Part shown: piece after piece, positions 1 to 51,656 of the stretch
Layout: each line of letters starts with the position of its first letter
Position numbering within the stretch: the stretch's first letter is position 1
Source: a virus
Lineage: Duplodnaviria > Caudoviricetes
IMG/VR virus record: IMGVR_UViG_3300032046_000037
Coordinates: 1 to 51,656 of that record
Length of the DNA: 51,656 bases
Direction: 5' to 3' (one strand)
Made by a program: the position numbers and the translations under genes
Notes under the pieces: model-generated
The model's database searches: none
Told to the model about the DNA's origin: nothing
The model's input: the letters and a program-made list of their open reading frames with translations, nothing else

Positions 1-10
1 CGATAAGCTG
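1..10. repeat. Terminal direct repeat/assembly overlap CGATAAGCTG (also 51647-51656)
   Basis: First 10 nt equal last 10 nt; an ORF continues in frame across the join. Confidence 0.85.
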
Positions 11-391
11 GCAGAGTATTGCTATAGTTTTAAAGAGCGGGCGGATTATATCAGAGGGGAAAAACCGAAAAAGGAGATTGGAATCCGCCTGCGATTATTC
101 AAACCGGTCAGAGGCAAACTACCTGTTAAGTTTAACAAGGTGTTGGAGGCATATGAGAAAGCGGCGGAGGCCTATGAGAAGGTGTGGGAGGCTCGTGGGA
201 AGGTGTGGGAGGCTCGTGGGAAGGTGTGGGCGTTGGAGTCCTATGAGAAGGCGTGGGAGGCCTGTGAGGAAGCGTTGAAGGCTCGTGAGAAGGTGTGGGC
301 GGAGGAGGCGTGCAAAGACAAGGTTGAGGCCTTACATAAAAAGGAATGTCCTAATTGTCCGTGGGATGGCAAGAGAATTAGATTTGAATAG
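11..391 (+). CDS. 3' part of junction-spanning protein with 7-aa helical repeats (KVWEARG) and C-terminal CPNCPW motif
   Basis: Open frame from 11 through track ORF 140..391; 21-nt tandem repeats at ~178-230. Confidence 0.75.
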   Translation, partial: AEYCYSFKERADYIRGEKPKKEIGIRLRLFKPVRGKLPVKFNKVLEAYEKAAEAYEKVWEARGKVWEARGKVWALESYEKAWEACEEALKAREKVWAEEACKDKVEALHKKECPNCPWDGKRIRFE

Positions 392-421
392 CCGACAGGT
401 TTTAATCGAAAAGGTGAAAGA

Positions 422-625
422 ATGAGTATATGCGATATTTGCGGCAAACCCGCAACCGTAGAGGCCGCAGGTGGCAAAGTAATGCAATCGGCTGACAGCA
501 TTGGTGATTCTTATGGCTTCGACCGACCTTATCCGCAAAATAAAGTAATGAGATGTGATAAGCACAAAGATAAACCCGATGCATCCTTCGGCGAATTATG
601 GCGATGGAGAAAATTAACTGTTTGA
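422..625 (+). CDS. Small Cys-containing (zinc-ribbon-like) hypothetical protein
   Basis: CDICG...RCDKH; AAGG upstream of ATG. Confidence 0.6.
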   Translation: MSICDICGKPATVEAAGGKVMQSADSIGDSYGFDRPYPQNKVMRCDKHKDKPDASFGELWRWRKLTV

Positions 626-859
626 AAAGGCAGAAAAATGATTAGTAAAAAAGAAGGAGAATAGCGATGGAGCAAGTGACGAGGAAAGAGAAAGGGGAAT
701 GAGTATGAGAGATGGATGGGGCAAGAGTTTATGTCTGTTGGTATCCATGGTGATACTGCTACCATGGGCTATTCTATGGTGGATAACAAGGTGGGTGGAG
801 AGGTGGATGATATGGGTTGGTGAGGAGATGGATGGGTGGTATAAAAGGGGGCGGGGAAG

Positions 860-876
860 TGAGTGAAAATTCACGC
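860..876. promoter_or_regulatory. Putative operator TGAGTGAAAATTCACGC (GTGAA-AA-TTCAC inverted repeat)
   Basis: Exact 17-bp copy at 45847-45863, partial copy at 2598-2610; all intergenic or at gene ends. Confidence 0.5.
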
Positions 877-1036
877 AGTATTGGGAATGGGGGGAGGTAT
901 ATTAGATAGGTATTTAACAAAGGAGGAGGGGGTGTTAAGTAGTTAGTGAACAAGGGGGGTATGGTATAAGTAAAGTTAATAGTGGATGGGTATAAGCAAA
1001 AAAGTGACATATTTACAAGGATTTACAAGATTTATG

Positions 1037-1064
1037 TTGCACTTCATAAAGGCAGGGATATAAT
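1037..1064 (+). promoter_or_regulatory. Putative sigma70-type promoter flanked by ATTTACAAG repeats
   Basis: TTGCAC-16 nt-TATAAT; ATTTACAAG at 1011, 1021 and 1063. Confidence 0.45.
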
Positions 1065-1137
1065 TTACAAGTATGATATATCCGTTGTGGATGTATCGAG
1101 ATGACTGCTTTTTGACAAGTTCAGATGAGGTGCAAAA

Positions 1138-1617
1138 ATGAGTAAAGACACAAGGCAAGAGGAACGTCTCGACAGAATGAATGAGGCCGAAACAGCGAAA
1201 GCCGACTTATCGGTGGAAGCGGGACGGGATGTTCGGGAGGCCGTCAAACGTCAGATTTTGAAGGACGTGGGACGGTGTCCAAAAGTGTTGCTGAATTGGG
1301 TATTCCGATTGGGGGAGGGAAAACCAACGTTGGCCGACTTATACCCGAAAATGGTGGCGATTGGGTATGGGACGGAGTTGGAGGTCGTCTGTGATTGTAT
1401 CAGCGAATTGGTGGCGGATGGGAAGGTGGCTATCGTTGGGAATATCCCGGCGAAGGTTACAGGCGCAGTCTTGGTTGAACACGTTAAGGCGTGGGATGCT
1501 GCAAGACACGCACGCCCGCACGTGATAAGCACGGGCGCAAGGGCTGCACTGGTGCAACCGATTAGGGTGACAGGAAAAAACCTAACAAACGAACAAGTGA
1601 TGGCGATGCTCAGCTAG
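1138..1617 (+). CDS. Hypothetical protein
   Basis: 159-aa ORF with GAGGTG Shine-Dalgarno. Confidence 0.75.
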   Translation: MSKDTRQEERLDRMNEAETAKADLSVEAGRDVREAVKRQILKDVGRCPKVLLNWVFRLGEGKPTLADLYPKMVAIGYGTELEVVCDCISELVADGKVAIVGNIPAKVTGAVLVEHVKAWDAARHARPHVISTGARAALVQPIRVTGKNLTNEQVMAMLS

Positions 1618-1687
1618 CTGAAACGTTGGCACAGCAGCGAAGGCGGGCAGTAATAGCAAGGGCTTGGCTGCAATAAATTGAAGGGAA

Positions 1688-2056
1688 TTGAATATGGCGA
1701 TAAGAGGACATATAAGACAGACGGACTCTCAAGTGGTCTATGATGAAGCAACCGGGACACCATTAGAATTGGCGGTCATAGAATCACCCGCTGAACGGGC
1801 GGAGAGAGACTATCAAATAGAATTATCTGAACGGCTACAGCAGCAGATTAATACGGCGGTCGATGTATTAGGCGTAGTAGCGATATTGCAAGCCCTATTG
1901 ATTAGTAGCCGTAAATCATTAGTGGATGTAAAAGAATCGTTATCACCATCATCAATACTCCAGGGCTGTCTAGAGTATTATTGGCAGGAGACCGTAGCAG
2001 TAGTTTCGCAGGCGATTGGACGGATGTTGGTCGCCGAAAAGAGAGCCGGGGCGTAA
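1688..2056 (+). CDS. Hypothetical protein (start may be ATG 1694)
   Basis: 122-aa ORF followed by a terminator. Confidence 0.65.
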   Translation: MNMAIRGHIRQTDSQVVYDEATGTPLELAVIESPAERAERDYQIELSERLQQQINTAVDVLGVVAILQALLISSRKSLVDVKESLSPSSILQGCLEYYWQETVAVVSQAIGRMLVAEKRAGA

Positions 2057-2078
2057 AACCACAAACGGTGAACCAGCG

Positions 2079-2115
2079 AAAAGCCCAGATGCTCACAAAG
2101 CTCTGGGCTTTTTTT
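2079..2115 (+). terminator. Rho-independent terminator
   Basis: AAAAGCCCAGA...TCTGGGCTTTT stem followed by T tract. Confidence 0.8.
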
Positions 2116-2343
2116 GTTGGATGCCACGCCCCTCTCTTGAACCCGCAGCGGGGGGTAGTTTTATACCCTCCCATCTATTCTAATCGATTGTAGCCCCTCC
2201 TACGCATCCGTTTTTTGCCGATGTCGTCTGATTTCGCTCTTTTTTGCTCCTGCCCGTCAAAACCCCACTTTCGAATGTCCCCTCCTATGTCCCTCCCGAT
2301 GTCCCTATATGGGGACAGGGGATACAAAAAAGGCCGGTGAGTG

Positions 2344-2382
2344 TGGGCTGCCGACTTGGGCTGCCGACTTGGGCTGCCGACT
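2344..2382. repeat. Tandem repeat 3 x TGGGCTGCCGACT
   Basis: Three exact 13-mers. Confidence 0.9.
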
Positions 2383-2674
2383 GCTCCTCTGCAAAGTGAA
2401 TCCCTCCGTGACTATCACACTTTTCCCTCGAAAGTCAAGAAAAGCACTACATAACAAACCACAAATTTAGTTGCATATCTACCACAAACCACATAAACCA
2501 CACAAATCGCCTAAAGCCCCCCACCCCCCCGACCCCCCAGCGAAAGTGGAGATATATGGGGGAAAGACCTCCCCCCTTTTAATTCCCCCCAGGATTCTGA
2601 GTGAAAATTCCCATAGTCTTGGTCCGAATCCGGCCCCCTCTTTTTTTTCTGCAGAGGTAGTTTCAGGACTTCCA

Positions 2675-2750
2675 CCAACTTCCTATAGGGAGTTGGGAAC
2701 TGGGAACTGGGAGTTGGGAGTTGGGAACATCCTACAGGGAACAGGAAGTT
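2675..2750. repeat. Near-perfect palindrome CCAACTTCCTATAGGGAGTTGG plus GGGAGTT/GGGAACT heptamer repeats
   Basis: Seen directly; related to 45877-46057. Confidence 0.8.
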
Positions 2751-3043
2751 TGTTGGATATTTAACTAACATATTACCCTAACCCACTACCCCTACCCCGC
2801 AAACATATAGTATTTTTTGGGGGAATAAAATTATAATTCTAATAGAAATAAGGACTTACAATAGTTTTTATCTGGTAAAGGGGCTAAAGGTAAGTTCTTT
2901 TAATTAAGTTGGATATGTATATATATAGGGGCGGGTGGGGGGGGATAGACCCAATTTTTTTTCCGGCAACTTTTTCTAAAAAATCCACTAATCCTCTTTT
3001 CTGTTAGATTTATAAATTTTTGAAAATAAATTTATTTTTTCCC

Positions 3044-3071
3044 TTGACATAGGGAGGGGGGGTGATATAAT
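3044..3071 (+). promoter_or_regulatory. Strong sigma70-type promoter
   Basis: TTGACA-16 nt-TATAAT with extended TG and AT-rich upstream tract. Confidence 0.75.
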
Positions 3072-3133
3072 ATGAGTAATGGATATTGGTATAAACCAGT
3101 CGATATTATTTGAAAATGTGAAAGGAAAAACTA

Positions 3134-3826
3134 ATGAATAAAATGAGAACACTTTTCACGCCTCTCCTGGAGCCACGGATACCTCCACGACAATGTATTC
3201 AATGCAAGATTTATTACCCTAATAAAAGAAGATATTTCCACAGACGACACTCCAGTTGGTATGAAGGATGGTGTTGTTATTGTGTGGCAGAAAAATTTGC
3301 TCCCCATCAACAGATACACTATGACCCTAATACCCCTCCTAATGAGGCCAAGGGGGAACAGAAATGCGGAGTTTGTAGCCGCAACTTTATTTATCACCCC
3401 CACAACTTCAATTTGAAGTATCATCATCCATCCGGTCTTTCTCCGTGCTGCCGCCTGTGTGAGGCACAGGAACGCCGTGAATTCTGGCGAAAAGTAACTG
3501 AAAAGTATCTCAAACGCAAGACAGATGATGAGGCCATCGCCGCCGCTTTCAAGCGGGGACAGGAAACTGGCGATATGTCCGAATGGCAATACCTCTATGC
3601 CAGACAGGAGGCCGAGGACATCAATGCAGACCTCGATGAACTCCACCGGCAACAAACTATTCGTTACGCCAGATATGAAGAAGAGTTGAAACAACTTACA
3701 GGTGGAAAGGAAGATAATGACCCAAAACCAGATGACACCGGACAGGATGAAACTAATCCTGAGCAGTTTGAAACCTGTGGAAACCGTGGAAACCAAAGAT
3801 TCGACTCCATCTCAGAAGGCATTTGA
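3134..3826 (+). CDS. Cys-rich (zinc-finger-like) hypothetical protein
   Basis: CIQC, CCYC, CGVC, CRLC pairs; AAGGA RBS; acidic tail overlaps next gene. Confidence 0.7.
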   Translation: MNKMRTLFTPLLEPRIPPRQCIQCKIYYPNKRRYFHRRHSSWYEGWCCYCVAEKFAPHQQIHYDPNTPPNEAKGEQKCGVCSRNFIYHPHNFNLKYHHPSGLSPCCRLCEAQERREFWRKVTEKYLKRKTDDEAIAAAFKRGQETGDMSEWQYLYARQEAEDINADLDELHRQQTIRYARYEEELKQLTGGKEDNDPKPDDTGQDETNPEQFETCGNRGNQRFDSISEGI

Positions 3827-5141
3827 ACTGCCCATCAACCAAATCCTATGTGGAGATTGCCGAGAGGTCGTCCAGTCGTGGCCTGCCGCCTGCATAGATA
3901 CCATCATTACGGACCCTCCTTATAATTTGGGTTTTATGGGCAAGGAATGGGATTCATCTGGTATTGCTTTCAATGTCCCATTATGGAAGGAAATGCTGCG
4001 TATTGCCAAGCCGGGTGCCATTATGCTCGTATTCGGAGGCACCCGCACCTTCCACCGCCTGACCTGTGCCATAGAGGATGCCGGTTGGGAAATCCGAGAT
4101 TGCCTGATGTGGCTTTATGGCAGTGGCATGCCAAAATCTATGAACATAAGCAAAGCCATCGACAAATCCAAGGGGGCACAACGAGAAGTAATCGGAGAGG
4201 GAAGAAGTGGAAATCCAGAAACTCACACATCGATTTATCGAATGAGTCAGCAAGGAAACAATACTTTTGGGGGTAAAATTGACATTACTATTCCCGCCTC
4301 TGACCTCGCCAAACTCTGGGACGGATGGGGCACTGCCCTTAAGCCGAGCTTTGAGCCTATATTATTATGTCAAAAACCCCTTGACGGCACCTTCGCCCAC
4401 AACGCCGAGAAATACGGCGTGGCGGGGTTAAATATAGACGCAGCGAGAATAGGAACAGGGAACCATATAGTCCACGGCAAGGAAGTGGGTAAATTTCAAC
4501 CTTGTGGTGGACAGGCTATAAAAGACTATCATGAAGTCCAAGGCCGCTGGCCCGCCAACGTAATCCTCGAATGTATCTGTGATGAGGTGATAGAGGGAAA
4601 AGAGATAGGTAGAGAAGGGGGATATAATTTTGAAAAATCCAACAATGATAATCCTTCTCATATAACTACAAACATAAAAAGTGGTATTCACTTCAAAGAT
4701 AGACAGCTCATCCACACCAATCCCGAATGTCCTTGTTATATGCTTGACCAGCAAAGCGGCACACTCAAAGGTGGAGCCAGCAGATTTTTTTATTGTGCTA
4801 AGAGTCCAAAATCAGAACGTGATGCTGGATTGGAAGATATGCCCGAACAAATCAAAGTATGGACTGGTCAATCTGATAAATCGAGTAAGGATATAAAGGA
4901 TGTGGAACAGCGATTTACGACCAAGATAAAGAACAGCCATCCCACAGTCAAGCCCCTGAAACTGATGGAATACCTCTGCAAACTAACCTCTACTCCCACC
5001 GGCGGTCTTATTCTTGACCCCTTCTGTGGTTCTGGTTCGACTTGTATAGCCGCCAAGCGTCTTGGCCGTCCATTCATAGGAATAGATAAAGAAAAAATTT
5101 ACTGCGAAATATCTTGCAAACGTCTAAATGCTGTAGTATAA
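3717..5141 (+). CDS. DNA amino-methyltransferase (N6_N4_Mtase, beta-type motif order) with large insertion
   Basis: ILCGDC, TDPPY catalytic motif, HPTVKP, LDPFCGSGST SAM-binding motif; start set at ATG 3717 by RBS. Confidence 0.92.
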   Translation: MTQNQMTPDRMKLILSSLKPVETVETKDSTPSQKAFELPINQILCGDCREVVQSWPAACIDTIITDPPYNLGFMGKEWDSSGIAFNVPLWKEMLRIAKPGAIMLVFGGTRTFHRLTCAIEDAGWEIRDCLMWLYGSGMPKSMNISKAIDKSKGAQREVIGEGRSGNPETHTSIYRMSQQGNNTFGGKIDITIPASDLAKLWDGWGTALKPSFEPILLCQKPLDGTFAHNAEKYGVAGLNIDAARIGTGNHIVHGKEVGKFQPCGGQAIKDYHEVQGRWPANVILECICDEVIEGKEIGREGGYNFEKSNNDNPSHITTNIKSGIHFKDRQLIHTNPECPCYMLDQQSGTLKGGASRFFYCAKSPKSERDAGLEDMPEQIKVWTGQSDKSSKDIKDVEQRFTTKIKNSHPTVKPLKLMEYLCKLTSTPTGGLILDPFCGSGSTCIAAKRLGRPFIGIDKEKIYCEISCKRLNAVV

Positions 5142-5142
5142 T

Positions 5143-5709
5143 ATGGATAGTATGATTGAGACCCAACAAAAAAAGGTTAGTTTTGCAGAGGCCAATGGCG
5201 GCATTCCCACGGATATGATGGGTGCTGGTTTCGGTATCCATCTGTTCTCATTCGGGACTATGCGGGAATTGAAGTATCTCTGCCAGGCATTTGGAATAAG
5301 CCGCCAGTCGGCCATTCATTTGTGTAAGGCACTCCGTGTCCCTCTATTCTATATAGGCAAAGCCATTCTATTCCAACAATTTGCTCTGGAGCGAGTCCTC
5401 TACATTCTTACCCGTGCTGGCGGAACAGGGTTTGCTGCTCCGGGGTCTAAGTTCAAGGCAAGAGGCAGGAGTGGCGTGCCGTTTGATGTAACAGATTCAC
5501 ACCTCAAGATGCTGAATGACCCATTGATACTTGCAGAAATGTTCTTTGGTAGTGGCAGACGTGAGAAAGCCGCCAAGGCCCTGGCAGATGTTATCAAGAA
5601 GCTGGGACTTCCCCGGAATCGCCACAAAAAAAAGATTGACACAAGAGGGGAGAATGTGGATAATGAGAATATCGAGAATAAACATAGATATGACGAGGTT
5701 GCAGGATGA
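5143..5709 (+). CDS. Hypothetical protein, possible HTH DNA-binding
   Basis: LKYLCQAFGISRQSAIHLCK resembles a helix-turn-helix. Confidence 0.6.
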   Translation: MDSMIETQQKKVSFAEANGGIPTDMMGAGFGIHLFSFGTMRELKYLCQAFGISRQSAIHLCKALRVPLFYIGKAILFQQFALERVLYILTRAGGTGFAAPGSKFKARGRSGVPFDVTDSHLKMLNDPLILAEMFFGSGRREKAAKALADVIKKLGLPRNRHKKKIDTRGENVDNENIENKHRYDEVAG

Positions 5710-5909
5710 AAATTCAATTTGAATCAGAATTTAGATGTGGAGACAGAGTGCACCTTGTTTTGAACCCCCTGCTCAAAGGGCAAACAGTTTGCATCCAGGT
5801 ATGGAATAACTCAAATATAGACTATAAGGTGACATATCTTGATGTAGATGGAAATGTTAGAGAAGGTGTCTTTTTTCCTTATGAACTGGAAAGTGAGGAG
5901 GCAGAATAA
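5706..5909 (+). CDS. Small SH3/KOW-like hypothetical protein
   Basis: FRCGDRVHL...YKVTY...FPYELE pattern; ATGA coupling to upstream gene. Confidence 0.65.
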   Translation: MKIQFESEFRCGDRVHLVLNPLLKGQTVCIQVWNNSNIDYKVTYLDVDGNVREGVFFPYELESEEAE

Positions 5910-5958
5910 GAGATGAAAAGTGCTGACCAAAAATGAAACAGGAGTTGTAGGATAATAG

Positions 5959-6525
5959 ATGGATAGCAGTATTATACAACTACAACGATTAACGCCAGAC
6001 CAGTTACAGCGACTAATTGGATTCTCTGACCCTATTTCCTTATTAGAACAGCTTGAGACCTGTGACTGGAATAATAAAGAGGAAATACAGCAACTCGTAG
6101 AACTGGCACGTCAGGAGGATAATCTTAACGTAAAGTTGAGGGCTATTAAGTATTTGCGTGAATTGCTTTATCAGGCCCTGGAAGGTCTTGGTTTGAGAGT
6201 CCACGCCAAGAGAACTCTGGCGGGAACGGATGGCAGCACCATCTCATTGAGTGCCGACCTCATAGCCAAAGCCTTGTCTGATAAACCAATAAAGATATTA
6301 CCAGAAAACATAGAAAGCGAAGTGGCACCGCCACAAGGAGAACCAAATGACTCCAGAAACCGAAGCAAGAATGAATCAACCTCAGAAACAACCTCAGAAA
6401 CAACCTCAGAAACAACCAAAGAAGGAGGAGGATGTGTCGATAAAGACCAGTCCACAGGAGACCATCGCCCCCCCGGAGAATCCTATTCAAACCTCTTCCC
6501 CGGCCTTGCCTCCGGGGGAGATTGA
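5959..6525 (+). CDS. Probable terminase small subunit
   Basis: Upstream of TerL; helical EEIQQLVELAR...VKLRAIKYL segment typical of TerS; position-based inference. Confidence 0.5.
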   Translation: MDSSIIQLQRLTPDQLQRLIGFSDPISLLEQLETCDWNNKEEIQQLVELARQEDNLNVKLRAIKYLRELLYQALEGLGLRVHAKRTLAGTDGSTISLSADLIAKALSDKPIKILPENIESEVAPPQGEPNDSRNRSKNESTSETTSETTSETTKEGGGCVDKDQSTGDHRPPGESYSNLFPGLASGGD

Positions 6526-6886
6526 GGTAGGATTGTATAACTTCATCACCTATCTCCGTGAGAATTGGCATACTTACGCCGTTGCTATGCACTTCAAAGT
6601 CCTGTGTAGTGAATTGCCCGCCATACTACCGCAATCTCCATTGTGGGCGATTCCACGGGCTATGGAAATTCCAGTAATGGTCCATGCACGAATGATGGAC
6701 CCGGATTACATCGCTAGCATATGGCCGTCCCTGAAAATCGTAATGGGGTCTAACATAGGTAATCTCCAGTGGACAGCCAATGTAGCAACTTCCATAACAC
6801 TATTCAATGTAATAAATCTACTCCCGGTAATCGTTGACCAGTTCGAGAAATTGGAAAAGGATTCTGGCAAAGAAATAACAAGATGA
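6347..6886 (+). CDS. Hypothetical protein overlapping upstream gene by 179 nt
   Basis: AAGGAG RBS before ATG 6347; ordered hydrophobic C-terminal domain. Confidence 0.65.
   Translation: MTPETEARMNQPQKQPQKQPQKQPKKEEDVSIKTSPQETIAPPENPIQTSSPALPPGEIEVGLYNFITYLRENWHTYAVAMHFKVLCSELPAILPQSPLWAIPRAMEIPVMVHARMMDPDYIASIWPSLKIVMGSNIGNLQWTANVATSITLFNVINLLPVIVDQFEKLEKDSGKEITR
6377..6417. repeat. Tandem repeat 3.4 x CAACCTCAGAAA
   Basis: Exact 12-mers inside the gene overlap. Confidence 0.9.
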
Positions 6887-6948
6887 ATGAATATGATTTT
6901 GAAGTAGAAACTGAAAAAGGCAGATGATTATTTAAGGGGGTATAAAAA

Positions 6949-8778
6949 TTGACAACTTGGTTCCCGTTACCTGAAAACTACGGCGATATGACCCCCGCCG
7001 ACCAGAGGACTGCACGACTTGCAATCCTTATGGCTCAATCTACGCCTGAGAAACTCGTGCGGGCGTGGGAATTTTTCCGTAACATCTACCTTAAACCGAT
7101 TGGCAAAGGCTTCTACAGAACAGGATTTGTTCCATCTCCGCCCTTTCACTTTACAATGATAGAAGATTTAGGACGCTATGCTCGTAATGCTGAGGCTGCA
7201 CCACGTGGGTCAGCCAAGTCAACAGTGATAGGATGCGAAGTCATCTTACTTTTGCTGTTGACCCGGCCTTACTTTTCTATCGTTCTTGGTATGGCCACTG
7301 ATTCTCTAATTGAGGCACGTTTCGATACCGTAATGGACCAACTTACTACAAATCCTTTAATTATTGAGGATTTCGGGAATCAAAAACCAAATAGAGGAGA
7401 TGCCATTTGGAACCACCATCACATTCACCTAAATAATGGTTCTACTTTGCAGGGTTTTAGTGTTATGGGTAGAAAACGGGGTGCACGTGCCCATTTGTTC
7501 ATCCTCGATGACCCCGAATCAGACCCTGATTCCGAATCACAGGAATCACAGCAGCTTGTCCTTGAAAAATTTGAACGTATCCTGTTTCGACAGATTATCC
7601 CGATGTTGGAACATGGGTCTGCCATATTCTGGATTGGCACTCTTATCAATCGAAGGTCTTTCCTCTATCATGCTACCTGTTCTGACGACCCTCGTTTTAC
7701 CTTCTGGAACCGCCGTGTATTCTCGGCCATCGACTATAATCAGATAGACCCCACCCATGTTTCTATCTTATGGCCGGATAAAATGTCTCGTGAATTCCTT
7801 GAGGCCAGACGTGCAGAGATAGGGGACTCCGCCTTTGCCGCCGAATATATGAATGACCCAACCAGCGAGACCGCCAGACTCTTTACCGTTGACCCACGAC
7901 TCAACGAATATACTGTCCTCGATTACAACTACGATGAACCTCCGACAAAGAACCCTTTTGCATCCTCTGCAGAAGTAATTTGGTATCTCAAAGACGGGGC
8001 AAACTTCAAAGAGTGCAAAAAACTATTTAAGGATTGGATTGCCCCAATGTATCGGATTGCTACTTTCGATTTTGCAAGTGGACTGGGGCAGCACGCTGAT
8101 TACTCCTGTCTCGCCATTATGGGATTTGATACTTTTAATATCCTATGGCTTCTCGATATGTGGCTCGGACGTGCACGAGATGCACAATTACTCTCTACTA
8201 TTTACCAGATGACGGAAAAATGGAAAGTGAGGATTATAGGGGTAGAGTCATCGAGTATTCAAATTCAGTTTGCAGAGGCAGTTGATGAATTTGTGGGAAC
8301 ACGGTCTGCATCCTCTCTAGGTGGTTGGAGACCACGGGTTATGCCGGTGAAGTATCCGCCCAATATGTCGAAAGGAAGCAGGATAGCAGGGCTTGAGTGG
8401 CGGTTTGTAGCAGGTAAGATAAAGTATCCTGCCCATCTTGCAGGCAGGTGGCCATTCAGCCAATTATATATGCAGACCCACGATTTTACCAAGGATTTGG
8501 CGCTCTTGCCGAAGGATGATGCAGTAGATACAGTGGCTATGTCGCAATATGTAGTCCACACAAAAGGAACAAAGTCGGCACTTGGAGAGAAGAAGAAAGG
8601 AACCCTTGTGGACCGTATAATGCTCGGCGAGCAGGTCACAGGATTGCCTTTTCTTTCCAGTGCCGACTTACACTCTTTGACTCCAGAGGAAATGGCCGCT
8701 CTTGAGGACAAGGCATATAGGACAAGTAAGGTAAATAGGACACGGTTTGACATAAGAAGGCCGCAAGTAATAGGTTGA
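6949..8778 (+). CDS. terL: Terminase large subunit
   Basis: Walker A APRGSAKST, Walker B LFILDDPE, IGT coupling motif, RNase H-like DFASG..DYS..DDAVD. Confidence 0.93.
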   Translation: MTTWFPLPENYGDMTPADQRTARLAILMAQSTPEKLVRAWEFFRNIYLKPIGKGFYRTGFVPSPPFHFTMIEDLGRYARNAEAAPRGSAKSTVIGCEVILLLLLTRPYFSIVLGMATDSLIEARFDTVMDQLTTNPLIIEDFGNQKPNRGDAIWNHHHIHLNNGSTLQGFSVMGRKRGARAHLFILDDPESDPDSESQESQQLVLEKFERILFRQIIPMLEHGSAIFWIGTLINRRSFLYHATCSDDPRFTFWNRRVFSAIDYNQIDPTHVSILWPDKMSREFLEARRAEIGDSAFAAEYMNDPTSETARLFTVDPRLNEYTVLDYNYDEPPTKNPFASSAEVIWYLKDGANFKECKKLFKDWIAPMYRIATFDFASGLGQHADYSCLAIMGFDTFNILWLLDMWLGRARDAQLLSTIYQMTEKWKVRIIGVESSSIQIQFAEAVDEFVGTRSASSLGGWRPRVMPVKYPPNMSKGSRIAGLEWRFVAGKIKYPAHLAGRWPFSQLYMQTHDFTKDLALLPKDDAVDTVAMSQYVVHTKGTKSALGEKKKGTLVDRIMLGEQVTGLPFLSSADLHSLTPEEMAALEDKAYRTSKVNRTRFDIRRPQVIG

Positions 8779-8803
8779 CAGGAAAGAAAAAAGAGGGTAT
8801 AAT
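8775..8803 (+). promoter_or_regulatory. Consensus sigma70 promoter overlapping the terL stop
   Basis: TTGACA-17 nt-TATAAT. Confidence 0.7.
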
Positions 8804-9106
8804 ATGGAAACGATGATTTTACTAGTAATCGTAATAGGTTTTGGATTAGTCTTGGCCGTTTTGCTGGAGACGATATATCTACTTACAAAAACGGTATCCA
8901 GCCAAAATAGAGAGTTGTGTGCATTAGCACGTGAATCTCTAATAGCGGATGTATCAAAAGAAAATCCCAGTGCAGGGCGGTTGATTTTAGCATCAGATAA
9001 ACTCGATGGATTAGCAAGAAGTAACCTGAAGCCGATGGAAATAAAGAAACAACCAGAACAACCCAAGAGTGGGGTAGAGTTCACGATGGGTAATATCGGG
9101 GGGTAA
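8804..9106 (+). CDS. Small membrane-anchored protein
   Basis: N-terminal hydrophobic helix ILLVIVIGFGLVLAVLL. Confidence 0.7.
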   Translation: METMILLVIVIGFGLVLAVLLETIYLLTKTVSSQNRELCALARESLIADVSKENPSAGRLILASDKLDGLARSNLKPMEIKKQPEQPKSGVEFTMGNIGG

Positions 9107-9112
9107 AAAAGC

Positions 9113-11101
9113 ATGTCCTACAGACTGATAATCCCGGCTGACGATGACCAGGCAGCATCCGTGGTTAAAGGGTGGATAGAGAAGGGAAAACAGTTGCGTA
9201 ATCCAGTGGCTGTAAGATGGTGGGTGAATTACTGGTATTTGAAGGGCTGTAGGAACTTCACCAATATCAACTATGGCAATGGCACCGTGCAGGTTTCTTA
9301 CTTGGACGAATCGGGGACTTTGAAGTTTCAATACGAAGAAATTGTCTCCAAATACCAGACCCAGCTTGGACGATTGATGGCATTGAATCTTTCTCCCGCT
9401 ATAAAACCGAAGGGTATTAGTTTGGACGGCCTCAGGAAGTCGAGTATAGCCCAGGCATCTCTCGATGCTGCATTTCCAGACGATAAAGTCCTCCAGTTGA
9501 AAATGCGGCTGCTCCCACCTCTCTTGCAATATGGCACTGTTGGTCTAGGAGTATGGGTCGAAGATGAAGATTCGATAGGAATAGAGACCATTCCACCGTG
9601 GGAACTCCTGCCAATACCTGCCGATGTTGCGAGTGTGGGTGAGGCCAGAGGACTTATGAGGACACGATGGGTGCCGGTCGATTGGGTCAAAGGACTCCTA
9701 ATGACTCCGGGTGCCAAGGCAAAGACATACAAAGAGGTGGAGACAATTACCGTTCCATCTGGACAGATTCCTTCACAAGTATCGTCAAAGTTCCAGGGAA
9801 CAATAGCTTCTTTCGGAGTAGGTGAGAATCTTTATATTTCGTCAAGAAAATCATCCAATGTTTCTGCACCAAAGAAGAAAGATGAAACTACGATGGACAT
9901 TGCCGAGTTCACCGAAATATGGACTGAAACATCCGATGGATACCTTGACCAATATCAAATCTTTGTGGGGGGGAAACGACTATATACTGCCGACCATGCC
10001 AATGAAAAGATACACATGCCGGTTCGTATTGTTACAGCCATAGAAGTAGGCGGATTCTGGGGGAGAAGTTATACCGACCTGCTCATACCAATAAATACAG
10101 AGGTCGAATATATGATAGGCAAAGTTTTCCAGAATATCCAGGAGTGGGATTTGTATGGTCTTTTGATGTGGCCGACCTCGCTTGGAGTTAATGTGGAAGC
10201 TACACGAGGTGTGGACGGTATAAAGAGAATAGGATATGAACCTGATTATTCTGTTCCTGATACGAAGCCATTTAATATAGCCCCTGCAAATGCCGGATTG
10301 ATGCCCGCCAGAGCAATGGAGATTGGCCTCAGTCTTATGGACAGGATTGCCAATCAACCTACCGAACTATTGTCGGGTAATGCCCCTGGTCGTGTAGATT
10401 CCTCGGCTGGGATTGGATTACTTTACGAGATGAGTGGTGTCCCTCTATCTCCTACGGCACGGAACATAGCGGCTGCAGTAAGTGGATGTTATAAGGCCAT
10501 TCTTGGTATAATCCGGGGTTTGTGGAAGGATGATAAGATTGTTGACATCAGCCATTTGGATGACTCTTTGGCGGGGATTATGTTTGATTCGGCAACAGGA
10601 GCAATGAGACTTACGGAAAATGCCATTCCTCATCCCGATGAAATCACAATTACGGTAGCCTCGGAAATCCCTAAATCAGATGAACAACAAAAGATGGAAC
10701 TTAATGAGGCCCTAAAAATGCTAGTCATAACACCATTCGAGTATCGCACCGAAGTCCGCAAACGAGGACTCTCTCTTCCTGTCGGAAATGAAGTTGAGTG
10801 GCAAAACTACCGGCGTGCTATGATGGAAAACCTTATTCTGTTTGGAGACGGCAAACAACCCGGACAGGTCGTTGTATCAGAACGGGACTTACATCCAGTC
10901 CACTTGCAAGTCCTCTCCGCTTTTATGGCACGACCAGAATTCTATCTAGCTTCATCGGCAGTCAGGAACGCATTTGGAGACCACTACGATATGCACGAGG
11001 CCGGGATGGGAAAACTACCGGAGGGAATGCCTAATATGGAACAGGCCGCCAGCGAAGCAATGGGAAAGGAAATGTCACCAGAGATGATGGGAGGAATGTA
11101 A
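9113..11101 (+). CDS. Portal protein
   Basis: 662 aa after TerL; LLQYGTVGL, GGFWGRS and LSGNAPGRVDSSAGI motifs resemble P22/podovirus-type portals. Confidence 0.8.
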   Translation: MSYRLIIPADDDQAASVVKGWIEKGKQLRNPVAVRWWVNYWYLKGCRNFTNINYGNGTVQVSYLDESGTLKFQYEEIVSKYQTQLGRLMALNLSPAIKPKGISLDGLRKSSIAQASLDAAFPDDKVLQLKMRLLPPLLQYGTVGLGVWVEDEDSIGIETIPPWELLPIPADVASVGEARGLMRTRWVPVDWVKGLLMTPGAKAKTYKEVETITVPSGQIPSQVSSKFQGTIASFGVGENLYISSRKSSNVSAPKKKDETTMDIAEFTEIWTETSDGYLDQYQIFVGGKRLYTADHANEKIHMPVRIVTAIEVGGFWGRSYTDLLIPINTEVEYMIGKVFQNIQEWDLYGLLMWPTSLGVNVEATRGVDGIKRIGYEPDYSVPDTKPFNIAPANAGLMPARAMEIGLSLMDRIANQPTELLSGNAPGRVDSSAGIGLLYEMSGVPLSPTARNIAAAVSGCYKAILGIIRGLWKDDKIVDISHLDDSLAGIMFDSATGAMRLTENAIPHPDEITITVASEIPKSDEQQKMELNEALKMLVITPFEYRTEVRKRGLSLPVGNEVEWQNYRRAMMENLILFGDGKQPGQVVVSERDLHPVHLQVLSAFMARPEFYLASSAVRNAFGDHYDMHEAGMGKLPEGMPNMEQAASEAMGKEMSPEMMGGM

Positions 11102-11104
11102 CCT

Positions 11105-11446
11105 ATGTTGGAGTTATTGTTAGCACAAGCAGTGTTGGCCGCAAGAGGTAGGTCATTATTGGCTGACACCCTAGATGGAAAGATAGCTGATGCAATATAT
11201 AGGATTGAAGGGGGAAGCAAGGCGAGAGTTCCTTATGGTATTCTCTCTGTGCCGGTGAAAGATGAAGCAGATGCTCGTAGAATATGTCTAAATACTATTC
11301 GCAACAATAGGGAGAGATGGAGAAAGGCCGGGCAGCCCGGAGATTATCTGGATTTCTTGGCAGACAGATATTGTCCCCCATCCGTTGATAAGCAAGGCAA
11401 CCTGAATTGGAAGAAAAACATCAGGAAGATACTGAAGACTGAATAA
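11105..11446 (+). CDS. Putative lysozyme-fold muralytic enzyme
   Basis: AIYRIE catalytic-Glu helix, PYGI, RYCP and NWxxN motifs; hydrophobic N-terminus. Confidence 0.55.
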   Translation: MLELLLAQAVLAARGRSLLADTLDGKIADAIYRIEGGSKARVPYGILSVPVKDEADARRICLNTIRNNRERWRKAGQPGDYLDFLADRYCPPSVDKQGNLNWKKNIRKILKTE

Positions 11447-11512
11447 CCTACTATCCATCAATGTGATGGTCGTAGCACCTATATATCACGTTTGAAAAAT
11501 AAGGAGAATACA

Positions 11513-12445
11513 ATGACAATGGACAAAACACCGGAAGAATTGAAAATAGAGGCAGATGCCAAGGTTGCTACTGATGCAAAAGCCACTGCAGATGCCAAGG
11601 CCAGGGCGGACCTCATCAACATCAAGATAGACGGGGAAGAGAGAGGAGTCAGCCTTGATGAATTGAAGAAAATGGCAGAGAAGTCGGGTGGGGCTGATGA
11701 GCGATTCAGGAAAGCATCAGAGAAGGAAAAGGCAGCCGTAAGGGGTTTGCGAATTGAGACCCTTTTCAAATCACTATCGGAGGTCGAAGAGATTGATGAG
11801 GATAGTGCCAAGGAACTTGCAGGTCTCTTAGGAATTGACCTCACCGAATTCCTGACCACTCTCAAGGAACTGAGTGGGGGGGATGAGGAAGAGGCTCCCG
11901 GCAAGAAAGGCAAGGTAAAGGGTTCTGCAGAGGTCAAAAAGATAGGTTTTGATGACCTTTCGCCGGAACTCCGTCTCGCTGCCGAAGCCGCCCAGAAGGG
12001 GGAATTTGATAAGACGGTTGATTTGGTGAAGAAAAATTGCAAGGAGGCTCTTGACAAGGATGAGATTTTGGGTAAAATGATTATGGAGATGGCAGACACC
12101 GATGATAAGAATAGTGAAAAGGTGTCTGACATCAAGGATACGCTCACTGAAATGGTGTTCGAGGATGTTCAAAGGAGGATTTTGGCACGTGAGCAATATG
12201 GACCTGAACTAATTGAAAGTTCGTTGCAAAGAGCAAGGGCACGATTCAAGAAGTTCGGCAATCCATCTAAGACGTCCAAGGAACTGCCTGTATTGGGGCT
12301 TGGGCCGTCAGGTTCGTTGCCTGCTGAAGTCTATGCCAAAGAACCAGTTAAGCGGATTGCCTCCACCGAAGCTGGTTATGAGGACAATGCTGCTGCCCGT
12401 GTATTGCAATCTATGATTCAATCGGCAAGAAGTAGCGGCAAATAA
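11513..12445 (+). CDS. Capsid scaffolding protein
   Basis: Acidic and helical, KIDGEERGVSLDEL motif, directly upstream of the capsid gene; AAGGAG RBS. Confidence 0.8.
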   Translation: MTMDKTPEELKIEADAKVATDAKATADAKARADLINIKIDGEERGVSLDELKKMAEKSGGADERFRKASEKEKAAVRGLRIETLFKSLSEVEEIDEDSAKELAGLLGIDLTEFLTTLKELSGGDEEEAPGKKGKVKGSAEVKKIGFDDLSPELRLAAEAAQKGEFDKTVDLVKKNCKEALDKDEILGKMIMEMADTDDKNSEKVSDIKDTLTEMVFEDVQRRILAREQYGPELIESSLQRARARFKKFGNPSKTSKELPVLGLGPSGSLPAEVYAKEPVKRIASTEAGYEDNAAARVLQSMIQSARSSGK

Positions 12446-12549
12446 CGGCATAGGTGGTGGGACCGGCTGGGCTGGTAGTCCTTGACAATGACCATTTTTG
12501 CAGTGTGATAGACGAAAAATTGTAAGGTTATTGTTAAGGAGTATTTGAG

Positions 12550-14112
12550 ATGACAGTTACAAATACTTTGACTGCATTGGACAACTTCATTCGTGAAGAG
12601 TTGCCAAGGGTCATAAATGAGTCACTGCCTCAAATAGCCCCTATTTTCTCCGATATAGAATCCAGTTCTATAGATGTAGTTCGTAATGAAGGCATAGGTC
12701 GTGGATGGAAGGTCATCCACTTGTTCTCAACTGGTGTAGCCGGACTGATTGAATATGCGAATCCTGCCGGGCCTGCAATGCTCGGAGGCTCATCTTCGGA
12801 TAATCTTTCTGTCCTCAATCCAGTTGGAACCGACTTTGCTCCATTCCCCACTGCGTCCGAATCGCCGCATACCGGCAATATCAAAAGGGAACTGACCCTC
12901 CACAAAATGGTAGGCAATTTCAGTATCCCCATTGAGTGGATGCAATTGGATGCCTTGTCAGCCACGCAGATTAAGCAAGTGGCGAGAGATATTAAGGCTG
13001 TTGGAGAACTGAGGGCCATTACTGAGGCCGCAAGTTTATTTGGATATGCCGTTGCTAATGCCGGCGGCTATATGGTCGATGTGCTGGGTCGTATCTCGGC
13101 GATTGCCGAAAAAGGAAGCACCGACTATATCAATATAACACTGAATGAGACCTATGGACGTATCCACAACTTCCGTCCCGGAATGAGGATTGATGTTGTG
13201 GCGGATAGTTCCGGTGTCATTCAGACAGGAACAGACCCAGATGGAACCGATGTTCGCAACTATACACATACTACTAATGTATATGTATGGTTAATTGTTG
13301 ATAGCGTTGATTATCTGAACAAGATAATTACACTTCGACCCATCCATTCGGTTCTTGGCACTACACCTAATTATGGTTCAGGTTCATCGGGTGATGTGTT
13401 TGCCGTAGCGGCTGCTGCCAACGACTGGTTGGTTGTATCAAGATGCAGCAGATATACTGCCGGGACACGGCCTCTGCACAGTTGGGGATTTGAGGATTGG
13501 CTTAAAGGGTCTGGACTTATTATGGGTGGGGCCGCCCTCGCCGGGGGTCTTGACCTTGATACTTTCCCACAATTCAAATCACAAGTTGTTGCAGTCAACG
13601 GGCCGCTTACCGATACAGTAATGAATACCTACTTGGGCGGGTATCTCGACTCCTATCCGGGAGTATCGCTTGATACTATAATAACGACCACTGGTGTTAC
13701 CCAGAAGTATATCGAGCAGGCTTCCCTCTACAACAACAGGATGATTTACGACAGGACAGGAAAAGCCTTGAGCATAGCTGGTGGATGGCAGACTGTCGGA
13801 TATAGTTTCAATGGCCGTGAACTCAAGTGGATAGTCAATCCTATGGGGCTGAAGAATCGCCTCTATGCACTCAAACTCGCCGGTGGAAATATAAAAAGAT
13901 ATGTTCCCCCCAAGATTGGTGGAGCAGATGCTCGTATCGGCAATGAGATTGAGTTCGTTGGGCCTCTGACCGGGCATAGTGGAATCTTCTTGGAGAGCCG
14001 TGCCAGCACAGGTGCTGTGCAGGACATCATCGAGGCTCCATTCTGGCAATACAAGCTGATTGCTCCCATTGACGTAAGAGGGTGTAAATTTACCGATGTG
14101 ACGGAAGCATAA
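12550..14112 (+). CDS. Major capsid protein
   Basis: 520 aa after scaffold, AAGGAG RBS; position-based, HK97-like fold inferred. Confidence 0.75.
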   Translation: MTVTNTLTALDNFIREELPRVINESLPQIAPIFSDIESSSIDVVRNEGIGRGWKVIHLFSTGVAGLIEYANPAGPAMLGGSSSDNLSVLNPVGTDFAPFPTASESPHTGNIKRELTLHKMVGNFSIPIEWMQLDALSATQIKQVARDIKAVGELRAITEAASLFGYAVANAGGYMVDVLGRISAIAEKGSTDYINITLNETYGRIHNFRPGMRIDVVADSSGVIQTGTDPDGTDVRNYTHTTNVYVWLIVDSVDYLNKIITLRPIHSVLGTTPNYGSGSSGDVFAVAAAANDWLVVSRCSRYTAGTRPLHSWGFEDWLKGSGLIMGGAALAGGLDLDTFPQFKSQVVAVNGPLTDTVMNTYLGGYLDSYPGVSLDTIITTTGVTQKYIEQASLYNNRMIYDRTGKALSIAGGWQTVGYSFNGRELKWIVNPMGLKNRLYALKLAGGNIKRYVPPKIGGADARIGNEIEFVGPLTGHSGIFLESRASTGAVQDIIEAPFWQYKLIAPIDVRGCKFTDVTEA

Positions 14113-14219
14113 AGTAAAGAAATTTCAGGGGTGGTGGTTTCATCCTTCTCTTCCTTTCTCCGGTTGGGTTGTTGACTGGAACCACCCCTGAATCTATTAA
14201 CCGGACTTGGAGAACAAAA

Positions 14220-15191
14220 ATGGCAAAAAATATACGGGATATGGTGCGAATGTATGGCCAAGAATATCTCGCAGTCTGTGGACTTGCCAAGTATTTCCCA
14301 ACTATGAATGCCGAAAGTTCGGTGTTCTTTGTCAATGGGAGTTCTGGTAACGACAGTGCTGCAAACTTCGGCCAGACACCCGATACTCCCCTCTTAACCA
14401 TAACCAAAGCCCTAAGCCTCTGTAGAACCGGCAAGAATGACTACATCTTCATCCTTGATTATTATCAGGCGACCGGCGAAACGTGGCCCATTGCGATTGC
14501 TAAAAGTCAAGTGCATATTATCGGTATTACTGGTAATGCCATCTCCTGGCCGTGGGTTCAACCCCCTGGGGATACGGCTGCATTTACTTTCGGCAGTGAC
14601 AGTGCTTATAGCGAAACTGCTGGTCTTGAAATAGGTGCAGGGGCTTCCCATGGTTGTATAGAATTTATTACTGGTGGTCTCTGGGGTGTGCACATCCACG
14701 ACTGTGGATTTGGCACACATAATGGAATGACTGCAATGTGTGGCATTCGTGCCACCGGTGGTTCTACTCCAACTATAGGAGAGATAATCAACGGATTGAT
14801 TGAGAACAATAGATTTGGTGCACAACTTACCCTTAGTGGTATTGAAGTGCCTGCCACTTTTGTTGGGCCAAACAGTGTTGAAGGGACAATTATCCGAAAC
14901 AATACATTTAAGGTTGCTACGGGTAACTTTGGTATCAATGTTCTTCACACTACGGCCAATTTCGCTGATGGCGGCATCTTCGACAATGTATTTATAGTTG
15001 TTGATGAAGCAGGTGCAGCCATTACATTCGCTGCCGGTGCACTGGGTATGGTTGATGGAAACAAGGCCGTTGGACTTGTAAGTAATGCTTTGACAGCTAA
15101 AGTTTTTCTCACCGGCGAAGCGGGGTTTGGTTGGGGTCGGAATTACGTGAATGTAACAGCAGTAGCCAATGAAGCCGCGTATCAGGCATAA
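14220..15191 (+). CDS. Pectin lyase-like beta-helix protein (virion-associated)
   Basis: FFVNGSSGND...PLLTITKAL start and IENNRF/IRNNTF repeats. Confidence 0.75.
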   Translation: MAKNIRDMVRMYGQEYLAVCGLAKYFPTMNAESSVFFVNGSSGNDSAANFGQTPDTPLLTITKALSLCRTGKNDYIFILDYYQATGETWPIAIAKSQVHIIGITGNAISWPWVQPPGDTAAFTFGSDSAYSETAGLEIGAGASHGCIEFITGGLWGVHIHDCGFGTHNGMTAMCGIRATGGSTPTIGEIINGLIENNRFGAQLTLSGIEVPATFVGPNSVEGTIIRNNTFKVATGNFGINVLHTTANFADGGIFDNVFIVVDEAGAAITFAAGALGMVDGNKAVGLVSNALTAKVFLTGEAGFGWGRNYVNVTAVANEAAYQA

Positions 15192-15264
15192 GGGTGGAAT
15201 GGGTCTCTTGGCCGTACCGGCGTAATTAGTAACAGTTAGAATTTTCGATTGGACTGGGCCTGCC

Positions 15265-15296
15265 ACAAGTAAGGGAGGCTCAGTCCTCCTACTTGT
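15265..15296 (+). terminator. Intergenic stem-loop (terminator or stabiliser)
   Basis: ACAAGTA..GGAGG / CCTCC..TACTTGT; no clear U tract. Confidence 0.4.
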
Positions 15297-15315
15297 AACT
15301 ATAGAAAGGGAAAAA

Positions 15316-15831
15316 ATGCTGACCCATACAATCAAAGAAAACTGGTTCACAGTGAGAAATGCCATAGCAACCATCGACTGGCCAACTGCCACCAATGTAT
15401 ATAATCCAGTGGCGACAGTGACTCACCGACTGGTCTCACGAATGCTCAATACACTTGAAGTAGCCATAGACCCGGTTAATATACATCTTAAGTTGAGCCT
15501 CAACAAACTGGTGCTACGTGCTCATCTTAGTGATGCTGAGGCAACGGCAACTATGCACATTTTTGGTTCTTGCAGAGGTGAGTTGACGGCGAAATATCTG
15601 GGTCAAGTAGTGTGGACGGCAGGAACCCAAACCAATGAAAATGACAGATATTTTGCAAAAACTGCGGTGGTTACTAGTTATGCTTTTATGGGGATTGCCC
15701 AGAATGCAACGGATGAATCCGGCACAGGCATTGCAGAAGTGGCCTTTGATACAACCATTTATGATAGAATCTGGATAGGTTTTACCACAATTTCGGCGGG
15801 TAATATAACCATAGAAGGAAACGGATACTGA
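15316..15831 (+). CDS. Hypothetical beta-rich virion protein
   Basis: 171-aa ORF with RBS in structural module. Confidence 0.7.
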   Translation: MLTHTIKENWFTVRNAIATIDWPTATNVYNPVATVTHRLVSRMLNTLEVAIDPVNIHLKLSLNKLVLRAHLSDAEATATMHIFGSCRGELTAKYLGQVVWTAGTQTNENDRYFAKTAVVTSYAFMGIAQNATDESGTGIAEVAFDTTIYDRIWIGFTTISAGNITIEGNGY

Positions 15832-15851
15832 TTGGCTGAAAGAGAACTAAA

Positions 15852-17471
15852 ATGAGGCAACTATTCTTATCTGTATTACTTTTGGTTTTGTTGAGTAGTC
15901 CTCTCTGGGCTGCTACTACTTATTATTGCGACCCTAATGGCCGCAACGATGCCAATGGGTTAGACCCGGCACACGCTTGGGGAACGTTGCAATCTGTTAA
16001 TATAGCTGGCAAATTTAATGGTGTGATAATCAAAAGCGGGGATACCGTCAAATTAAGGACTGGATTTCACGGCCGGTTTGTAATAAGTTCTAAAGATAAC
16101 ACAGATTACATCACTATCGAAGCAGATGACGGCGCTGTTGCTGATGTGAATTATGTGCAAATCAAGTATAGTGATTACTGGTGTATAAAGGGTTTGCGGA
16201 TAAGTCCTGAGTTTGACGGGCCTATTACCGAACCGTTAACCGACTACTTCGTGATGGTTCGTATTGTCAGTGGCAATCATTATATCACAGTCGAGGACTG
16301 CAACATTTTCACTGTCGCAGATACTTCCTTGTGGGAACCAAACGACTGGGATGACCTTAGTTGTCAGGGAATAGATGCCGGCAATGGTATAGGCACAGGC
16401 GGAATCATTCGTAATAATTTTATACATAATGTGGGTCGTGGGATGTGCACGAATGGTTGTAATGGTGCTCTTATAGAAAACAATACTATTGATGGTTTTT
16501 CTGGGGATGGCATTGTTACTAATAATTCTGGTGGAACTATTCAGAGAGTTCAGGACAACCGTATTATAAATGTTTATACTGATAATAATAAGGACACGCA
16601 TTCAGATGCAATTCACGTAAGCGGGAACAACATAATCGTTCGGCGTAATTATATTTGTGCAAGGACAGACCCTAATCGCACGTCAGATGGAGGGTTACAA
16701 GGGATTTATCAAAATGGTGCTAGTCCACTAACTAATAGCACAATCGAAAACAATGTCGTTATGGCCAAAAATGAGAGATGGGGCATTTCTTTTGGTGCTG
16801 ATTCAAATAATGTAAAGATTCTTAATAATACAGTTCTAAGACCTTATAATACTGGGGAGTGGCCGGATATAAATGCTGGTTCATCTTCTCAACATAACAT
16901 TATAATCAGGAACAACATTGCCGACAATTTCCCGGCAAATGACCCATCCAGGAACCTCGTGGTTGACCACAATTTCGATATAAGCAACTATAACCCCCTT
17001 GTTGAGTTTGTTGACTATGTCCACGGTAATGTGCACTTGGCCGCCGACAGCAATTTTATAGATAAAGGGCTTGCTGTTGACGTGAACGCTCCGACTGATG
17101 ACCTTGACGGCCTATCGAGACCGCAGGGGACATATTTTGATATTGGTGCCTATGAATATATTCCCATTGTCGGAAGTAATGACCCTGAACTTGATACCAT
17201 TGGCAACAAGTCTGTCAATGAAAATTCTACACTCACCTTCGATGTAAATGCTTGCGATGTCGATGGAGACACTATTGTTTATTCCTGCAATTATCTTCCC
17301 TCTGGGGCGACTTTTTCCGTAAAGACTTTCGCCTGGATGCCGACCCATCGTCAGTCCGACTCTTATCAGGTCCGATTTTATGTTTCGGATGGCAAGGGTG
17401 GAGTCGATAGCGAGTTAATCACAATAACTGTTAATAATGTTCCACGATACGGTATTTTCAGGAGACAATAA
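15852..17471 (+). CDS. Secreted right-handed beta-helix protein with C-terminal Ig/cadherin-like domain
   Basis: Signal peptide; YYCDPNGRND; many IxNN repeats; DLDG..RPQG..DIGAYE; NDPELDTIG...FYVSDG Ig-like domain. Confidence 0.85.
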   Translation: MRQLFLSVLLLVLLSSPLWAATTYYCDPNGRNDANGLDPAHAWGTLQSVNIAGKFNGVIIKSGDTVKLRTGFHGRFVISSKDNTDYITIEADDGAVADVNYVQIKYSDYWCIKGLRISPEFDGPITEPLTDYFVMVRIVSGNHYITVEDCNIFTVADTSLWEPNDWDDLSCQGIDAGNGIGTGGIIRNNFIHNVGRGMCTNGCNGALIENNTIDGFSGDGIVTNNSGGTIQRVQDNRIINVYTDNNKDTHSDAIHVSGNNIIVRRNYICARTDPNRTSDGGLQGIYQNGASPLTNSTIENNVVMAKNERWGISFGADSNNVKILNNTVLRPYNTGEWPDINAGSSSQHNIIIRNNIADNFPANDPSRNLVVDHNFDISNYNPLVEFVDYVHGNVHLAADSNFIDKGLAVDVNAPTDDLDGLSRPQGTYFDIGAYEYIPIVGSNDPELDTIGNKSVNENSTLTFDVNACDVDGDTIVYSCNYLPSGATFSVKTFAWMPTHRQSDSYQVRFYVSDGKGGVDSELITITVNNVPRYGIFRRQ

Positions 17472-17508
17472 CGAAAAAGTTGATAGTCTTTATGAAAGGA
17501 GCCCTAAA

Positions 17509-18174
17509 ATGTTAAGAAAACTAATTGCTGCAACGATGTTAGTATTTATGACGCTTTGTCTTGTTCTGCCCCTGACGCCAGTGGGAGCAGTTTTGACAAA
17601 GACGACCACGATTGACCAGATTGATGCCTGGCAAGCTGTTACTGCCGGAACTTTGGTAGTAGGAACGTCCAAAAGCGTTTCTGATAGTTATAGTGCAGTT
17701 CTGTATATTGAGACTGCTTACATAGAAGCTGATGCCACTGATGGCGTTGAAATTATGATTGAAGTTTCTTATGGTGACGATGACTGGATGTTACTTACTA
17801 TGGTTAAAGGAACAGCAGAGACTACGGTAACTACTACAACGGTTGGTGCCGTAACTGATGCCAATTCAGTAATTGACCTTACAGATTCCGCAACAGGGGC
17901 TTTTGATGTTGTAGGCAGAAAATGGTTTATTAAAGATGGAACGATAGGAAATTCCGAATCCGTGCGAACCAAAGCCAATGCTGCCAATGCAGTAACTTTG
18001 TGCAGTGGTATTATGCGTTCCCACGCTTCCGGGGTAAGTGTATATGACCGAGTAGATGAGTGGGTAATTCAAATACCGGTTGGTGTCGCATACGTAAGGA
18101 CTTTATGTAATAATGTAGATGCCACTTGCGACTGTGCTTTTACCAGTCGCATATCAAAGGTAACAGGACTATGA
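17509..18174 (+). CDS. Hypothetical protein with signal peptide
   Basis: AAGGAG RBS; MLRKLIAATMLVFMTLCLVLPLTPVGA. Confidence 0.75.
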   Translation: MLRKLIAATMLVFMTLCLVLPLTPVGAVLTKTTTIDQIDAWQAVTAGTLVVGTSKSVSDSYSAVLYIETAYIEADATDGVEIMIEVSYGDDDWMLLTMVKGTAETTVTTTTVGAVTDANSVIDLTDSATGAFDVVGRKWFIKDGTIGNSESVRTKANAANAVTLCSGIMRSHASGVSVYDRVDEWVIQIPVGVAYVRTLCNNVDATCDCAFTSRISKVTGL

Positions 18175-19031
18175 GGCGGATACTACTGATTTTTATTTTA
18201 CTGATTTGCTCGACTACAGTTAGTTTGTCCCAACAAATAAAACCAATGCTGGGGGAGCGACTTAACTGGTCTCATCCTCTCGCCAGAGGTCTTGTCAGCT
18301 GCTGGCTGATGAATGAGGGCCGTGGGAACAAAGTTTATGATTTGAGCGGCAATAGCATCACTTTAGCATTGACTAATATAGGATGGACACCAGGCAAAAC
18401 AGGGTTTTCTATACTCATTAACAGCACTTCTGATACTGTCATAGCAAATCAACCAGTTGCTTCGCAAACGGAAGGCACAATAGTTTTTATAATCAAAAAA
18501 ATTAGTAGTTATGGGTCGGATACGGCACTTTGTCAGGTTGATACTACTGCTTTGGATAGTTCACACGTTTTAAGTTTGCGATGTGTAGGTGGGGGCTCCA
18601 TTAGATTTTACCCTAACCTAACCCAAGATAGTGATAAGTATTGGTCTTTTGGCAACCACAGCACGACACTACCTGCTTATGAGACAGTATCACTGGTAGT
18701 TGTATGGAAACAGAACAGGTTGCTTCAAGGTTATCGGAATGGAATGCTTTATGGCGTGCAAACGGGCACTACAGCTTGGACTGCATCAAGTTGGTCTGCT
18801 AATGAGATATTTAGTATGAACAAGCCATCAGGTACGGTAAATGCCTGTATTGAGTTAGCATATATTTTCAATCGTGCCTTGTCTGCCTCTGAAATCGCCT
18901 GGCTTTACAAACAGCCATTTGCGATGTTCGACACATATCCTGTCTGGTGGTTTTACATTTTTGGTGAAGGTGCGGGGGGACAGATGATTTTTGGCGGGCA
19001 AAGAATTTTAGATGGTGGTGTAGTTAGATAG
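18171..19031 (+). CDS. LamG/concanavalin A-like domain protein with signal peptide
   Basis: HPLARGLVSCWLMNEG..VYDLSGN and IFNRALSASEI motifs. Confidence 0.85.
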   Translation: MRRILLIFILLICSTTVSLSQQIKPMLGERLNWSHPLARGLVSCWLMNEGRGNKVYDLSGNSITLALTNIGWTPGKTGFSILINSTSDTVIANQPVASQTEGTIVFIIKKISSYGSDTALCQVDTTALDSSHVLSLRCVGGGSIRFYPNLTQDSDKYWSFGNHSTTLPAYETVSLVVVWKQNRLLQGYRNGMLYGVQTGTTAWTASSWSANEIFSMNKPSGTVNACIELAYIFNRALSASEIAWLYKQPFAMFDTYPVWWFYIFGEGAGGQMIFGGQRILDGGVVR

Positions 19032-19041
19032 GAGTATTAAA

Positions 19042-19716
19042 ATGAAAAAGGCAATTTTGGTTTTAATGTTATGTCTGTCAAGTCTGTGTTTTGCGGATTA
19101 TCTTGGCTCGTGGAAGATAGGTGATTATGTTACTATTACAGCCACGACCCATCAATTCAGCACGGGCAATGCTTATGCTGCAACCGGCAACGTCACATAT
19201 TCCATTTACGAGGATAGTAACGCTACGCAGTTAATAGATGCCAATGCAATGCCAACTTTTGACAGCATAACCGGACTCTATCTTGGCAGACAGCAGTTGA
19301 CCACCGCCTTAGGATTTGAGAGGAGCAAACACTATACCGTTTTGGTGAAGGCGACTGTCGATAGCGTTTCTGCAATCACAACCCACACTTTTCAGATAAA
19401 CGCAGCGGTAGATGTTAATACTGTTGGGGAAGAAGTACCTATTACTGATGACAGATTCGATGACCTTGACTCCGCCCTTGCCGCCGCACAAGGAGATATT
19501 ACCGCTTTACAGGGAGACATTGTTACGATTTTGGGTTGGAGTGATGGTTCGGGATTTACGGATATACCCTGGAATGCAGCGTGGACGACTGAAGTTACCG
19601 CCGCTGTGCCTGATGCCAATAGTATCTTGGATAACGTGATGGCCGGACATAAAACCACTGGAACTTTCGGTGGAACATTATGGGCAATTTGGCAGAAAGT
19701 TATATTGTTGAGGTGA
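19042..19716 (+). CDS. Hypothetical protein with signal peptide and short coiled coil
   Basis: AGGAG RBS; MKKAILVLMLCLSSLCFA. Confidence 0.75.
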   Translation: MKKAILVLMLCLSSLCFADYLGSWKIGDYVTITATTHQFSTGNAYAATGNVTYSIYEDSNATQLIDANAMPTFDSITGLYLGRQQLTTALGFERSKHYTVLVKATVDSVSAITTHTFQINAAVDVNTVGEEVPITDDRFDDLDSALAAAQGDITALQGDIVTILGWSDGSGFTDIPWNAAWTTEVTAAVPDANSILDNVMAGHKTTGTFGGTLWAIWQKVILLR

Positions 19717-19720
19717 GAAG

Positions 19721-20116
19721 ATGCTTGGATTATCGTGCCAATATGACCCGGCTTCCCACTTTCTATTTGAGGGAAACTCCGAACCCGAATTGATGAGGTG
19801 GGTCAGGAGACAGTTACCCGAAGCCTCGCCTCTGCAGAACCAACTATTTATGTATCACCACCTCAAAGAGGATACCTTCGTCATAGGACTCTGGATAGAC
19901 AAACCACGTGGCAGGTTCGTGGATGCACTGAATATAGGTTATTCACTGACTGGCTTCGACAGGAGTATGGCACAGGGATTCATCCAGCACCTTATACATC
20001 CTGTTACGGCGGAAGAGACGATAAGAATGTTGCAGGAACACAAGACCGATTTTGACCACATTACCCAAAATAAAGCAGCGGCGGTTCAGGAGACTAATGA
20101 GAGAATGGGGGGATAG
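19721..20116 (+). CDS. Hypothetical protein
   Basis: 131-aa ORF, GAGGTG RBS. Confidence 0.7.
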   Translation: MLGLSCQYDPASHFLFEGNSEPELMRWVRRQLPEASPLQNQLFMYHHLKEDTFVIGLWIDKPRGRFVDALNIGYSLTGFDRSMAQGFIQHLIHPVTAEETIRMLQEHKTDFDHITQNKAAAVQETNERMGG

Positions 20117-20119
20117 ATT

Positions 20120-20308
20120 ATGGAAAAGACAGACCACGACCTTCTGATAGAGAATAATATAGTATTAAATCTACTGGCAAATGAGTTCAAAAACCATCTC
20201 CATCGCCATTGGGAAATAACCATGATAGCTCTTGCTTCGGGGATGACGGGGGTAATTAGCTTGATAGTGAGTGTTATTGTTCTTTTCTGCATCAAGAGAG
20301 GTGGATGA
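20120..20308 (+). CDS. Small membrane protein, holin-like candidate
   Basis: Short helix plus C-terminal TM segment and basic end. Confidence 0.5.
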   Translation: MEKTDHDLLIENNIVLNLLANEFKNHLHRHWEITMIALASGMTGVISLIVSVIVLFCIKRGG

Positions 20309-21222
20309 TGACCTCGGAATATGATGCAAGTTTCCTTTCACTGGCCGTTGCCGATACCAGAAGGAACATAGATGAGCCTATCATCAGTGCCAAGTATTCT
20401 ACTGCCGACATCATCAGACAGTTGGAGGCTTCCTACTCACAAATCCTCGGCGAATTGAACAGAAATACAAAAACTCCAGTTGTATTGAAGCCGGAGATTA
20501 CGGTGGGGGATGGGATATATAACTATGAACTGCCCCCCATCATAGCGTCCGTGTATGCCGTGTATGAACAGAATGAAAACGGATACAAGGTATTCTTTGA
20601 TTCAAGGGGAAGATTCAATCAATATGGACGAGGAATATGGATAGAAGGCAAGACGTTGTGCGTCCAGAATCCAGCCGATATAGGGGTTGGAACTATCCTG
20701 ACTATCGAATGTCTGCCACTTGGAACGGCCCGGTTGCATAATGGAGTATGCACCATAAGTGTAGCAGGAGATAAAGTAACACTTGCTGCCACTCCAAATG
20801 CAGGGACGCTGGATACTCACCAAAATGCCTATGCTGGGTCGATACTGCGAATCATAAAGGTATCCGGGGCAGGGGCAACGGGTGATTATATACAAGAGAG
20901 GATTATCACCGATTATGACAATACCACTCGTGTGGCTACTTTGAAAACTGCTCTTACCCCCAAACCAGTAGCCGGGACAAACGGGTCAATCTTTTATGAA
21001 ATAGCCCCTGCAATCAACCAAGGTTTGGATAGCATCATTGCGGCCTACACTGCTTACTACTTCATCAGTCTGGAGGGGAACCAAAAAAGAGCAATATCCA
21101 TATTGGCACTTTATCGTGACCAAATCAGACACCTGCGACTCACGGCTTATTATTCTAATTTGCAGGAAGCCAGTGTTGTGCATGGTGACGACTATCGAAA
21201 TCGCCGGTATAGGAATTACTGA
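20305..21222 (+). CDS. Head-tail adaptor (tail tubular A-like) protein
   Basis: N-terminal helices, NYELPP motif and C-terminal helical pair; position. Confidence 0.6.
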   Translation: MMTSEYDASFLSLAVADTRRNIDEPIISAKYSTADIIRQLEASYSQILGELNRNTKTPVVLKPEITVGDGIYNYELPPIIASVYAVYEQNENGYKVFFDSRGRFNQYGRGIWIEGKTLCVQNPADIGVGTILTIECLPLGTARLHNGVCTISVAGDKVTLAATPNAGTLDTHQNAYAGSILRIIKVSGAGATGDYIQERIITDYDNTTRVATLKTALTPKPVAGTNGSIFYEIAPAINQGLDSIIAAYTAYYFISLEGNQKRAISILALYRDQIRHLRLTAYYSNLQEASVVHGDDYRNRRYRNY

Positions 21223-21227
21223 TACTA

Positions 21228-23750
21228 ATGGCTGATGTTCTTTTAGATTCTGGGATAAAAATGGAGACTGAAGGGGGAGTTCCTGCCCCGGTGATGCGGG
21301 GAGATTTCGTGCCTTCGGTCGATGCAACTCTTGTAGATGGATTTGGTCTAACTACACCCTGGGGCGGAGGGGCATTGGTTAGAGACTATGGAGCATATTA
21401 CGATGAGTCAGGTTCTGCAGAGGCACAACGAATGAACGACTTGGTTGACTTGATTAGGAACATAGCGACCACCGCCAAACAAACGGTAATCAATTATAGT
21501 TTTGGCGGAATGGTTGGGGCGGCAGGCCCTCCGGGACCATCAGGACCACCGGGATTGCCCGGCGTTGGAATAATGGGACCTGCTGGTGCAAAAGGTCTGG
21601 CAGGAACAATTCTCATCCATCAACCCACCTGGACTGGGGACTTCTATTCCAATACTCCGACTGCTGGAAAGGTGTCGTGGTCAACTGGGACACTGACATA
21701 TCAAGGGGCCGAATATACAATAACAGCAAATTCGGCAGGGACTACAGATACGTTTATATACTGGGACTTGGCTTCTTCTACAATCTTTCAATCCACTAAT
21801 GACAGGAACGAAGCGGTTGGTGCAGATAGGTTCTTGATGTGTTACAACGATGAAGGGAGTGCCTTTGATATTACCGGCGGCCAGATGATTCCGGGGCAGT
21901 TAATTCTAGATGAAACCATCCTTGCTGATGCTTTGGCCGACAATGCAGTTACAACTGCCAAACTCGAATCACTTGCCGTGGATGCTTCCAAGTTGGCTAG
22001 TTCGGCTGTCACCGAAGGTAAGATAGCGGCTGCTGCCGTGACTGCTGCCAAGACATCTCTTGCTGCCATCAATGCCACGACTGGGACACTTAATAATAAT
22101 ACAGTGGGGACTAACCAGATTTACAATGGGGCAGTTACGACATTAAAGATTCTGGCAGATGCGGTTACAGCAGCCAAGATAAATGTGGCGGGACTTGATG
22201 GAACAACCGGCGATGTTTCGGCCAACCATATAGTGGCCACTATGTTACAAGCAGGATGTGTCACTACCGAAAAGATTTATGCCGGGGCTGTCACGGCTAA
22301 TAAATTGACTCTTCTTAATTTCATATTGTCGGAGGGAATTTGGACCGACAACTCACCCACAGCAGTTGAAGTTACTTGGGCTGGTTGCAAGGTCGTATAT
22401 AATGGAACGGAGTATCCGATTGTTATGGGGGGTAATACTTCCGATAAATTCATCTATTGGCAATCTGCCTCTCCATATGAATTTGCAACATCAGATACTC
22501 TTCCTTCTCTTGGTGATAGCGACTTCATTGTAGCGGAAAATCTGTTGGGGACCCATATTCTTGTTTGGAACTCAACGGTGGTAGATGGAGGCAGGATAAG
22601 GACGGGGAGTGTAACGGCCACACAGATTCAGGCATCGACAATAACGGCCAACGAGTTGGCTGCCGATGCAGTGATAGCGGCCAAGATACTTGCAGGGGCA
22701 GTCACAACGGCCAAACTCACCATAGCCAGCCACTTTGTTGATAACTTGGTCTTAACGAATAATAGTCCATCAGCCGGATATATTGCGTGGTCTGCTTGCA
22801 CCATGACTTATAATGGGACGCAACAATCTATTTCGGGGGGTAATACCGCTGAAAAATATATATATTGGGATTTTGATACAACTCCTACTGTGTTCCGAAC
22901 TTCCGCCACTAAACCATCACTGACGGCATCCGATTGTCTGATTGCCATTAACGATACCGGAACTGCCAGACAGGTTCTGGGGGCTACTCTGATTCACGGC
23001 AATTCCATTATGGCAGGGTCCATCTATGCAGATGAGATTGCTGCCCTTACAATCACGGCAGCGAAGATTGCTACTGATGCCATAACCGCCGACAAAATTC
23101 AAGCTAATGCCGTAACAGCCAATAAGATTCTGGCAGGAGAGATAGGCACCAATCATCTGGTTGCAGGGGCAGTTACTTCGGCAAAGATAGCTGCCAATAC
23201 CATTGTAGCTGCCAATATAGCTACCGGGGTTATAACGGCTAATGAAGTAAATGTTGCTTCGCTTAAAGCCGCTATCCTTACTGTAGGATGTATAACTGCG
23301 GCATCAGGTTACATAGCGGATTTGGCCGTAGAAACACTCAAAATAAAGGGGTCGGCAGTAACCACGCCTAAAATAGCGGATGATGCTACCCGAATACTTG
23401 AGATGGAAAATACGGCAGGGGGTGTGGAATACGGCACAACAGAGGTAACAATACAATCTTGCCCAATAACAAGTTTGGGGAATGGAATAACCGTATTTTT
23501 TAATACGAAACTAGTATCAGTTGCACCTCCTTATACCGCTTATACCACTTTAAGGTTATTAAGGAACACTACACAAATATGGATGGCCGATTATAGTATT
23601 GGAACGAGTCAAGAAGTCTCTTATACCAAACTGGATTTCCCAGTGGCGGGAAGTTATACGTATTATCTCATGGCCAAAATATACTATGTAAATAAAAACG
23701 GAATAGCATCAGAACGGGTTATAAAATTAGAGGAATCAAAGGGCAAATGA
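21228..23750 (+). CDS. Tail fibre-like protein
   Basis: Collagen-like GPPGPSGPPGLPG, many AVTxxKI repeats, three copies of a (F/Y)IYW domain. Confidence 0.8.
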   Translation: MADVLLDSGIKMETEGGVPAPVMRGDFVPSVDATLVDGFGLTTPWGGGALVRDYGAYYDESGSAEAQRMNDLVDLIRNIATTAKQTVINYSFGGMVGAAGPPGPSGPPGLPGVGIMGPAGAKGLAGTILIHQPTWTGDFYSNTPTAGKVSWSTGTLTYQGAEYTITANSAGTTDTFIYWDLASSTIFQSTNDRNEAVGADRFLMCYNDEGSAFDITGGQMIPGQLILDETILADALADNAVTTAKLESLAVDASKLASSAVTEGKIAAAAVTAAKTSLAAINATTGTLNNNTVGTNQIYNGAVTTLKILADAVTAAKINVAGLDGTTGDVSANHIVATMLQAGCVTTEKIYAGAVTANKLTLLNFILSEGIWTDNSPTAVEVTWAGCKVVYNGTEYPIVMGGNTSDKFIYWQSASPYEFATSDTLPSLGDSDFIVAENLLGTHILVWNSTVVDGGRIRTGSVTATQIQASTITANELAADAVIAAKILAGAVTTAKLTIASHFVDNLVLTNNSPSAGYIAWSACTMTYNGTQQSISGGNTAEKYIYWDFDTTPTVFRTSATKPSLTASDCLIAINDTGTARQVLGATLIHGNSIMAGSIYADEIAALTITAAKIATDAITADKIQANAVTANKILAGEIGTNHLVAGAVTSAKIAANTIVAANIATGVITANEVNVASLKAAILTVGCITAASGYIADLAVETLKIKGSAVTTPKIADDATRILEMENTAGGVEYGTTEVTIQSCPITSLGNGITVFFNTKLVSVAPPYTAYTTLRLLRNTTQIWMADYSIGTSQEVSYTKLDFPVAGSYTYYLMAKIYYVNKNGIASERVIKLEESKGK

Positions 23751-23923
23751 AAAAATATGTAATATATGATAAAGAAGGAAATATCTTGTCTTTTGGGATT
23801 CACTCAAATCAAACATTTGAGGATTTACAGCAACAGGGAAAACGGATTATTGAAGTCTCGTCTTTGTCCTCTGATTTAGACCTTACTCACAAAATAGTTG
23901 ACGGAAAGGTAGTAGATAAATGA
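23747..23923 (+). CDS. Small protein (58 aa), possible fibre chaperone; not in ORF track
   Basis: MKKYVIYDKEGNIL...HKIVDGKVVDK, ATGA-coupled at both ends. Confidence 0.65.
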   Translation: MKKYVIYDKEGNILSFGIHSNQTFEDLQQQGKRIIEVSSLSSDLDLTHKIVDGKVVDK

Positions 23924-26547
23924 CAATATCTCTTCCTAGAAATTATATTGCCTATCCCATGGTAGGACCCCGGATGGACAAGTCCACGCCTCCTACCCAC
24001 GTCCAGCCGGGTAACTTCAGCCACCTATGCGGGGTGGATGGGAGATACCTTGGCTGCCTCCACAAGTTCTATGGAATGACAGAAGTTGTAGATTTGGTTG
24101 ATAAAGGATTTCCAATAGATTCATATAGTGGCCCATCCTTCTTTAGGTATGTTGCTTTTGAACAGATAGGAACCCCCCTTGTCTATCGTGGGTTCGTTGT
24201 CAGGTGGGATGGAACCGGTAGTTTGACAGACCAACGGGTTGATTTGTTCTATACTCTTGATAATGGTTCCAACTGGTATCAGCATACAATATGGGCAACG
24301 GGAGAGGGAAATGGTATAACCAATGCTCTTGAGATGGACTGTGCAACGAATGAAGGATACCTGTTCGTATGTGTAAAAGGTAAGCAGCCTAAGACCATAT
24401 ATTGGAATGGTTCACAGTTAAAAACGGCAGATATGGGGCCGGGAGCATTTAGTGCCGCCCTCGGTGCTCTTACACTGTATGGTTCACCATCCAAAGACAG
24501 CAATCATTATCTAAAGGGAAATGGGGCATATCAAGTAGCGTGGAGATTCTATGATTCAAAACGGGGAATCTATAGTGCATTAAGCAATCCTATTACCATA
24601 AAACTGGATGTTACCAAGACAACTGCTGCCACTGGAAGTATCTCTTTCAACCTCAGTGGTAGTGATGACGGTAAGATGGTAGCCGGAGATACGATAACCA
24701 TAAATACCAGAACATATAGATATATTGATAGCGGGGGGGATGTTACCATTCCCGTTGCAAGTCCTGATACTACTGCCGGTCATTGTCAGGCAATAACAGA
24801 TGCTATAAATGGGGATACCAATGCAACTGTAACAGCAATAGCGGGAGAAACATCGGTAACACTCACTGCTAAGACAAGAGGGGCAGAGGGAAATAGTTAT
24901 GGTCTGTCCATATCCGAAGAACCCCCCAGTCAAGATGATATATCCGTAAGCGGGACCCATATGGTCGATGGCGGGGCTTCTACAACCGACCCGGAGGAAC
25001 AGTGCAAGGCAGTATTGGATTTTCCAAATAGTGATACCGACCCAAGAGTATTAGCAGGGGAAGAATATGCCGACTTTGCGGAATTATTCGATACAATAGA
25101 TGTGTTCAGGTCAATCGACTTGGGAAGTTCCACCGCCGGTCAGATGGGAGCTATCCTTTATTTGGAAAAGACCATTGCTATGCCGACAGAGGAGGATTGG
25201 GACGAACTGAAAGTTACGATTGGAACGATAATGGATGAAGCATTGGTATTTCAAACGATGTATGACCCAGAGAAAGATACCGTTACTTCTCCCCCACAGG
25301 CGGGAACGATAGGAAGGTATCAGAGAATTACCTTTATGGCTGATGGGGTCGATACTTTGCATAGTAGTATGGAACATACCTCTGCAGAATACTTCTCTAC
25401 CTACAACCGCCGTTTCGGGTCTGTGGATGAGGGAGAACCACTGCGGTATTTCGTGGCTGCAGATTCCTTGTTTATTCTTGCACCAAGTGCCATTATTCAC
25501 TGTTTCAAAAGTATGCAAGGGAGGCCTCTACAATTCACCATCCTACATATGCAACGGGGTCTGGCTGGGAAGGGAGCCGCCCACGTAGTGGGAAATAGTA
25601 TCCTAATGTTGACGGGGATGGGACTGGTTATACTCAATGCAAGTGATGGAAGTATGGGTCAAATCTCCACATTGGACAGATTGTTCGCAGGAGATTGGGT
25701 CTCCTATCTGTCCAAGATAGAAAGTTGTTATGACTCTGTTCTTAATGCTTCTTTCTTTCTCAATCCAGAGCCATCCATAGGAGAAATGGCTGTAGTCTGG
25801 CATTCCACCCAGCTTGTCAATATGCTTGAAGGAGCGAACTTCGTCTCGGCAAGTATGGGGTTGGATATAGCCACCGCCAAAGCGGTAAGAGCATATTTCA
25901 TAACCAAGACAGGACTGATTGTAAGTCCTGCTATTACCACATCAGGTAGCGGGACTATGTGGGGATTTGCTAATTATCCTATTACTCCTAACGGCATTGC
26001 AACAACGGCTGGAGAGAGCCTCGTTGCATCTGCTGCTACTTTCCACGCTGATATGGTAGGTGCTCTATGTTATATGACGAGTGGGGCAAACGCAGGGAAA
26101 TACAAGGAAATACTCACCGTGAATCCAACGACAAAGACCCTTACTTTTACGTCCAAGTTCGGCTCGACTATCGCTGTTGGAGACCGATTTGCGATTAGCC
26201 CTGTGCCGTTCAAAGCCCGATTGTGGCCTCTGCAGGACGCAGAAACCCGCAAGTTCCAACGGTGGATTATGACGGGTATAGCACTCAAAGTAAGTGGGTG
26301 GAGTAGCACCGCCAATAATCCCAATGATGTGTGGCGGGTGGGGGCATACAGGAATGGGAGTGCCACGCTGGTGAGTAATACGGTGGAGATAGATGTAACG
26401 GAAAATCCACAGGATTCTGCAGGGGTTCTCAGTGTGGATGGTATAGATGTAGAACCCTATATAGAGCAAATCGCTGCGGGCGTGGATTTTGAGTTGACAG
26501 AAGTGGAAATTTCAGTTACAATGACGGATAGTAGAAAGGTTGGATAA
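23920..26547 (+). CDS. Tail nozzle/tubular B-like structural protein
   Basis: 875 aa, beta-rich, between fibre and internal proteins; position-based. Confidence 0.55.
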   Translation: MTISLPRNYIAYPMVGPRMDKSTPPTHVQPGNFSHLCGVDGRYLGCLHKFYGMTEVVDLVDKGFPIDSYSGPSFFRYVAFEQIGTPLVYRGFVVRWDGTGSLTDQRVDLFYTLDNGSNWYQHTIWATGEGNGITNALEMDCATNEGYLFVCVKGKQPKTIYWNGSQLKTADMGPGAFSAALGALTLYGSPSKDSNHYLKGNGAYQVAWRFYDSKRGIYSALSNPITIKLDVTKTTAATGSISFNLSGSDDGKMVAGDTITINTRTYRYIDSGGDVTIPVASPDTTAGHCQAITDAINGDTNATVTAIAGETSVTLTAKTRGAEGNSYGLSISEEPPSQDDISVSGTHMVDGGASTTDPEEQCKAVLDFPNSDTDPRVLAGEEYADFAELFDTIDVFRSIDLGSSTAGQMGAILYLEKTIAMPTEEDWDELKVTIGTIMDEALVFQTMYDPEKDTVTSPPQAGTIGRYQRITFMADGVDTLHSSMEHTSAEYFSTYNRRFGSVDEGEPLRYFVAADSLFILAPSAIIHCFKSMQGRPLQFTILHMQRGLAGKGAAHVVGNSILMLTGMGLVILNASDGSMGQISTLDRLFAGDWVSYLSKIESCYDSVLNASFFLNPEPSIGEMAVVWHSTQLVNMLEGANFVSASMGLDIATAKAVRAYFITKTGLIVSPAITTSGSGTMWGFANYPITPNGIATTAGESLVASAATFHADMVGALCYMTSGANAGKYKEILTVNPTTKTLTFTSKFGSTIAVGDRFAISPVPFKARLWPLQDAETRKFQRWIMTGIALKVSGWSSTANNPNDVWRVGAYRNGSATLVSNTVEIDVTENPQDSAGVLSVDGIDVEPYIEQIAAGVDFELTEVEISVTMTDSRKVG

Positions 26548-26549
26548 AT

Positions 26550-27638
26550 ATGACTTTGGCTGCGACTGTAAATCCAAATGCTTTCCTAAAGCCGACAGAC
26601 CCCGCTGCGGCATGGTCAGACCCTATAAACTATGAGGCATTGAATAAGGCGATACAGGAGGCTGCTACTAGAACAAGGAATGTGGTAGGGCCAATGAGTC
26701 TTCCAAAAGTAGTTGTTCCTAGTGCTCCTCAACGCTATGGATTTTCACCCGGAGGAATCAATCCCTTGACTGGACAGCCGGAAATAACGTGGTCATCATC
26801 GGGAGGGTTTCATGCAGCACCTCCTTTAGATATGACTGCTCAGGAGACGGCAGAGAAAGCGGCAAAGTTGCAAATAGAAGGATTACGAACAGGATATGCA
26901 ACTCAGGCTAAAGCCAAGAAACAGGAGGCGGAAAAAGCTGCTACGAGCCTTGAGATGATGGGTGCCCAAACGCAGGCAAGTATGCAGTATTATGCCAAGT
27001 TACAGGAGCAGGCGGGTCAGCGTGTTACTGAATCGGCTGCCCTGTGGAAAGGTGTAACGGAGAAGGCAGACGAATATGTGCAGAGTAGTAAAGACCGTTT
27101 GGCTGATACACTGGGCAGGTTAGATGTAATCAATACGAAGATGTGGACAGATATGGACTTCTCCAAGGCACACGATATGCAGATTGCAGTGCAGTCTTCG
27201 CTTGGGACGATAGGGGCGGAAGATAGGAATATAGCCGAAAGATATGGTGTAGAGAGTCCTGAATATGCATCATTCCAGAATAGCAAAAAGATGACATTGG
27301 CGACTATGCAGAGCAATCTACATTCTACCTATGCCAAGCTGGGGGAACAACGGTGGGAGACATATTTGCAGGCTACAAACGAGGCATTATATCGTGGTAA
27401 TATGTTCATAAATTATGCAGAACAGCAGCACGTGCAGACCTTGCAGCTTGCTACCCAGAGTTCTGATACTTACAATATGCAAAATGCCCAATTCCAAGTG
27501 AGTGTGGAGCAACTTCGGATGGCGGGATTGGAGAATCTTGCAAATTGGTTGGTGCAGACACCAGTATTTTCTATGGATGTAGTGCCTACCATTACCGCCA
27601 TCGCTGATGTAGTTAGGACAGTTACTTTGGGGGCGTAG
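26550..27638 (+). CDS. Putative internal virion (ejection) protein
   Basis: Ala/Gln-rich helical protein after tail genes. Confidence 0.55.
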   Translation: MTLAATVNPNAFLKPTDPAAAWSDPINYEALNKAIQEAATRTRNVVGPMSLPKVVVPSAPQRYGFSPGGINPLTGQPEITWSSSGGFHAAPPLDMTAQETAEKAAKLQIEGLRTGYATQAKAKKQEAEKAATSLEMMGAQTQASMQYYAKLQEQAGQRVTESAALWKGVTEKADEYVQSSKDRLADTLGRLDVINTKMWTDMDFSKAHDMQIAVQSSLGTIGAEDRNIAERYGVESPEYASFQNSKKMTLATMQSNLHSTYAKLGEQRWETYLQATNEALYRGNMFINYAEQQHVQTLQLATQSSDTYNMQNAQFQVSVEQLRMAGLENLANWLVQTPVFSMDVVPTITAIADVVRTVTLGA

Positions 27639-27666
27639 CATAGAATAGAATAGAAGGGAACATAAT

Positions 27667-29127
27667 ATGGCACGAGCACAGGAAGGTGGACAATCGGTTG
27701 GTGGGGCGTTAGACCCTTTTGTTACTGGTTCTATATTACAAGGTAAGCAATTAGCCGAGAGCCGTTTGATTGAGTCGATGAGACAAGCTGGAGAGACAGA
27801 ACGGACGAAGATTGCTGCTGGAACACAAGTGCAGACTACGGGCATGCGAGAGGCTGGAGAGACGCAACGGGCAGCTATGCAGGCGGCAGAGGCTGATAAG
27901 AGGGCTGCCGAACAGCTAAAGGACAATGCTATGATAAGAGAACATCAGACTGCTATGGTGAGGTTGGCAGACCAACTTGCCTCTGAAAGAGAGCGTGTAG
28001 AGCGTGAATATAACGAAGCTATTGCCAGAGGAAGTAAGGAAGATATAGAGAAGTGGCAGAAAAGAGTAATGGGAATTAGCCTCCTTCAATACACTGCCGA
28101 TAGACAAGACCACGAAGATGCACAAGGGACAATATCTCAAATGCTTGATATTGTATCCAAGAGGAATGTAGATAAGGTGCGTAGTGCACAGGCAATGCAA
28201 GACCAGGTAAAGACCCAGAGAGTCAACAGCACAGTCTATAATCAGATAAGCAATGAGACGATAAAGGATTTGCAGGATAATCCGTCTTTTTATGAGACTC
28301 CGAAGGAAGAAGAGTTGGAGGCAAGAGTCAGAGGACGCACGGCGGTCTCTGGAGTGGATATATACTTTAATAATAAAATGAAGGATATAGGATTGCTGGG
28401 TGTAACTGCTGACTTGTTCCGACCAGAAGGAAGGGACAGATTGCGTGAAATGGTTGAGACAAGGAAGATTGGATTTGGAGACATCCTGAAAGTCAGGGCT
28501 GTTATAGATGCCATCGACAATACTCTTGCTGGACGAAAGACAGAACTAAAGAGGGAGAAACTAACAGAGAAAGTTCCTGGCAGAGTTATGCTGCCATTTG
28601 AATCCTTATTTGCTCCAAAGAAGGGACAGGAGGTAGCTCCTATTAAAGAGGGTGAGACTATTCTTGGTGTTGGTCCTGCTGTGGGAAGGGATGTGTGGAG
28701 AGAACCTCCCAAGACAGTAAAGACCATTGTTGGCAAGGAGGCCAATATGAGGAGAATACAAAGTGCAAATGTAGCAGCAATGAAACTTGGTTTGCAGAGA
28801 CTGGGAGACATGAAGACACCAGAGGGCAAGATGATAAGAGATGCCTTGAGTGTTGCCGATGGAACCTCCGTGAATGATATTCTGGTCAGTGACCTCGCCG
28901 GACTTGGTAAGGATACCCCCGATGAAACCGACATTAGCACGCTTGCAGATATAGCCCGCACCAGATTGCAGTCACGAAATCCCTTGTCTTATCTGCAATG
29001 GGGACTGGATAATGATGTGATTGATAAAGAAGTGTATGATATGTATGCTCCCCTATATTTGGGTAAAGACAAAGCCCTTGGCAGGACATTTGATGTAAAT
29101 AGTTTGCCAGTGGAAGTATTGCCATAA
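27667..29127 (+). CDS. Putative internal virion protein
   Basis: Coiled-coil-rich 486-aa ORF. Confidence 0.55.
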   Translation: MARAQEGGQSVGGALDPFVTGSILQGKQLAESRLIESMRQAGETERTKIAAGTQVQTTGMREAGETQRAAMQAAEADKRAAEQLKDNAMIREHQTAMVRLADQLASERERVEREYNEAIARGSKEDIEKWQKRVMGISLLQYTADRQDHEDAQGTISQMLDIVSKRNVDKVRSAQAMQDQVKTQRVNSTVYNQISNETIKDLQDNPSFYETPKEEELEARVRGRTAVSGVDIYFNNKMKDIGLLGVTADLFRPEGRDRLREMVETRKIGFGDILKVRAVIDAIDNTLAGRKTELKREKLTEKVPGRVMLPFESLFAPKKGQEVAPIKEGETILGVGPAVGRDVWREPPKTVKTIVGKEANMRRIQSANVAAMKLGLQRLGDMKTPEGKMIRDALSVADGTSVNDILVSDLAGLGKDTPDETDISTLADIARTRLQSRNPLSYLQWGLDNDVIDKEVYDMYAPLYLGKDKALGRTFDVNSLPVEVLP

Positions 29128-29139
29128 GGAGGATGTGAT

Positions 29140-29571
29140 ATGCTTGCGGCATTAGCTAAATTACCTTTGATGTGGAAGATAATCCTTGGGGTATTGGGGC
29201 TTAAGGCGGCAGATTGGGCTGGTGAGAAACTATCTGGCCGGGTCGCAGGAGAGATGCGTCTTGGGGAAGCCCAACTAGCATTACAGAAGGCTATGTTCGA
29301 GGGACAGCAGGAGGCAGGCAAACTAGGTTTCCGTGAATCAGCCAAGACTACTGAGAATATAATGAGGATGGTGACGCAGGGAAAGGCACAAGAAAGGTTG
29401 GATGCCCGTGAACTTATGGCTTTGCAATACAGGATGGGGGGCGAACAGAGCAGAACTGCTATGATGATGGCACTCATTCAGGCTTTAGCTCAAGCTGGGC
29501 AGAATAGACCACAGTTACCGATGCCTTCGTCTCCTGTAACTATGTCTGCACTCCTGAGAGGAGGTTACTAA
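29140..29571 (+). CDS. Putative internal virion protein with hydrophobic N-terminus
   Basis: AGGAGG RBS; Met/Gln/Ala-rich. Confidence 0.6.
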   Translation: MLAALAKLPLMWKIILGVLGLKAADWAGEKLSGRVAGEMRLGEAQLALQKAMFEGQQEAGKLGFRESAKTTENIMRMVTQGKAQERLDARELMALQYRMGGEQSRTAMMMALIQALAQAGQNRPQLPMPSSPVTMSALLRGGY

Positions 29572-29572
29572 T

Positions 29573-29989
29573 ATGGCAATTGATTATGCCACAGCCGTAG
29601 AAGATATAATGAGTAATCCTTCCTTCACAACGGATACAGCCACGGAAGCATTGAAGGCTCTTGGTCGTAATAGGAAAAAAGGATGGAGTAATATCTTCAA
29701 AGGCAAAGAGGGTATGGGTAAGACGATGGGGGCAGGATTACTCGGTCTGATTCTATATCAGTATATAACCCAGATACTGGAAGGACGCAAAGAATCAAAG
29801 ATGATGAACTTGCAAGCAGGTGGAATGAGAGAGCAGGCAGAGGCAATAGACCCACAAGCTATGATGTATCAAGCGATGATACCACAGCAACAGGCAAGTC
29901 AGCAACTTGCACAGGAGGCTTTAATCCGGCAATTACTTGGAACTACGGGGCCAAGTCTAGCAAGGGGCGAAAGTCTTGTGGGCAGATAG
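29573..29989 (+). CDS. Putative internal virion protein
   Basis: GGAGG RBS; Met/Gln-rich with one hydrophobic segment. Confidence 0.6.
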   Translation: MAIDYATAVEDIMSNPSFTTDTATEALKALGRNRKKGWSNIFKGKEGMGKTMGAGLLGLILYQYITQILEGRKESKMMNLQAGGMREQAEAIDPQAMMYQAMIPQQQASQQLAQEALIRQLLGTTGPSLARGESLVGR

Positions 29990-30017
29990 CAGAAGGCAGG
30001 AAGGAAGATGAAAATTT

Positions 30018-33000
30018 ATGGCAAATCCTCGATACGATATTTTTCCGGAGGGTGATGACAATTATGTTCCTCCCGGTATTGCGGGAAGTGAGTTCCCGAT
30101 TTCCTTATACGATAGACCACAATTAGCTTTGAGCAATTTAATCTTACACGCTGATGTGGACGCAGCTACACGCTCGATATTTTCCCCCCAAACTCTGTCT
30201 CCTAATGAGATGTTGACATTTCGCAAGATGATGCTTAAGGGAAGGAAACCCAATAAACTTCTTGAGACTCTTCTCGATATATCCACGAATCCACTTGTCA
30301 TTATAGGACTGGTAGCAGGACTCCATTGGCCGGTGGGAAGCACGAAACCTCTCTTCGAGATAGCGGAAGGATTGCGTCCTATAGCTACCAAGATGCTTCC
30401 CTTTATGTCTTCAATCCATTCTGCCTTCACCAACCTCCGTAAGTGGCCTGAATTATATCAATGGATGACAGGAGTAAGTAGAGCGACTGCCGATTTCATA
30501 GAGGAATTCGGACCTAAGATGAACAACATATTTAGAGAAGGCGGCAAGTTAAACAGCCTTGACCAGTCCAAGATTGTATTTTATATAGAGAGATGGAACA
30601 AACCAGTAGTGAAACACATAGCCGGAAAGATACAAACCATCTATCCTGAACTGGGAATAGAACCGCTTGCTCCTGGATTACAAGCAAAGATGGAACCTCG
30701 ACTAATAAGTATTGCAGACCAACTAACAGGGTTATTTGCACAGATACGAGATAAGTTTAAGCCGGAAGTATTGGATAGAATAAGAGGAGAATTGCAAGGG
30801 AAAGGAATTAAGATAGGAGACTGGATGGAGAACTATTTTCCCCACAAGTCTCTGTATAATAAATATGAAATGGAAGCAGTAAAGGCACTGGAAGGAATAC
30901 CTGGGAGACGAAGGTGGGCATATACATTAAATGACATTGTAGAGAAGTGGATTGCCCCCAGTCTAAAAAGAAGAACCGGTGCGAGCATCCCCAATTTTGA
31001 GGCATTAGAAGAAGCAACCAAAGCAGGCATCCTGCGTCCTGACATCCTTCCTACACTACGAAAAATAGTTGATGAAGACGTATCCACTGTAATGAATGGT
31101 ATAAGAAATTATATTGAATCAGCGGAAAAAGCGGCAATAGCCGACCCTTCCATAAACAAATACAAATTATTTTATAATAAGATGAAAGAAGGATTATCTG
31201 GAAAGACAGGGCAACTAGCTGGACGGGGTTTCAATATAACAGGACGGTTGGGGCACGCCGAAGCAGTAAGCAAGACACTTGATGTAATGGCAAGAAATCT
31301 CTTTGGAACTTGGGGCACACCGGAATTTGAGGAAACACTAGGTGCCGTGGCCAAAGCCATCGCTGCCCCTGCAGAATACTCGATGAGCCTCTACAAAGTA
31401 ATGCCTTCCTATCTCAATGCTATGTCCTCCACCTATGCTTGGCAAGGCACTGGTCTTGGTCAACAGATAATGGATTTCGTGAAATCAGGGCAACTTACCG
31501 GATGGGCAGTTCCTTATGTAGAAGACCAGTTGATTCCTCATCTCCGTGGATTGAAGTCGTGGAAATCTCTCCAGCGAGTTATGAATTGGACACAATATAA
31601 AGAGATGATTTCCAGATGGCTCAATTCCCCCTCTTCCATGGCACAGACCATTCCAAAGGCACAGAAAGATTGGTTGCTTGAACATTTCACGGCAGATAGT
31701 TCACTAGGCATTGAGTCAATGATGGGGCAGGTCAATCAGTGGTTCACTCTTTCCACATTGGGTGGGAATGTGTCAGCTTCTATAAAAAATGCCTTACAGC
31801 CGTTCATTACTATCCTGCCATTATTCGGGGCAAAAGGATTTGGAAGAGGAATCGAGATGTATCTGCCCAAGTTGGGGGAATATGCCAAACTTCGGGTTGG
31901 TGGAATGGCACACGAAGCAGCATTTAAGCAGGCATTTCCTGATTTCGTAGAGGCACTCGGCACACGGTCTAATACTCTTCAACGTGCCATACTGTCGGGG
32001 GATATAATGAGAGAGGGAACTACCATTCCCCCTATTGTAACCTCGACTTGGGGTAAAGTAAAACAAGCAGCAATGACCCCCTTTATGGCAGCAGAAACCA
32101 ACAACTGGTTGATTAGTTTTTACACAGGTAAGGCAAATGCACTGGCGGAGGGGTATATACCGGAGATGATTGCAAAGGGGGCAGTGAAGGTTTCTGCAGA
32201 GGTTGCAGCGGGTCAGTTTGGTGCACGAGTTGTAGAGATGACGCAATTCCCCGGTGGTGCACTTGGTCTGCCAAAGATACTGCTTGATATACGTGCTCCT
32301 TTGCGACAGTTTATGCACTTTCCATTAAGGTATCTGGATTTTCTTACAAGTTCAGTCAGATGGGGGCCAACAGAAGCACTCAATCTTGGGACTATTGGGC
32401 GGACTATGGCGGGTTCGACTGCCCTCTATCTTGCCGCCAAGAACTTGCTGGGGGCAGATTTAAGTCAGGGATTGTTGACAGGTGCTCTTCCTCTTCCTGC
32501 CTATGAACAGGCACCTTTCTTCCCGTGGCCTCTTGTGCCTCCGATTGGTGGGGCACTAGGAGGAGTAGCACAAGCATTATATAAAGGAGAGTTCAGACCA
32601 CTTGAATCTACTCTTGCCCTTATGACTCCGGGTGGAATTATGGGCAGGCGTTTGTATAAGACCTTGAGTAGGAAGTATGCCGACTATGAGAATAGGACAC
32701 AGGAAGGATTGATACCAACTTATAACGAACAAGGCTCACTGGTAGGTAATTTTACTCCTTTGCAACTTACACTTCGTGCCATTGGTCTTATGCCCACTTC
32801 GGTTAGTGCAGAACAAGGGGCGGCCAAATGGTTGCTTGCACAGCGAGACCAGCTTCGTGGTTATAGGCGGACTTATCTTCAAGCGATGACAGAGAATGAC
32901 TTAGATAAAGCAGATAGAATAAATAGAGATTTTCAAAGACGGTATCCAGAGTTGGGGCCGCTCCAGATTAAGAAGAGCGACATCACTGCCATCAAGAATC

Positions 33001-33152
33001 GCAGACAGGTCAGCAGACTCGACCGGATACTTCGGGGATTCCCCACCGAATATCGTCCTTTGTTTCAACAGATGGTAACAGAAGCAAGTCTCGGAAAAGT
33101 CACACAAGACATCCAGAACCAACCACTTGCAGCCGAGTGGTATATGCAGTAA
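30018..33152 (+). CDS. Large internal virion/DNA-ejection protein
   Basis: 1044 aa, helical, last gene of structural block; C-terminal QFMHFP-type segment. Confidence 0.6.
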   Translation: MANPRYDIFPEGDDNYVPPGIAGSEFPISLYDRPQLALSNLILHADVDAATRSIFSPQTLSPNEMLTFRKMMLKGRKPNKLLETLLDISTNPLVIIGLVAGLHWPVGSTKPLFEIAEGLRPIATKMLPFMSSIHSAFTNLRKWPELYQWMTGVSRATADFIEEFGPKMNNIFREGGKLNSLDQSKIVFYIERWNKPVVKHIAGKIQTIYPELGIEPLAPGLQAKMEPRLISIADQLTGLFAQIRDKFKPEVLDRIRGELQGKGIKIGDWMENYFPHKSLYNKYEMEAVKALEGIPGRRRWAYTLNDIVEKWIAPSLKRRTGASIPNFEALEEATKAGILRPDILPTLRKIVDEDVSTVMNGIRNYIESAEKAAIADPSINKYKLFYNKMKEGLSGKTGQLAGRGFNITGRLGHAEAVSKTLDVMARNLFGTWGTPEFEETLGAVAKAIAAPAEYSMSLYKVMPSYLNAMSSTYAWQGTGLGQQIMDFVKSGQLTGWAVPYVEDQLIPHLRGLKSWKSLQRVMNWTQYKEMISRWLNSPSSMAQTIPKAQKDWLLEHFTADSSLGIESMMGQVNQWFTLSTLGGNVSASIKNALQPFITILPLFGAKGFGRGIEMYLPKLGEYAKLRVGGMAHEAAFKQAFPDFVEALGTRSNTLQRAILSGDIMREGTTIPPIVTSTWGKVKQAAMTPFMAAETNNWLISFYTGKANALAEGYIPEMIAKGAVKVSAEVAAGQFGARVVEMTQFPGGALGLPKILLDIRAPLRQFMHFPLRYLDFLTSSVRWGPTEALNLGTIGRTMAGSTALYLAAKNLLGADLSQGLLTGALPLPAYEQAPFFPWPLVPPIGGALGGVAQALYKGEFRPLESTLALMTPGGIMGRRLYKTLSRKYADYENRTQEGLIPTYNEQGSLVGNFTPLQLTLRAIGLMPTSVSAEQGAAKWLLAQRDQLRGYRRTYLQAMTENDLDKADRINRDFQRRYPELGPLQIKKSDITAIKNRRQVSRLDRILRGFPTEYRPLFQQMVTEASLGKVTQDIQNQPLAAEWYMQ

Positions 33153-33205
33153 CTCTTGCCCACATAAGGAGTTACAACAAACTAAAAATAATTTTTATTA
33201 TTCTA

Positions 33206-33234
33206 TTGACAAACTGCCGAATCCTATTTAAGAT
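33206..33234 (+). promoter_or_regulatory. sigma70-type promoter for replication module
   Basis: TTGACA-17 nt-TAAGAT with AT-rich upstream tract. Confidence 0.7.
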
Positions 33235-33240
33235 ATACTT

Positions 33241-33317
33241 GATAGCTGGTGTGGACAGTCTCCATATACGAAACTATCCGAAGGAGTAGATATGCATTAG
33301 AGTCCCACCAGTTTTTT
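33241..33317 (+). ncRNA. Candidate structured small RNA/leader
   Basis: Starts at predicted TSS; nested stems CTGGTG/CACCAG, GGAC/GTCC, CATAT/ATATG, CTA/TAG, TCC-GAA-GGA; ends in T6. Confidence 0.4.
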
Positions 33318-33337
33318 GAAAGGGGAAAAGGAATAGA

Positions 33338-33556
33338 ATGATTTACATAGCGATTGACAATTTAAGTAGTCATAATACTGACCGCATTTATCGACTGGTG
33401 TCTGATGATGAGCAAGAGGCAGAGACTCTTGCTCTTGCATTGAGTATAATGCTGAAATATCTTCCTAATAGACGAGACAAATTGGAACGATATTTCCACA
33501 TTTTGACGAATTGCGTGACGGATTACTTCAAAGAGAGAAAGAGAACAGGACAATGA
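33338..33556 (+). CDS. Hypothetical protein
   Basis: 72-aa ORF with AAGGA RBS. Confidence 0.6.
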   Translation: MIYIAIDNLSSHNTDRIYRLVSDDEQEAETLALALSIMLKYLPNRRDKLERYFHILTNCVTDYFKERKRTGQ

Positions 33557-33610
33557 ATATGAAAGTGCCGGGGAAGCGGGCGTAGAAAAATTCAATTTGA
33601 AGGGGATAAA

Positions 33611-33934
33611 ATGATACTTGCTGATATGAGTAAAAATCCGCCGGATGTAACAATAGTAGAACATAAAAAAAAGACCGATGAATGTCCTGTGAGTAGTCAA
33701 CATAAATACAACCGAACTCCAAGAGATATGGAAAAGACATCGGACATATTAAGACAAATTGCAAATGAAATGGATTGGCACGAAGGATGGACTGACAATT
33801 TGTTGTTCAACTGGGCGACTAAACTCAATAAGATAACTATGAATTTAGTCTATCATCGTGGCCAGCTCAAAGGAACAAAAATTTGCATAGGGGTAGCTGA
33901 TAAGGTCCGGCAGGACTCAGCGGAAATTGTATGA
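33611..33934 (+). CDS. Hypothetical protein
   Basis: 107-aa ORF, ATGA-coupled to polymerase. Confidence 0.6.
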   Translation: MILADMSKNPPDVTIVEHKKKTDECPVSSQHKYNRTPRDMEKTSDILRQIANEMDWHEGWTDNLLFNWATKLNKITMNLVYHRGQLKGTKICIGVADKVRQDSAEIV

Positions 33935-36594
33935 TTGAATTTGCAGATTGTTCCAAATGCACTGATTGTCCTTTGCACGAATCTGCCAAGCATCCGGGGA
34001 TTCCTACAAGGCCATATTCTGTTACCGGCAAGGAACAGGCATTGCTCATCGTGGGTGAAGCACCCGGCCATACTGAGGACAGAAGTGAGAAGAAACTATC
34101 GTGGATTGGTTATGCCGGGCAGCTTCTTGACAAGATGATTAAAGCGGCTGGGCTGCAAGAATATGCCGACATCTTCCTTGCCAATGCCTGTCGTTGCAAA
34201 CCGCCACAGGGAGATAGTCCAGAACGAAGTCATATAAACAAGTGTCGCCCTTACCTGCTGAAAGACATCGAAACACTGTTGGGGGCATACAAACATCTTA
34301 CAATACTTGCGTGTGGTGCACCTGCTACATACAGTATATCCAAAATAAAGACGCTGGCCGCTGCATTTAGAAGTCAAGGGGCAAAGGGGACTCTGACTAC
34401 ACCTCTCTTACAATCTCTACCTCCTCCTATGGAGTCCTCTTGCCCCATTTTATTTTTCACTTACCATCCTGCGGTGCTCCATCCGAGCAGGAAACCAGCA
34501 TTGATTACTTCGGTGGAAGCCCACTTCGTCCTATTGGCAAGATACTTGAAGGGAGAATTCATACCCAACGAAATTCAAGTCATACCAGAGATAGGAACCG
34601 ACCCCGGCAAATTGAAACTACCAAGTCAGGTGTGTGTTGATATAGAGACCTATGGTATCCTGAAAGGGAAACATCAGACCGTCTTTACGCCTATACAATC
34701 GAAGTTATTGGATGGTATAGAGTATGACAAGCAGGTTATCACTGTATCCATTGGATATAGAGAGAACGGCAATAAGAGAACCCATCTGTATATCTTCGAG
34801 GACAGGATACATAGACAACGACTTGAAGAATGGTTTAAGAGAATTGTAAAGGAGAAGATTACTCTTCTGGGACAAAATATAAAGTTTGACCTTCTTTATT
34901 TGGCCTCTGCAGATAAAGGCATAAACTACTGGATTGACCCCCGCTGGTTACGTCTCGATGATACTCTCCTGCTCGGTGCTCTCCTGTATGAACAGCAACC
35001 GGAGAAGGGAATGAAAGAGGTTGCTCTGCTTTTTGGAATAGCCGATTATGGCCAGCTCAAGGTAACGGCCAAGACTGCCAATGCTGAATCGGCCTATGAC
35101 CCAAATCTTCACTACTACAACTGTTTCGATGTGGCAGTAACCTTGACTTTATATGACGAACTCCTTGCTCGAATAGAGAAACGATATGGCAAGAAGTCGA
35201 ATAAGTTTAGTCCTGCCTGTGCAGATATGCGTAATGCCGTCTTATGGGACACCATAGAGCTGGAACGTGCGGGCGGAGCATTTAGTATTCCTCGTCTGAA
35301 GGAGGAACACAATAACGCTACTGCAATATGTGTCAAATGTATAAACAGGCTGACATCTGCTGGAATTATACCTCACGGGAAAGGGTCTGACAGGTCATTA
35401 CGTGAATTCATAACACAGGGAATAAGAGAAAGCAATCTATTTGAAGACCCACGGGTCCAGTTCACCAAGAAGAAGAAAGAGATTTCCATAGGAAAGGAAA
35501 ATACCAATCTATTACTGGAATACATCCCAACTGAAAGTCCTCTCTATCCCCTCTTAAAGGACTTCAAGACATTTACAGAAAACTCAAAGATTGTGAATAC
35601 TTATACACAACCACTACTGGAGAACAAGGAAAAGGGAATTGTGGGGATAAAAGACAATGGAAGGATTGGCATGGTATATCCAACCTGGTATCCTGTTCCG
35701 GGGTATCATAGTAAAGAGGCAGGTGAGAAGGAGAAAATGGGGGGAACAATACAGGCAAGGATTACCTGTCAAAGACCTCCTCTGCAAACTCTACCCCCGG
35801 TTATCTTTGGCTGCCAGACTACCCGGTTCAAACCGGGGATACTGGTCGAATATGATATGAGCCAGAGTCATTTGAGGATGGCAGCTTTATTGTCTGGAGA
35901 CCCTCTATTGATGGGTGCCTATGAGAAGGGATTGGATTTACACGATGAAACGACACGGTTGATTTATCCAAATATAGATGCAATTTTAGCCCCCCGTGGC
36001 GAGACCCTTAAGGATTCAAAAGAGAGGCAATTATGTAAAAGTATTAACTTTCTTGTTTTATTCCGAGGGGGGGCAAAAGCATTACAGGATACAGCACGGG
36101 CAGACCTTGGACTTATGCTGGAACAGGAATTCTGTGATAGATTGATTAAACAGTGGTATAGAGACCATATTACATTCAAGTTGTGGCAGGATTCTTTACT
36201 TGATACTGCGGCAACACAGGGATACCTTGAAGTTCCTACGGGGTGGAGCAGGACATTTGCATTTGGATATGATGGGATAGTAGCGTATTCAAATGAGATA
36301 TGTAATTTTCCGATTCAGACGCTGGATGCACAGGTAACTGAAAGTGCTCATTTTCAGATTCTGCAGAGGATTAGAGAGTGTGGGTTGCAGAGTGTAATAT
36401 CCCTGCAACGGTATGATTCCCTGGTAGTTGATATGCCTCAAAGAGAGGAAACAAAAGTGGATAAAATCGTAGGAGAAGCCTTGACACGCCCCCCTATTCT
36501 CGCTATAATAGAGAAATCTGTGACCCGTTCAGTTCCGTGGTTATATAGCAGGAAGGTTCTTGATGCCTACCCGAATCAGAAAAGTAAAGAATAA
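33931..36594 (+). CDS. Family A DNA polymerase with N-terminal uracil-DNA glycosylase (family 4-like) domain and 3'-5' exonuclease
   Basis: UDG: CxxC, IVGEAPG, NACRCKPP, TYHPA; exonuclease: DIETY, GQNIKFD, YNCFD; polymerase: DMSQSHLR, RQLCKSINF, NFPIQ, RYDS. Confidence 0.92.
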   Translation: MIEFADCSKCTDCPLHESAKHPGIPTRPYSVTGKEQALLIVGEAPGHTEDRSEKKLSWIGYAGQLLDKMIKAAGLQEYADIFLANACRCKPPQGDSPERSHINKCRPYLLKDIETLLGAYKHLTILACGAPATYSISKIKTLAAAFRSQGAKGTLTTPLLQSLPPPMESSCPILFFTYHPAVLHPSRKPALITSVEAHFVLLARYLKGEFIPNEIQVIPEIGTDPGKLKLPSQVCVDIETYGILKGKHQTVFTPIQSKLLDGIEYDKQVITVSIGYRENGNKRTHLYIFEDRIHRQRLEEWFKRIVKEKITLLGQNIKFDLLYLASADKGINYWIDPRWLRLDDTLLLGALLYEQQPEKGMKEVALLFGIADYGQLKVTAKTANAESAYDPNLHYYNCFDVAVTLTLYDELLARIEKRYGKKSNKFSPACADMRNAVLWDTIELERAGGAFSIPRLKEEHNNATAICVKCINRLTSAGIIPHGKGSDRSLREFITQGIRESNLFEDPRVQFTKKKKEISIGKENTNLLLEYIPTESPLYPLLKDFKTFTENSKIVNTYTQPLLENKEKGIVGIKDNGRIGMVYPTWYPVPGYHSKEAGEKEKMGGTIQARITCQRPPLQTLPPVIFGCQTTRFKPGILVEYDMSQSHLRMAALLSGDPLLMGAYEKGLDLHDETTRLIYPNIDAILAPRGETLKDSKERQLCKSINFLVLFRGGAKALQDTARADLGLMLEQEFCDRLIKQWYRDHITFKLWQDSLLDTAATQGYLEVPTGWSRTFAFGYDGIVAYSNEICNFPIQTLDAQVTESAHFQILQRIRECGLQSVISLQRYDSLVVDMPQREETKVDKIVGEALTRPPILAIIEKSVTRSVPWLYSRKVLDAYPNQKSKE

Positions 36595-37189
36595 GACGGA
36601 TATACATTACCGTTACAAGATTCCTACTCATGTCACGGTTCAGATAGATACCCGTGAACAGTATCCTATATTGTTTCCTGTCCGTATTCTAATTCCTCAT
36701 CCTGAACAGGCATATAAGGATTTAATAGTTGAGGTGAAGATTGAACACAGAGCATTGGAGTATGGTGATTATCGGTTGAAGGAGTATCCCAACTGTTGTG
36801 TGATTGAACGAAAAGCAAGCCAACCGGAGTTGTTTAAGAACCTTATGGAGAGTGTGGATGCAGTAAGGCAGGCCAAGTCATTCCGCAAATTATCGGAGTG
36901 CGAGTATCCATACTTGCTTATAGAAGCCTCCCCTGATGAGATGCTTGATGATAGGATGATGAAGAACCCAGAGGTAGTAGTGCACAGATTGGCATTGGTA
37001 GGGGCCAAATATGGGTTCCATATCCTGTGGTTTCCTTGGAAAAAGCAGGGGTCAAGTGCCCGTAGGAAACTGGGGACGTTGTTAATCCATATAATGCTCG
37101 GCTGTGCCCTGCGTGCCACACTGGACATCTTACCGGAGTTGGTGGAACCAGAAGAAGATGAGGAAGTTATAAACATAAGAACCGATTAG
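36563..37189 (+). CDS. ERCC4-domain nuclease (resolvase/flap endonuclease)
   Basis: IDTREQ, LEYGDY, VIERKA motifs. Confidence 0.88.
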   Translation: MPTRIRKVKNKTDIHYRYKIPTHVTVQIDTREQYPILFPVRILIPHPEQAYKDLIVEVKIEHRALEYGDYRLKEYPNCCVIERKASQPELFKNLMESVDAVRQAKSFRKLSECEYPYLLIEASPDEMLDDRMMKNPEVVVHRLALVGAKYGFHILWFPWKKQGSSARRKLGTLLIHIMLGCALRATLDILPELVEPEEDEEVINIRTD

Positions 37190-37199
37190 GAGGTAAGCC

Positions 37200-37358
37200 A
37201 TGCCATTGCCAAAAACCACAAACATAGGGACATTGGTCAATGAGTTGAAAGCTGCCAATCGGGGAAAGAAGAAGAAAAGGTCGAAAGCACAGATACTTGC
37301 TATTGCTCTTGACCAAGCAAGAAAGAGCGGGGCAAATATACCGAGAAAGAAGTGGTAG
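37200..37358 (+). CDS. Small basic protein (52 aa); not in ORF track
   Basis: AGGAGGT RBS; ...SKAQILAIALDQARKSGANIPRKKW. Confidence 0.7.
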   Translation: MPLPKTTNIGTLVNELKAANRGKKKKRSKAQILAIALDQARKSGANIPRKKW

Positions 37359-37399
37359 GTGAATGCCACAACCAGAGAACATAAATAGGGGATAAAATA

Positions 37400-37606
37400 A
37401 TGGCTAAACGATGGATGCAAAAAGCATTCGCTGGTGCTACGGGGCAGTTGAGAAAGAAACTTGGGATAAAGAAAGGACAGTCTATGTCCTTATCCCAAGC
37501 TGAGACTGCCGGTGCGAAGCCGGGCAGGACTGGTAGGCAGGGCCGGCTCGCTGCCACGGCAATCAAGATAGCACGCAAGCGAAACAGGCGGACTAAAAAA
37601 GTGTAA
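37400..37606 (+). CDS. Small basic protein
   Basis: Lys/Arg-rich WMQKA..GQLRKKLG..GRQGRLA pattern. Confidence 0.75.
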   Translation: MAKRWMQKAFAGATGQLRKKLGIKKGQSMSLSQAETAGAKPGRTGRQGRLAATAIKIARKRNRRTKKV

Positions 37607-37624
37607 ATAATTTTTATTTTCTTC

Positions 37625-37653
37625 TTGACAAGGATGAGTGACTGTGGTAGGAT
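37625..37653 (+). promoter_or_regulatory. sigma70-type promoter
   Basis: TTGACA-17 nt-TAGGAT with extended TG; AT-rich upstream. Confidence 0.7.
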
Positions 37654-37679
37654 ATACATATAAGAAGCCTCTGCAGAAT

Positions 37680-37724
37680 GATAAGGGGTGGTTGGGACAA
37701 CCTTCCATCCCTTATCGCATTTTT
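37680..37724 (+). terminator. Leader hairpin/attenuator-like terminator
   Basis: GATAAGGGGTGG/CCATCCCTTATC 12-bp stem then GCATTTTT. Confidence 0.5.
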
Positions 37725-37786
37725 GGAGACAAGGGTTTGTTAAGTAACTAACTAACAAGGCAACCTGTGTGTAAAGGAGAAAGGAA

Positions 37787-38170
37787 ATGGATAATCGTAG
37801 GAAAAGCATAAGAAGGGCAAAACAGGCCAATCAGTCCAGCACAGATAATCTGCCTGTGATATTCATACCTGATGATACATGCCTGTCGAAAGAGGGATTC
37901 CTATGGGCTGACAAGGCAATCGTGATTAAGAACAAAAAACGATATGATATGCTGCGGGCAATCATAGGTGGTATAGAAATGGAAGGGGACAATGGACAAA
38001 GAATTATTCGACCGAGATTTGCAGAGACAGGCAGAGAAGAGAAGTTACGAGAGGATACGGCAGAAGATAGCAGAGGACATTCGACAGTTGATGGCAGACA
38101 ACTCGATAACATTCGGCCAGATGGCAGCGAAATTGAAATGGCCGGTGAGGGAAACAAGGACACGGATTAA
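37787..38170 (+). CDS. Hypothetical protein
   Basis: AAGGA RBS; C-terminus overlaps next gene. Confidence 0.55.
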   Translation: MDNRRKSIRRAKQANQSSTDNLPVIFIPDDTCLSKEGFLWADKAIVIKNKKRYDMLRAIIGGIEMEGDNGQRIIRPRFAETGREEKLREDTAEDSRGHSTVDGRQLDNIRPDGSEIEMAGEGNKDTD

Positions 38171-38273
38171 CTCGGCGGACTTGCGATTGTCCCAACTGGT
38201 TGCAATACTCAATGTGTTTGGTCTGGACTTCTATCCGGTTATGAGACCACGAAAACCATGGATAGGAAATTAG
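37992..38273 (+). CDS. XRE/Cro-C1-like helix-turn-helix protein
   Basis: IRQLMADNSITFGQMAAKLKW...LRLSQLVAILNVFGL pattern. Confidence 0.7.
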   Translation: MDKELFDRDLQRQAEKRSYERIRQKIAEDIRQLMADNSITFGQMAAKLKWPVRETRTRINSADLRLSQLVAILNVFGLDFYPVMRPRKPWIGN

Positions 38274-38291
38274 GAGAAAGGGGAAAGGATA

Positions 38292-38483
38292 ATGGGTAAA
38301 GAACTTGACGCATTTATTAAGGTGTTGGAGGTTTATGCCAATACAGATGTTCAAATAACCCAGGATTTTTACCAGGGTTTATGTGGAAGAGCAAAAGATT
38401 ATCTTATTGGTCAACAGCACTTCATTGAGGAATTGAAATCTACCATAAGCCTTTATCAGAAGGGGGAAAAGAAAGATGATTGA
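38292..38483 (+). CDS. Hypothetical protein
   Basis: 63-aa ORF with RBS. Confidence 0.6.
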   Translation: MGKELDAFIKVLEVYANTDVQITQDFYQGLCGRAKDYLIGQQHFIEELKSTISLYQKGEKKDD

Positions 38484-39486
38484 GAAACTTGAGGAGATGA
38501 AAGAGTTGAGACCGCCGATTTCACAGTCGGCGATTATTACTGCCTTGCGATGTCCCCGGTGCTTCCTATATCGGTATCGGTGGGGATTGGTTCCGAAGAT
38601 TGAACGATATGCCCGTGCTGCTACCATTGGCAGTTTGTTCCACAGGTTGATGCACGTGGGAGAGGGGAGGATTGTCACGGTGCAAAGGGAAGTTGCCGAC
38701 CAACAGAATGAACTGATGGCAAGGATACAGAAGGGGGAAGATTTGACAGGAGACTTGGCGAGGACGGCACAGGGACTAACGGAATTGTATAACAAGGCAT
38801 TAGTTATGGCGAGGATATTTTGGAAGAGATTTCCTTGTCCTGATTATCTGGAGACTATGGCAGCAGAGAAAACAATAGAAATGGCACTATCCTCTTTCCC
38901 TGGTATAACTATAAAAGGAAGGTTAGATAAAATCGTGCGGGATACTCGTGATGGCGTAATGTGGATTAGGGACTCAAAGACTACCTCACGTGATATTGCC
39001 TATACCTTGACTGGGTATATGTTCTCTATACAGTGCAGACTATATCGGTTATTGGCGATTGACTATGTCCCAAAAGGTTTCATTCTCGATATTGCACGAG
39101 TTCCATCTATAAAGTTTTGTAATAAGGATAAGGATTTCGATGCCTACCTGATACGGGTAGAGAAGTGGTATGAGGAACAGGAGGAACTGGGTGTGACACC
39201 GATGACATCCAAGGCAATTATCTTCTCGGAGCCACTAATGAATGATGAATTGACTAATGTTTTAGCGACTGCTATAGGTTTGGCTAATAAGAAAATGATG
39301 CCCAATAACTTCTCACGTGATGTAACTACGAGCTATTGCAAGGATTACAACAAGGTGTGTCCTTATTATGACCTCTGCAATTCTGATGAAGCAGGGTGGC
39401 CGAGTTTGATTAACAGATTGTATGATGTTGTTGATAGCCCCATAACGGAAGAACAACAACAAGAACGTATAAGTGAAAATGAATAG
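38476..39486 (+). CDS. PD-(D/E)XK (Cas4/RecB-like) recombination nuclease
   Basis: SQS..CPR, IGSLFH, GRLDKI..IRDSKT, QCRLY, C-terminal C..CPYYDLC. Confidence 0.88.
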   Translation: MIEKLEEMKELRPPISQSAIITALRCPRCFLYRYRWGLVPKIERYARAATIGSLFHRLMHVGEGRIVTVQREVADQQNELMARIQKGEDLTGDLARTAQGLTELYNKALVMARIFWKRFPCPDYLETMAAEKTIEMALSSFPGITIKGRLDKIVRDTRDGVMWIRDSKTTSRDIAYTLTGYMFSIQCRLYRLLAIDYVPKGFILDIARVPSIKFCNKDKDFDAYLIRVEKWYEEQEELGVTPMTSKAIIFSEPLMNDELTNVLATAIGLANKKMMPNNFSRDVTTSYCKDYNKVCPYYDLCNSDEAGWPSLINRLYDVVDSPITEEQQQERISENE

Positions 39487-39500
39487 AAAGGAGATTTGAA

Positions 39501-39992
39501 ATGGGAACGAGAAAAAGAATTGTATTGTTATGGTTATGTGCCATCGCCATATTGGGGATTGGTGGGTGTCTGAAAACGGTAAGCACCGACCCCAATACTG
39601 GTAAAACTGTGACCGAGTATTCTGTAGATGCGGGGACATTGGCCAAGTATGAAAAGCCGGTGGAAGCGGGGGTCAGTATCTTGGTGATGTTGACTACCTT
39701 ACTTCCCGGTCTGATTCCTGCCGGACTCGCTACCATCCTTGCAAGTATTCTTGGAACCTACTACAAGATTAAGCCAAAACTTCTGGCGGCACAGACTGCT
39801 GCCGAGATTGCTTATACAGCAAGTCAGGCGACAGTGCTTGGTATCGAGGATTACAAAAAGGTGGCACCACAGGAATGGGAAAAACTATGTCAACTTCTCG
39901 ATGCACAGAAAGCAAAGATAATTAGACCAGAAGACCAACTTGTTATTGAAAACTTCATCCGTGGATTGCGTGGTCTATCGGCGAAAGCATAA
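39501..39992 (+). CDS. Lipoprotein with additional hydrophobic segment
   Basis: Basic N-terminus, hydrophobic core and IGGC lipobox; second hydrophobic stretch ILVMLTTLLPGLIPAGLATILASILG. Confidence 0.7.
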   Translation: MGTRKRIVLLWLCAIAILGIGGCLKTVSTDPNTGKTVTEYSVDAGTLAKYEKPVEAGVSILVMLTTLLPGLIPAGLATILASILGTYYKIKPKLLAAQTAAEIAYTASQATVLGIEDYKKVAPQEWEKLCQLLDAQKAKIIRPEDQLVIENFIRGLRGLSAKA

Positions 39993-40019
39993 ATTAGAGA
40001 AAGGAAGGAAGGATAGACA

Positions 40020-40904
40020 ATGGTAGAGTCCACTGTTAATGTTGTAACTACTATAAGGCCGGGGGATGTTCCTGTCCCTGCCGAGTATGCTGCATTAGGT
40101 GCCAAATCTGGATATGCTCCCTGCCCTGCCGATGAGTTGAGGATGTTAATTGATGGGCCTGAAGGAGAGGGTAAAACCACCTTTGCTGCCAGTGTCCCGG
40201 ATAATATCATTCTCGACTTCGAGAGAGGGGCAGACGGTATAGTTGCCCCCCGCTCGGTTCGTATCCACATAAAAGGATATGACCACTATGTTCATGTAAC
40301 AGACAAGCTGCTGGCAGACGCAAAAGCAGGCAAGAGACCGTTCAGCCGGATAACCTTCGATACTACTGACAGATGGGTTACTATGATAGCTACACAGATT
40401 GCCCACGAAAAGATGGTAGAGGACATAGTAGAGTATGGGCAAGAGGGACACGGTTGGCAACTATTAAGGAATAGATGTTGGTCGAAGGTGCAGGAGTTGG
40501 AGGAAGCGGGATATGCCTGGACTATGGTTGGGCACCTGACAGAGAAGACAGTAACCGACCCGGTGACAAAGAAGGATATAACTGTTCCCCGGCTTTCTGT
40601 ATTTCCTACATTGAAGAATCCTCTTGTCCAAAGTGTAGAGTTCCACGGGACTGTATTCTGCATAACGACAGAGGAACCCGATATGGAGACCGTCAAACTT
40701 CCGAGTGGGCAATCGATTTCCCGGCCAAAAGCCGCCAATAAGAAAATCACGACATACTACTTTGATTGTTCCTCAACGTTAGGGAAGCAGGGCAAGAAGC
40801 GTGGTGTTCCGACTATGAAGGCAAGGATTGAATTACCATTGGTTAATGGATGGGATGTGTTTATAGAAGAATATAGAAAAGCAATTAGAAAGGAGCAAAA
40901 GTAA
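40020..40904 (+). CDS. AAA_24/Sak4-like recombination ATPase
   Basis: GPEGEGKTTFA, ILDFERG, FDT, YGQ.GHGW, VGH; adjacent to SSB. Confidence 0.85.
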   Translation: MVESTVNVVTTIRPGDVPVPAEYAALGAKSGYAPCPADELRMLIDGPEGEGKTTFAASVPDNIILDFERGADGIVAPRSVRIHIKGYDHYVHVTDKLLADAKAGKRPFSRITFDTTDRWVTMIATQIAHEKMVEDIVEYGQEGHGWQLLRNRCWSKVQELEEAGYAWTMVGHLTEKTVTDPVTKKDITVPRLSVFPTLKNPLVQSVEFHGTVFCITTEEPDMETVKLPSGQSISRPKAANKKITTYYFDCSSTLGKQGKKRGVPTMKARIELPLVNGWDVFIEEYRKAIRKEQK

Positions 40905-41353
40905 TGAGTGATTTGAGTTTTGAAAAGATATTGGCTGAACATAATAAAGCCTATGCAGAGGCAGAAGTGTTTAGCAGTTGGATGCCGCCCGAAGGGGAAT
41001 ATATCGTGGTAGTGAGCAACACCAAGCGGGGGACGACAATAGATGACGCTGGCAATGAACAACCGTGGTGGAGGATTACAGGCAAAATACAGGAACCCGC
41101 CAATCCCGACCTCGACCAAGCGGAATTTGCAGTGGGATTCTATCGCTCTTCGGCGTATGGTATTCTCAAGGGAGCAGCCGCCGTGCTGGCGGGTAAGCCG
41201 GTAGTAGCAAACCTGCGGGAAGCAGATGAGATAGTGATGGGAAGCAAAGGAAAGGTGCTGAAAGTAAGAGTAGAGATGGTTGAGTCAAAGAAATATACAG
41301 GACCACGTTGCTCTATTCTGCAAGTTATAGAAGTGCAGGAAGTTACTGCATAA
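40904..41353 (+). CDS. Single-stranded DNA-binding protein (DUF669-like)
   Basis: PPEGEYIVVV OB-fold-type start; follows Sak4-like gene. Confidence 0.65.
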   Translation: MSDLSFEKILAEHNKAYAEAEVFSSWMPPEGEYIVVVSNTKRGTTIDDAGNEQPWWRITGKIQEPANPDLDQAEFAVGFYRSSAYGILKGAAAVLAGKPVVANLREADEIVMGSKGKVLKVRVEMVESKKYTGPRCSILQVIEVQEVTA

Positions 41354-41390
41354 CTATAACTACTAAAACTACTAACTCTGTCTCTGCGTG

Positions 41391-41424
41391 TGGGGGGTAG
41401 TCGCACGATTGCCCCCCAAATTTT
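41391..41424 (+). terminator. Probable terminator
   Basis: TGGGGGGTAGTCG/CGATTGCCCCCCA stem then AATTTT. Confidence 0.6.
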
Positions 41425-41436
41425 GGAATTATAAAT

Positions 41437-41583
41437 ATGGGTAAAGGAAGTCAATACAGGTCAACTAATAAAAAGAAATTTGATGCCAATTACGATAGGA
41501 TATTTGGCAAGAAACCCTTGAAATTGTGGAGAAAATCCAAACGTGAAGTCCAGCGAAATAGTAAGATTCCCAATAACTATTAG
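41437..41583 (+). CDS. Small basic protein (48 aa); not in ORF track
   Basis: MGKGSQYRSTNKKKFDANYDRIFGK, a pattern recalled from small phage ORFs. Confidence 0.55.
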   Translation: MGKGSQYRSTNKKKFDANYDRIFGKKPLKLWRKSKREVQRNSKIPNNY

Positions 41584-41992
41584 GTCCCACATTCAGGGGG
41601 GAAAACTAACTGGCCATTACATACACGCTGGCAGGATGTTTCCTCTGGGACTTCCTGTTATAGATAAGGAACAGTTTGTCGGCGTGCACCGATGGTTGGT
41701 CATTACCATTGGCAGGCCACAAGAAATAGATGACCTTTTCAAGTTGACTGCAGACTTGCCGCAAACTCCTGCCAGTGATAGGATTATATGGATTGGAAAG
41801 GTCAAGTTGTATTTTACCAAACAGGGTATCACCGCTTATCTCCCTCTGCAGATATGGAACCCCGGTGATATAAAGTTTCAAGAAAAGATTATTACTTCCG
41901 GGTTCGCAGAGACCATTTACAATCATAGGAATTGTCCATATACTTTGGTTCACGTTCCGCTATTGACCCACTCTCTGATGGGAAGAATATGA
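41543..41992 (+). CDS. Hypothetical protein
   Basis: 149-aa ORF, ATGA-coupled to the ATPase. Confidence 0.6.
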   Translation: MKSSEIVRFPITIRSHIQGGKLTGHYIHAGRMFPLGLPVIDKEQFVGVHRWLVITIGRPQEIDDLFKLTADLPQTPASDRIIWIGKVKLYFTKQGITAYLPLQIWNPGDIKFQEKIITSGFAETIYNHRNCPYTLVHVPLLTHSLMGRI

Positions 41993-43191
41993 CAATAACA
42001 GAATCACCGTTGGCAACTATCAAGAGACTGTGCCAAGAGATATTGAAGTTCAACGAAGATGATAAGGTGGTAGTGGATGTATATACCAGCGTCCTTACGG
42101 CTGCTTATCATTCCAACATACCGGAGTTCGTGTGGATGTATATAGTTGGACCACCAGGATGTGGCAAGACAGAGTTGGTGTGCCTGATGATACATCACGA
42201 AGGATGTGAGTTTATAGATGACCTGACAGAACACGCCTTGACCAGTGGGTATTCGGATGAGACAGGATTTGACCCATCATTGCTGAACAAGTTGAACGGC
42301 AAAGTGCTAGTGATAAAGGACTTGGGGGACTTCGCAGAGAACAATCCACGGTTGGTCGATAAGATATGGGGGGAACTGCGAGCGATATTCGACAAGTATT
42401 ATGTGAAGGCATCTGGAGTTGTGGGGACACGGGAATATAATGTAAGGTTCGGGATAGTAGCGGCAGCAACGGAATACATAGATAAGTTCAGTGAGAGGCA
42501 TAGACAACTGGGAGAGAGGTTCCTTTCGTTCAGGCTGGCAAGGACACCACTAACTTTGGGGGAAAGGCGGGAGTTCAACAAGCGGTGTGTCGCCTTGATG
42601 AATGACAAAGACAGTTGGCAACAGAAGTTGCGGGGAGCAGTGCAAAAGGAAGTGGACAGGATAATGGAAAGGTGCAGGAGGAAAGATAGGTTGCCAGAGA
42701 TTTCTGCAGAGGCATTGGAGGTGTTGTTGGGATTGGCAGACTTGTTGTGTTTATTCAGGACGATTCCGATAGAAGGAACAGCAATGCAGCCGGAGTTTGC
42801 GAGCAGGGTGGTTCAGCAGTTGGTAGGGTTAGTGCAAGCCCACGCATTTGCAGATGATAGAGACCTGATAGATGAATCAGATTTGGCCTTGGCAAGGAGA
42901 GTGGTAATAGATTCACTGTCCGTAGTGAGAAGGAGGATGATACACTGGATGTATTTGAGAGGGGCACATAGACTAGGAGTGTCGAAGGAACAGATTGCTT
43001 CTACTTGCGGAACCACTCCTATTATAGTATGGCCGATACTTGTTCAGTATCTACACAGCAAGGTAATAGAACTAACTTCGGTAAGTGAGAAGGAGGAGGC
43101 GATAGAATTATACAGACTGACACCGGAGATATATAAGATAGTAAAAGATTGTGGTTTGTTGGAAGGAACTCACATGACAGGTTTAACTTAA
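41989..43191 (+). CDS. AAA+ ATPase, MCM-like putative replicative helicase with possible C-terminal winged helix
   Basis: GPPGCGKT, LTSG, VLVIKD Walker B, AAAT sensor, ERFL Arg finger. Confidence 0.75.
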   Translation: MTITESPLATIKRLCQEILKFNEDDKVVVDVYTSVLTAAYHSNIPEFVWMYIVGPPGCGKTELVCLMIHHEGCEFIDDLTEHALTSGYSDETGFDPSLLNKLNGKVLVIKDLGDFAENNPRLVDKIWGELRAIFDKYYVKASGVVGTREYNVRFGIVAAATEYIDKFSERHRQLGERFLSFRLARTPLTLGERREFNKRCVALMNDKDSWQQKLRGAVQKEVDRIMERCRRKDRLPEISAEALEVLLGLADLLCLFRTIPIEGTAMQPEFASRVVQQLVGLVQAHAFADDRDLIDESDLALARRVVIDSLSVVRRRMIHWMYLRGAHRLGVSKEQIASTCGTTPIIVWPILVQYLHSKVIELTSVSEKEEAIELYRLTPEIYKIVKDCGLLEGTHMTGLT

Positions 43192-43205
43192 AGAGGGGAA
43201 AGAAA

Positions 43206-43637
43206 ATGGAACGATATTTATATTTAGCCCACCCTTTTCCCACCCGGCAACGGATGAGAAAATGGGAATTGAAAGTTGAAAATAAAACCGGATTATCTCT
43301 GTTCAATCCTTTCTATGATATAGATAGGAAAGATGTTAAGGAGATAGACTTGGGCAGGCGGGACAGATATAAACTCAACCCCGCCTCCGTGGTAAATGCC
43401 GATATAAAAAAGATAAAAGAATCCACAGGATTGATTGGATATGTAGATGGAAGTCTATCCTATGGAACGATAATGGAAATAGTATATGCGTTCAATTATC
43501 AAGTTCCCGTTTATTTGATAATTACCAACGGACATCACAATCATCCGTGGTTTCGGTATCACGCAACTAAAATCTTTACGGGGTTGGAGGACTTTGAAAA
43601 ATGGGCACAGAAAGAATTACAAAAGGTGATGGGATAG
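43206..43637 (+). CDS. Nucleoside 2-deoxyribosyltransferase-like protein
   Basis: YLAHPF, FNPF, D..KI, SYGTIMEIVYA, PVY motifs. Confidence 0.85.
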   Translation: MERYLYLAHPFPTRQRMRKWELKVENKTGLSLFNPFYDIDRKDVKEIDLGRRDRYKLNPASVVNADIKKIKESTGLIGYVDGSLSYGTIMEIVYAFNYQVPVYLIITNGHHNHPWFRYHATKIFTGLEDFEKWAQKELQKVMG

Positions 43638-43639
43638 AA

Positions 43640-43963
43640 ATGGTAAAGGAGATGGACAAAGTGTATGGTCATCCAATGTTCTATAAATTACTCGACAGGA
43701 TGGCTGACCTCCATTCCAGAAAAAATCATGACTACGCCGGACAAGACCCGTTGAGCAATTTGAAATCATCTCTTCGGCTGGGGTTGTCTCCATTCCTTGG
43801 GGTGCTGGTAAGGTTACAGGATAAGTGGTCGAGACTGGAACAGTTTGCGAGAAGCGGACAACTAATGGTAAAGGATGAAACAGTAGAGGATACTTTGATG
43901 GATATAGCGGTTTATAGCTTGCTGGGTATAATCCTGCGGAGAGAGGAGAAAGAAGGCAGATGA
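43640..43963 (+). CDS. Nucleotide modification-associated domain 1 (DUF1599-like) protein
   Basis: RKNHDY, VRLQDKWSRL, ETVEDTLMDIAVY. Confidence 0.85.
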   Translation: MVKEMDKVYGHPMFYKLLDRMADLHSRKNHDYAGQDPLSNLKSSLRLGLSPFLGVLVRLQDKWSRLEQFARSGQLMVKDETVEDTLMDIAVYSLLGIILRREEKEGR

Positions 43964-44274
43964 GTGGCAACGAACAACCATCCTATACAGAGGGGGATAT
44001 AGTTGAGATAAGATTCCATGATATTCAGCAGATAAGTAACTGGACACCGCTCGACCTTGCCAAGAAGGATACTCCGCCTATTTGCAAGATGGTAGGATAC
44101 TTACTGGAAGAAACATCAGATACCGTGATTGTAGCTTGCGGTGTTTCTAATGATGGAGAGGGGGATTATTGGATACTTCCTCACGGATGTGTCATTAGTA
44201 TCAGAAAAGTAGAAGAAGCGGAACTGAATGATTTTCAGGAGAATAAAAATGGCAAAGATTCCCCACACGATTAA
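43960..44274 (+). CDS. Hypothetical protein
   Basis: VEIRFHD..VGYLLEE..ILPHGCV pattern recalled from phage ORFs. Confidence 0.65.
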   Translation: MSGNEQPSYTEGDIVEIRFHDIQQISNWTPLDLAKKDTPPICKMVGYLLEETSDTVIVACGVSNDGEGDYWILPHGCVISIRKVEEAELNDFQENKNGKDSPHD

Positions 44275-44926
44275 CCCACGGAAAATGACGAAGAAGGAAT
44301 TGACGGACAGGTTTGATTTCAAGTGCAGACATTTCAAGAATGGCCTTGAACATCCTGCTTGTTATGAGAGAGACCATTCTGATAGCATGCGAGTTGGTTG
44401 TCTGGACATAGAAGCATCGGGGCTGAAAGCCAACTTCAACTTTGTATTGTCGTGGTGTATTAAGGAACTTGGCGGAGACATAAAGGGAGATGTGATAGCG
44501 GGAGAGGATATACGAGCAGGAGTCTTTGACAAAAGGATTGTCCAAAGTTGTATAGAGGAGTTAAGGAAATACAATAAGATACTCACCCATTATGGAACTA
44601 ACTTCGACATCAAATTCTTACGCACACGGGCACTCGTCCACAGACTTGACTTCCCACAGTATGGAGAGATACTGCATACGGACGTTTATTATATGGCCAA
44701 AAGAATCCTGCTACTACACTCAAATAGACAGGACTGTGTAACGGAGGCTCTCTATGGCAGAAGTCATAAGACAAGGATACATCCCGATATATGGATGCAG
44801 GTTACACGAGGGAATCTGAAAGCACTGAAGTATTTGTATAAACACAATATGATAGATGTGAAAGAATTGGAAAAGAATTACTTGAAACTCAAACCATTTA
44901 GCAGAGAGACCAAGAAGTCCATTTGA
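44249..44926 (+). CDS. RNase H-fold 3'-5' exonuclease (RNase_H_2/YprB-like)
   Basis: LDIEASG, HYGTNFDIKFL, HTDVY, HNMIDV. Confidence 0.88.
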   Translation: MAKIPHTINPRKMTKKELTDRFDFKCRHFKNGLEHPACYERDHSDSMRVGCLDIEASGLKANFNFVLSWCIKELGGDIKGDVIAGEDIRAGVFDKRIVQSCIEELRKYNKILTHYGTNFDIKFLRTRALVHRLDFPQYGEILHTDVYYMAKRILLLHSNRQDCVTEALYGRSHKTRIHPDIWMQVTRGNLKALKYLYKHNMIDVKELEKNYLKLKPFSRETKKSI

Positions 44927-44945
44927 CCTCTGCAGAAAGAAAACG

Positions 44946-45098
44946 ATGAATAAACTATACCTTATCTTCGGGATACTTACCGTAATGAGTCAGGGGGGAA
45001 TCAGTATCGTGGCCTTCTATTCGGGTAAAGCGAAAGAAGGAATAATAGGAAGTCTCTTTGCAATAGCCAATGGGATTATTTATTTATGGAAAGGATAA
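44946..45098 (+). CDS. Small two-TM membrane protein (50 aa); not in ORF track
   Basis: MNKLYLIFGILTVMSQGGISIVAFY...IIGSLFAIANGIIYLWKG fills the intergenic gap. Confidence 0.55.
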   Translation: MNKLYLIFGILTVMSQGGISIVAFYSGKAKEGIIGSLFAIANGIIYLWKG

Positions 45099-45102
45099 GA
45101 AG

Positions 45103-45849
45103 ATGGAACTTGATACCATAATCCAGGGAGATTGTATTGAAGAGATGCAGGCTATGCCTGATAACTCCATAGACCTTGTGGTTACAAGTCCTCCTTATAA
45201 TGTGGGGATTGAGTATGATACCTTTAATGACAAGCGACCTTATCCTGCTTATCTTTATTGGTGCAGACAGTGGTTGGCGGAGATACTGCGGGTGCTCAAA
45301 CCAGATGGTAGGTTGTGTCTTGACCATTATTTGTCTTGTGGAACTGCAGAATATAGATTTGTTCCTCTTATGGATTTGAATGCTATTGCTCTTTCACTTG
45401 GATTCAAACATCATGGGATAGCAATATGGTGGGATATAACTTTGACAGAGAGAACTGCGTGGGGAAGCTGGTTGAGTGCAAGTGCCCCCTATATCAATTC
45501 GCCTTTTGAGGGAATACTGATATTGTTCAAAGACCATTGGAAAAAGGACAGGCCGGGGGCTACAGAGATTAGCAAAGAGGAGTTTATGGAAGCGTGCAGT
45601 GGGGTATGGAAGATTCCAACAGACAGAGAACGATTGACACCTGCTACTTTCCCGGTGGCATTGGCGGAACGGTGCATCCGGTTGCTGTCTTGGGAAGGAG
45701 ATATAGTATTCGACCCTTTTTCCGGGAGTGGGACGACTTGTATAGCGGCTAAAAAAACGGGAAGGAGATTTGTGGGGATTGAACTTAGCCCAGCTTATTG
45801 TCAGGTGGCAAGGGAAAGGATTATGGGGGTTTCTGCAGAGGTTGAATGA
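45103..45849 (+). CDS. DNA amino-methyltransferase (SPPY, probably N4-cytosine)
   Basis: IIQGDC, VTSPPY, PATFP, FDPFSGSGTT. Confidence 0.92.
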   Translation: MELDTIIQGDCIEEMQAMPDNSIDLVVTSPPYNVGIEYDTFNDKRPYPAYLYWCRQWLAEILRVLKPDGRLCLDHYLSCGTAEYRFVPLMDLNAIALSLGFKHHGIAIWWDITLTERTAWGSWLSASAPYINSPFEGILILFKDHWKKDRPGATEISKEEFMEACSGVWKIPTDRERLTPATFPVALAERCIRLLSWEGDIVFDPFSGSGTTCIAAKKTGRRFVGIELSPAYCQVARERIMGVSAEVE

Positions 45850-45876
45850 GTGAAAATTCACGCCGTTGAAATCGTC

Positions 45877-46057
45877 AACTTCCTATAGGAAGTTCCCTGT
45901 AGGATGTTGGGTGTAGGCCGTTGGGAGTTCCCTGTAGGGAGTTGGGAGTTTCCTACGGCCTGTTGTATATAGGGAGTTCCCTGTAGGGAGTTCCCTGTTG
46001 GGAGTTCCCTGTAGGGAGTTGGGTGTAGGGTGTTGGCTGTTTCCTGTAGGGAGTTGG
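45877..46057. repeat. Perfect 18-bp palindrome AACTTCCTATAGGAAGTT followed by GGGAGTTCCCTGTA 14-mer array
   Basis: Copies at 45923, 45972, 45986 (one mismatch) and 46000 plus degenerate ones. Confidence 0.88.
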
Positions 46058-46130
46058 ATATAATTTTTAATGCGGTTATAAGTATTTTATTGACAAAGAG
46101 TTATGAGCAAAAATAATTTTTGGAAAATGT

Positions 46131-46159
46131 TTGACAGTCCCCCCGGCCTTCCTTATACT
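46131..46159 (+). promoter_or_regulatory. Strong sigma70-type promoter upstream of the Ubl operon
   Basis: TTGACA-17 nt-TATACT with AAAAATAATTTT upstream. Confidence 0.75.
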
Positions 46160-46252
46160 ATATATACGCAGACGGACGGGCGGTTGGCGATTTTTGCCAA
46201 AAGTATAGATATAGATATGATGTAGTGTAGAGAAAGGGGGTATGACAATGAG

Positions 46253-46537
46253 ATGAAATGGGGAGCAGATGACCCAAGTATAGTGGAAGTGGTGGAGGCG
46301 TTTCTGGCTCGGAGTAAGAGGGAGGTAGTTGTGCCATTGACGACAGACGGCATTGAGCTGGTCAGCTTCGGAGTCCCAATAGCAAGATGGGATGGAGACA
46401 AGCTGGTAATGATGATTGGAACATCCGGGGAAAGAGAGGAGGATAAAGGTAGCGGTAGTAAAGGGAGGAAGATGCACAGGAAGTTGGTATTGGCGCTGGC
46501 AAAACAGAGTCAGGTGGAAATTGTGTTATGTGAGTAG
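46253..46537 (+). CDS. Hypothetical protein
   Basis: 94-aa ORF; LTTDGIELVSFGVPIARW motif; start uncertain. Confidence 0.65.
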   Translation: MKWGADDPSIVEVVEAFLARSKREVVVPLTTDGIELVSFGVPIARWDGDKLVMMIGTSGEREEDKGSGSKGRKMHRKLVLALAKQSQVEIVLCE

Positions 46538-46582
46538 GTAAAAAGTATAATAAGTAATGGGTAGAGAAAGGAGCAAAAGAAG

Positions 46583-46873
46583 ATGAGTATTGGCAATATG
46601 AATAATGATAATGGTAGTGTGTTGTTTGTTAATAATGAAGGCGGGGGGTTCGCAGAGGAGAAACCCATAGCCGTGGGAATGACTATAGGAGAGTTCCTTG
46701 CACGGTGGAATCCGGATGCGGATGTGGATGACTGTCTGATACGGGTAAATGGAGAAATTGTGGCAAGGAGTCAGGAACTGACGGACGGGGATAAGGTTAT
46801 CGTGGCAATGAATACTCCTTTGCAGGACGGAGATAGGGTTACAGTCAGCCCTGTCAATGTAAAGGGGGCATGA
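46583..46873 (+). CDS. Ubiquitin-like (beta-grasp, ThiS/MoaD-like) protein ending in VKGA
   Basis: VLFVNNEGGGFAE, GMTIGEF, LIRVNG, LQDGDRVTV; AAGGAG RBS. Confidence 0.85.
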   Translation: MSIGNMNNDNGSVLFVNNEGGGFAEEKPIAVGMTIGEFLARWNPDADVDDCLIRVNGEIVARSQELTDGDKVIVAMNTPLQDGDRVTVSPVNVKGA

Positions 46874-46914
46874 TTGGGGCCTGCACTTGGACGTGGATGC
46901 TAGGATGCTATGTG

Positions 46915-46950
46915 GGGCTGGTAGGATACTGAATAGGGTCCTGCCAGCCC
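46915..46950 (+). other. Intergenic 13-bp RNA stem-loop between Ubl and E2 genes
   Basis: GGGCTGGTAGGAT/GTCCTGCCAGCCC with two G-U pairs, no U tract. Confidence 0.55.
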
Positions 46951-46971
46951 AGCAATTATAAGACATAGATA

Positions 46972-48102
46972 ATGGTAGAAAGGAAAAGAGATATGGATAT
47001 GAAGTGTAACGGTAAAGGTAAAGCAGAAAAAGAGAAGGAGGAGGAGAGAAAGCCATATACGATACAATTCTTTGGGAATGAGATAACGATTGGCACATCG
47101 AGGAGATTCCCAAGGAAGAATCTGAAGAAATGGTCTGTGAAGGAGAGGAAGGCACTACGGCTGGCATACAGGATATATCATCAATGTCTATTGAAGGGGG
47201 AAGAGGAATATAAGGAGCTATTGGCAGTGGCAGCATCCAAGTTGGTTGTAGTTCGTAAGAATCTGGCACGTGTGGAATTAGAGGGGACACCCTGCTTGGT
47301 TTGGGAGTGGGGAAGGGGAAGAGATGCACAGGACGAGAGAGGAGAGGGGATAATAACCGAAACGGCAACCTTGTTATATACCATAAAAGAGCTGTTGGAG
47401 TGTGCATGCAAGTTTCGGAGGGTGGCACGGAGGAGAGGGGGGGTAATTGCCTTTGCTACCTGTTTAGAAGGGATTGAAAAGGAGTTCGGGGTTACGTGGT
47501 CATATAGGAAGGGAATGTTAGTAGTAACCACCATAGCACCGATAGTCTTAAAAGATACAAGTATGGACTTGGCAGTGAATATGGGGAAGTTCAAGATAGA
47601 GATGCCTCTACGAACAGACTGGTGTGGCATAAGGGTGAGCCGTGTAATAGACGGGGATGCGAATGCAGATGTAAGAGGGAAGTGGAAACCTCCTAGCTAT
47701 ATACATCCGCATGTGAACACGGATGGGTATCTATGTTTAGGGGACTATGGGAAGAGTATAAGGGCAGCATGGGAGAGGTTAGATTTGGACTCCTATCTGC
47801 ATCTAGTATTAGAGATACTAAGGAATTATAATAGTGGAAGTCCCTATGTTCGATTATCAGAGTATGTGGAGGGGTGTAGCTGTATAAGGTGTGGCGGGTT
47901 CATCCTCCTTGAACATATGGGGGAGGAGAGTGTTGTATGTGAGAGATGCAAGCGAGTAATGCATAGGAGATGTGCAAACCACACGTGCATTTGTGGGACT
48001 AAGGGAATATATTGCAGAATATGTTGTTCTCTGCACCAACGAGGTGAGGATGAGGAAGGTAATGCTGTATGTGTAATCCATGGAAAACCTATTAGTGTAT
48101 AG
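46972..48102 (+). CDS. E2 ubiquitin-conjugating enzyme-like protein with C-terminal Cys/His-rich zinc-binding region
   Basis: HPHVNTDGYLCLG matches the UBC HPN-x7-C spacing; YNSGSPY; CxxC clusters at C-terminus. Confidence 0.75.
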   Translation: MVERKRDMDMKCNGKGKAEKEKEEERKPYTIQFFGNEITIGTSRRFPRKNLKKWSVKERKALRLAYRIYHQCLLKGEEEYKELLAVAASKLVVVRKNLARVELEGTPCLVWEWGRGRDAQDERGEGIITETATLLYTIKELLECACKFRRVARRRGGVIAFATCLEGIEKEFGVTWSYRKGMLVVTTIAPIVLKDTSMDLAVNMGKFKIEMPLRTDWCGIRVSRVIDGDANADVRGKWKPPSYIHPHVNTDGYLCLGDYGKSIRAAWERLDLDSYLHLVLEILRNYNSGSPYVRLSEYVEGCSCIRCGGFILLEHMGEESVVCERCKRVMHRRCANHTCICGTKGIYCRICCSLHQRGEDEEGNAVCVIHGKPISV

Positions 48103-48120
48103 AGTAAGGAGAGTGAAAAG

Positions 48121-49179
48121 ATGAGTAGAAAGCACGGGGATAAAGGGAAGCATAAAGATAAAGGATTGCGATTCTGGCAGGGTAATGGAAAGCCAGCGAT
48201 AACGAAGGTGGGGAAAGGGGGGATGGAGATGGTATTAAGAATAAGTCCAATGGCGTGGGCAAAGATACTCTGGTTCAAAGACAAGGCAGATGGATTAGAG
48301 ATAAGTGGATTTGGAGTAACGGCAGTAGATGACCCACTATATATGGAAGAATTCCACACCATAAAGCAGGAATGCACCGGCAGCAGTGTGGATATAGATG
48401 ATGAGGATATTGGCAGGTATTTTGACGAGCAAGTGAACAGGGGAAAGCAACCAAAAGACTTCGCAAGGATATGGATACATACACATCCAGATGGAGTCAC
48501 ACAGCCAAGCGGGGTAGATACAAATACACAGGAGAGCGGGTTGGGGGGTGCAAGCTGGACTATTATGATGGTAGTAGTGGGGGAAGGGGCAATAGCTAGG
48601 ATAAGGGTGATACCCTTTGGCAATTATGCAACGGAAGGAGAGATACCAGTAAGGATAGATTGGACGGAGAGACCCTTTGGTGGGTCTGACTTTGAGGGAT
48701 GGGGGCGGGAGTTTGATAAGAACATAAAGAGGAAAGCAATAGTATGGGAAGTAGGAGTAACTGATGCTCTAATTTCAAATAGATGGGGAATAGCAGGAAT
48801 AGCAGGAATAGCAACAGCAGGGGCAGTGCCAGACAACAAGGTGATAATGCCAGCAACAATGGTAAGTAATAGGGAGACCATCATTATGGGGGATTGGGCG
48901 CTAACGGCAGCGGATATTGGATGTCTGAAGAATAGAGGGTTCACACTTATGGAAATAGATATGTATGGAGATATGTTATTCGGAATGACACCGGCACAGT
49001 TGGAACGGTATGAGTGCAACTTGTATGGAGTTAGTCTGGAACAGTTACGGGACGAGAAAGTAGTAGAAAGGAAAATAGGAGATAGTTATGAAAACAGCAA
49101 GCAAGAGGAAAGTAGAGACAACGGAAGTGGAAGTGGAAGACCCCCGGTTCATACGACAGCAGGAGATAATACCCCTTAA
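48121..49179 (+). CDS. JAB/MPN+ (JAMM) metallopeptidase
   Basis: EISGFG and HTHPDGVTQPSGVD = HxH-x7-S-x2-D. Confidence 0.9.
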   Translation: MSRKHGDKGKHKDKGLRFWQGNGKPAITKVGKGGMEMVLRISPMAWAKILWFKDKADGLEISGFGVTAVDDPLYMEEFHTIKQECTGSSVDIDDEDIGRYFDEQVNRGKQPKDFARIWIHTHPDGVTQPSGVDTNTQESGLGGASWTIMMVVVGEGAIARIRVIPFGNYATEGEIPVRIDWTERPFGGSDFEGWGREFDKNIKRKAIVWEVGVTDALISNRWGIAGIAGIATAGAVPDNKVIMPATMVSNRETIIMGDWALTAADIGCLKNRGFTLMEIDMYGDMLFGMTPAQLERYECNLYGVSLEQLRDEKVVERKIGDSYENSKQEESRDNGSGSGRPPVHTTAGDNTP

Positions 49180-49894
49180 AGCCATACAGGAGTTGACAGT
49201 CTTGGTAGCGGGGGTAGGAGCAGTGGGGAGGCAGGTGGCACTGCAACTAGCGGCAATGGGTATAGGCACAGGAGGAGAGGGGGGAAGGTTGATTCTGGTT
49301 GACCCAGATGTTGTAGAGAGACATAATTGTGCCACGCAGGGATATACCCAAGGAGATGAAAATAAGAACAAATCTATAGTAACAACAGTGGATTGCCGAG
49401 GCATCCATGGAGTAGGGGAGAGAGGTATTCAGTATTATTCTTATGGAGAGGGGGTCAAGGCAGAGGATATTGACTATGGTGACGAAAAGGTGGATATAGT
49501 ATTTGTATGTGTGGATAATATGGAAGCACGGGGAAGGATATGGCGGAGGATAATTAAGACAGGGAAGGGAATCAAGCTGGTAATAGATACCAGGATGGAC
49601 TCGGAGGTAATAAGGATACTGACAGTGCCGTTGGATGATTCGGATGATATGGATGCTATGGTGGTAGTAGATAGATATGTAAGGGAGGCATTGTTTGCAG
49701 ATGAGAAAGCAACAGAGGGAAGATGCACGGCAAGGATGACTATATATTCAGCGGCTGTGAACGCAGGATTGGCTGTGGCACAGTTTGCCAAGTGGTTACG
49801 GAGAGACAAGGGAATACCTCTGCAGAAGGATATATCCTTTAATCTTCTGACTATGGAGTTATCGGATTTGTATGGTAATGGGGGGAGTAGGTAA
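49088..49894 (+). CDS. ThiF/E1-like adenylyltransferase
   Basis: RFIRQ, GVGAVG, DPDVVERHN, CVDN, DTRM, candidate catalytic Cys in GRCTAR; AGGAG RBS. Confidence 0.92.
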   Translation: MKTASKRKVETTEVEVEDPRFIRQQEIIPLKAIQELTVLVAGVGAVGRQVALQLAAMGIGTGGEGGRLILVDPDVVERHNCATQGYTQGDENKNKSIVTTVDCRGIHGVGERGIQYYSYGEGVKAEDIDYGDEKVDIVFVCVDNMEARGRIWRRIIKTGKGIKLVIDTRMDSEVIRILTVPLDDSDDMDAMVVVDRYVREALFADEKATEGRCTARMTIYSAAVNAGLAVAQFAKWLRRDKGIPLQKDISFNLLTMELSDLYGNGGSR

Positions 49895-49926
49895 TAGGTA
49901 GTAGGTAAGAGGTAAGGAGATAAGGT

Positions 49927-50136
49927 ATGGGAACGATTAGTGTAAGGTGGAGTTATCCATCAAAGTATGACAGACAAATGGAGATAAAGGAGGGGGAGAC
50001 CCTCGCAAGCATAGTAGGGCGGCAAATAGGCCATATAAGTAGAGATGATAAAGTGCGGGTTGAGTTGAATGGAAAGGAAGCATCTTTAACTACTGTGGTG
50101 AAGGTTGGAGACAAGATACATATTTTTACATCCTAG
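49927..50136 (+). CDS. Second ubiquitin-like (ThiS/MoaD-like) protein without C-terminal Gly
   Basis: EIKEGETLASIV, VELNG, VKVGDKIHIF. Confidence 0.7.
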   Translation: MGTISVRWSYPSKYDRQMEIKEGETLASIVGRQIGHISRDDKVRVELNGKEASLTTVVKVGDKIHIFTS

Positions 50137-50169
50137 GAATAGGAAACAGGAAAAGAGAAAGGAGCAAGT

Positions 50170-50610
50170 ATGTGTTTGGACATTGTATATAGTGAAACGA
50201 AAAGGGAGAGGAGGTTGGCGAGGAAGCGGCAGGATGTATTTGCTGTTTATAAGAATGTAGAGTGGGGATGGAAAAGGGGAAAGCTAGTGGCATGTCCGGA
50301 GATATTCGGGTATAAGAGCCGTCACTTCAAGGCGGGGATTAACAAGGCTAAGGAGATGGGACCACATCGGATAATACAGGCAAACGCCGGGGGATGGTAT
50401 GAGGCAGGATTCCATTGTTATATGGCGCAGGCCGGATGCCTAAGAAACCGGAAGCAACTGAGATGCTTTGTGAAGAAGAGGGATATAGTAGCAATGGGAA
50501 AGCAGATGGGACTGGTAGTTATAGTGGCCAGCAAGATGAGGATTTATAAAAAAGATTGGGATAAAGCGAAAGGGGTGTTTGAGGACTATTTAGCAATAGA
50601 GTGGGGATAA
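50170..50610 (+). CDS. Hypothetical basic protein
   Basis: MCLD start, YEAGFHCY motif; AAGGAG RBS. Confidence 0.7.
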   Translation: MCLDIVYSETKRERRLARKRQDVFAVYKNVEWGWKRGKLVACPEIFGYKSRHFKAGINKAKEMGPHRIIQANAGGWYEAGFHCYMAQAGCLRNRKQLRCFVKKRDIVAMGKQMGLVVIVASKMRIYKKDWDKAKGVFEDYLAIEWG

Positions 50611-50639
50611 GTAAAGAGAAAAGAGAAGGGAGGCAGAAG

Positions 50640-51083
50640 ATGGTTCGCAAGAATGAGGATATGGAAATGGAAATGGAAATGGAGGAAGTAGAGGGGGAGC
50701 AGGGGCATAAAGGGAAGTTTGCAGAGGCCGTTGAACGGGGCAATGAAAATAGTGGAGAATTGAAGAAGGACTCGGAGGAGGCCCCGGAATTGCTCATGGG
50801 GGAGATTCCAAAGTATATGAAACTGGAAGAGGAGACGCTGATAATTGAGGTGGAGGACTTCGAGGGGCGAAGGGAGTTGAGGATAGGGGTGGATGAGGTA
50901 GCGAAGTATTACGCAGAGGAAGCACCAAATATAACGAGTGGATGCAGGACATTGGCCGGATATACAGGAGATTGGAGGAATATAGACCAGTTGGCAGGGG
51001 CCTGCTTGGCTACATTCATACATGTATGTCCAGAGAAAATGAAGGAAGCGGGGAAGAGGGTAGGACTGAAAGCAAGGTTTTAA
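50640..51083 (+). CDS. Hypothetical acidic protein
   Basis: GGAGG RBS before ATG 50640. Confidence 0.65.
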   Translation: MVRKNEDMEMEMEMEEVEGEQGHKGKFAEAVERGNENSGELKKDSEEAPELLMGEIPKYMKLEEETLIIEVEDFEGRRELRIGVDEVAKYYAEEAPNITSGCRTLAGYTGDWRNIDQLAGACLATFIHVCPEKMKEAGKRVGLKARF

Positions 51084-51106
51084 CAGAACGAAGATAGGAG
51101 GCAAGT

Positions 51107-51295
51107 ATGTTGACAGAGAAAGATTTTGAGGAAATAGCAGGGACAGTGAAGGATGCCAGAGAGGCAATAGATACAGGGGGAGCACCAAGGGAGGAATACT
51201 TGGCAGTGAGGCTGGCAGACTGGCTGGAAGAGCAGAACCCCCGATTCGACAGGGATAAGTTCCTGAAGGCGTGTGGTATGGAGGATAGAGAATGA
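51107..51295 (+). CDS. Small hypothetical protein
   Basis: KDFEEIA...NPRFDRDKFLKACG motif recalled from phage ORFs; AGGAGG RBS. Confidence 0.75.
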   Translation: MLTEKDFEEIAGTVKDAREAIDTGGAPREEYLAVRLADWLEEQNPRFDRDKFLKACGMEDRE

Positions 51296-51531
51296 GAATG
51301 ACAGTAGGCGATGAGCATAGGTATTACTTGGAGGATGGAGACAGGGTATATTCAACAGGATGCTGGCTGGAATGGCGGGAGGCGGTGGGGGGCAGCAGCG
51401 AGGAAAGACCAACCACTGATGAAGGTATGGTGTGGGTGTTCGGTGGGTGGGAGGATGATACATACTTCGATGGAGAGCCGTTAGAGTGGGACGATGAATT
51501 GAGCAGGCCATATATAGTAGAGAAGAATTGA
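51292..51531 (+). CDS. Hypothetical acidic protein
   Basis: ATGA-coupled 79-aa ORF. Confidence 0.6.
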   Translation: MRMTVGDEHRYYLEDGDRVYSTGCWLEWREAVGGSSEERPTTDEGMVWVFGGWEDDTYFDGEPLEWDDELSRPYIVEKN

Positions 51532-51545
51532 AAGGGGAATGGCAA

Positions 51546-51656
51546 ATGAAAACAAAAGGACACAAACGAAAATCAAAAGATATTTGGGATAGAGTATCCG
51601 ACTTTCTATCTAACATTGAAAGGGGGATGTTCTGGCACGTTCACCACGATAAGCTG
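51546..51656 (+). CDS. 5' part of junction-spanning hypothetical phage protein (continues at 11..391)
   Basis: ATG at 51546 gives MKTKGHK...FWHVHHDKL and joins in frame with 11..391. Confidence 0.75.
   Translation, partial: MKTKGHKRKSKDIWDRVSDFLSNIERGMFWHVHHDKL

Follow-up and report, generated by a model that had tools for sequence, protein, structure and literature searches.

Two described systems invite comparison with the one reported here, the stoperators of Cluster A phages and the Chi sites of some other phages. In the parts of the Cluster A reports drawn on here, stoperator motifs form a spectrum that tracks the repressor and lie in one orientation relative to transcription (PMC6550527, PMC9283540), and an autoregulatory site, rep, an unknown gene and a Cas4-family gene follow one another in that order (PMC6550527). 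Chi is enriched in certain phages; the portion of that study used here gives 23 sites for LLS, one per 1.86 kb, and describes Chi-rich phages with a strong bias to one orientation (20:3 and 32:0), sites clustered near one end and no Rec module (PMC12315714).

The window analysed here is the complete 51.7-kb genome of an uncultured phage, in which a short word had been noticed and compared to stoperators, HIP1 and parS. The stoperator analogy gained support: copies lie on or inside sigma70-like promoters, one lies in the leader of the operon with the XRE-type HTH gene, and the order of leader site, HTH gene, small ORF and Cas4-like nuclease gene is like that of the Cluster A immunity cassette as given in the same part of that source (PMC6550527). 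It broke down over orientation, which is balanced and alternating here. The HIP1 and parS analogies failed, as the unit is non-palindromic and its copies are unclustered. Unlike the Chi-rich phages as portrayed in PMC12315714, this phage combines balanced orientation and even spacing with a Rec module. Three features are new: the alternating orientation, inverted pairs of fixed polarity, and a conserved leader copy.

The word and its copies

All 13 exact copies of TTCTGCAGAGG in the original prediction were found at the claimed coordinates and strands, compared to a mean of 0.02 and a maximum of 1 in 100 dinucleotide shuffles. The 10/11 copies at 34904 and 41843 (both ATCTGCAGAGG, minus strand) and all six TTTGCAGAGG variants (2386, 4973, 5182, 8269, 35779 and 50718) were also present, and allowing up to one mismatch to TTCTGCAGAGG gave 20 matches where 0.91 were expected. 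TCTGCAGA carried GG in all 15 copies, as had been claimed, and TCTGCAGAGG likewise numbered 15. Every listed copy was real but the count was too low: the invariant core TGCAGAGG occurs 26 times, 12 on the plus and 14 on the minus strand, and the real unit is TTY-TGCAGAGG, with T at position -2 in 23 of 26 copies, C (16) or T (8) at position -1, and G at position +1 in only one.

Neither null model named with the original prediction removed the enrichment. The 26 copies compare with 3.0 expected under a second-order Markov model and with 8.9 ± 1.7 (largest 14) in 100 synonymous-codon shuffles, a generous null because the five intergenic copies were kept fixed. The 21 coding copies are spread over all frames (11 sense, nine of them in frame 2; 10 antisense, 4, 3 and 3 by frame), in agreement with the claim that no protein motif underlies the word, which is instead a site spread genome-wide and under selection at the level of DNA. 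A library artefact is unlikely because near-identical DNA is present in contigs from three other sediment metagenome runs, belonging to three other studies. The sites and associated features are as follows; all promoters, terminators and genes given are predicted, the genes by a crude longest-ORF criterion.

2386..2396, minus: site CTTTGCAGAGG, W orientation on top strand
2438-2411, minus: promoter-like site, ~18 nt upstream of site 2386
2647..2657, plus: exact site paired with 2386 at 264 bp, flanked by a GAGTGAAAATTC box (2599-2610) and an iteron-like run
4973..4983, minus: site GTTTGCAGAGG
5181..5191, plus: site TTTTGCAGAGG, partner of 4973 (211 bp)
7964..7974, minus: exact site in TerL (S-S-A-E codons); a site is present at the equivalent place in relatives, in one of them with flipped orientation
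8268..8278, plus: site GTTTGCAGAGG in TerL (F-A-E-A), paired with 7964 at 307 bp; G005 and G009 have homologous sites
11923..11933, plus: exact site
13471..13481, minus: site CTGTGCAGAGG
15568..15578, plus: site TCTTGCAGAGG
19829..19839, minus: exact site
21413..21423, plus: exact site
25379..25389, minus: exact site in sheath gene; G001 and G002 have homologous sites
26227..26237, minus: site TCCTGCAGAGG
26415..26425, plus: near-cognate TTCTGCAGGGG, in the widest plus-strand gap among core copies
31366..31376, minus: near-cognate TTCTGCAGGGG, in the widest minus-strand gap among core copies
32192..32202, plus: exact site
34904..34914, minus: site ATCTGCAGAGG in polymerase gene
35779..35789, minus: site GTTTGCAGAGG in polymerase gene
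36359..36369, plus: exact site in polymerase gene (I-L-Q-R)
37625..37653, plus: sigma70-like promoter (TTGACA, 17 nt, TAGGAT, TG before it)
37668..37678, minus: leader copy, exact site; sense strand reads CCTCTGCAGAA
37680..37724, plus: stable hairpin and T run, directly after the leader copy
37992..38273, plus: XRE-type HTH protein, 93 aa (P0121), candidate reader in this subgroup
38292-38483: 63-aa ORF between the HTH and PD-(D/E)XK nuclease genes
38476..39486, plus: PD-(D/E)XK (Cas4/RecB-like) nuclease, second ORF past the HTH gene
39372..39382, minus: site AATTGCAGAGG
40951..40961, plus: site CTATGCAGAGG
41843..41853, minus: site ATCTGCAGAGG
42702..42712, plus: exact site, partner of 41843 (862 bp)
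44927..44937, minus: exact site, intergenic
45831..45841, plus: exact site paired with 44927 at 907 bp, adjoining the iteron cluster and followed after 6 nt by a GAGTGAAAATTC box (45848-45859)
49817..49827, minus: exact site
50717..50727, plus: site GTTTGCAGAGG, partner of 49817 (903 bp)

Dialects among related phages

The enrichment extends to related phages. About 55 related metagenomic phage loci each have their own equally abundant word, among them TGCGGAGG, TGCTGAGG, TGCGGGGC and TGCAGGGG as well as unrelated ones such as GGTGGTCCCAGG. The pattern CTGCNGRGS occurs 22-65 times in five relatives, compared to 1-3 times for the reversed control. Among loci of at least 10 kb, a dispersed, strand-balanced 8-mer reached z of 10 or more in 27 of 36 centred on TerL and in 27 of 37 centred on the polymerase. 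Homologous alignment columns spell each genome's own dialect through synonymous or non-synonymous change. At polymerase column 36359 the codons encode LQR, LLR or LRG to suit the dialect of each relative (CTG CAG AGG in this phage, TTG CAG AGG in G004, CTG CTG AGG in G001 and G002, CTG CGG GGC in G003), while in TerL and PDDEXK columns the strand of the site is flipped among genomes. Because the amino acid at homologous codons shifts to suit each dialect, selection acts on the DNA. We read the word as this phage's version of a recognition site common to the family and kept by the phage lineage through selection on the DNA, a compact site of 10-12 bp that is asymmetric and has a single part.

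The original prediction had named either methyltransferase as a reader. The word would then be the putative target of a phage DNA methyltransferase or base-modifying enzyme, its abundance a form of self-marking, and its asymmetry would confine methylation to one strand. This phage does carry two N6_N4 methyltransferases (3702-5141, with a ~190-aa insertion, and 45070-45849) together with DUF1599 and nucleoside-deoxyribosyltransferase-like genes. The enzymes are not conserved, however: in G003 and G007 their place is taken by a small MT-A70 enzyme (188-207 aa), and homologues of the 479-aa methyltransferase occur at 13 of 69 TerL-centred loci, all with another dialect. Modification also leaves the pair polarity, the even spacing and the leader unit unexplained, and we regard this explanation as scarcely credible.

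It is also very improbable that the word belongs to the host genome, as a DNA-uptake sequence, host Chi or HIP-like repeat acquired or mimicked by the phage. Uptake-sequence dialects are brought to mind by the single-base dialects, the frequency of about one per kb on both strands and the copies beside terminator hairpins. A related TerL was found on one prokaryote contig, 2.8 kb long and binned in a Pirellulales MAG, but that MAG, at 2.8 Mb, contains 131 copies of CTGCNGAGG, close to the ~85 expected with uniform bases. Candidate hosts showed no enrichment: among 151 Planctomycetota genomes, a single phylum linked to the phage through that binned contig, none had CTGCGGAGG above ~0.05 per kb or above its own reversed-word control, whereas word density in the phages is 0.5-1.3 per kb. 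Wholly unrelated words in related phages, with layout and leader position unchanged, also argue against a host word.

Orientation, pairing and spacing

Orientation was balanced in every genome region, with nearly all genes on one strand. In 11 genomes, neighbouring sites alternated in orientation 253 times and shared it 115 times. Inverted pairs within 60 bp had a single polarity, with 13 cases of the word followed by its reverse complement (W..rcW) and none of rcW..W (pooled p 1e-18). Members of 5'-W...rcW-3' pairs were typically 0.2-0.9 kb apart and successive pairs 1-3.5 kb apart. Of 22 strand sets, 20 had same-strand spacing more regular than chance, while the spacing of all sites together was mostly about random. 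G162 was concordant with even same-strand spacing; regularity was weak in the distant classes G163-G166.

These patterns bear on the possibility that the word serves replication or recombination as a polar signal, read strand-specifically by a DNA-tracking machine. It could be a priming or initiation site, each close W..rcW pair being a small bidirectional origin, or a Chi-like site at which a helicase-nuclease is halted or converted, whether that of the host or the phage PD-(D/E)XK enzyme with the DnaB-like helicase. Strand symmetry fits a two-way process, and the alternating neighbours, the even same-strand spacing and the placing of near-cognates in both widest same-strand gaps speak for such a signal. 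Same-strand spacing of 1.5-6 kb is the size of Okazaki fragments. Two site pairs flank iteron-like clusters in this phage, and the leader copy heads the operon for replication and recombination. The genome encodes a family A polymerase, a Sak4-like protein, a P-loop or DnaB-like helicase and two nucleases, ERCC4 and PD-(D/E)XK, but none of the 53 ORFs was recognised as a primase, which we also counted in favour of the replication variant. However, a fixed phase between strands is predicted neither by a Chi model nor by pure lagging-strand priming, and priming is ill-suited to pairs 4-40 bp apart and to sites in promoter spacers. The weak regularity in G163-G166 counts against the signal as well, as does the failure to find the word in a host genome within the one, doubtful, host phylum covered. 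We consider it a doubtful reading, though one to be taken seriously.

The leader element and the reader

One copy always lies downstream of the polymerase gene in a leader with the order promoter, word, hairpin and T run. An AT-rich UP-like run precedes the promoter at 37625..37653, which is predicted to drive the leader, and the 60-nt fold of the hairpin at 37680..37724 has -25.2 kcal/mol (z -5.4). The leader copy is ~14 nt past the -10 hexamer in this phage, G001, G002 and G004, and relatives keep its position and orientation, each in its own dialect. Past the leader, this phage's subgroup has the XRE-type HTH gene and then the Cas4-like nuclease gene. Elsewhere the word lies inside a 17-nt promoter spacer (G005 19950, G005 31932, L126 2349) or overlaps the -10 or start (L130 8529, L134 1875). 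Spacing is tight between word and hairpin (0-8 nt) and variable between promoter and word (~6-35 nt), which would fit an RNA-level unit better than an operator.

The reader might be a predicted small leader RNA of ~60 nt (promoter, word, hairpin, U run) whose free 5' part carries W and pairs with the complementary word where it is single-stranded, serving as a guide or ready-made primer. The arrangement of word, 0-8 nt, long stable hairpin and T run is kept past the polymerase gene in all classes examined, although the words themselves are unrelated. Among 17 leader elements (including G007, L126, L130, L132, L133, L134 and L140), 14 were cut at a T run past the hairpin and folded at -20 to -31 kcal/mol, with z of -4 or below in 13 (the 14 minus G009); the word was mostly unpaired. 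Only 6 nt separate the -10 hexamer from the word that follows it in L134, which would put the RNA start at or just before the word. For unrelated words in related phages a change of guide is simpler than retargeting a protein, and no dialect-tracking protein was found. W RNA on rcW would have 3' ends facing across the short segment of a pair, as in the observed polarity. The leader had no match in Rfam. Several points oppose this reading. A seed 5' of the hairpin would have to be trimmed before it could prime, the 53 ORFs scanned included no recognisable Cas-, TnpB- or Argonaute-like effector, double-stranded promoter-spacer sites are hard for a bare RNA to reach, and a promoter followed by a terminator is also an ordinary attenuated leader. 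We judge an RNA reader improbable.

Our preferred reading is a stoperator-like, genome-wide operator network read by a phage-encoded factor, to which we give a probability of roughly 0.4. The reader is most likely a phage-encoded sequence-specific DNA-binding factor, a protein and not an RNA, and the putatively dimeric XRE-type HTH protein of ORF 37992 is the leading candidate in this subgroup. Of the HTH candidates named originally, ORF 37992 is of XRE type with a site in its own operon leader; ORF 5143 gave no DNA-binding signal. The family was present in 9 of 9 TGC-type genomes and in G162, whose word is of another class, but was not found (E above 10) in G007, G010 and G163-G166, each of which has an abundant word, and the leader element too wherever this was looked at. 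With 6 of 16 motif-bearing genomes lacking it, the family stands as a subgroup candidate and not as the universal reader.

The model of ORF 37992 (pLDDT 91) best matched XRE/HipB/C-protein regulators, weakly by E-value (about 0.03; TM 0.55-0.66). Homodimer prediction scored 0.69 compared to 0.00 for the best of three controls, a mark reached by 20 of 30 proteins solved as one-chain pairs and 1 of 23 solved single-chain; at least 91% of contacts agreed between runs, with partner pLDDT of at least 82. Because XRE dimers are solved, this pass may echo known structures. The predicted homodimer supports putative DNA binding. Conserved residues lie in the predicted interface and the variable helix 3 is exposed, as would be expected of a recognition helix with drifting specificity. 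On the other hand, across more than 12 phages that have TGCGGAGG in common, no stretch is less conserved than the putative recognition helix, which carries indels, and the helix in the window is closer to those of TGCTGAGG phages than to that of L114, which has the window's core. No second half-site was found within 30 bp of the word, while a compact XRE dimer normally takes adjacent half-sites. The 53 ORFs scanned yielded no integrase, partition or other lysogeny gene, so that a silencing repressor would have no obvious life-cycle role.

If the operator network exists, the factor would bind the leader copy and the copies on or inside sigma70-type promoters, where it would control initiation and its own synthesis. 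Bound to intragenic copies, it may act as a direction-dependent roadblock or loop anchor. Because the copies form inverted pairs of a single polarity, a correctly oriented site would be met every few kb in either direction of travel, and the outcome of binding would presumably be silencing or insulation. If this is true, one phage-encoded factor controls the whole genome through marked binding sites.

Abundance of the word in the window and its relatives

All 13 exact copies of the 11-mer, both 10/11 copies and the six TTTGCAGAGG variants reported in the original prediction are present at their positions. The invariant core, TGCAGAGG, occurs 26 times in the window, 12 times on the plus strand and 14 on the minus strand, and the consensus is TTY-TGCAGAGG-not G. 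The excess did not vanish under null models. Dinucleotide shuffles gave an expectation of 0.02 for the 11-mer, far below the 13 observed, and a second-order Markov model predicted 3.0 copies of the 8-mer compared to 26 observed. One hundred synonymous-codon shuffles, which leave the 5 intergenic copies unchanged, yielded 8.9 ± 1.7 copies (largest 14), again compared to 26. Approximately 80% of the window copies are intragenic. Coding copies use every reading frame, with the Ser-Ala-Glu frame favoured by sense copies (9 of 11); because the core is nearly palindromic, a Ser-Ala-Glu peptide can host the word in either orientation. No second half-site, nor anything else conserved, was found within 30 bp of the word, indicating a single-part site.

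Analogies to HIP1 and to parS had been proposed, and neither survived. HIP1 of cyanobacteria is a true palindrome for which a link to methyltransferases is suspected. Like HIP1, the phage word is short, hyper-abundant and found inside genes; unlike HIP1, the unit is not a perfect palindrome, as TCTGCAGA never occurs without GG on one side (15 of 15 copies), 8 further copies are TTTGCAGAGG, which breaks the palindrome, and most of the versions carried by relatives are not palindromic. As for parS, whose palindromic copies cluster near a parAB locus, the phage sites are dispersed genome-wide and neither ParA nor ParB was found among the 53 window ORFs.

The window is a whole assembly in a single contig of 51,656 bp, from a tailed phage in which the plus strand bears nearly all genes (~87% of the window is coding on that strand).

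Genes of the window (coordinates, product)
3702-5141, N6_N4 methyltransferase 1
6949-8778, large terminase (TerL)
12550-14112, major capsid protein
23920-26547, sheath-like protein
33931-36594, family A polymerase fused to a UDG domain
36560-37189, ERCC4 nuclease
38476-39486, PD-(D/E)XK nuclease
40020-40904, Sak4-like ATPase
45070-45849, N6_N4 methyltransferase 2
46583-46873, ThiS
49088-49894, ThiF

No tRNA and no lysogeny genes were found in the window, and its 53 ORFs include no recognisable primase, integrase or partition gene. Searches of the unassigned ORFs against PDB sequences and NCBIfam were uninformative except for a P-loop in ORF 41932. Canonical TTGACA/TATAAT promoter-like sites are predicted, for example at 3044-3071, 8775-8803 and 36481-36509. 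Close relatives were absent from deposited phages: a megablast search with 12 kb gave no match, and tblastn reached at most 23% identity for TerL and 22-27%, over part of the length, for the polymerase. Near-identical DNA was present in contigs from four sediment metagenome runs of four studies, one of which is perhaps the window's own source. Among the 40 listed of ~170 differences from three other runs, none falls in a site, where only about one was expected. Contigs from two other sediment runs (X2 and X3) skip 593 bp at 33337-33931, a segment with two small ORFs just upstream of the polymerase gene, and strains also differ by 21-nt insertions near 38411-38419.

Several features of gene content were recorded alongside. 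The UDG-like domain of the polymerase is of family 4 and N-terminal (residues ~7-183), and the fusion is kept in all nine TGC-type genomes. The ThiS-like and ThiF-like pair flanks two unassigned ORFs (46583-49894); ThiF adjoins a JAB-domain protein in the related genomes G003 and G007, and in G007 also a 1206-aa protein. The region makes up a phage-borne cassette of the ubiquitin-like or sulphur-carrier kind. At 43149-43963, an ORF resembling nucleoside 2-deoxyribosyltransferase is next to a DUF1599 ORF ('nucleotide modification associated domain 1'), and the corresponding region of G003 carries a dATP/dGTP pyrophosphohydrolase (PF04447) as well as DUF1937. Such genes are a possible hint of modified nucleotides. 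The terminase gene is uninterrupted in the window, and in some relatives the protein is ~1015 aa with homing-endonuclease/intein domains (PF14528, PF14890; P0012, G004 at 2056-5103 and G008 at 46355-49408). Long one-strand tandem arrays in the relatives L105 and L104, L128 and L143, such as GATGCCGC-containing units repeated 25 times in L105, bear no relation to the dispersed word. The possibility that the CCTATAGGGAG-type repeats are T7-like promoters was set aside; the 1044-aa ORF gives no polymerase signal and lies among tail genes.

Metagenomic relatives of the window terminase number in the hundreds; they share 45-60% identity with it and lie on contigs of 50-57 kb. Our comparison set comprised 67 terminase-centred loci, 46 polymerase-centred loci and 15 whole or partial relatives. 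Related phages are enriched too, in that each has its own hyper-abundant word, or dialect, with 17-66 copies per whole or partial relative compared to 26 core copies in the window.

Dialects of the word (word, where found)
TGCGGAGG, the commonest dialect, 64 copies in G005
TGCTGAGG, G001 (52 copies) and G002 (57 copies)
TGCGGGGC, G003 (31 copies)
TGCAGGGG, G008 (33 copies)
TGCAGAGG, the window's core, also G004 and L004
GGTGGTCCCAGG, unrelated word, distant relatives G007 and G162
TGACGGGGGACGGGG, unrelated word, distant relative G163
GGAGCCCGGAGTG, unrelated word, distant relative G164
GCAGAGACAGG, unrelated word, distant relative G165
ACCGGGAGAG, unrelated word, distant relatives L132 and G166

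In five genomes, the pattern outnumbered its reversed-word control by 60:2, 65:2, 40:3, 22:1 and 65:3. A dispersed, strand-balanced 8-mer reached z of at least 10 in 27 of 36 loci centred on the terminase and in 27 of 37 centred on the polymerase (all at least 10 kb long), two sets that overlap in contigs; several loci below z 10 still bear the same kind of word at lower z.

Alignments of orthologous proteins showed 20 places, in 11 families, at which sites occupy the same column in at least two genomes, and genomes with different dialects often have sites at the same column. At one polymerase column, the codons are ATT CTG CAG AGG in the window (LQR), CTG CTG AGG in G001 and G002 (LLR), CTG CGG GGC in G003 (LRG) and TTG CAG AGG in G004 (LQR). 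Columns in the sheath and terminase proteins alternate among GCA, GCT and GCG with dialect, and between genomes the site changes strand at one column of the terminase and one of the nuclease. The site is specific to the phages, and selection acts on it at the DNA level. No protein stood out as one whose similarity tracks dialect, same-dialect genomes being slightly closer in every orthologous group.

The only prokaryote match to the phage was a 2.8-kb contig binned in a Pirellulales MAG. No excess of the word was seen in that MAG or in any of 151 genomes of Planctomycetota, the one phylum to which this 2.8-kb link leads. These counts bear equally on a Chi word, recognised by the host RecBCD or AddAB, and on an uptake sequence, either of which would be over-represented in the host chromosome. 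In competent bacteria, the DNA uptake sequences (Neisseriaceae) and uptake signal sequences (Pasteurellaceae) are words of the chromosome that a pilus protein reads. The phage words are likewise 10-12 bp long and found about once per kb, in coding DNA and on either strand, with lineage-specific single-base dialects and copies often at terminators. Unlike uptake sequences, the word belongs to phage lineages and shows no enrichment in the only candidate host phylum sampled; to our knowledge, neither alternation nor fixed pair polarity has been described for uptake sequences.

Orientation, spacing and pair polarity

The sites have a strict paired layout. Opposite orientations outnumbered same orientations between neighbours by 21:4 in the window and by 253:115 over 11 genomes, and alternation reached significance in 7 of these genomes (label permutation, p < 0.05). 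Same-strand spacing was more regular than chance: in 20 of 22 strand sets its coefficient of variation (CV) was lower than the null mean (p ≤ 0.05 in 14). All-site spacing was mostly near random. Same-strand regularity was extreme in G007 and G162 (CV 0.17-0.35); the distant G163-G166 showed little regularity of alternation or spacing. The window's two largest same-strand gaps between core copies each contain one copy of TTCTGCAGGGG, and the pattern TGCAG[AG]GG gives 33 window sites with same-strand CVs of 0.50 and 0.52.

With W defined as the word read on the sense strand of the leader (the promoter-word-hairpin-T-run element downstream of the polymerase gene) and rcW as its reverse complement, the polarity of a W..rcW pair is independent of the strand read. 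Neighbours arranged 5'-W...rcW-3' are close and rcW...W neighbours are far apart, the window medians being 903 and 2516 bp, respectively. The W..rcW interval was shorter in 12 of 15 genomes (p < 0.05 in 9; the exceptions are G009, G007 and G165). Pooled normalised medians were 0.41 for W..rcW and 1.28 for rcW..W (Mann-Whitney p 1.2e-18), with the sites partly homologous between genomes and the genomes hence not independent samples. Neighbours within 60 bp comprised 13 W..rcW, 0 rcW..W and 8 same-orientation pairs, and those within 300 bp comprised 48, 17 and 31, respectively. Because pair polarity is fixed, the spacing statistics are explained. Avoidance of direct repeats as the sole cause of alternation was rejected by argument only: between 11-bp repeats at distances of several kb, deletion would be too infrequent to produce the near-regular spacing of G007 and G162.

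Strand symmetry and even same-strand spacing, in a phage with no primase recognised among its 53 ORFs, are what a replication or recombination signal might show, and we regard this reading of the word as possible but doubtful. No large-scale switch of orientation of an origin/terminus kind was present, as orientation was balanced in every 5-kb bin of nine genomes; a test for Chi-like orientation bias had this same outcome. As described in PMC12315714, the Chi-enriched lambdoid phages LLS and MD8 carry the known word of their host in orientation ratios of 20:3 and 32:0, clustered near one end, and have no Rec module. The resemblance to these phages is that the 8-mer is the most frequent octamer of the genome, at ~1 per 2 kb and far above chance, with polar action, and is kept by selection in the phage (PMC12315714). 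The window family departs from these Chi-rich phages (PMC12315714) in its balanced orientation, its distribution (even spacing and fixed pair phase), the Rec module that it carries and its words, which vary between related phages; this speaks against a Chi-like signal.

The leader and other promoter-linked copies

One copy is conserved in every word class: a sense-strand copy of constant orientation just downstream of the polymerase and ERCC4 genes. The order of this leader is the word, 0-8 nt, a long stable hairpin, a T run, and then a ribosome-binding site and start codon.

Leader of the window (coordinates, element)
37625-37653, promoter (predicted)
37668-37678, leader word CCTCTGCAGAA
37680-37716, hairpin
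ending at 37724, T run

When 17 leader elements were folded, a T run followed the hairpin in 14, at -20 to -31 kcal/mol, and shuffle z was -4 or lower in 13. These parts, with a GC-rich hairpin and, in some elements only, a promoter, are those of a small RNA or attenuated leader that ends in an intrinsic terminator. In the window, G001, G002 and G004 alike, a near-consensus promoter stands ~13 nt upstream of the word, with an AT-rich run ahead of it, and in L134 the -10 hexamer ends 6 nt before the leader word; the leader promoter was not placed in genomes other than these five. The window's leader copy lies between the predicted promoter and the HTH gene at 37992, an arrangement kept in 8 of the 9 TGC-type genomes. 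Rfam gave no match at gathering scores, and no RNA run was among those containing the phage.

Other intergenic copies are also associated with promoter-like sequence. The word lies inside the 17-nt spacer of promoter-like sites at 19950 and 31932 of G005 and at 2349 of L126, and overlaps the -10 hexamer at 8529 of L130. A copy lies a few nt upstream of a conserved GAGTGAAAATTC box in the window (word at 45831, box at 45848-45859), G001, G002, G003, G008 and G011; at window copy 2647 the box (2599-2610) is instead ~36 nt upstream of the copy. Two non-coding window regions, 2597-2745 and 45831-46060, have in common a GAGTGAAAATTC box, one 11-mer, CAACTTCCTATAGG and iteron-like units, and each is followed by near-consensus sigma70-like promoters. 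In relatives, the GAGTGAAAATTC box adjoins their own dialect. A 17-mer of the GTTCCCTGTAGGGAGTT class is present in six clustered direct copies at 45892-46055, intergenic after the second methyltransferase gene, and in one inverted copy near 2726 (2726-2742) within a run of GGGAGTTGGGAAC-like units, giving 7 matches where 0.07 were expected. This array resembles iterons and could thus act as an origin or in regulation.

The close link between word and hairpin, together with the unrelated words of related phages, is compatible with an RNA that reads the word, a reading that we consider improbable. Leaders of related design include the lambda late-promoter leader RNA (Q antitermination) and the immunity RNA of phage P4 (P4 CI RNA), which are promoter-proximal and end in a terminator; in P4, a short leader-derived RNA acts via short complementary words, and systems of the lambda/P4 type have one to three target sites. 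The phage leader shares with these a strong promoter followed within tens of nt by a recognition element and an intrinsic terminator. It differs in having dozens of sites on both strands, and no Q-like or P4-like gene was recognised. In the most specific version, which is slightly less probable still, the leader would yield an RNA of ~60 nt whose free 5' end is the word's complement, and this RNA, not a protein, would set the dialect and prime DNA synthesis. It would anneal to the word wherever that strand is single-stranded, and the conserved ERCC4-type nuclease would remove the 3' hairpin flap, leaving a ready-made primer. A phage without a recognisable primase could thereby start synthesis every few kb on either strand, with each close W..rcW pair serving as a miniature bidirectional origin.

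Candidate readers and a proposed operator network

HTH proteins, ORF 5143 and both methyltransferases had been suggested as readers of the word. ORF 5143 gave no DNA-binding signal. The methyltransferases are not conserved wherever the word is kept: they are N6_N4 enzymes in the window and MT-A70 enzymes in G003 and G007, with patchy homologues elsewhere. The HTH suggestion stood in part. ORF 37992 is a candidate in the window's subgroup, its family being present in all nine TGC-type genomes and in G162, but the family was not found (E above 10) in G007, G010 and G163-G166, or 6 of the 16 genomes. Two G007 ORFs downstream of its leader were rejected as HTH relatives when hhalign showed no relation; the G007 replication module is present, on the other strand.

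The window order after the leader is a small ORF (37787-38170), ORF 37992-38273, a 63-aa ORF and the PD-(D/E)XK nuclease. The first two overlap by 179 nt in different frames. The ribosome-binding site of ORF 37787-38170 is good, and its N-terminal 'PVIFIPD' part is conserved, recurring in G003, G004 and G005; frameshifting or gene nesting may underlie the pair. ORF 37992 was placed in neither a Pfam nor a PHROG family, and Pfam HTH matches were weak (each in 2-3 of 20 members). The model of ORF 37992 (pLDDT 91) consists of one long N-terminal helix and three short helices, and the best fold matches were XRE/HipB/C-protein regulators, albeit weak ones (E ~0.03, TM 0.55-0.66). A homodimer was predicted with a score of 0.69 compared to 0.00 for the best control. 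Of proteins with solved structures, 20 of 30 homo-pairs and 1 of 23 single chains attain this mark. Agreement of contacts between runs was at least 91%, with pLDDT of at least 82. This pass may reflect likeness to solved XRE dimers. Conserved residues of the family lie in the predicted dimer interface, and helix 3, which should be the recognition helix, is the variable part. Its variability cuts both ways, as specificity drift is possible, yet indels occur among phages that share TGCGGAGG. The window's helix 3 resembles that of TGCTGAGG phages.

We favour, tentatively and at a probability of about 40%, an operator network resembling stoperators, with a phage factor as its reader; ORF 37992 is the candidate for this factor in the subgroup. 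In such a network the factor would bind the sites and block RNA polymerase. We base this on the overlap of copies with promoters, on inverted pairs that are close and of a single polarity, on the autoregulation-like leader, and on synteny and a motif spectrum shared with Cluster A phages as described in PMC6550527 and PMC9283540. In that description, the stoperators of L5 and Bxb1 lie mostly in short intergenic gaps in a single orientation relative to transcription, and the L5 repressor (gp71) is a 183-aa two-domain monomer with an HTH and a stoperator domain (PMC6550527, PMC9283540). Cluster A phages, as described there, likewise carry dozens of asymmetric words of at most ~13 bp genome-wide, at promoters and within transcribed regions, with similar but non-identical words in related phages, one copy upstream of the regulator gene, and the gene order regulator, a gene without an assigned role and a Cas4-family gene (PMC6550527, PMC9283540).

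The stoperator analogy of the original prediction holds for the many copies and for the copy at a predicted promoter upstream of an HTH gene, but fails for orientation (12:14) and for homology of the candidate regulator to L5 gp71. Unlike in Cluster A, ~80% of the copies are intragenic, orientation is balanced and alternating, and inverted pairs have a fixed polarity. The candidate, of the XRE type, has 93 aa and is predicted to dimerise, no sequence relation to the L5 repressor was detected, its family is absent from 6 of 16 genomes, and no lysogeny genes were found. Because the single orientation fails and there is no universal reader, we set the system apart from the stoperator family. A full-text literature search returned no prior description of this layout, with only the papers on Chi-rich phages and stoperators being relevant.

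A whole lineage of uncultured sediment phages (50-57 kb) recasts its protein-coding genes so as to retain 20-65 copies of a word of 10-12 bp, and related phages have exchanged the word for single-base variants or wholly different words with the layout unchanged. The word is a practical sequence-only marker with which to recognise and sub-type this phage group in metagenomes. If a regulator reads it, this would be a second, independent and differently wired case of genome-wide silencing in phages, and the dialects would provide a natural series of matched protein/site specificity pairs. If the word is instead a replication or recombination signal, or is read by an RNA, it would suggest a so far undescribed way of priming or protecting phage DNA.
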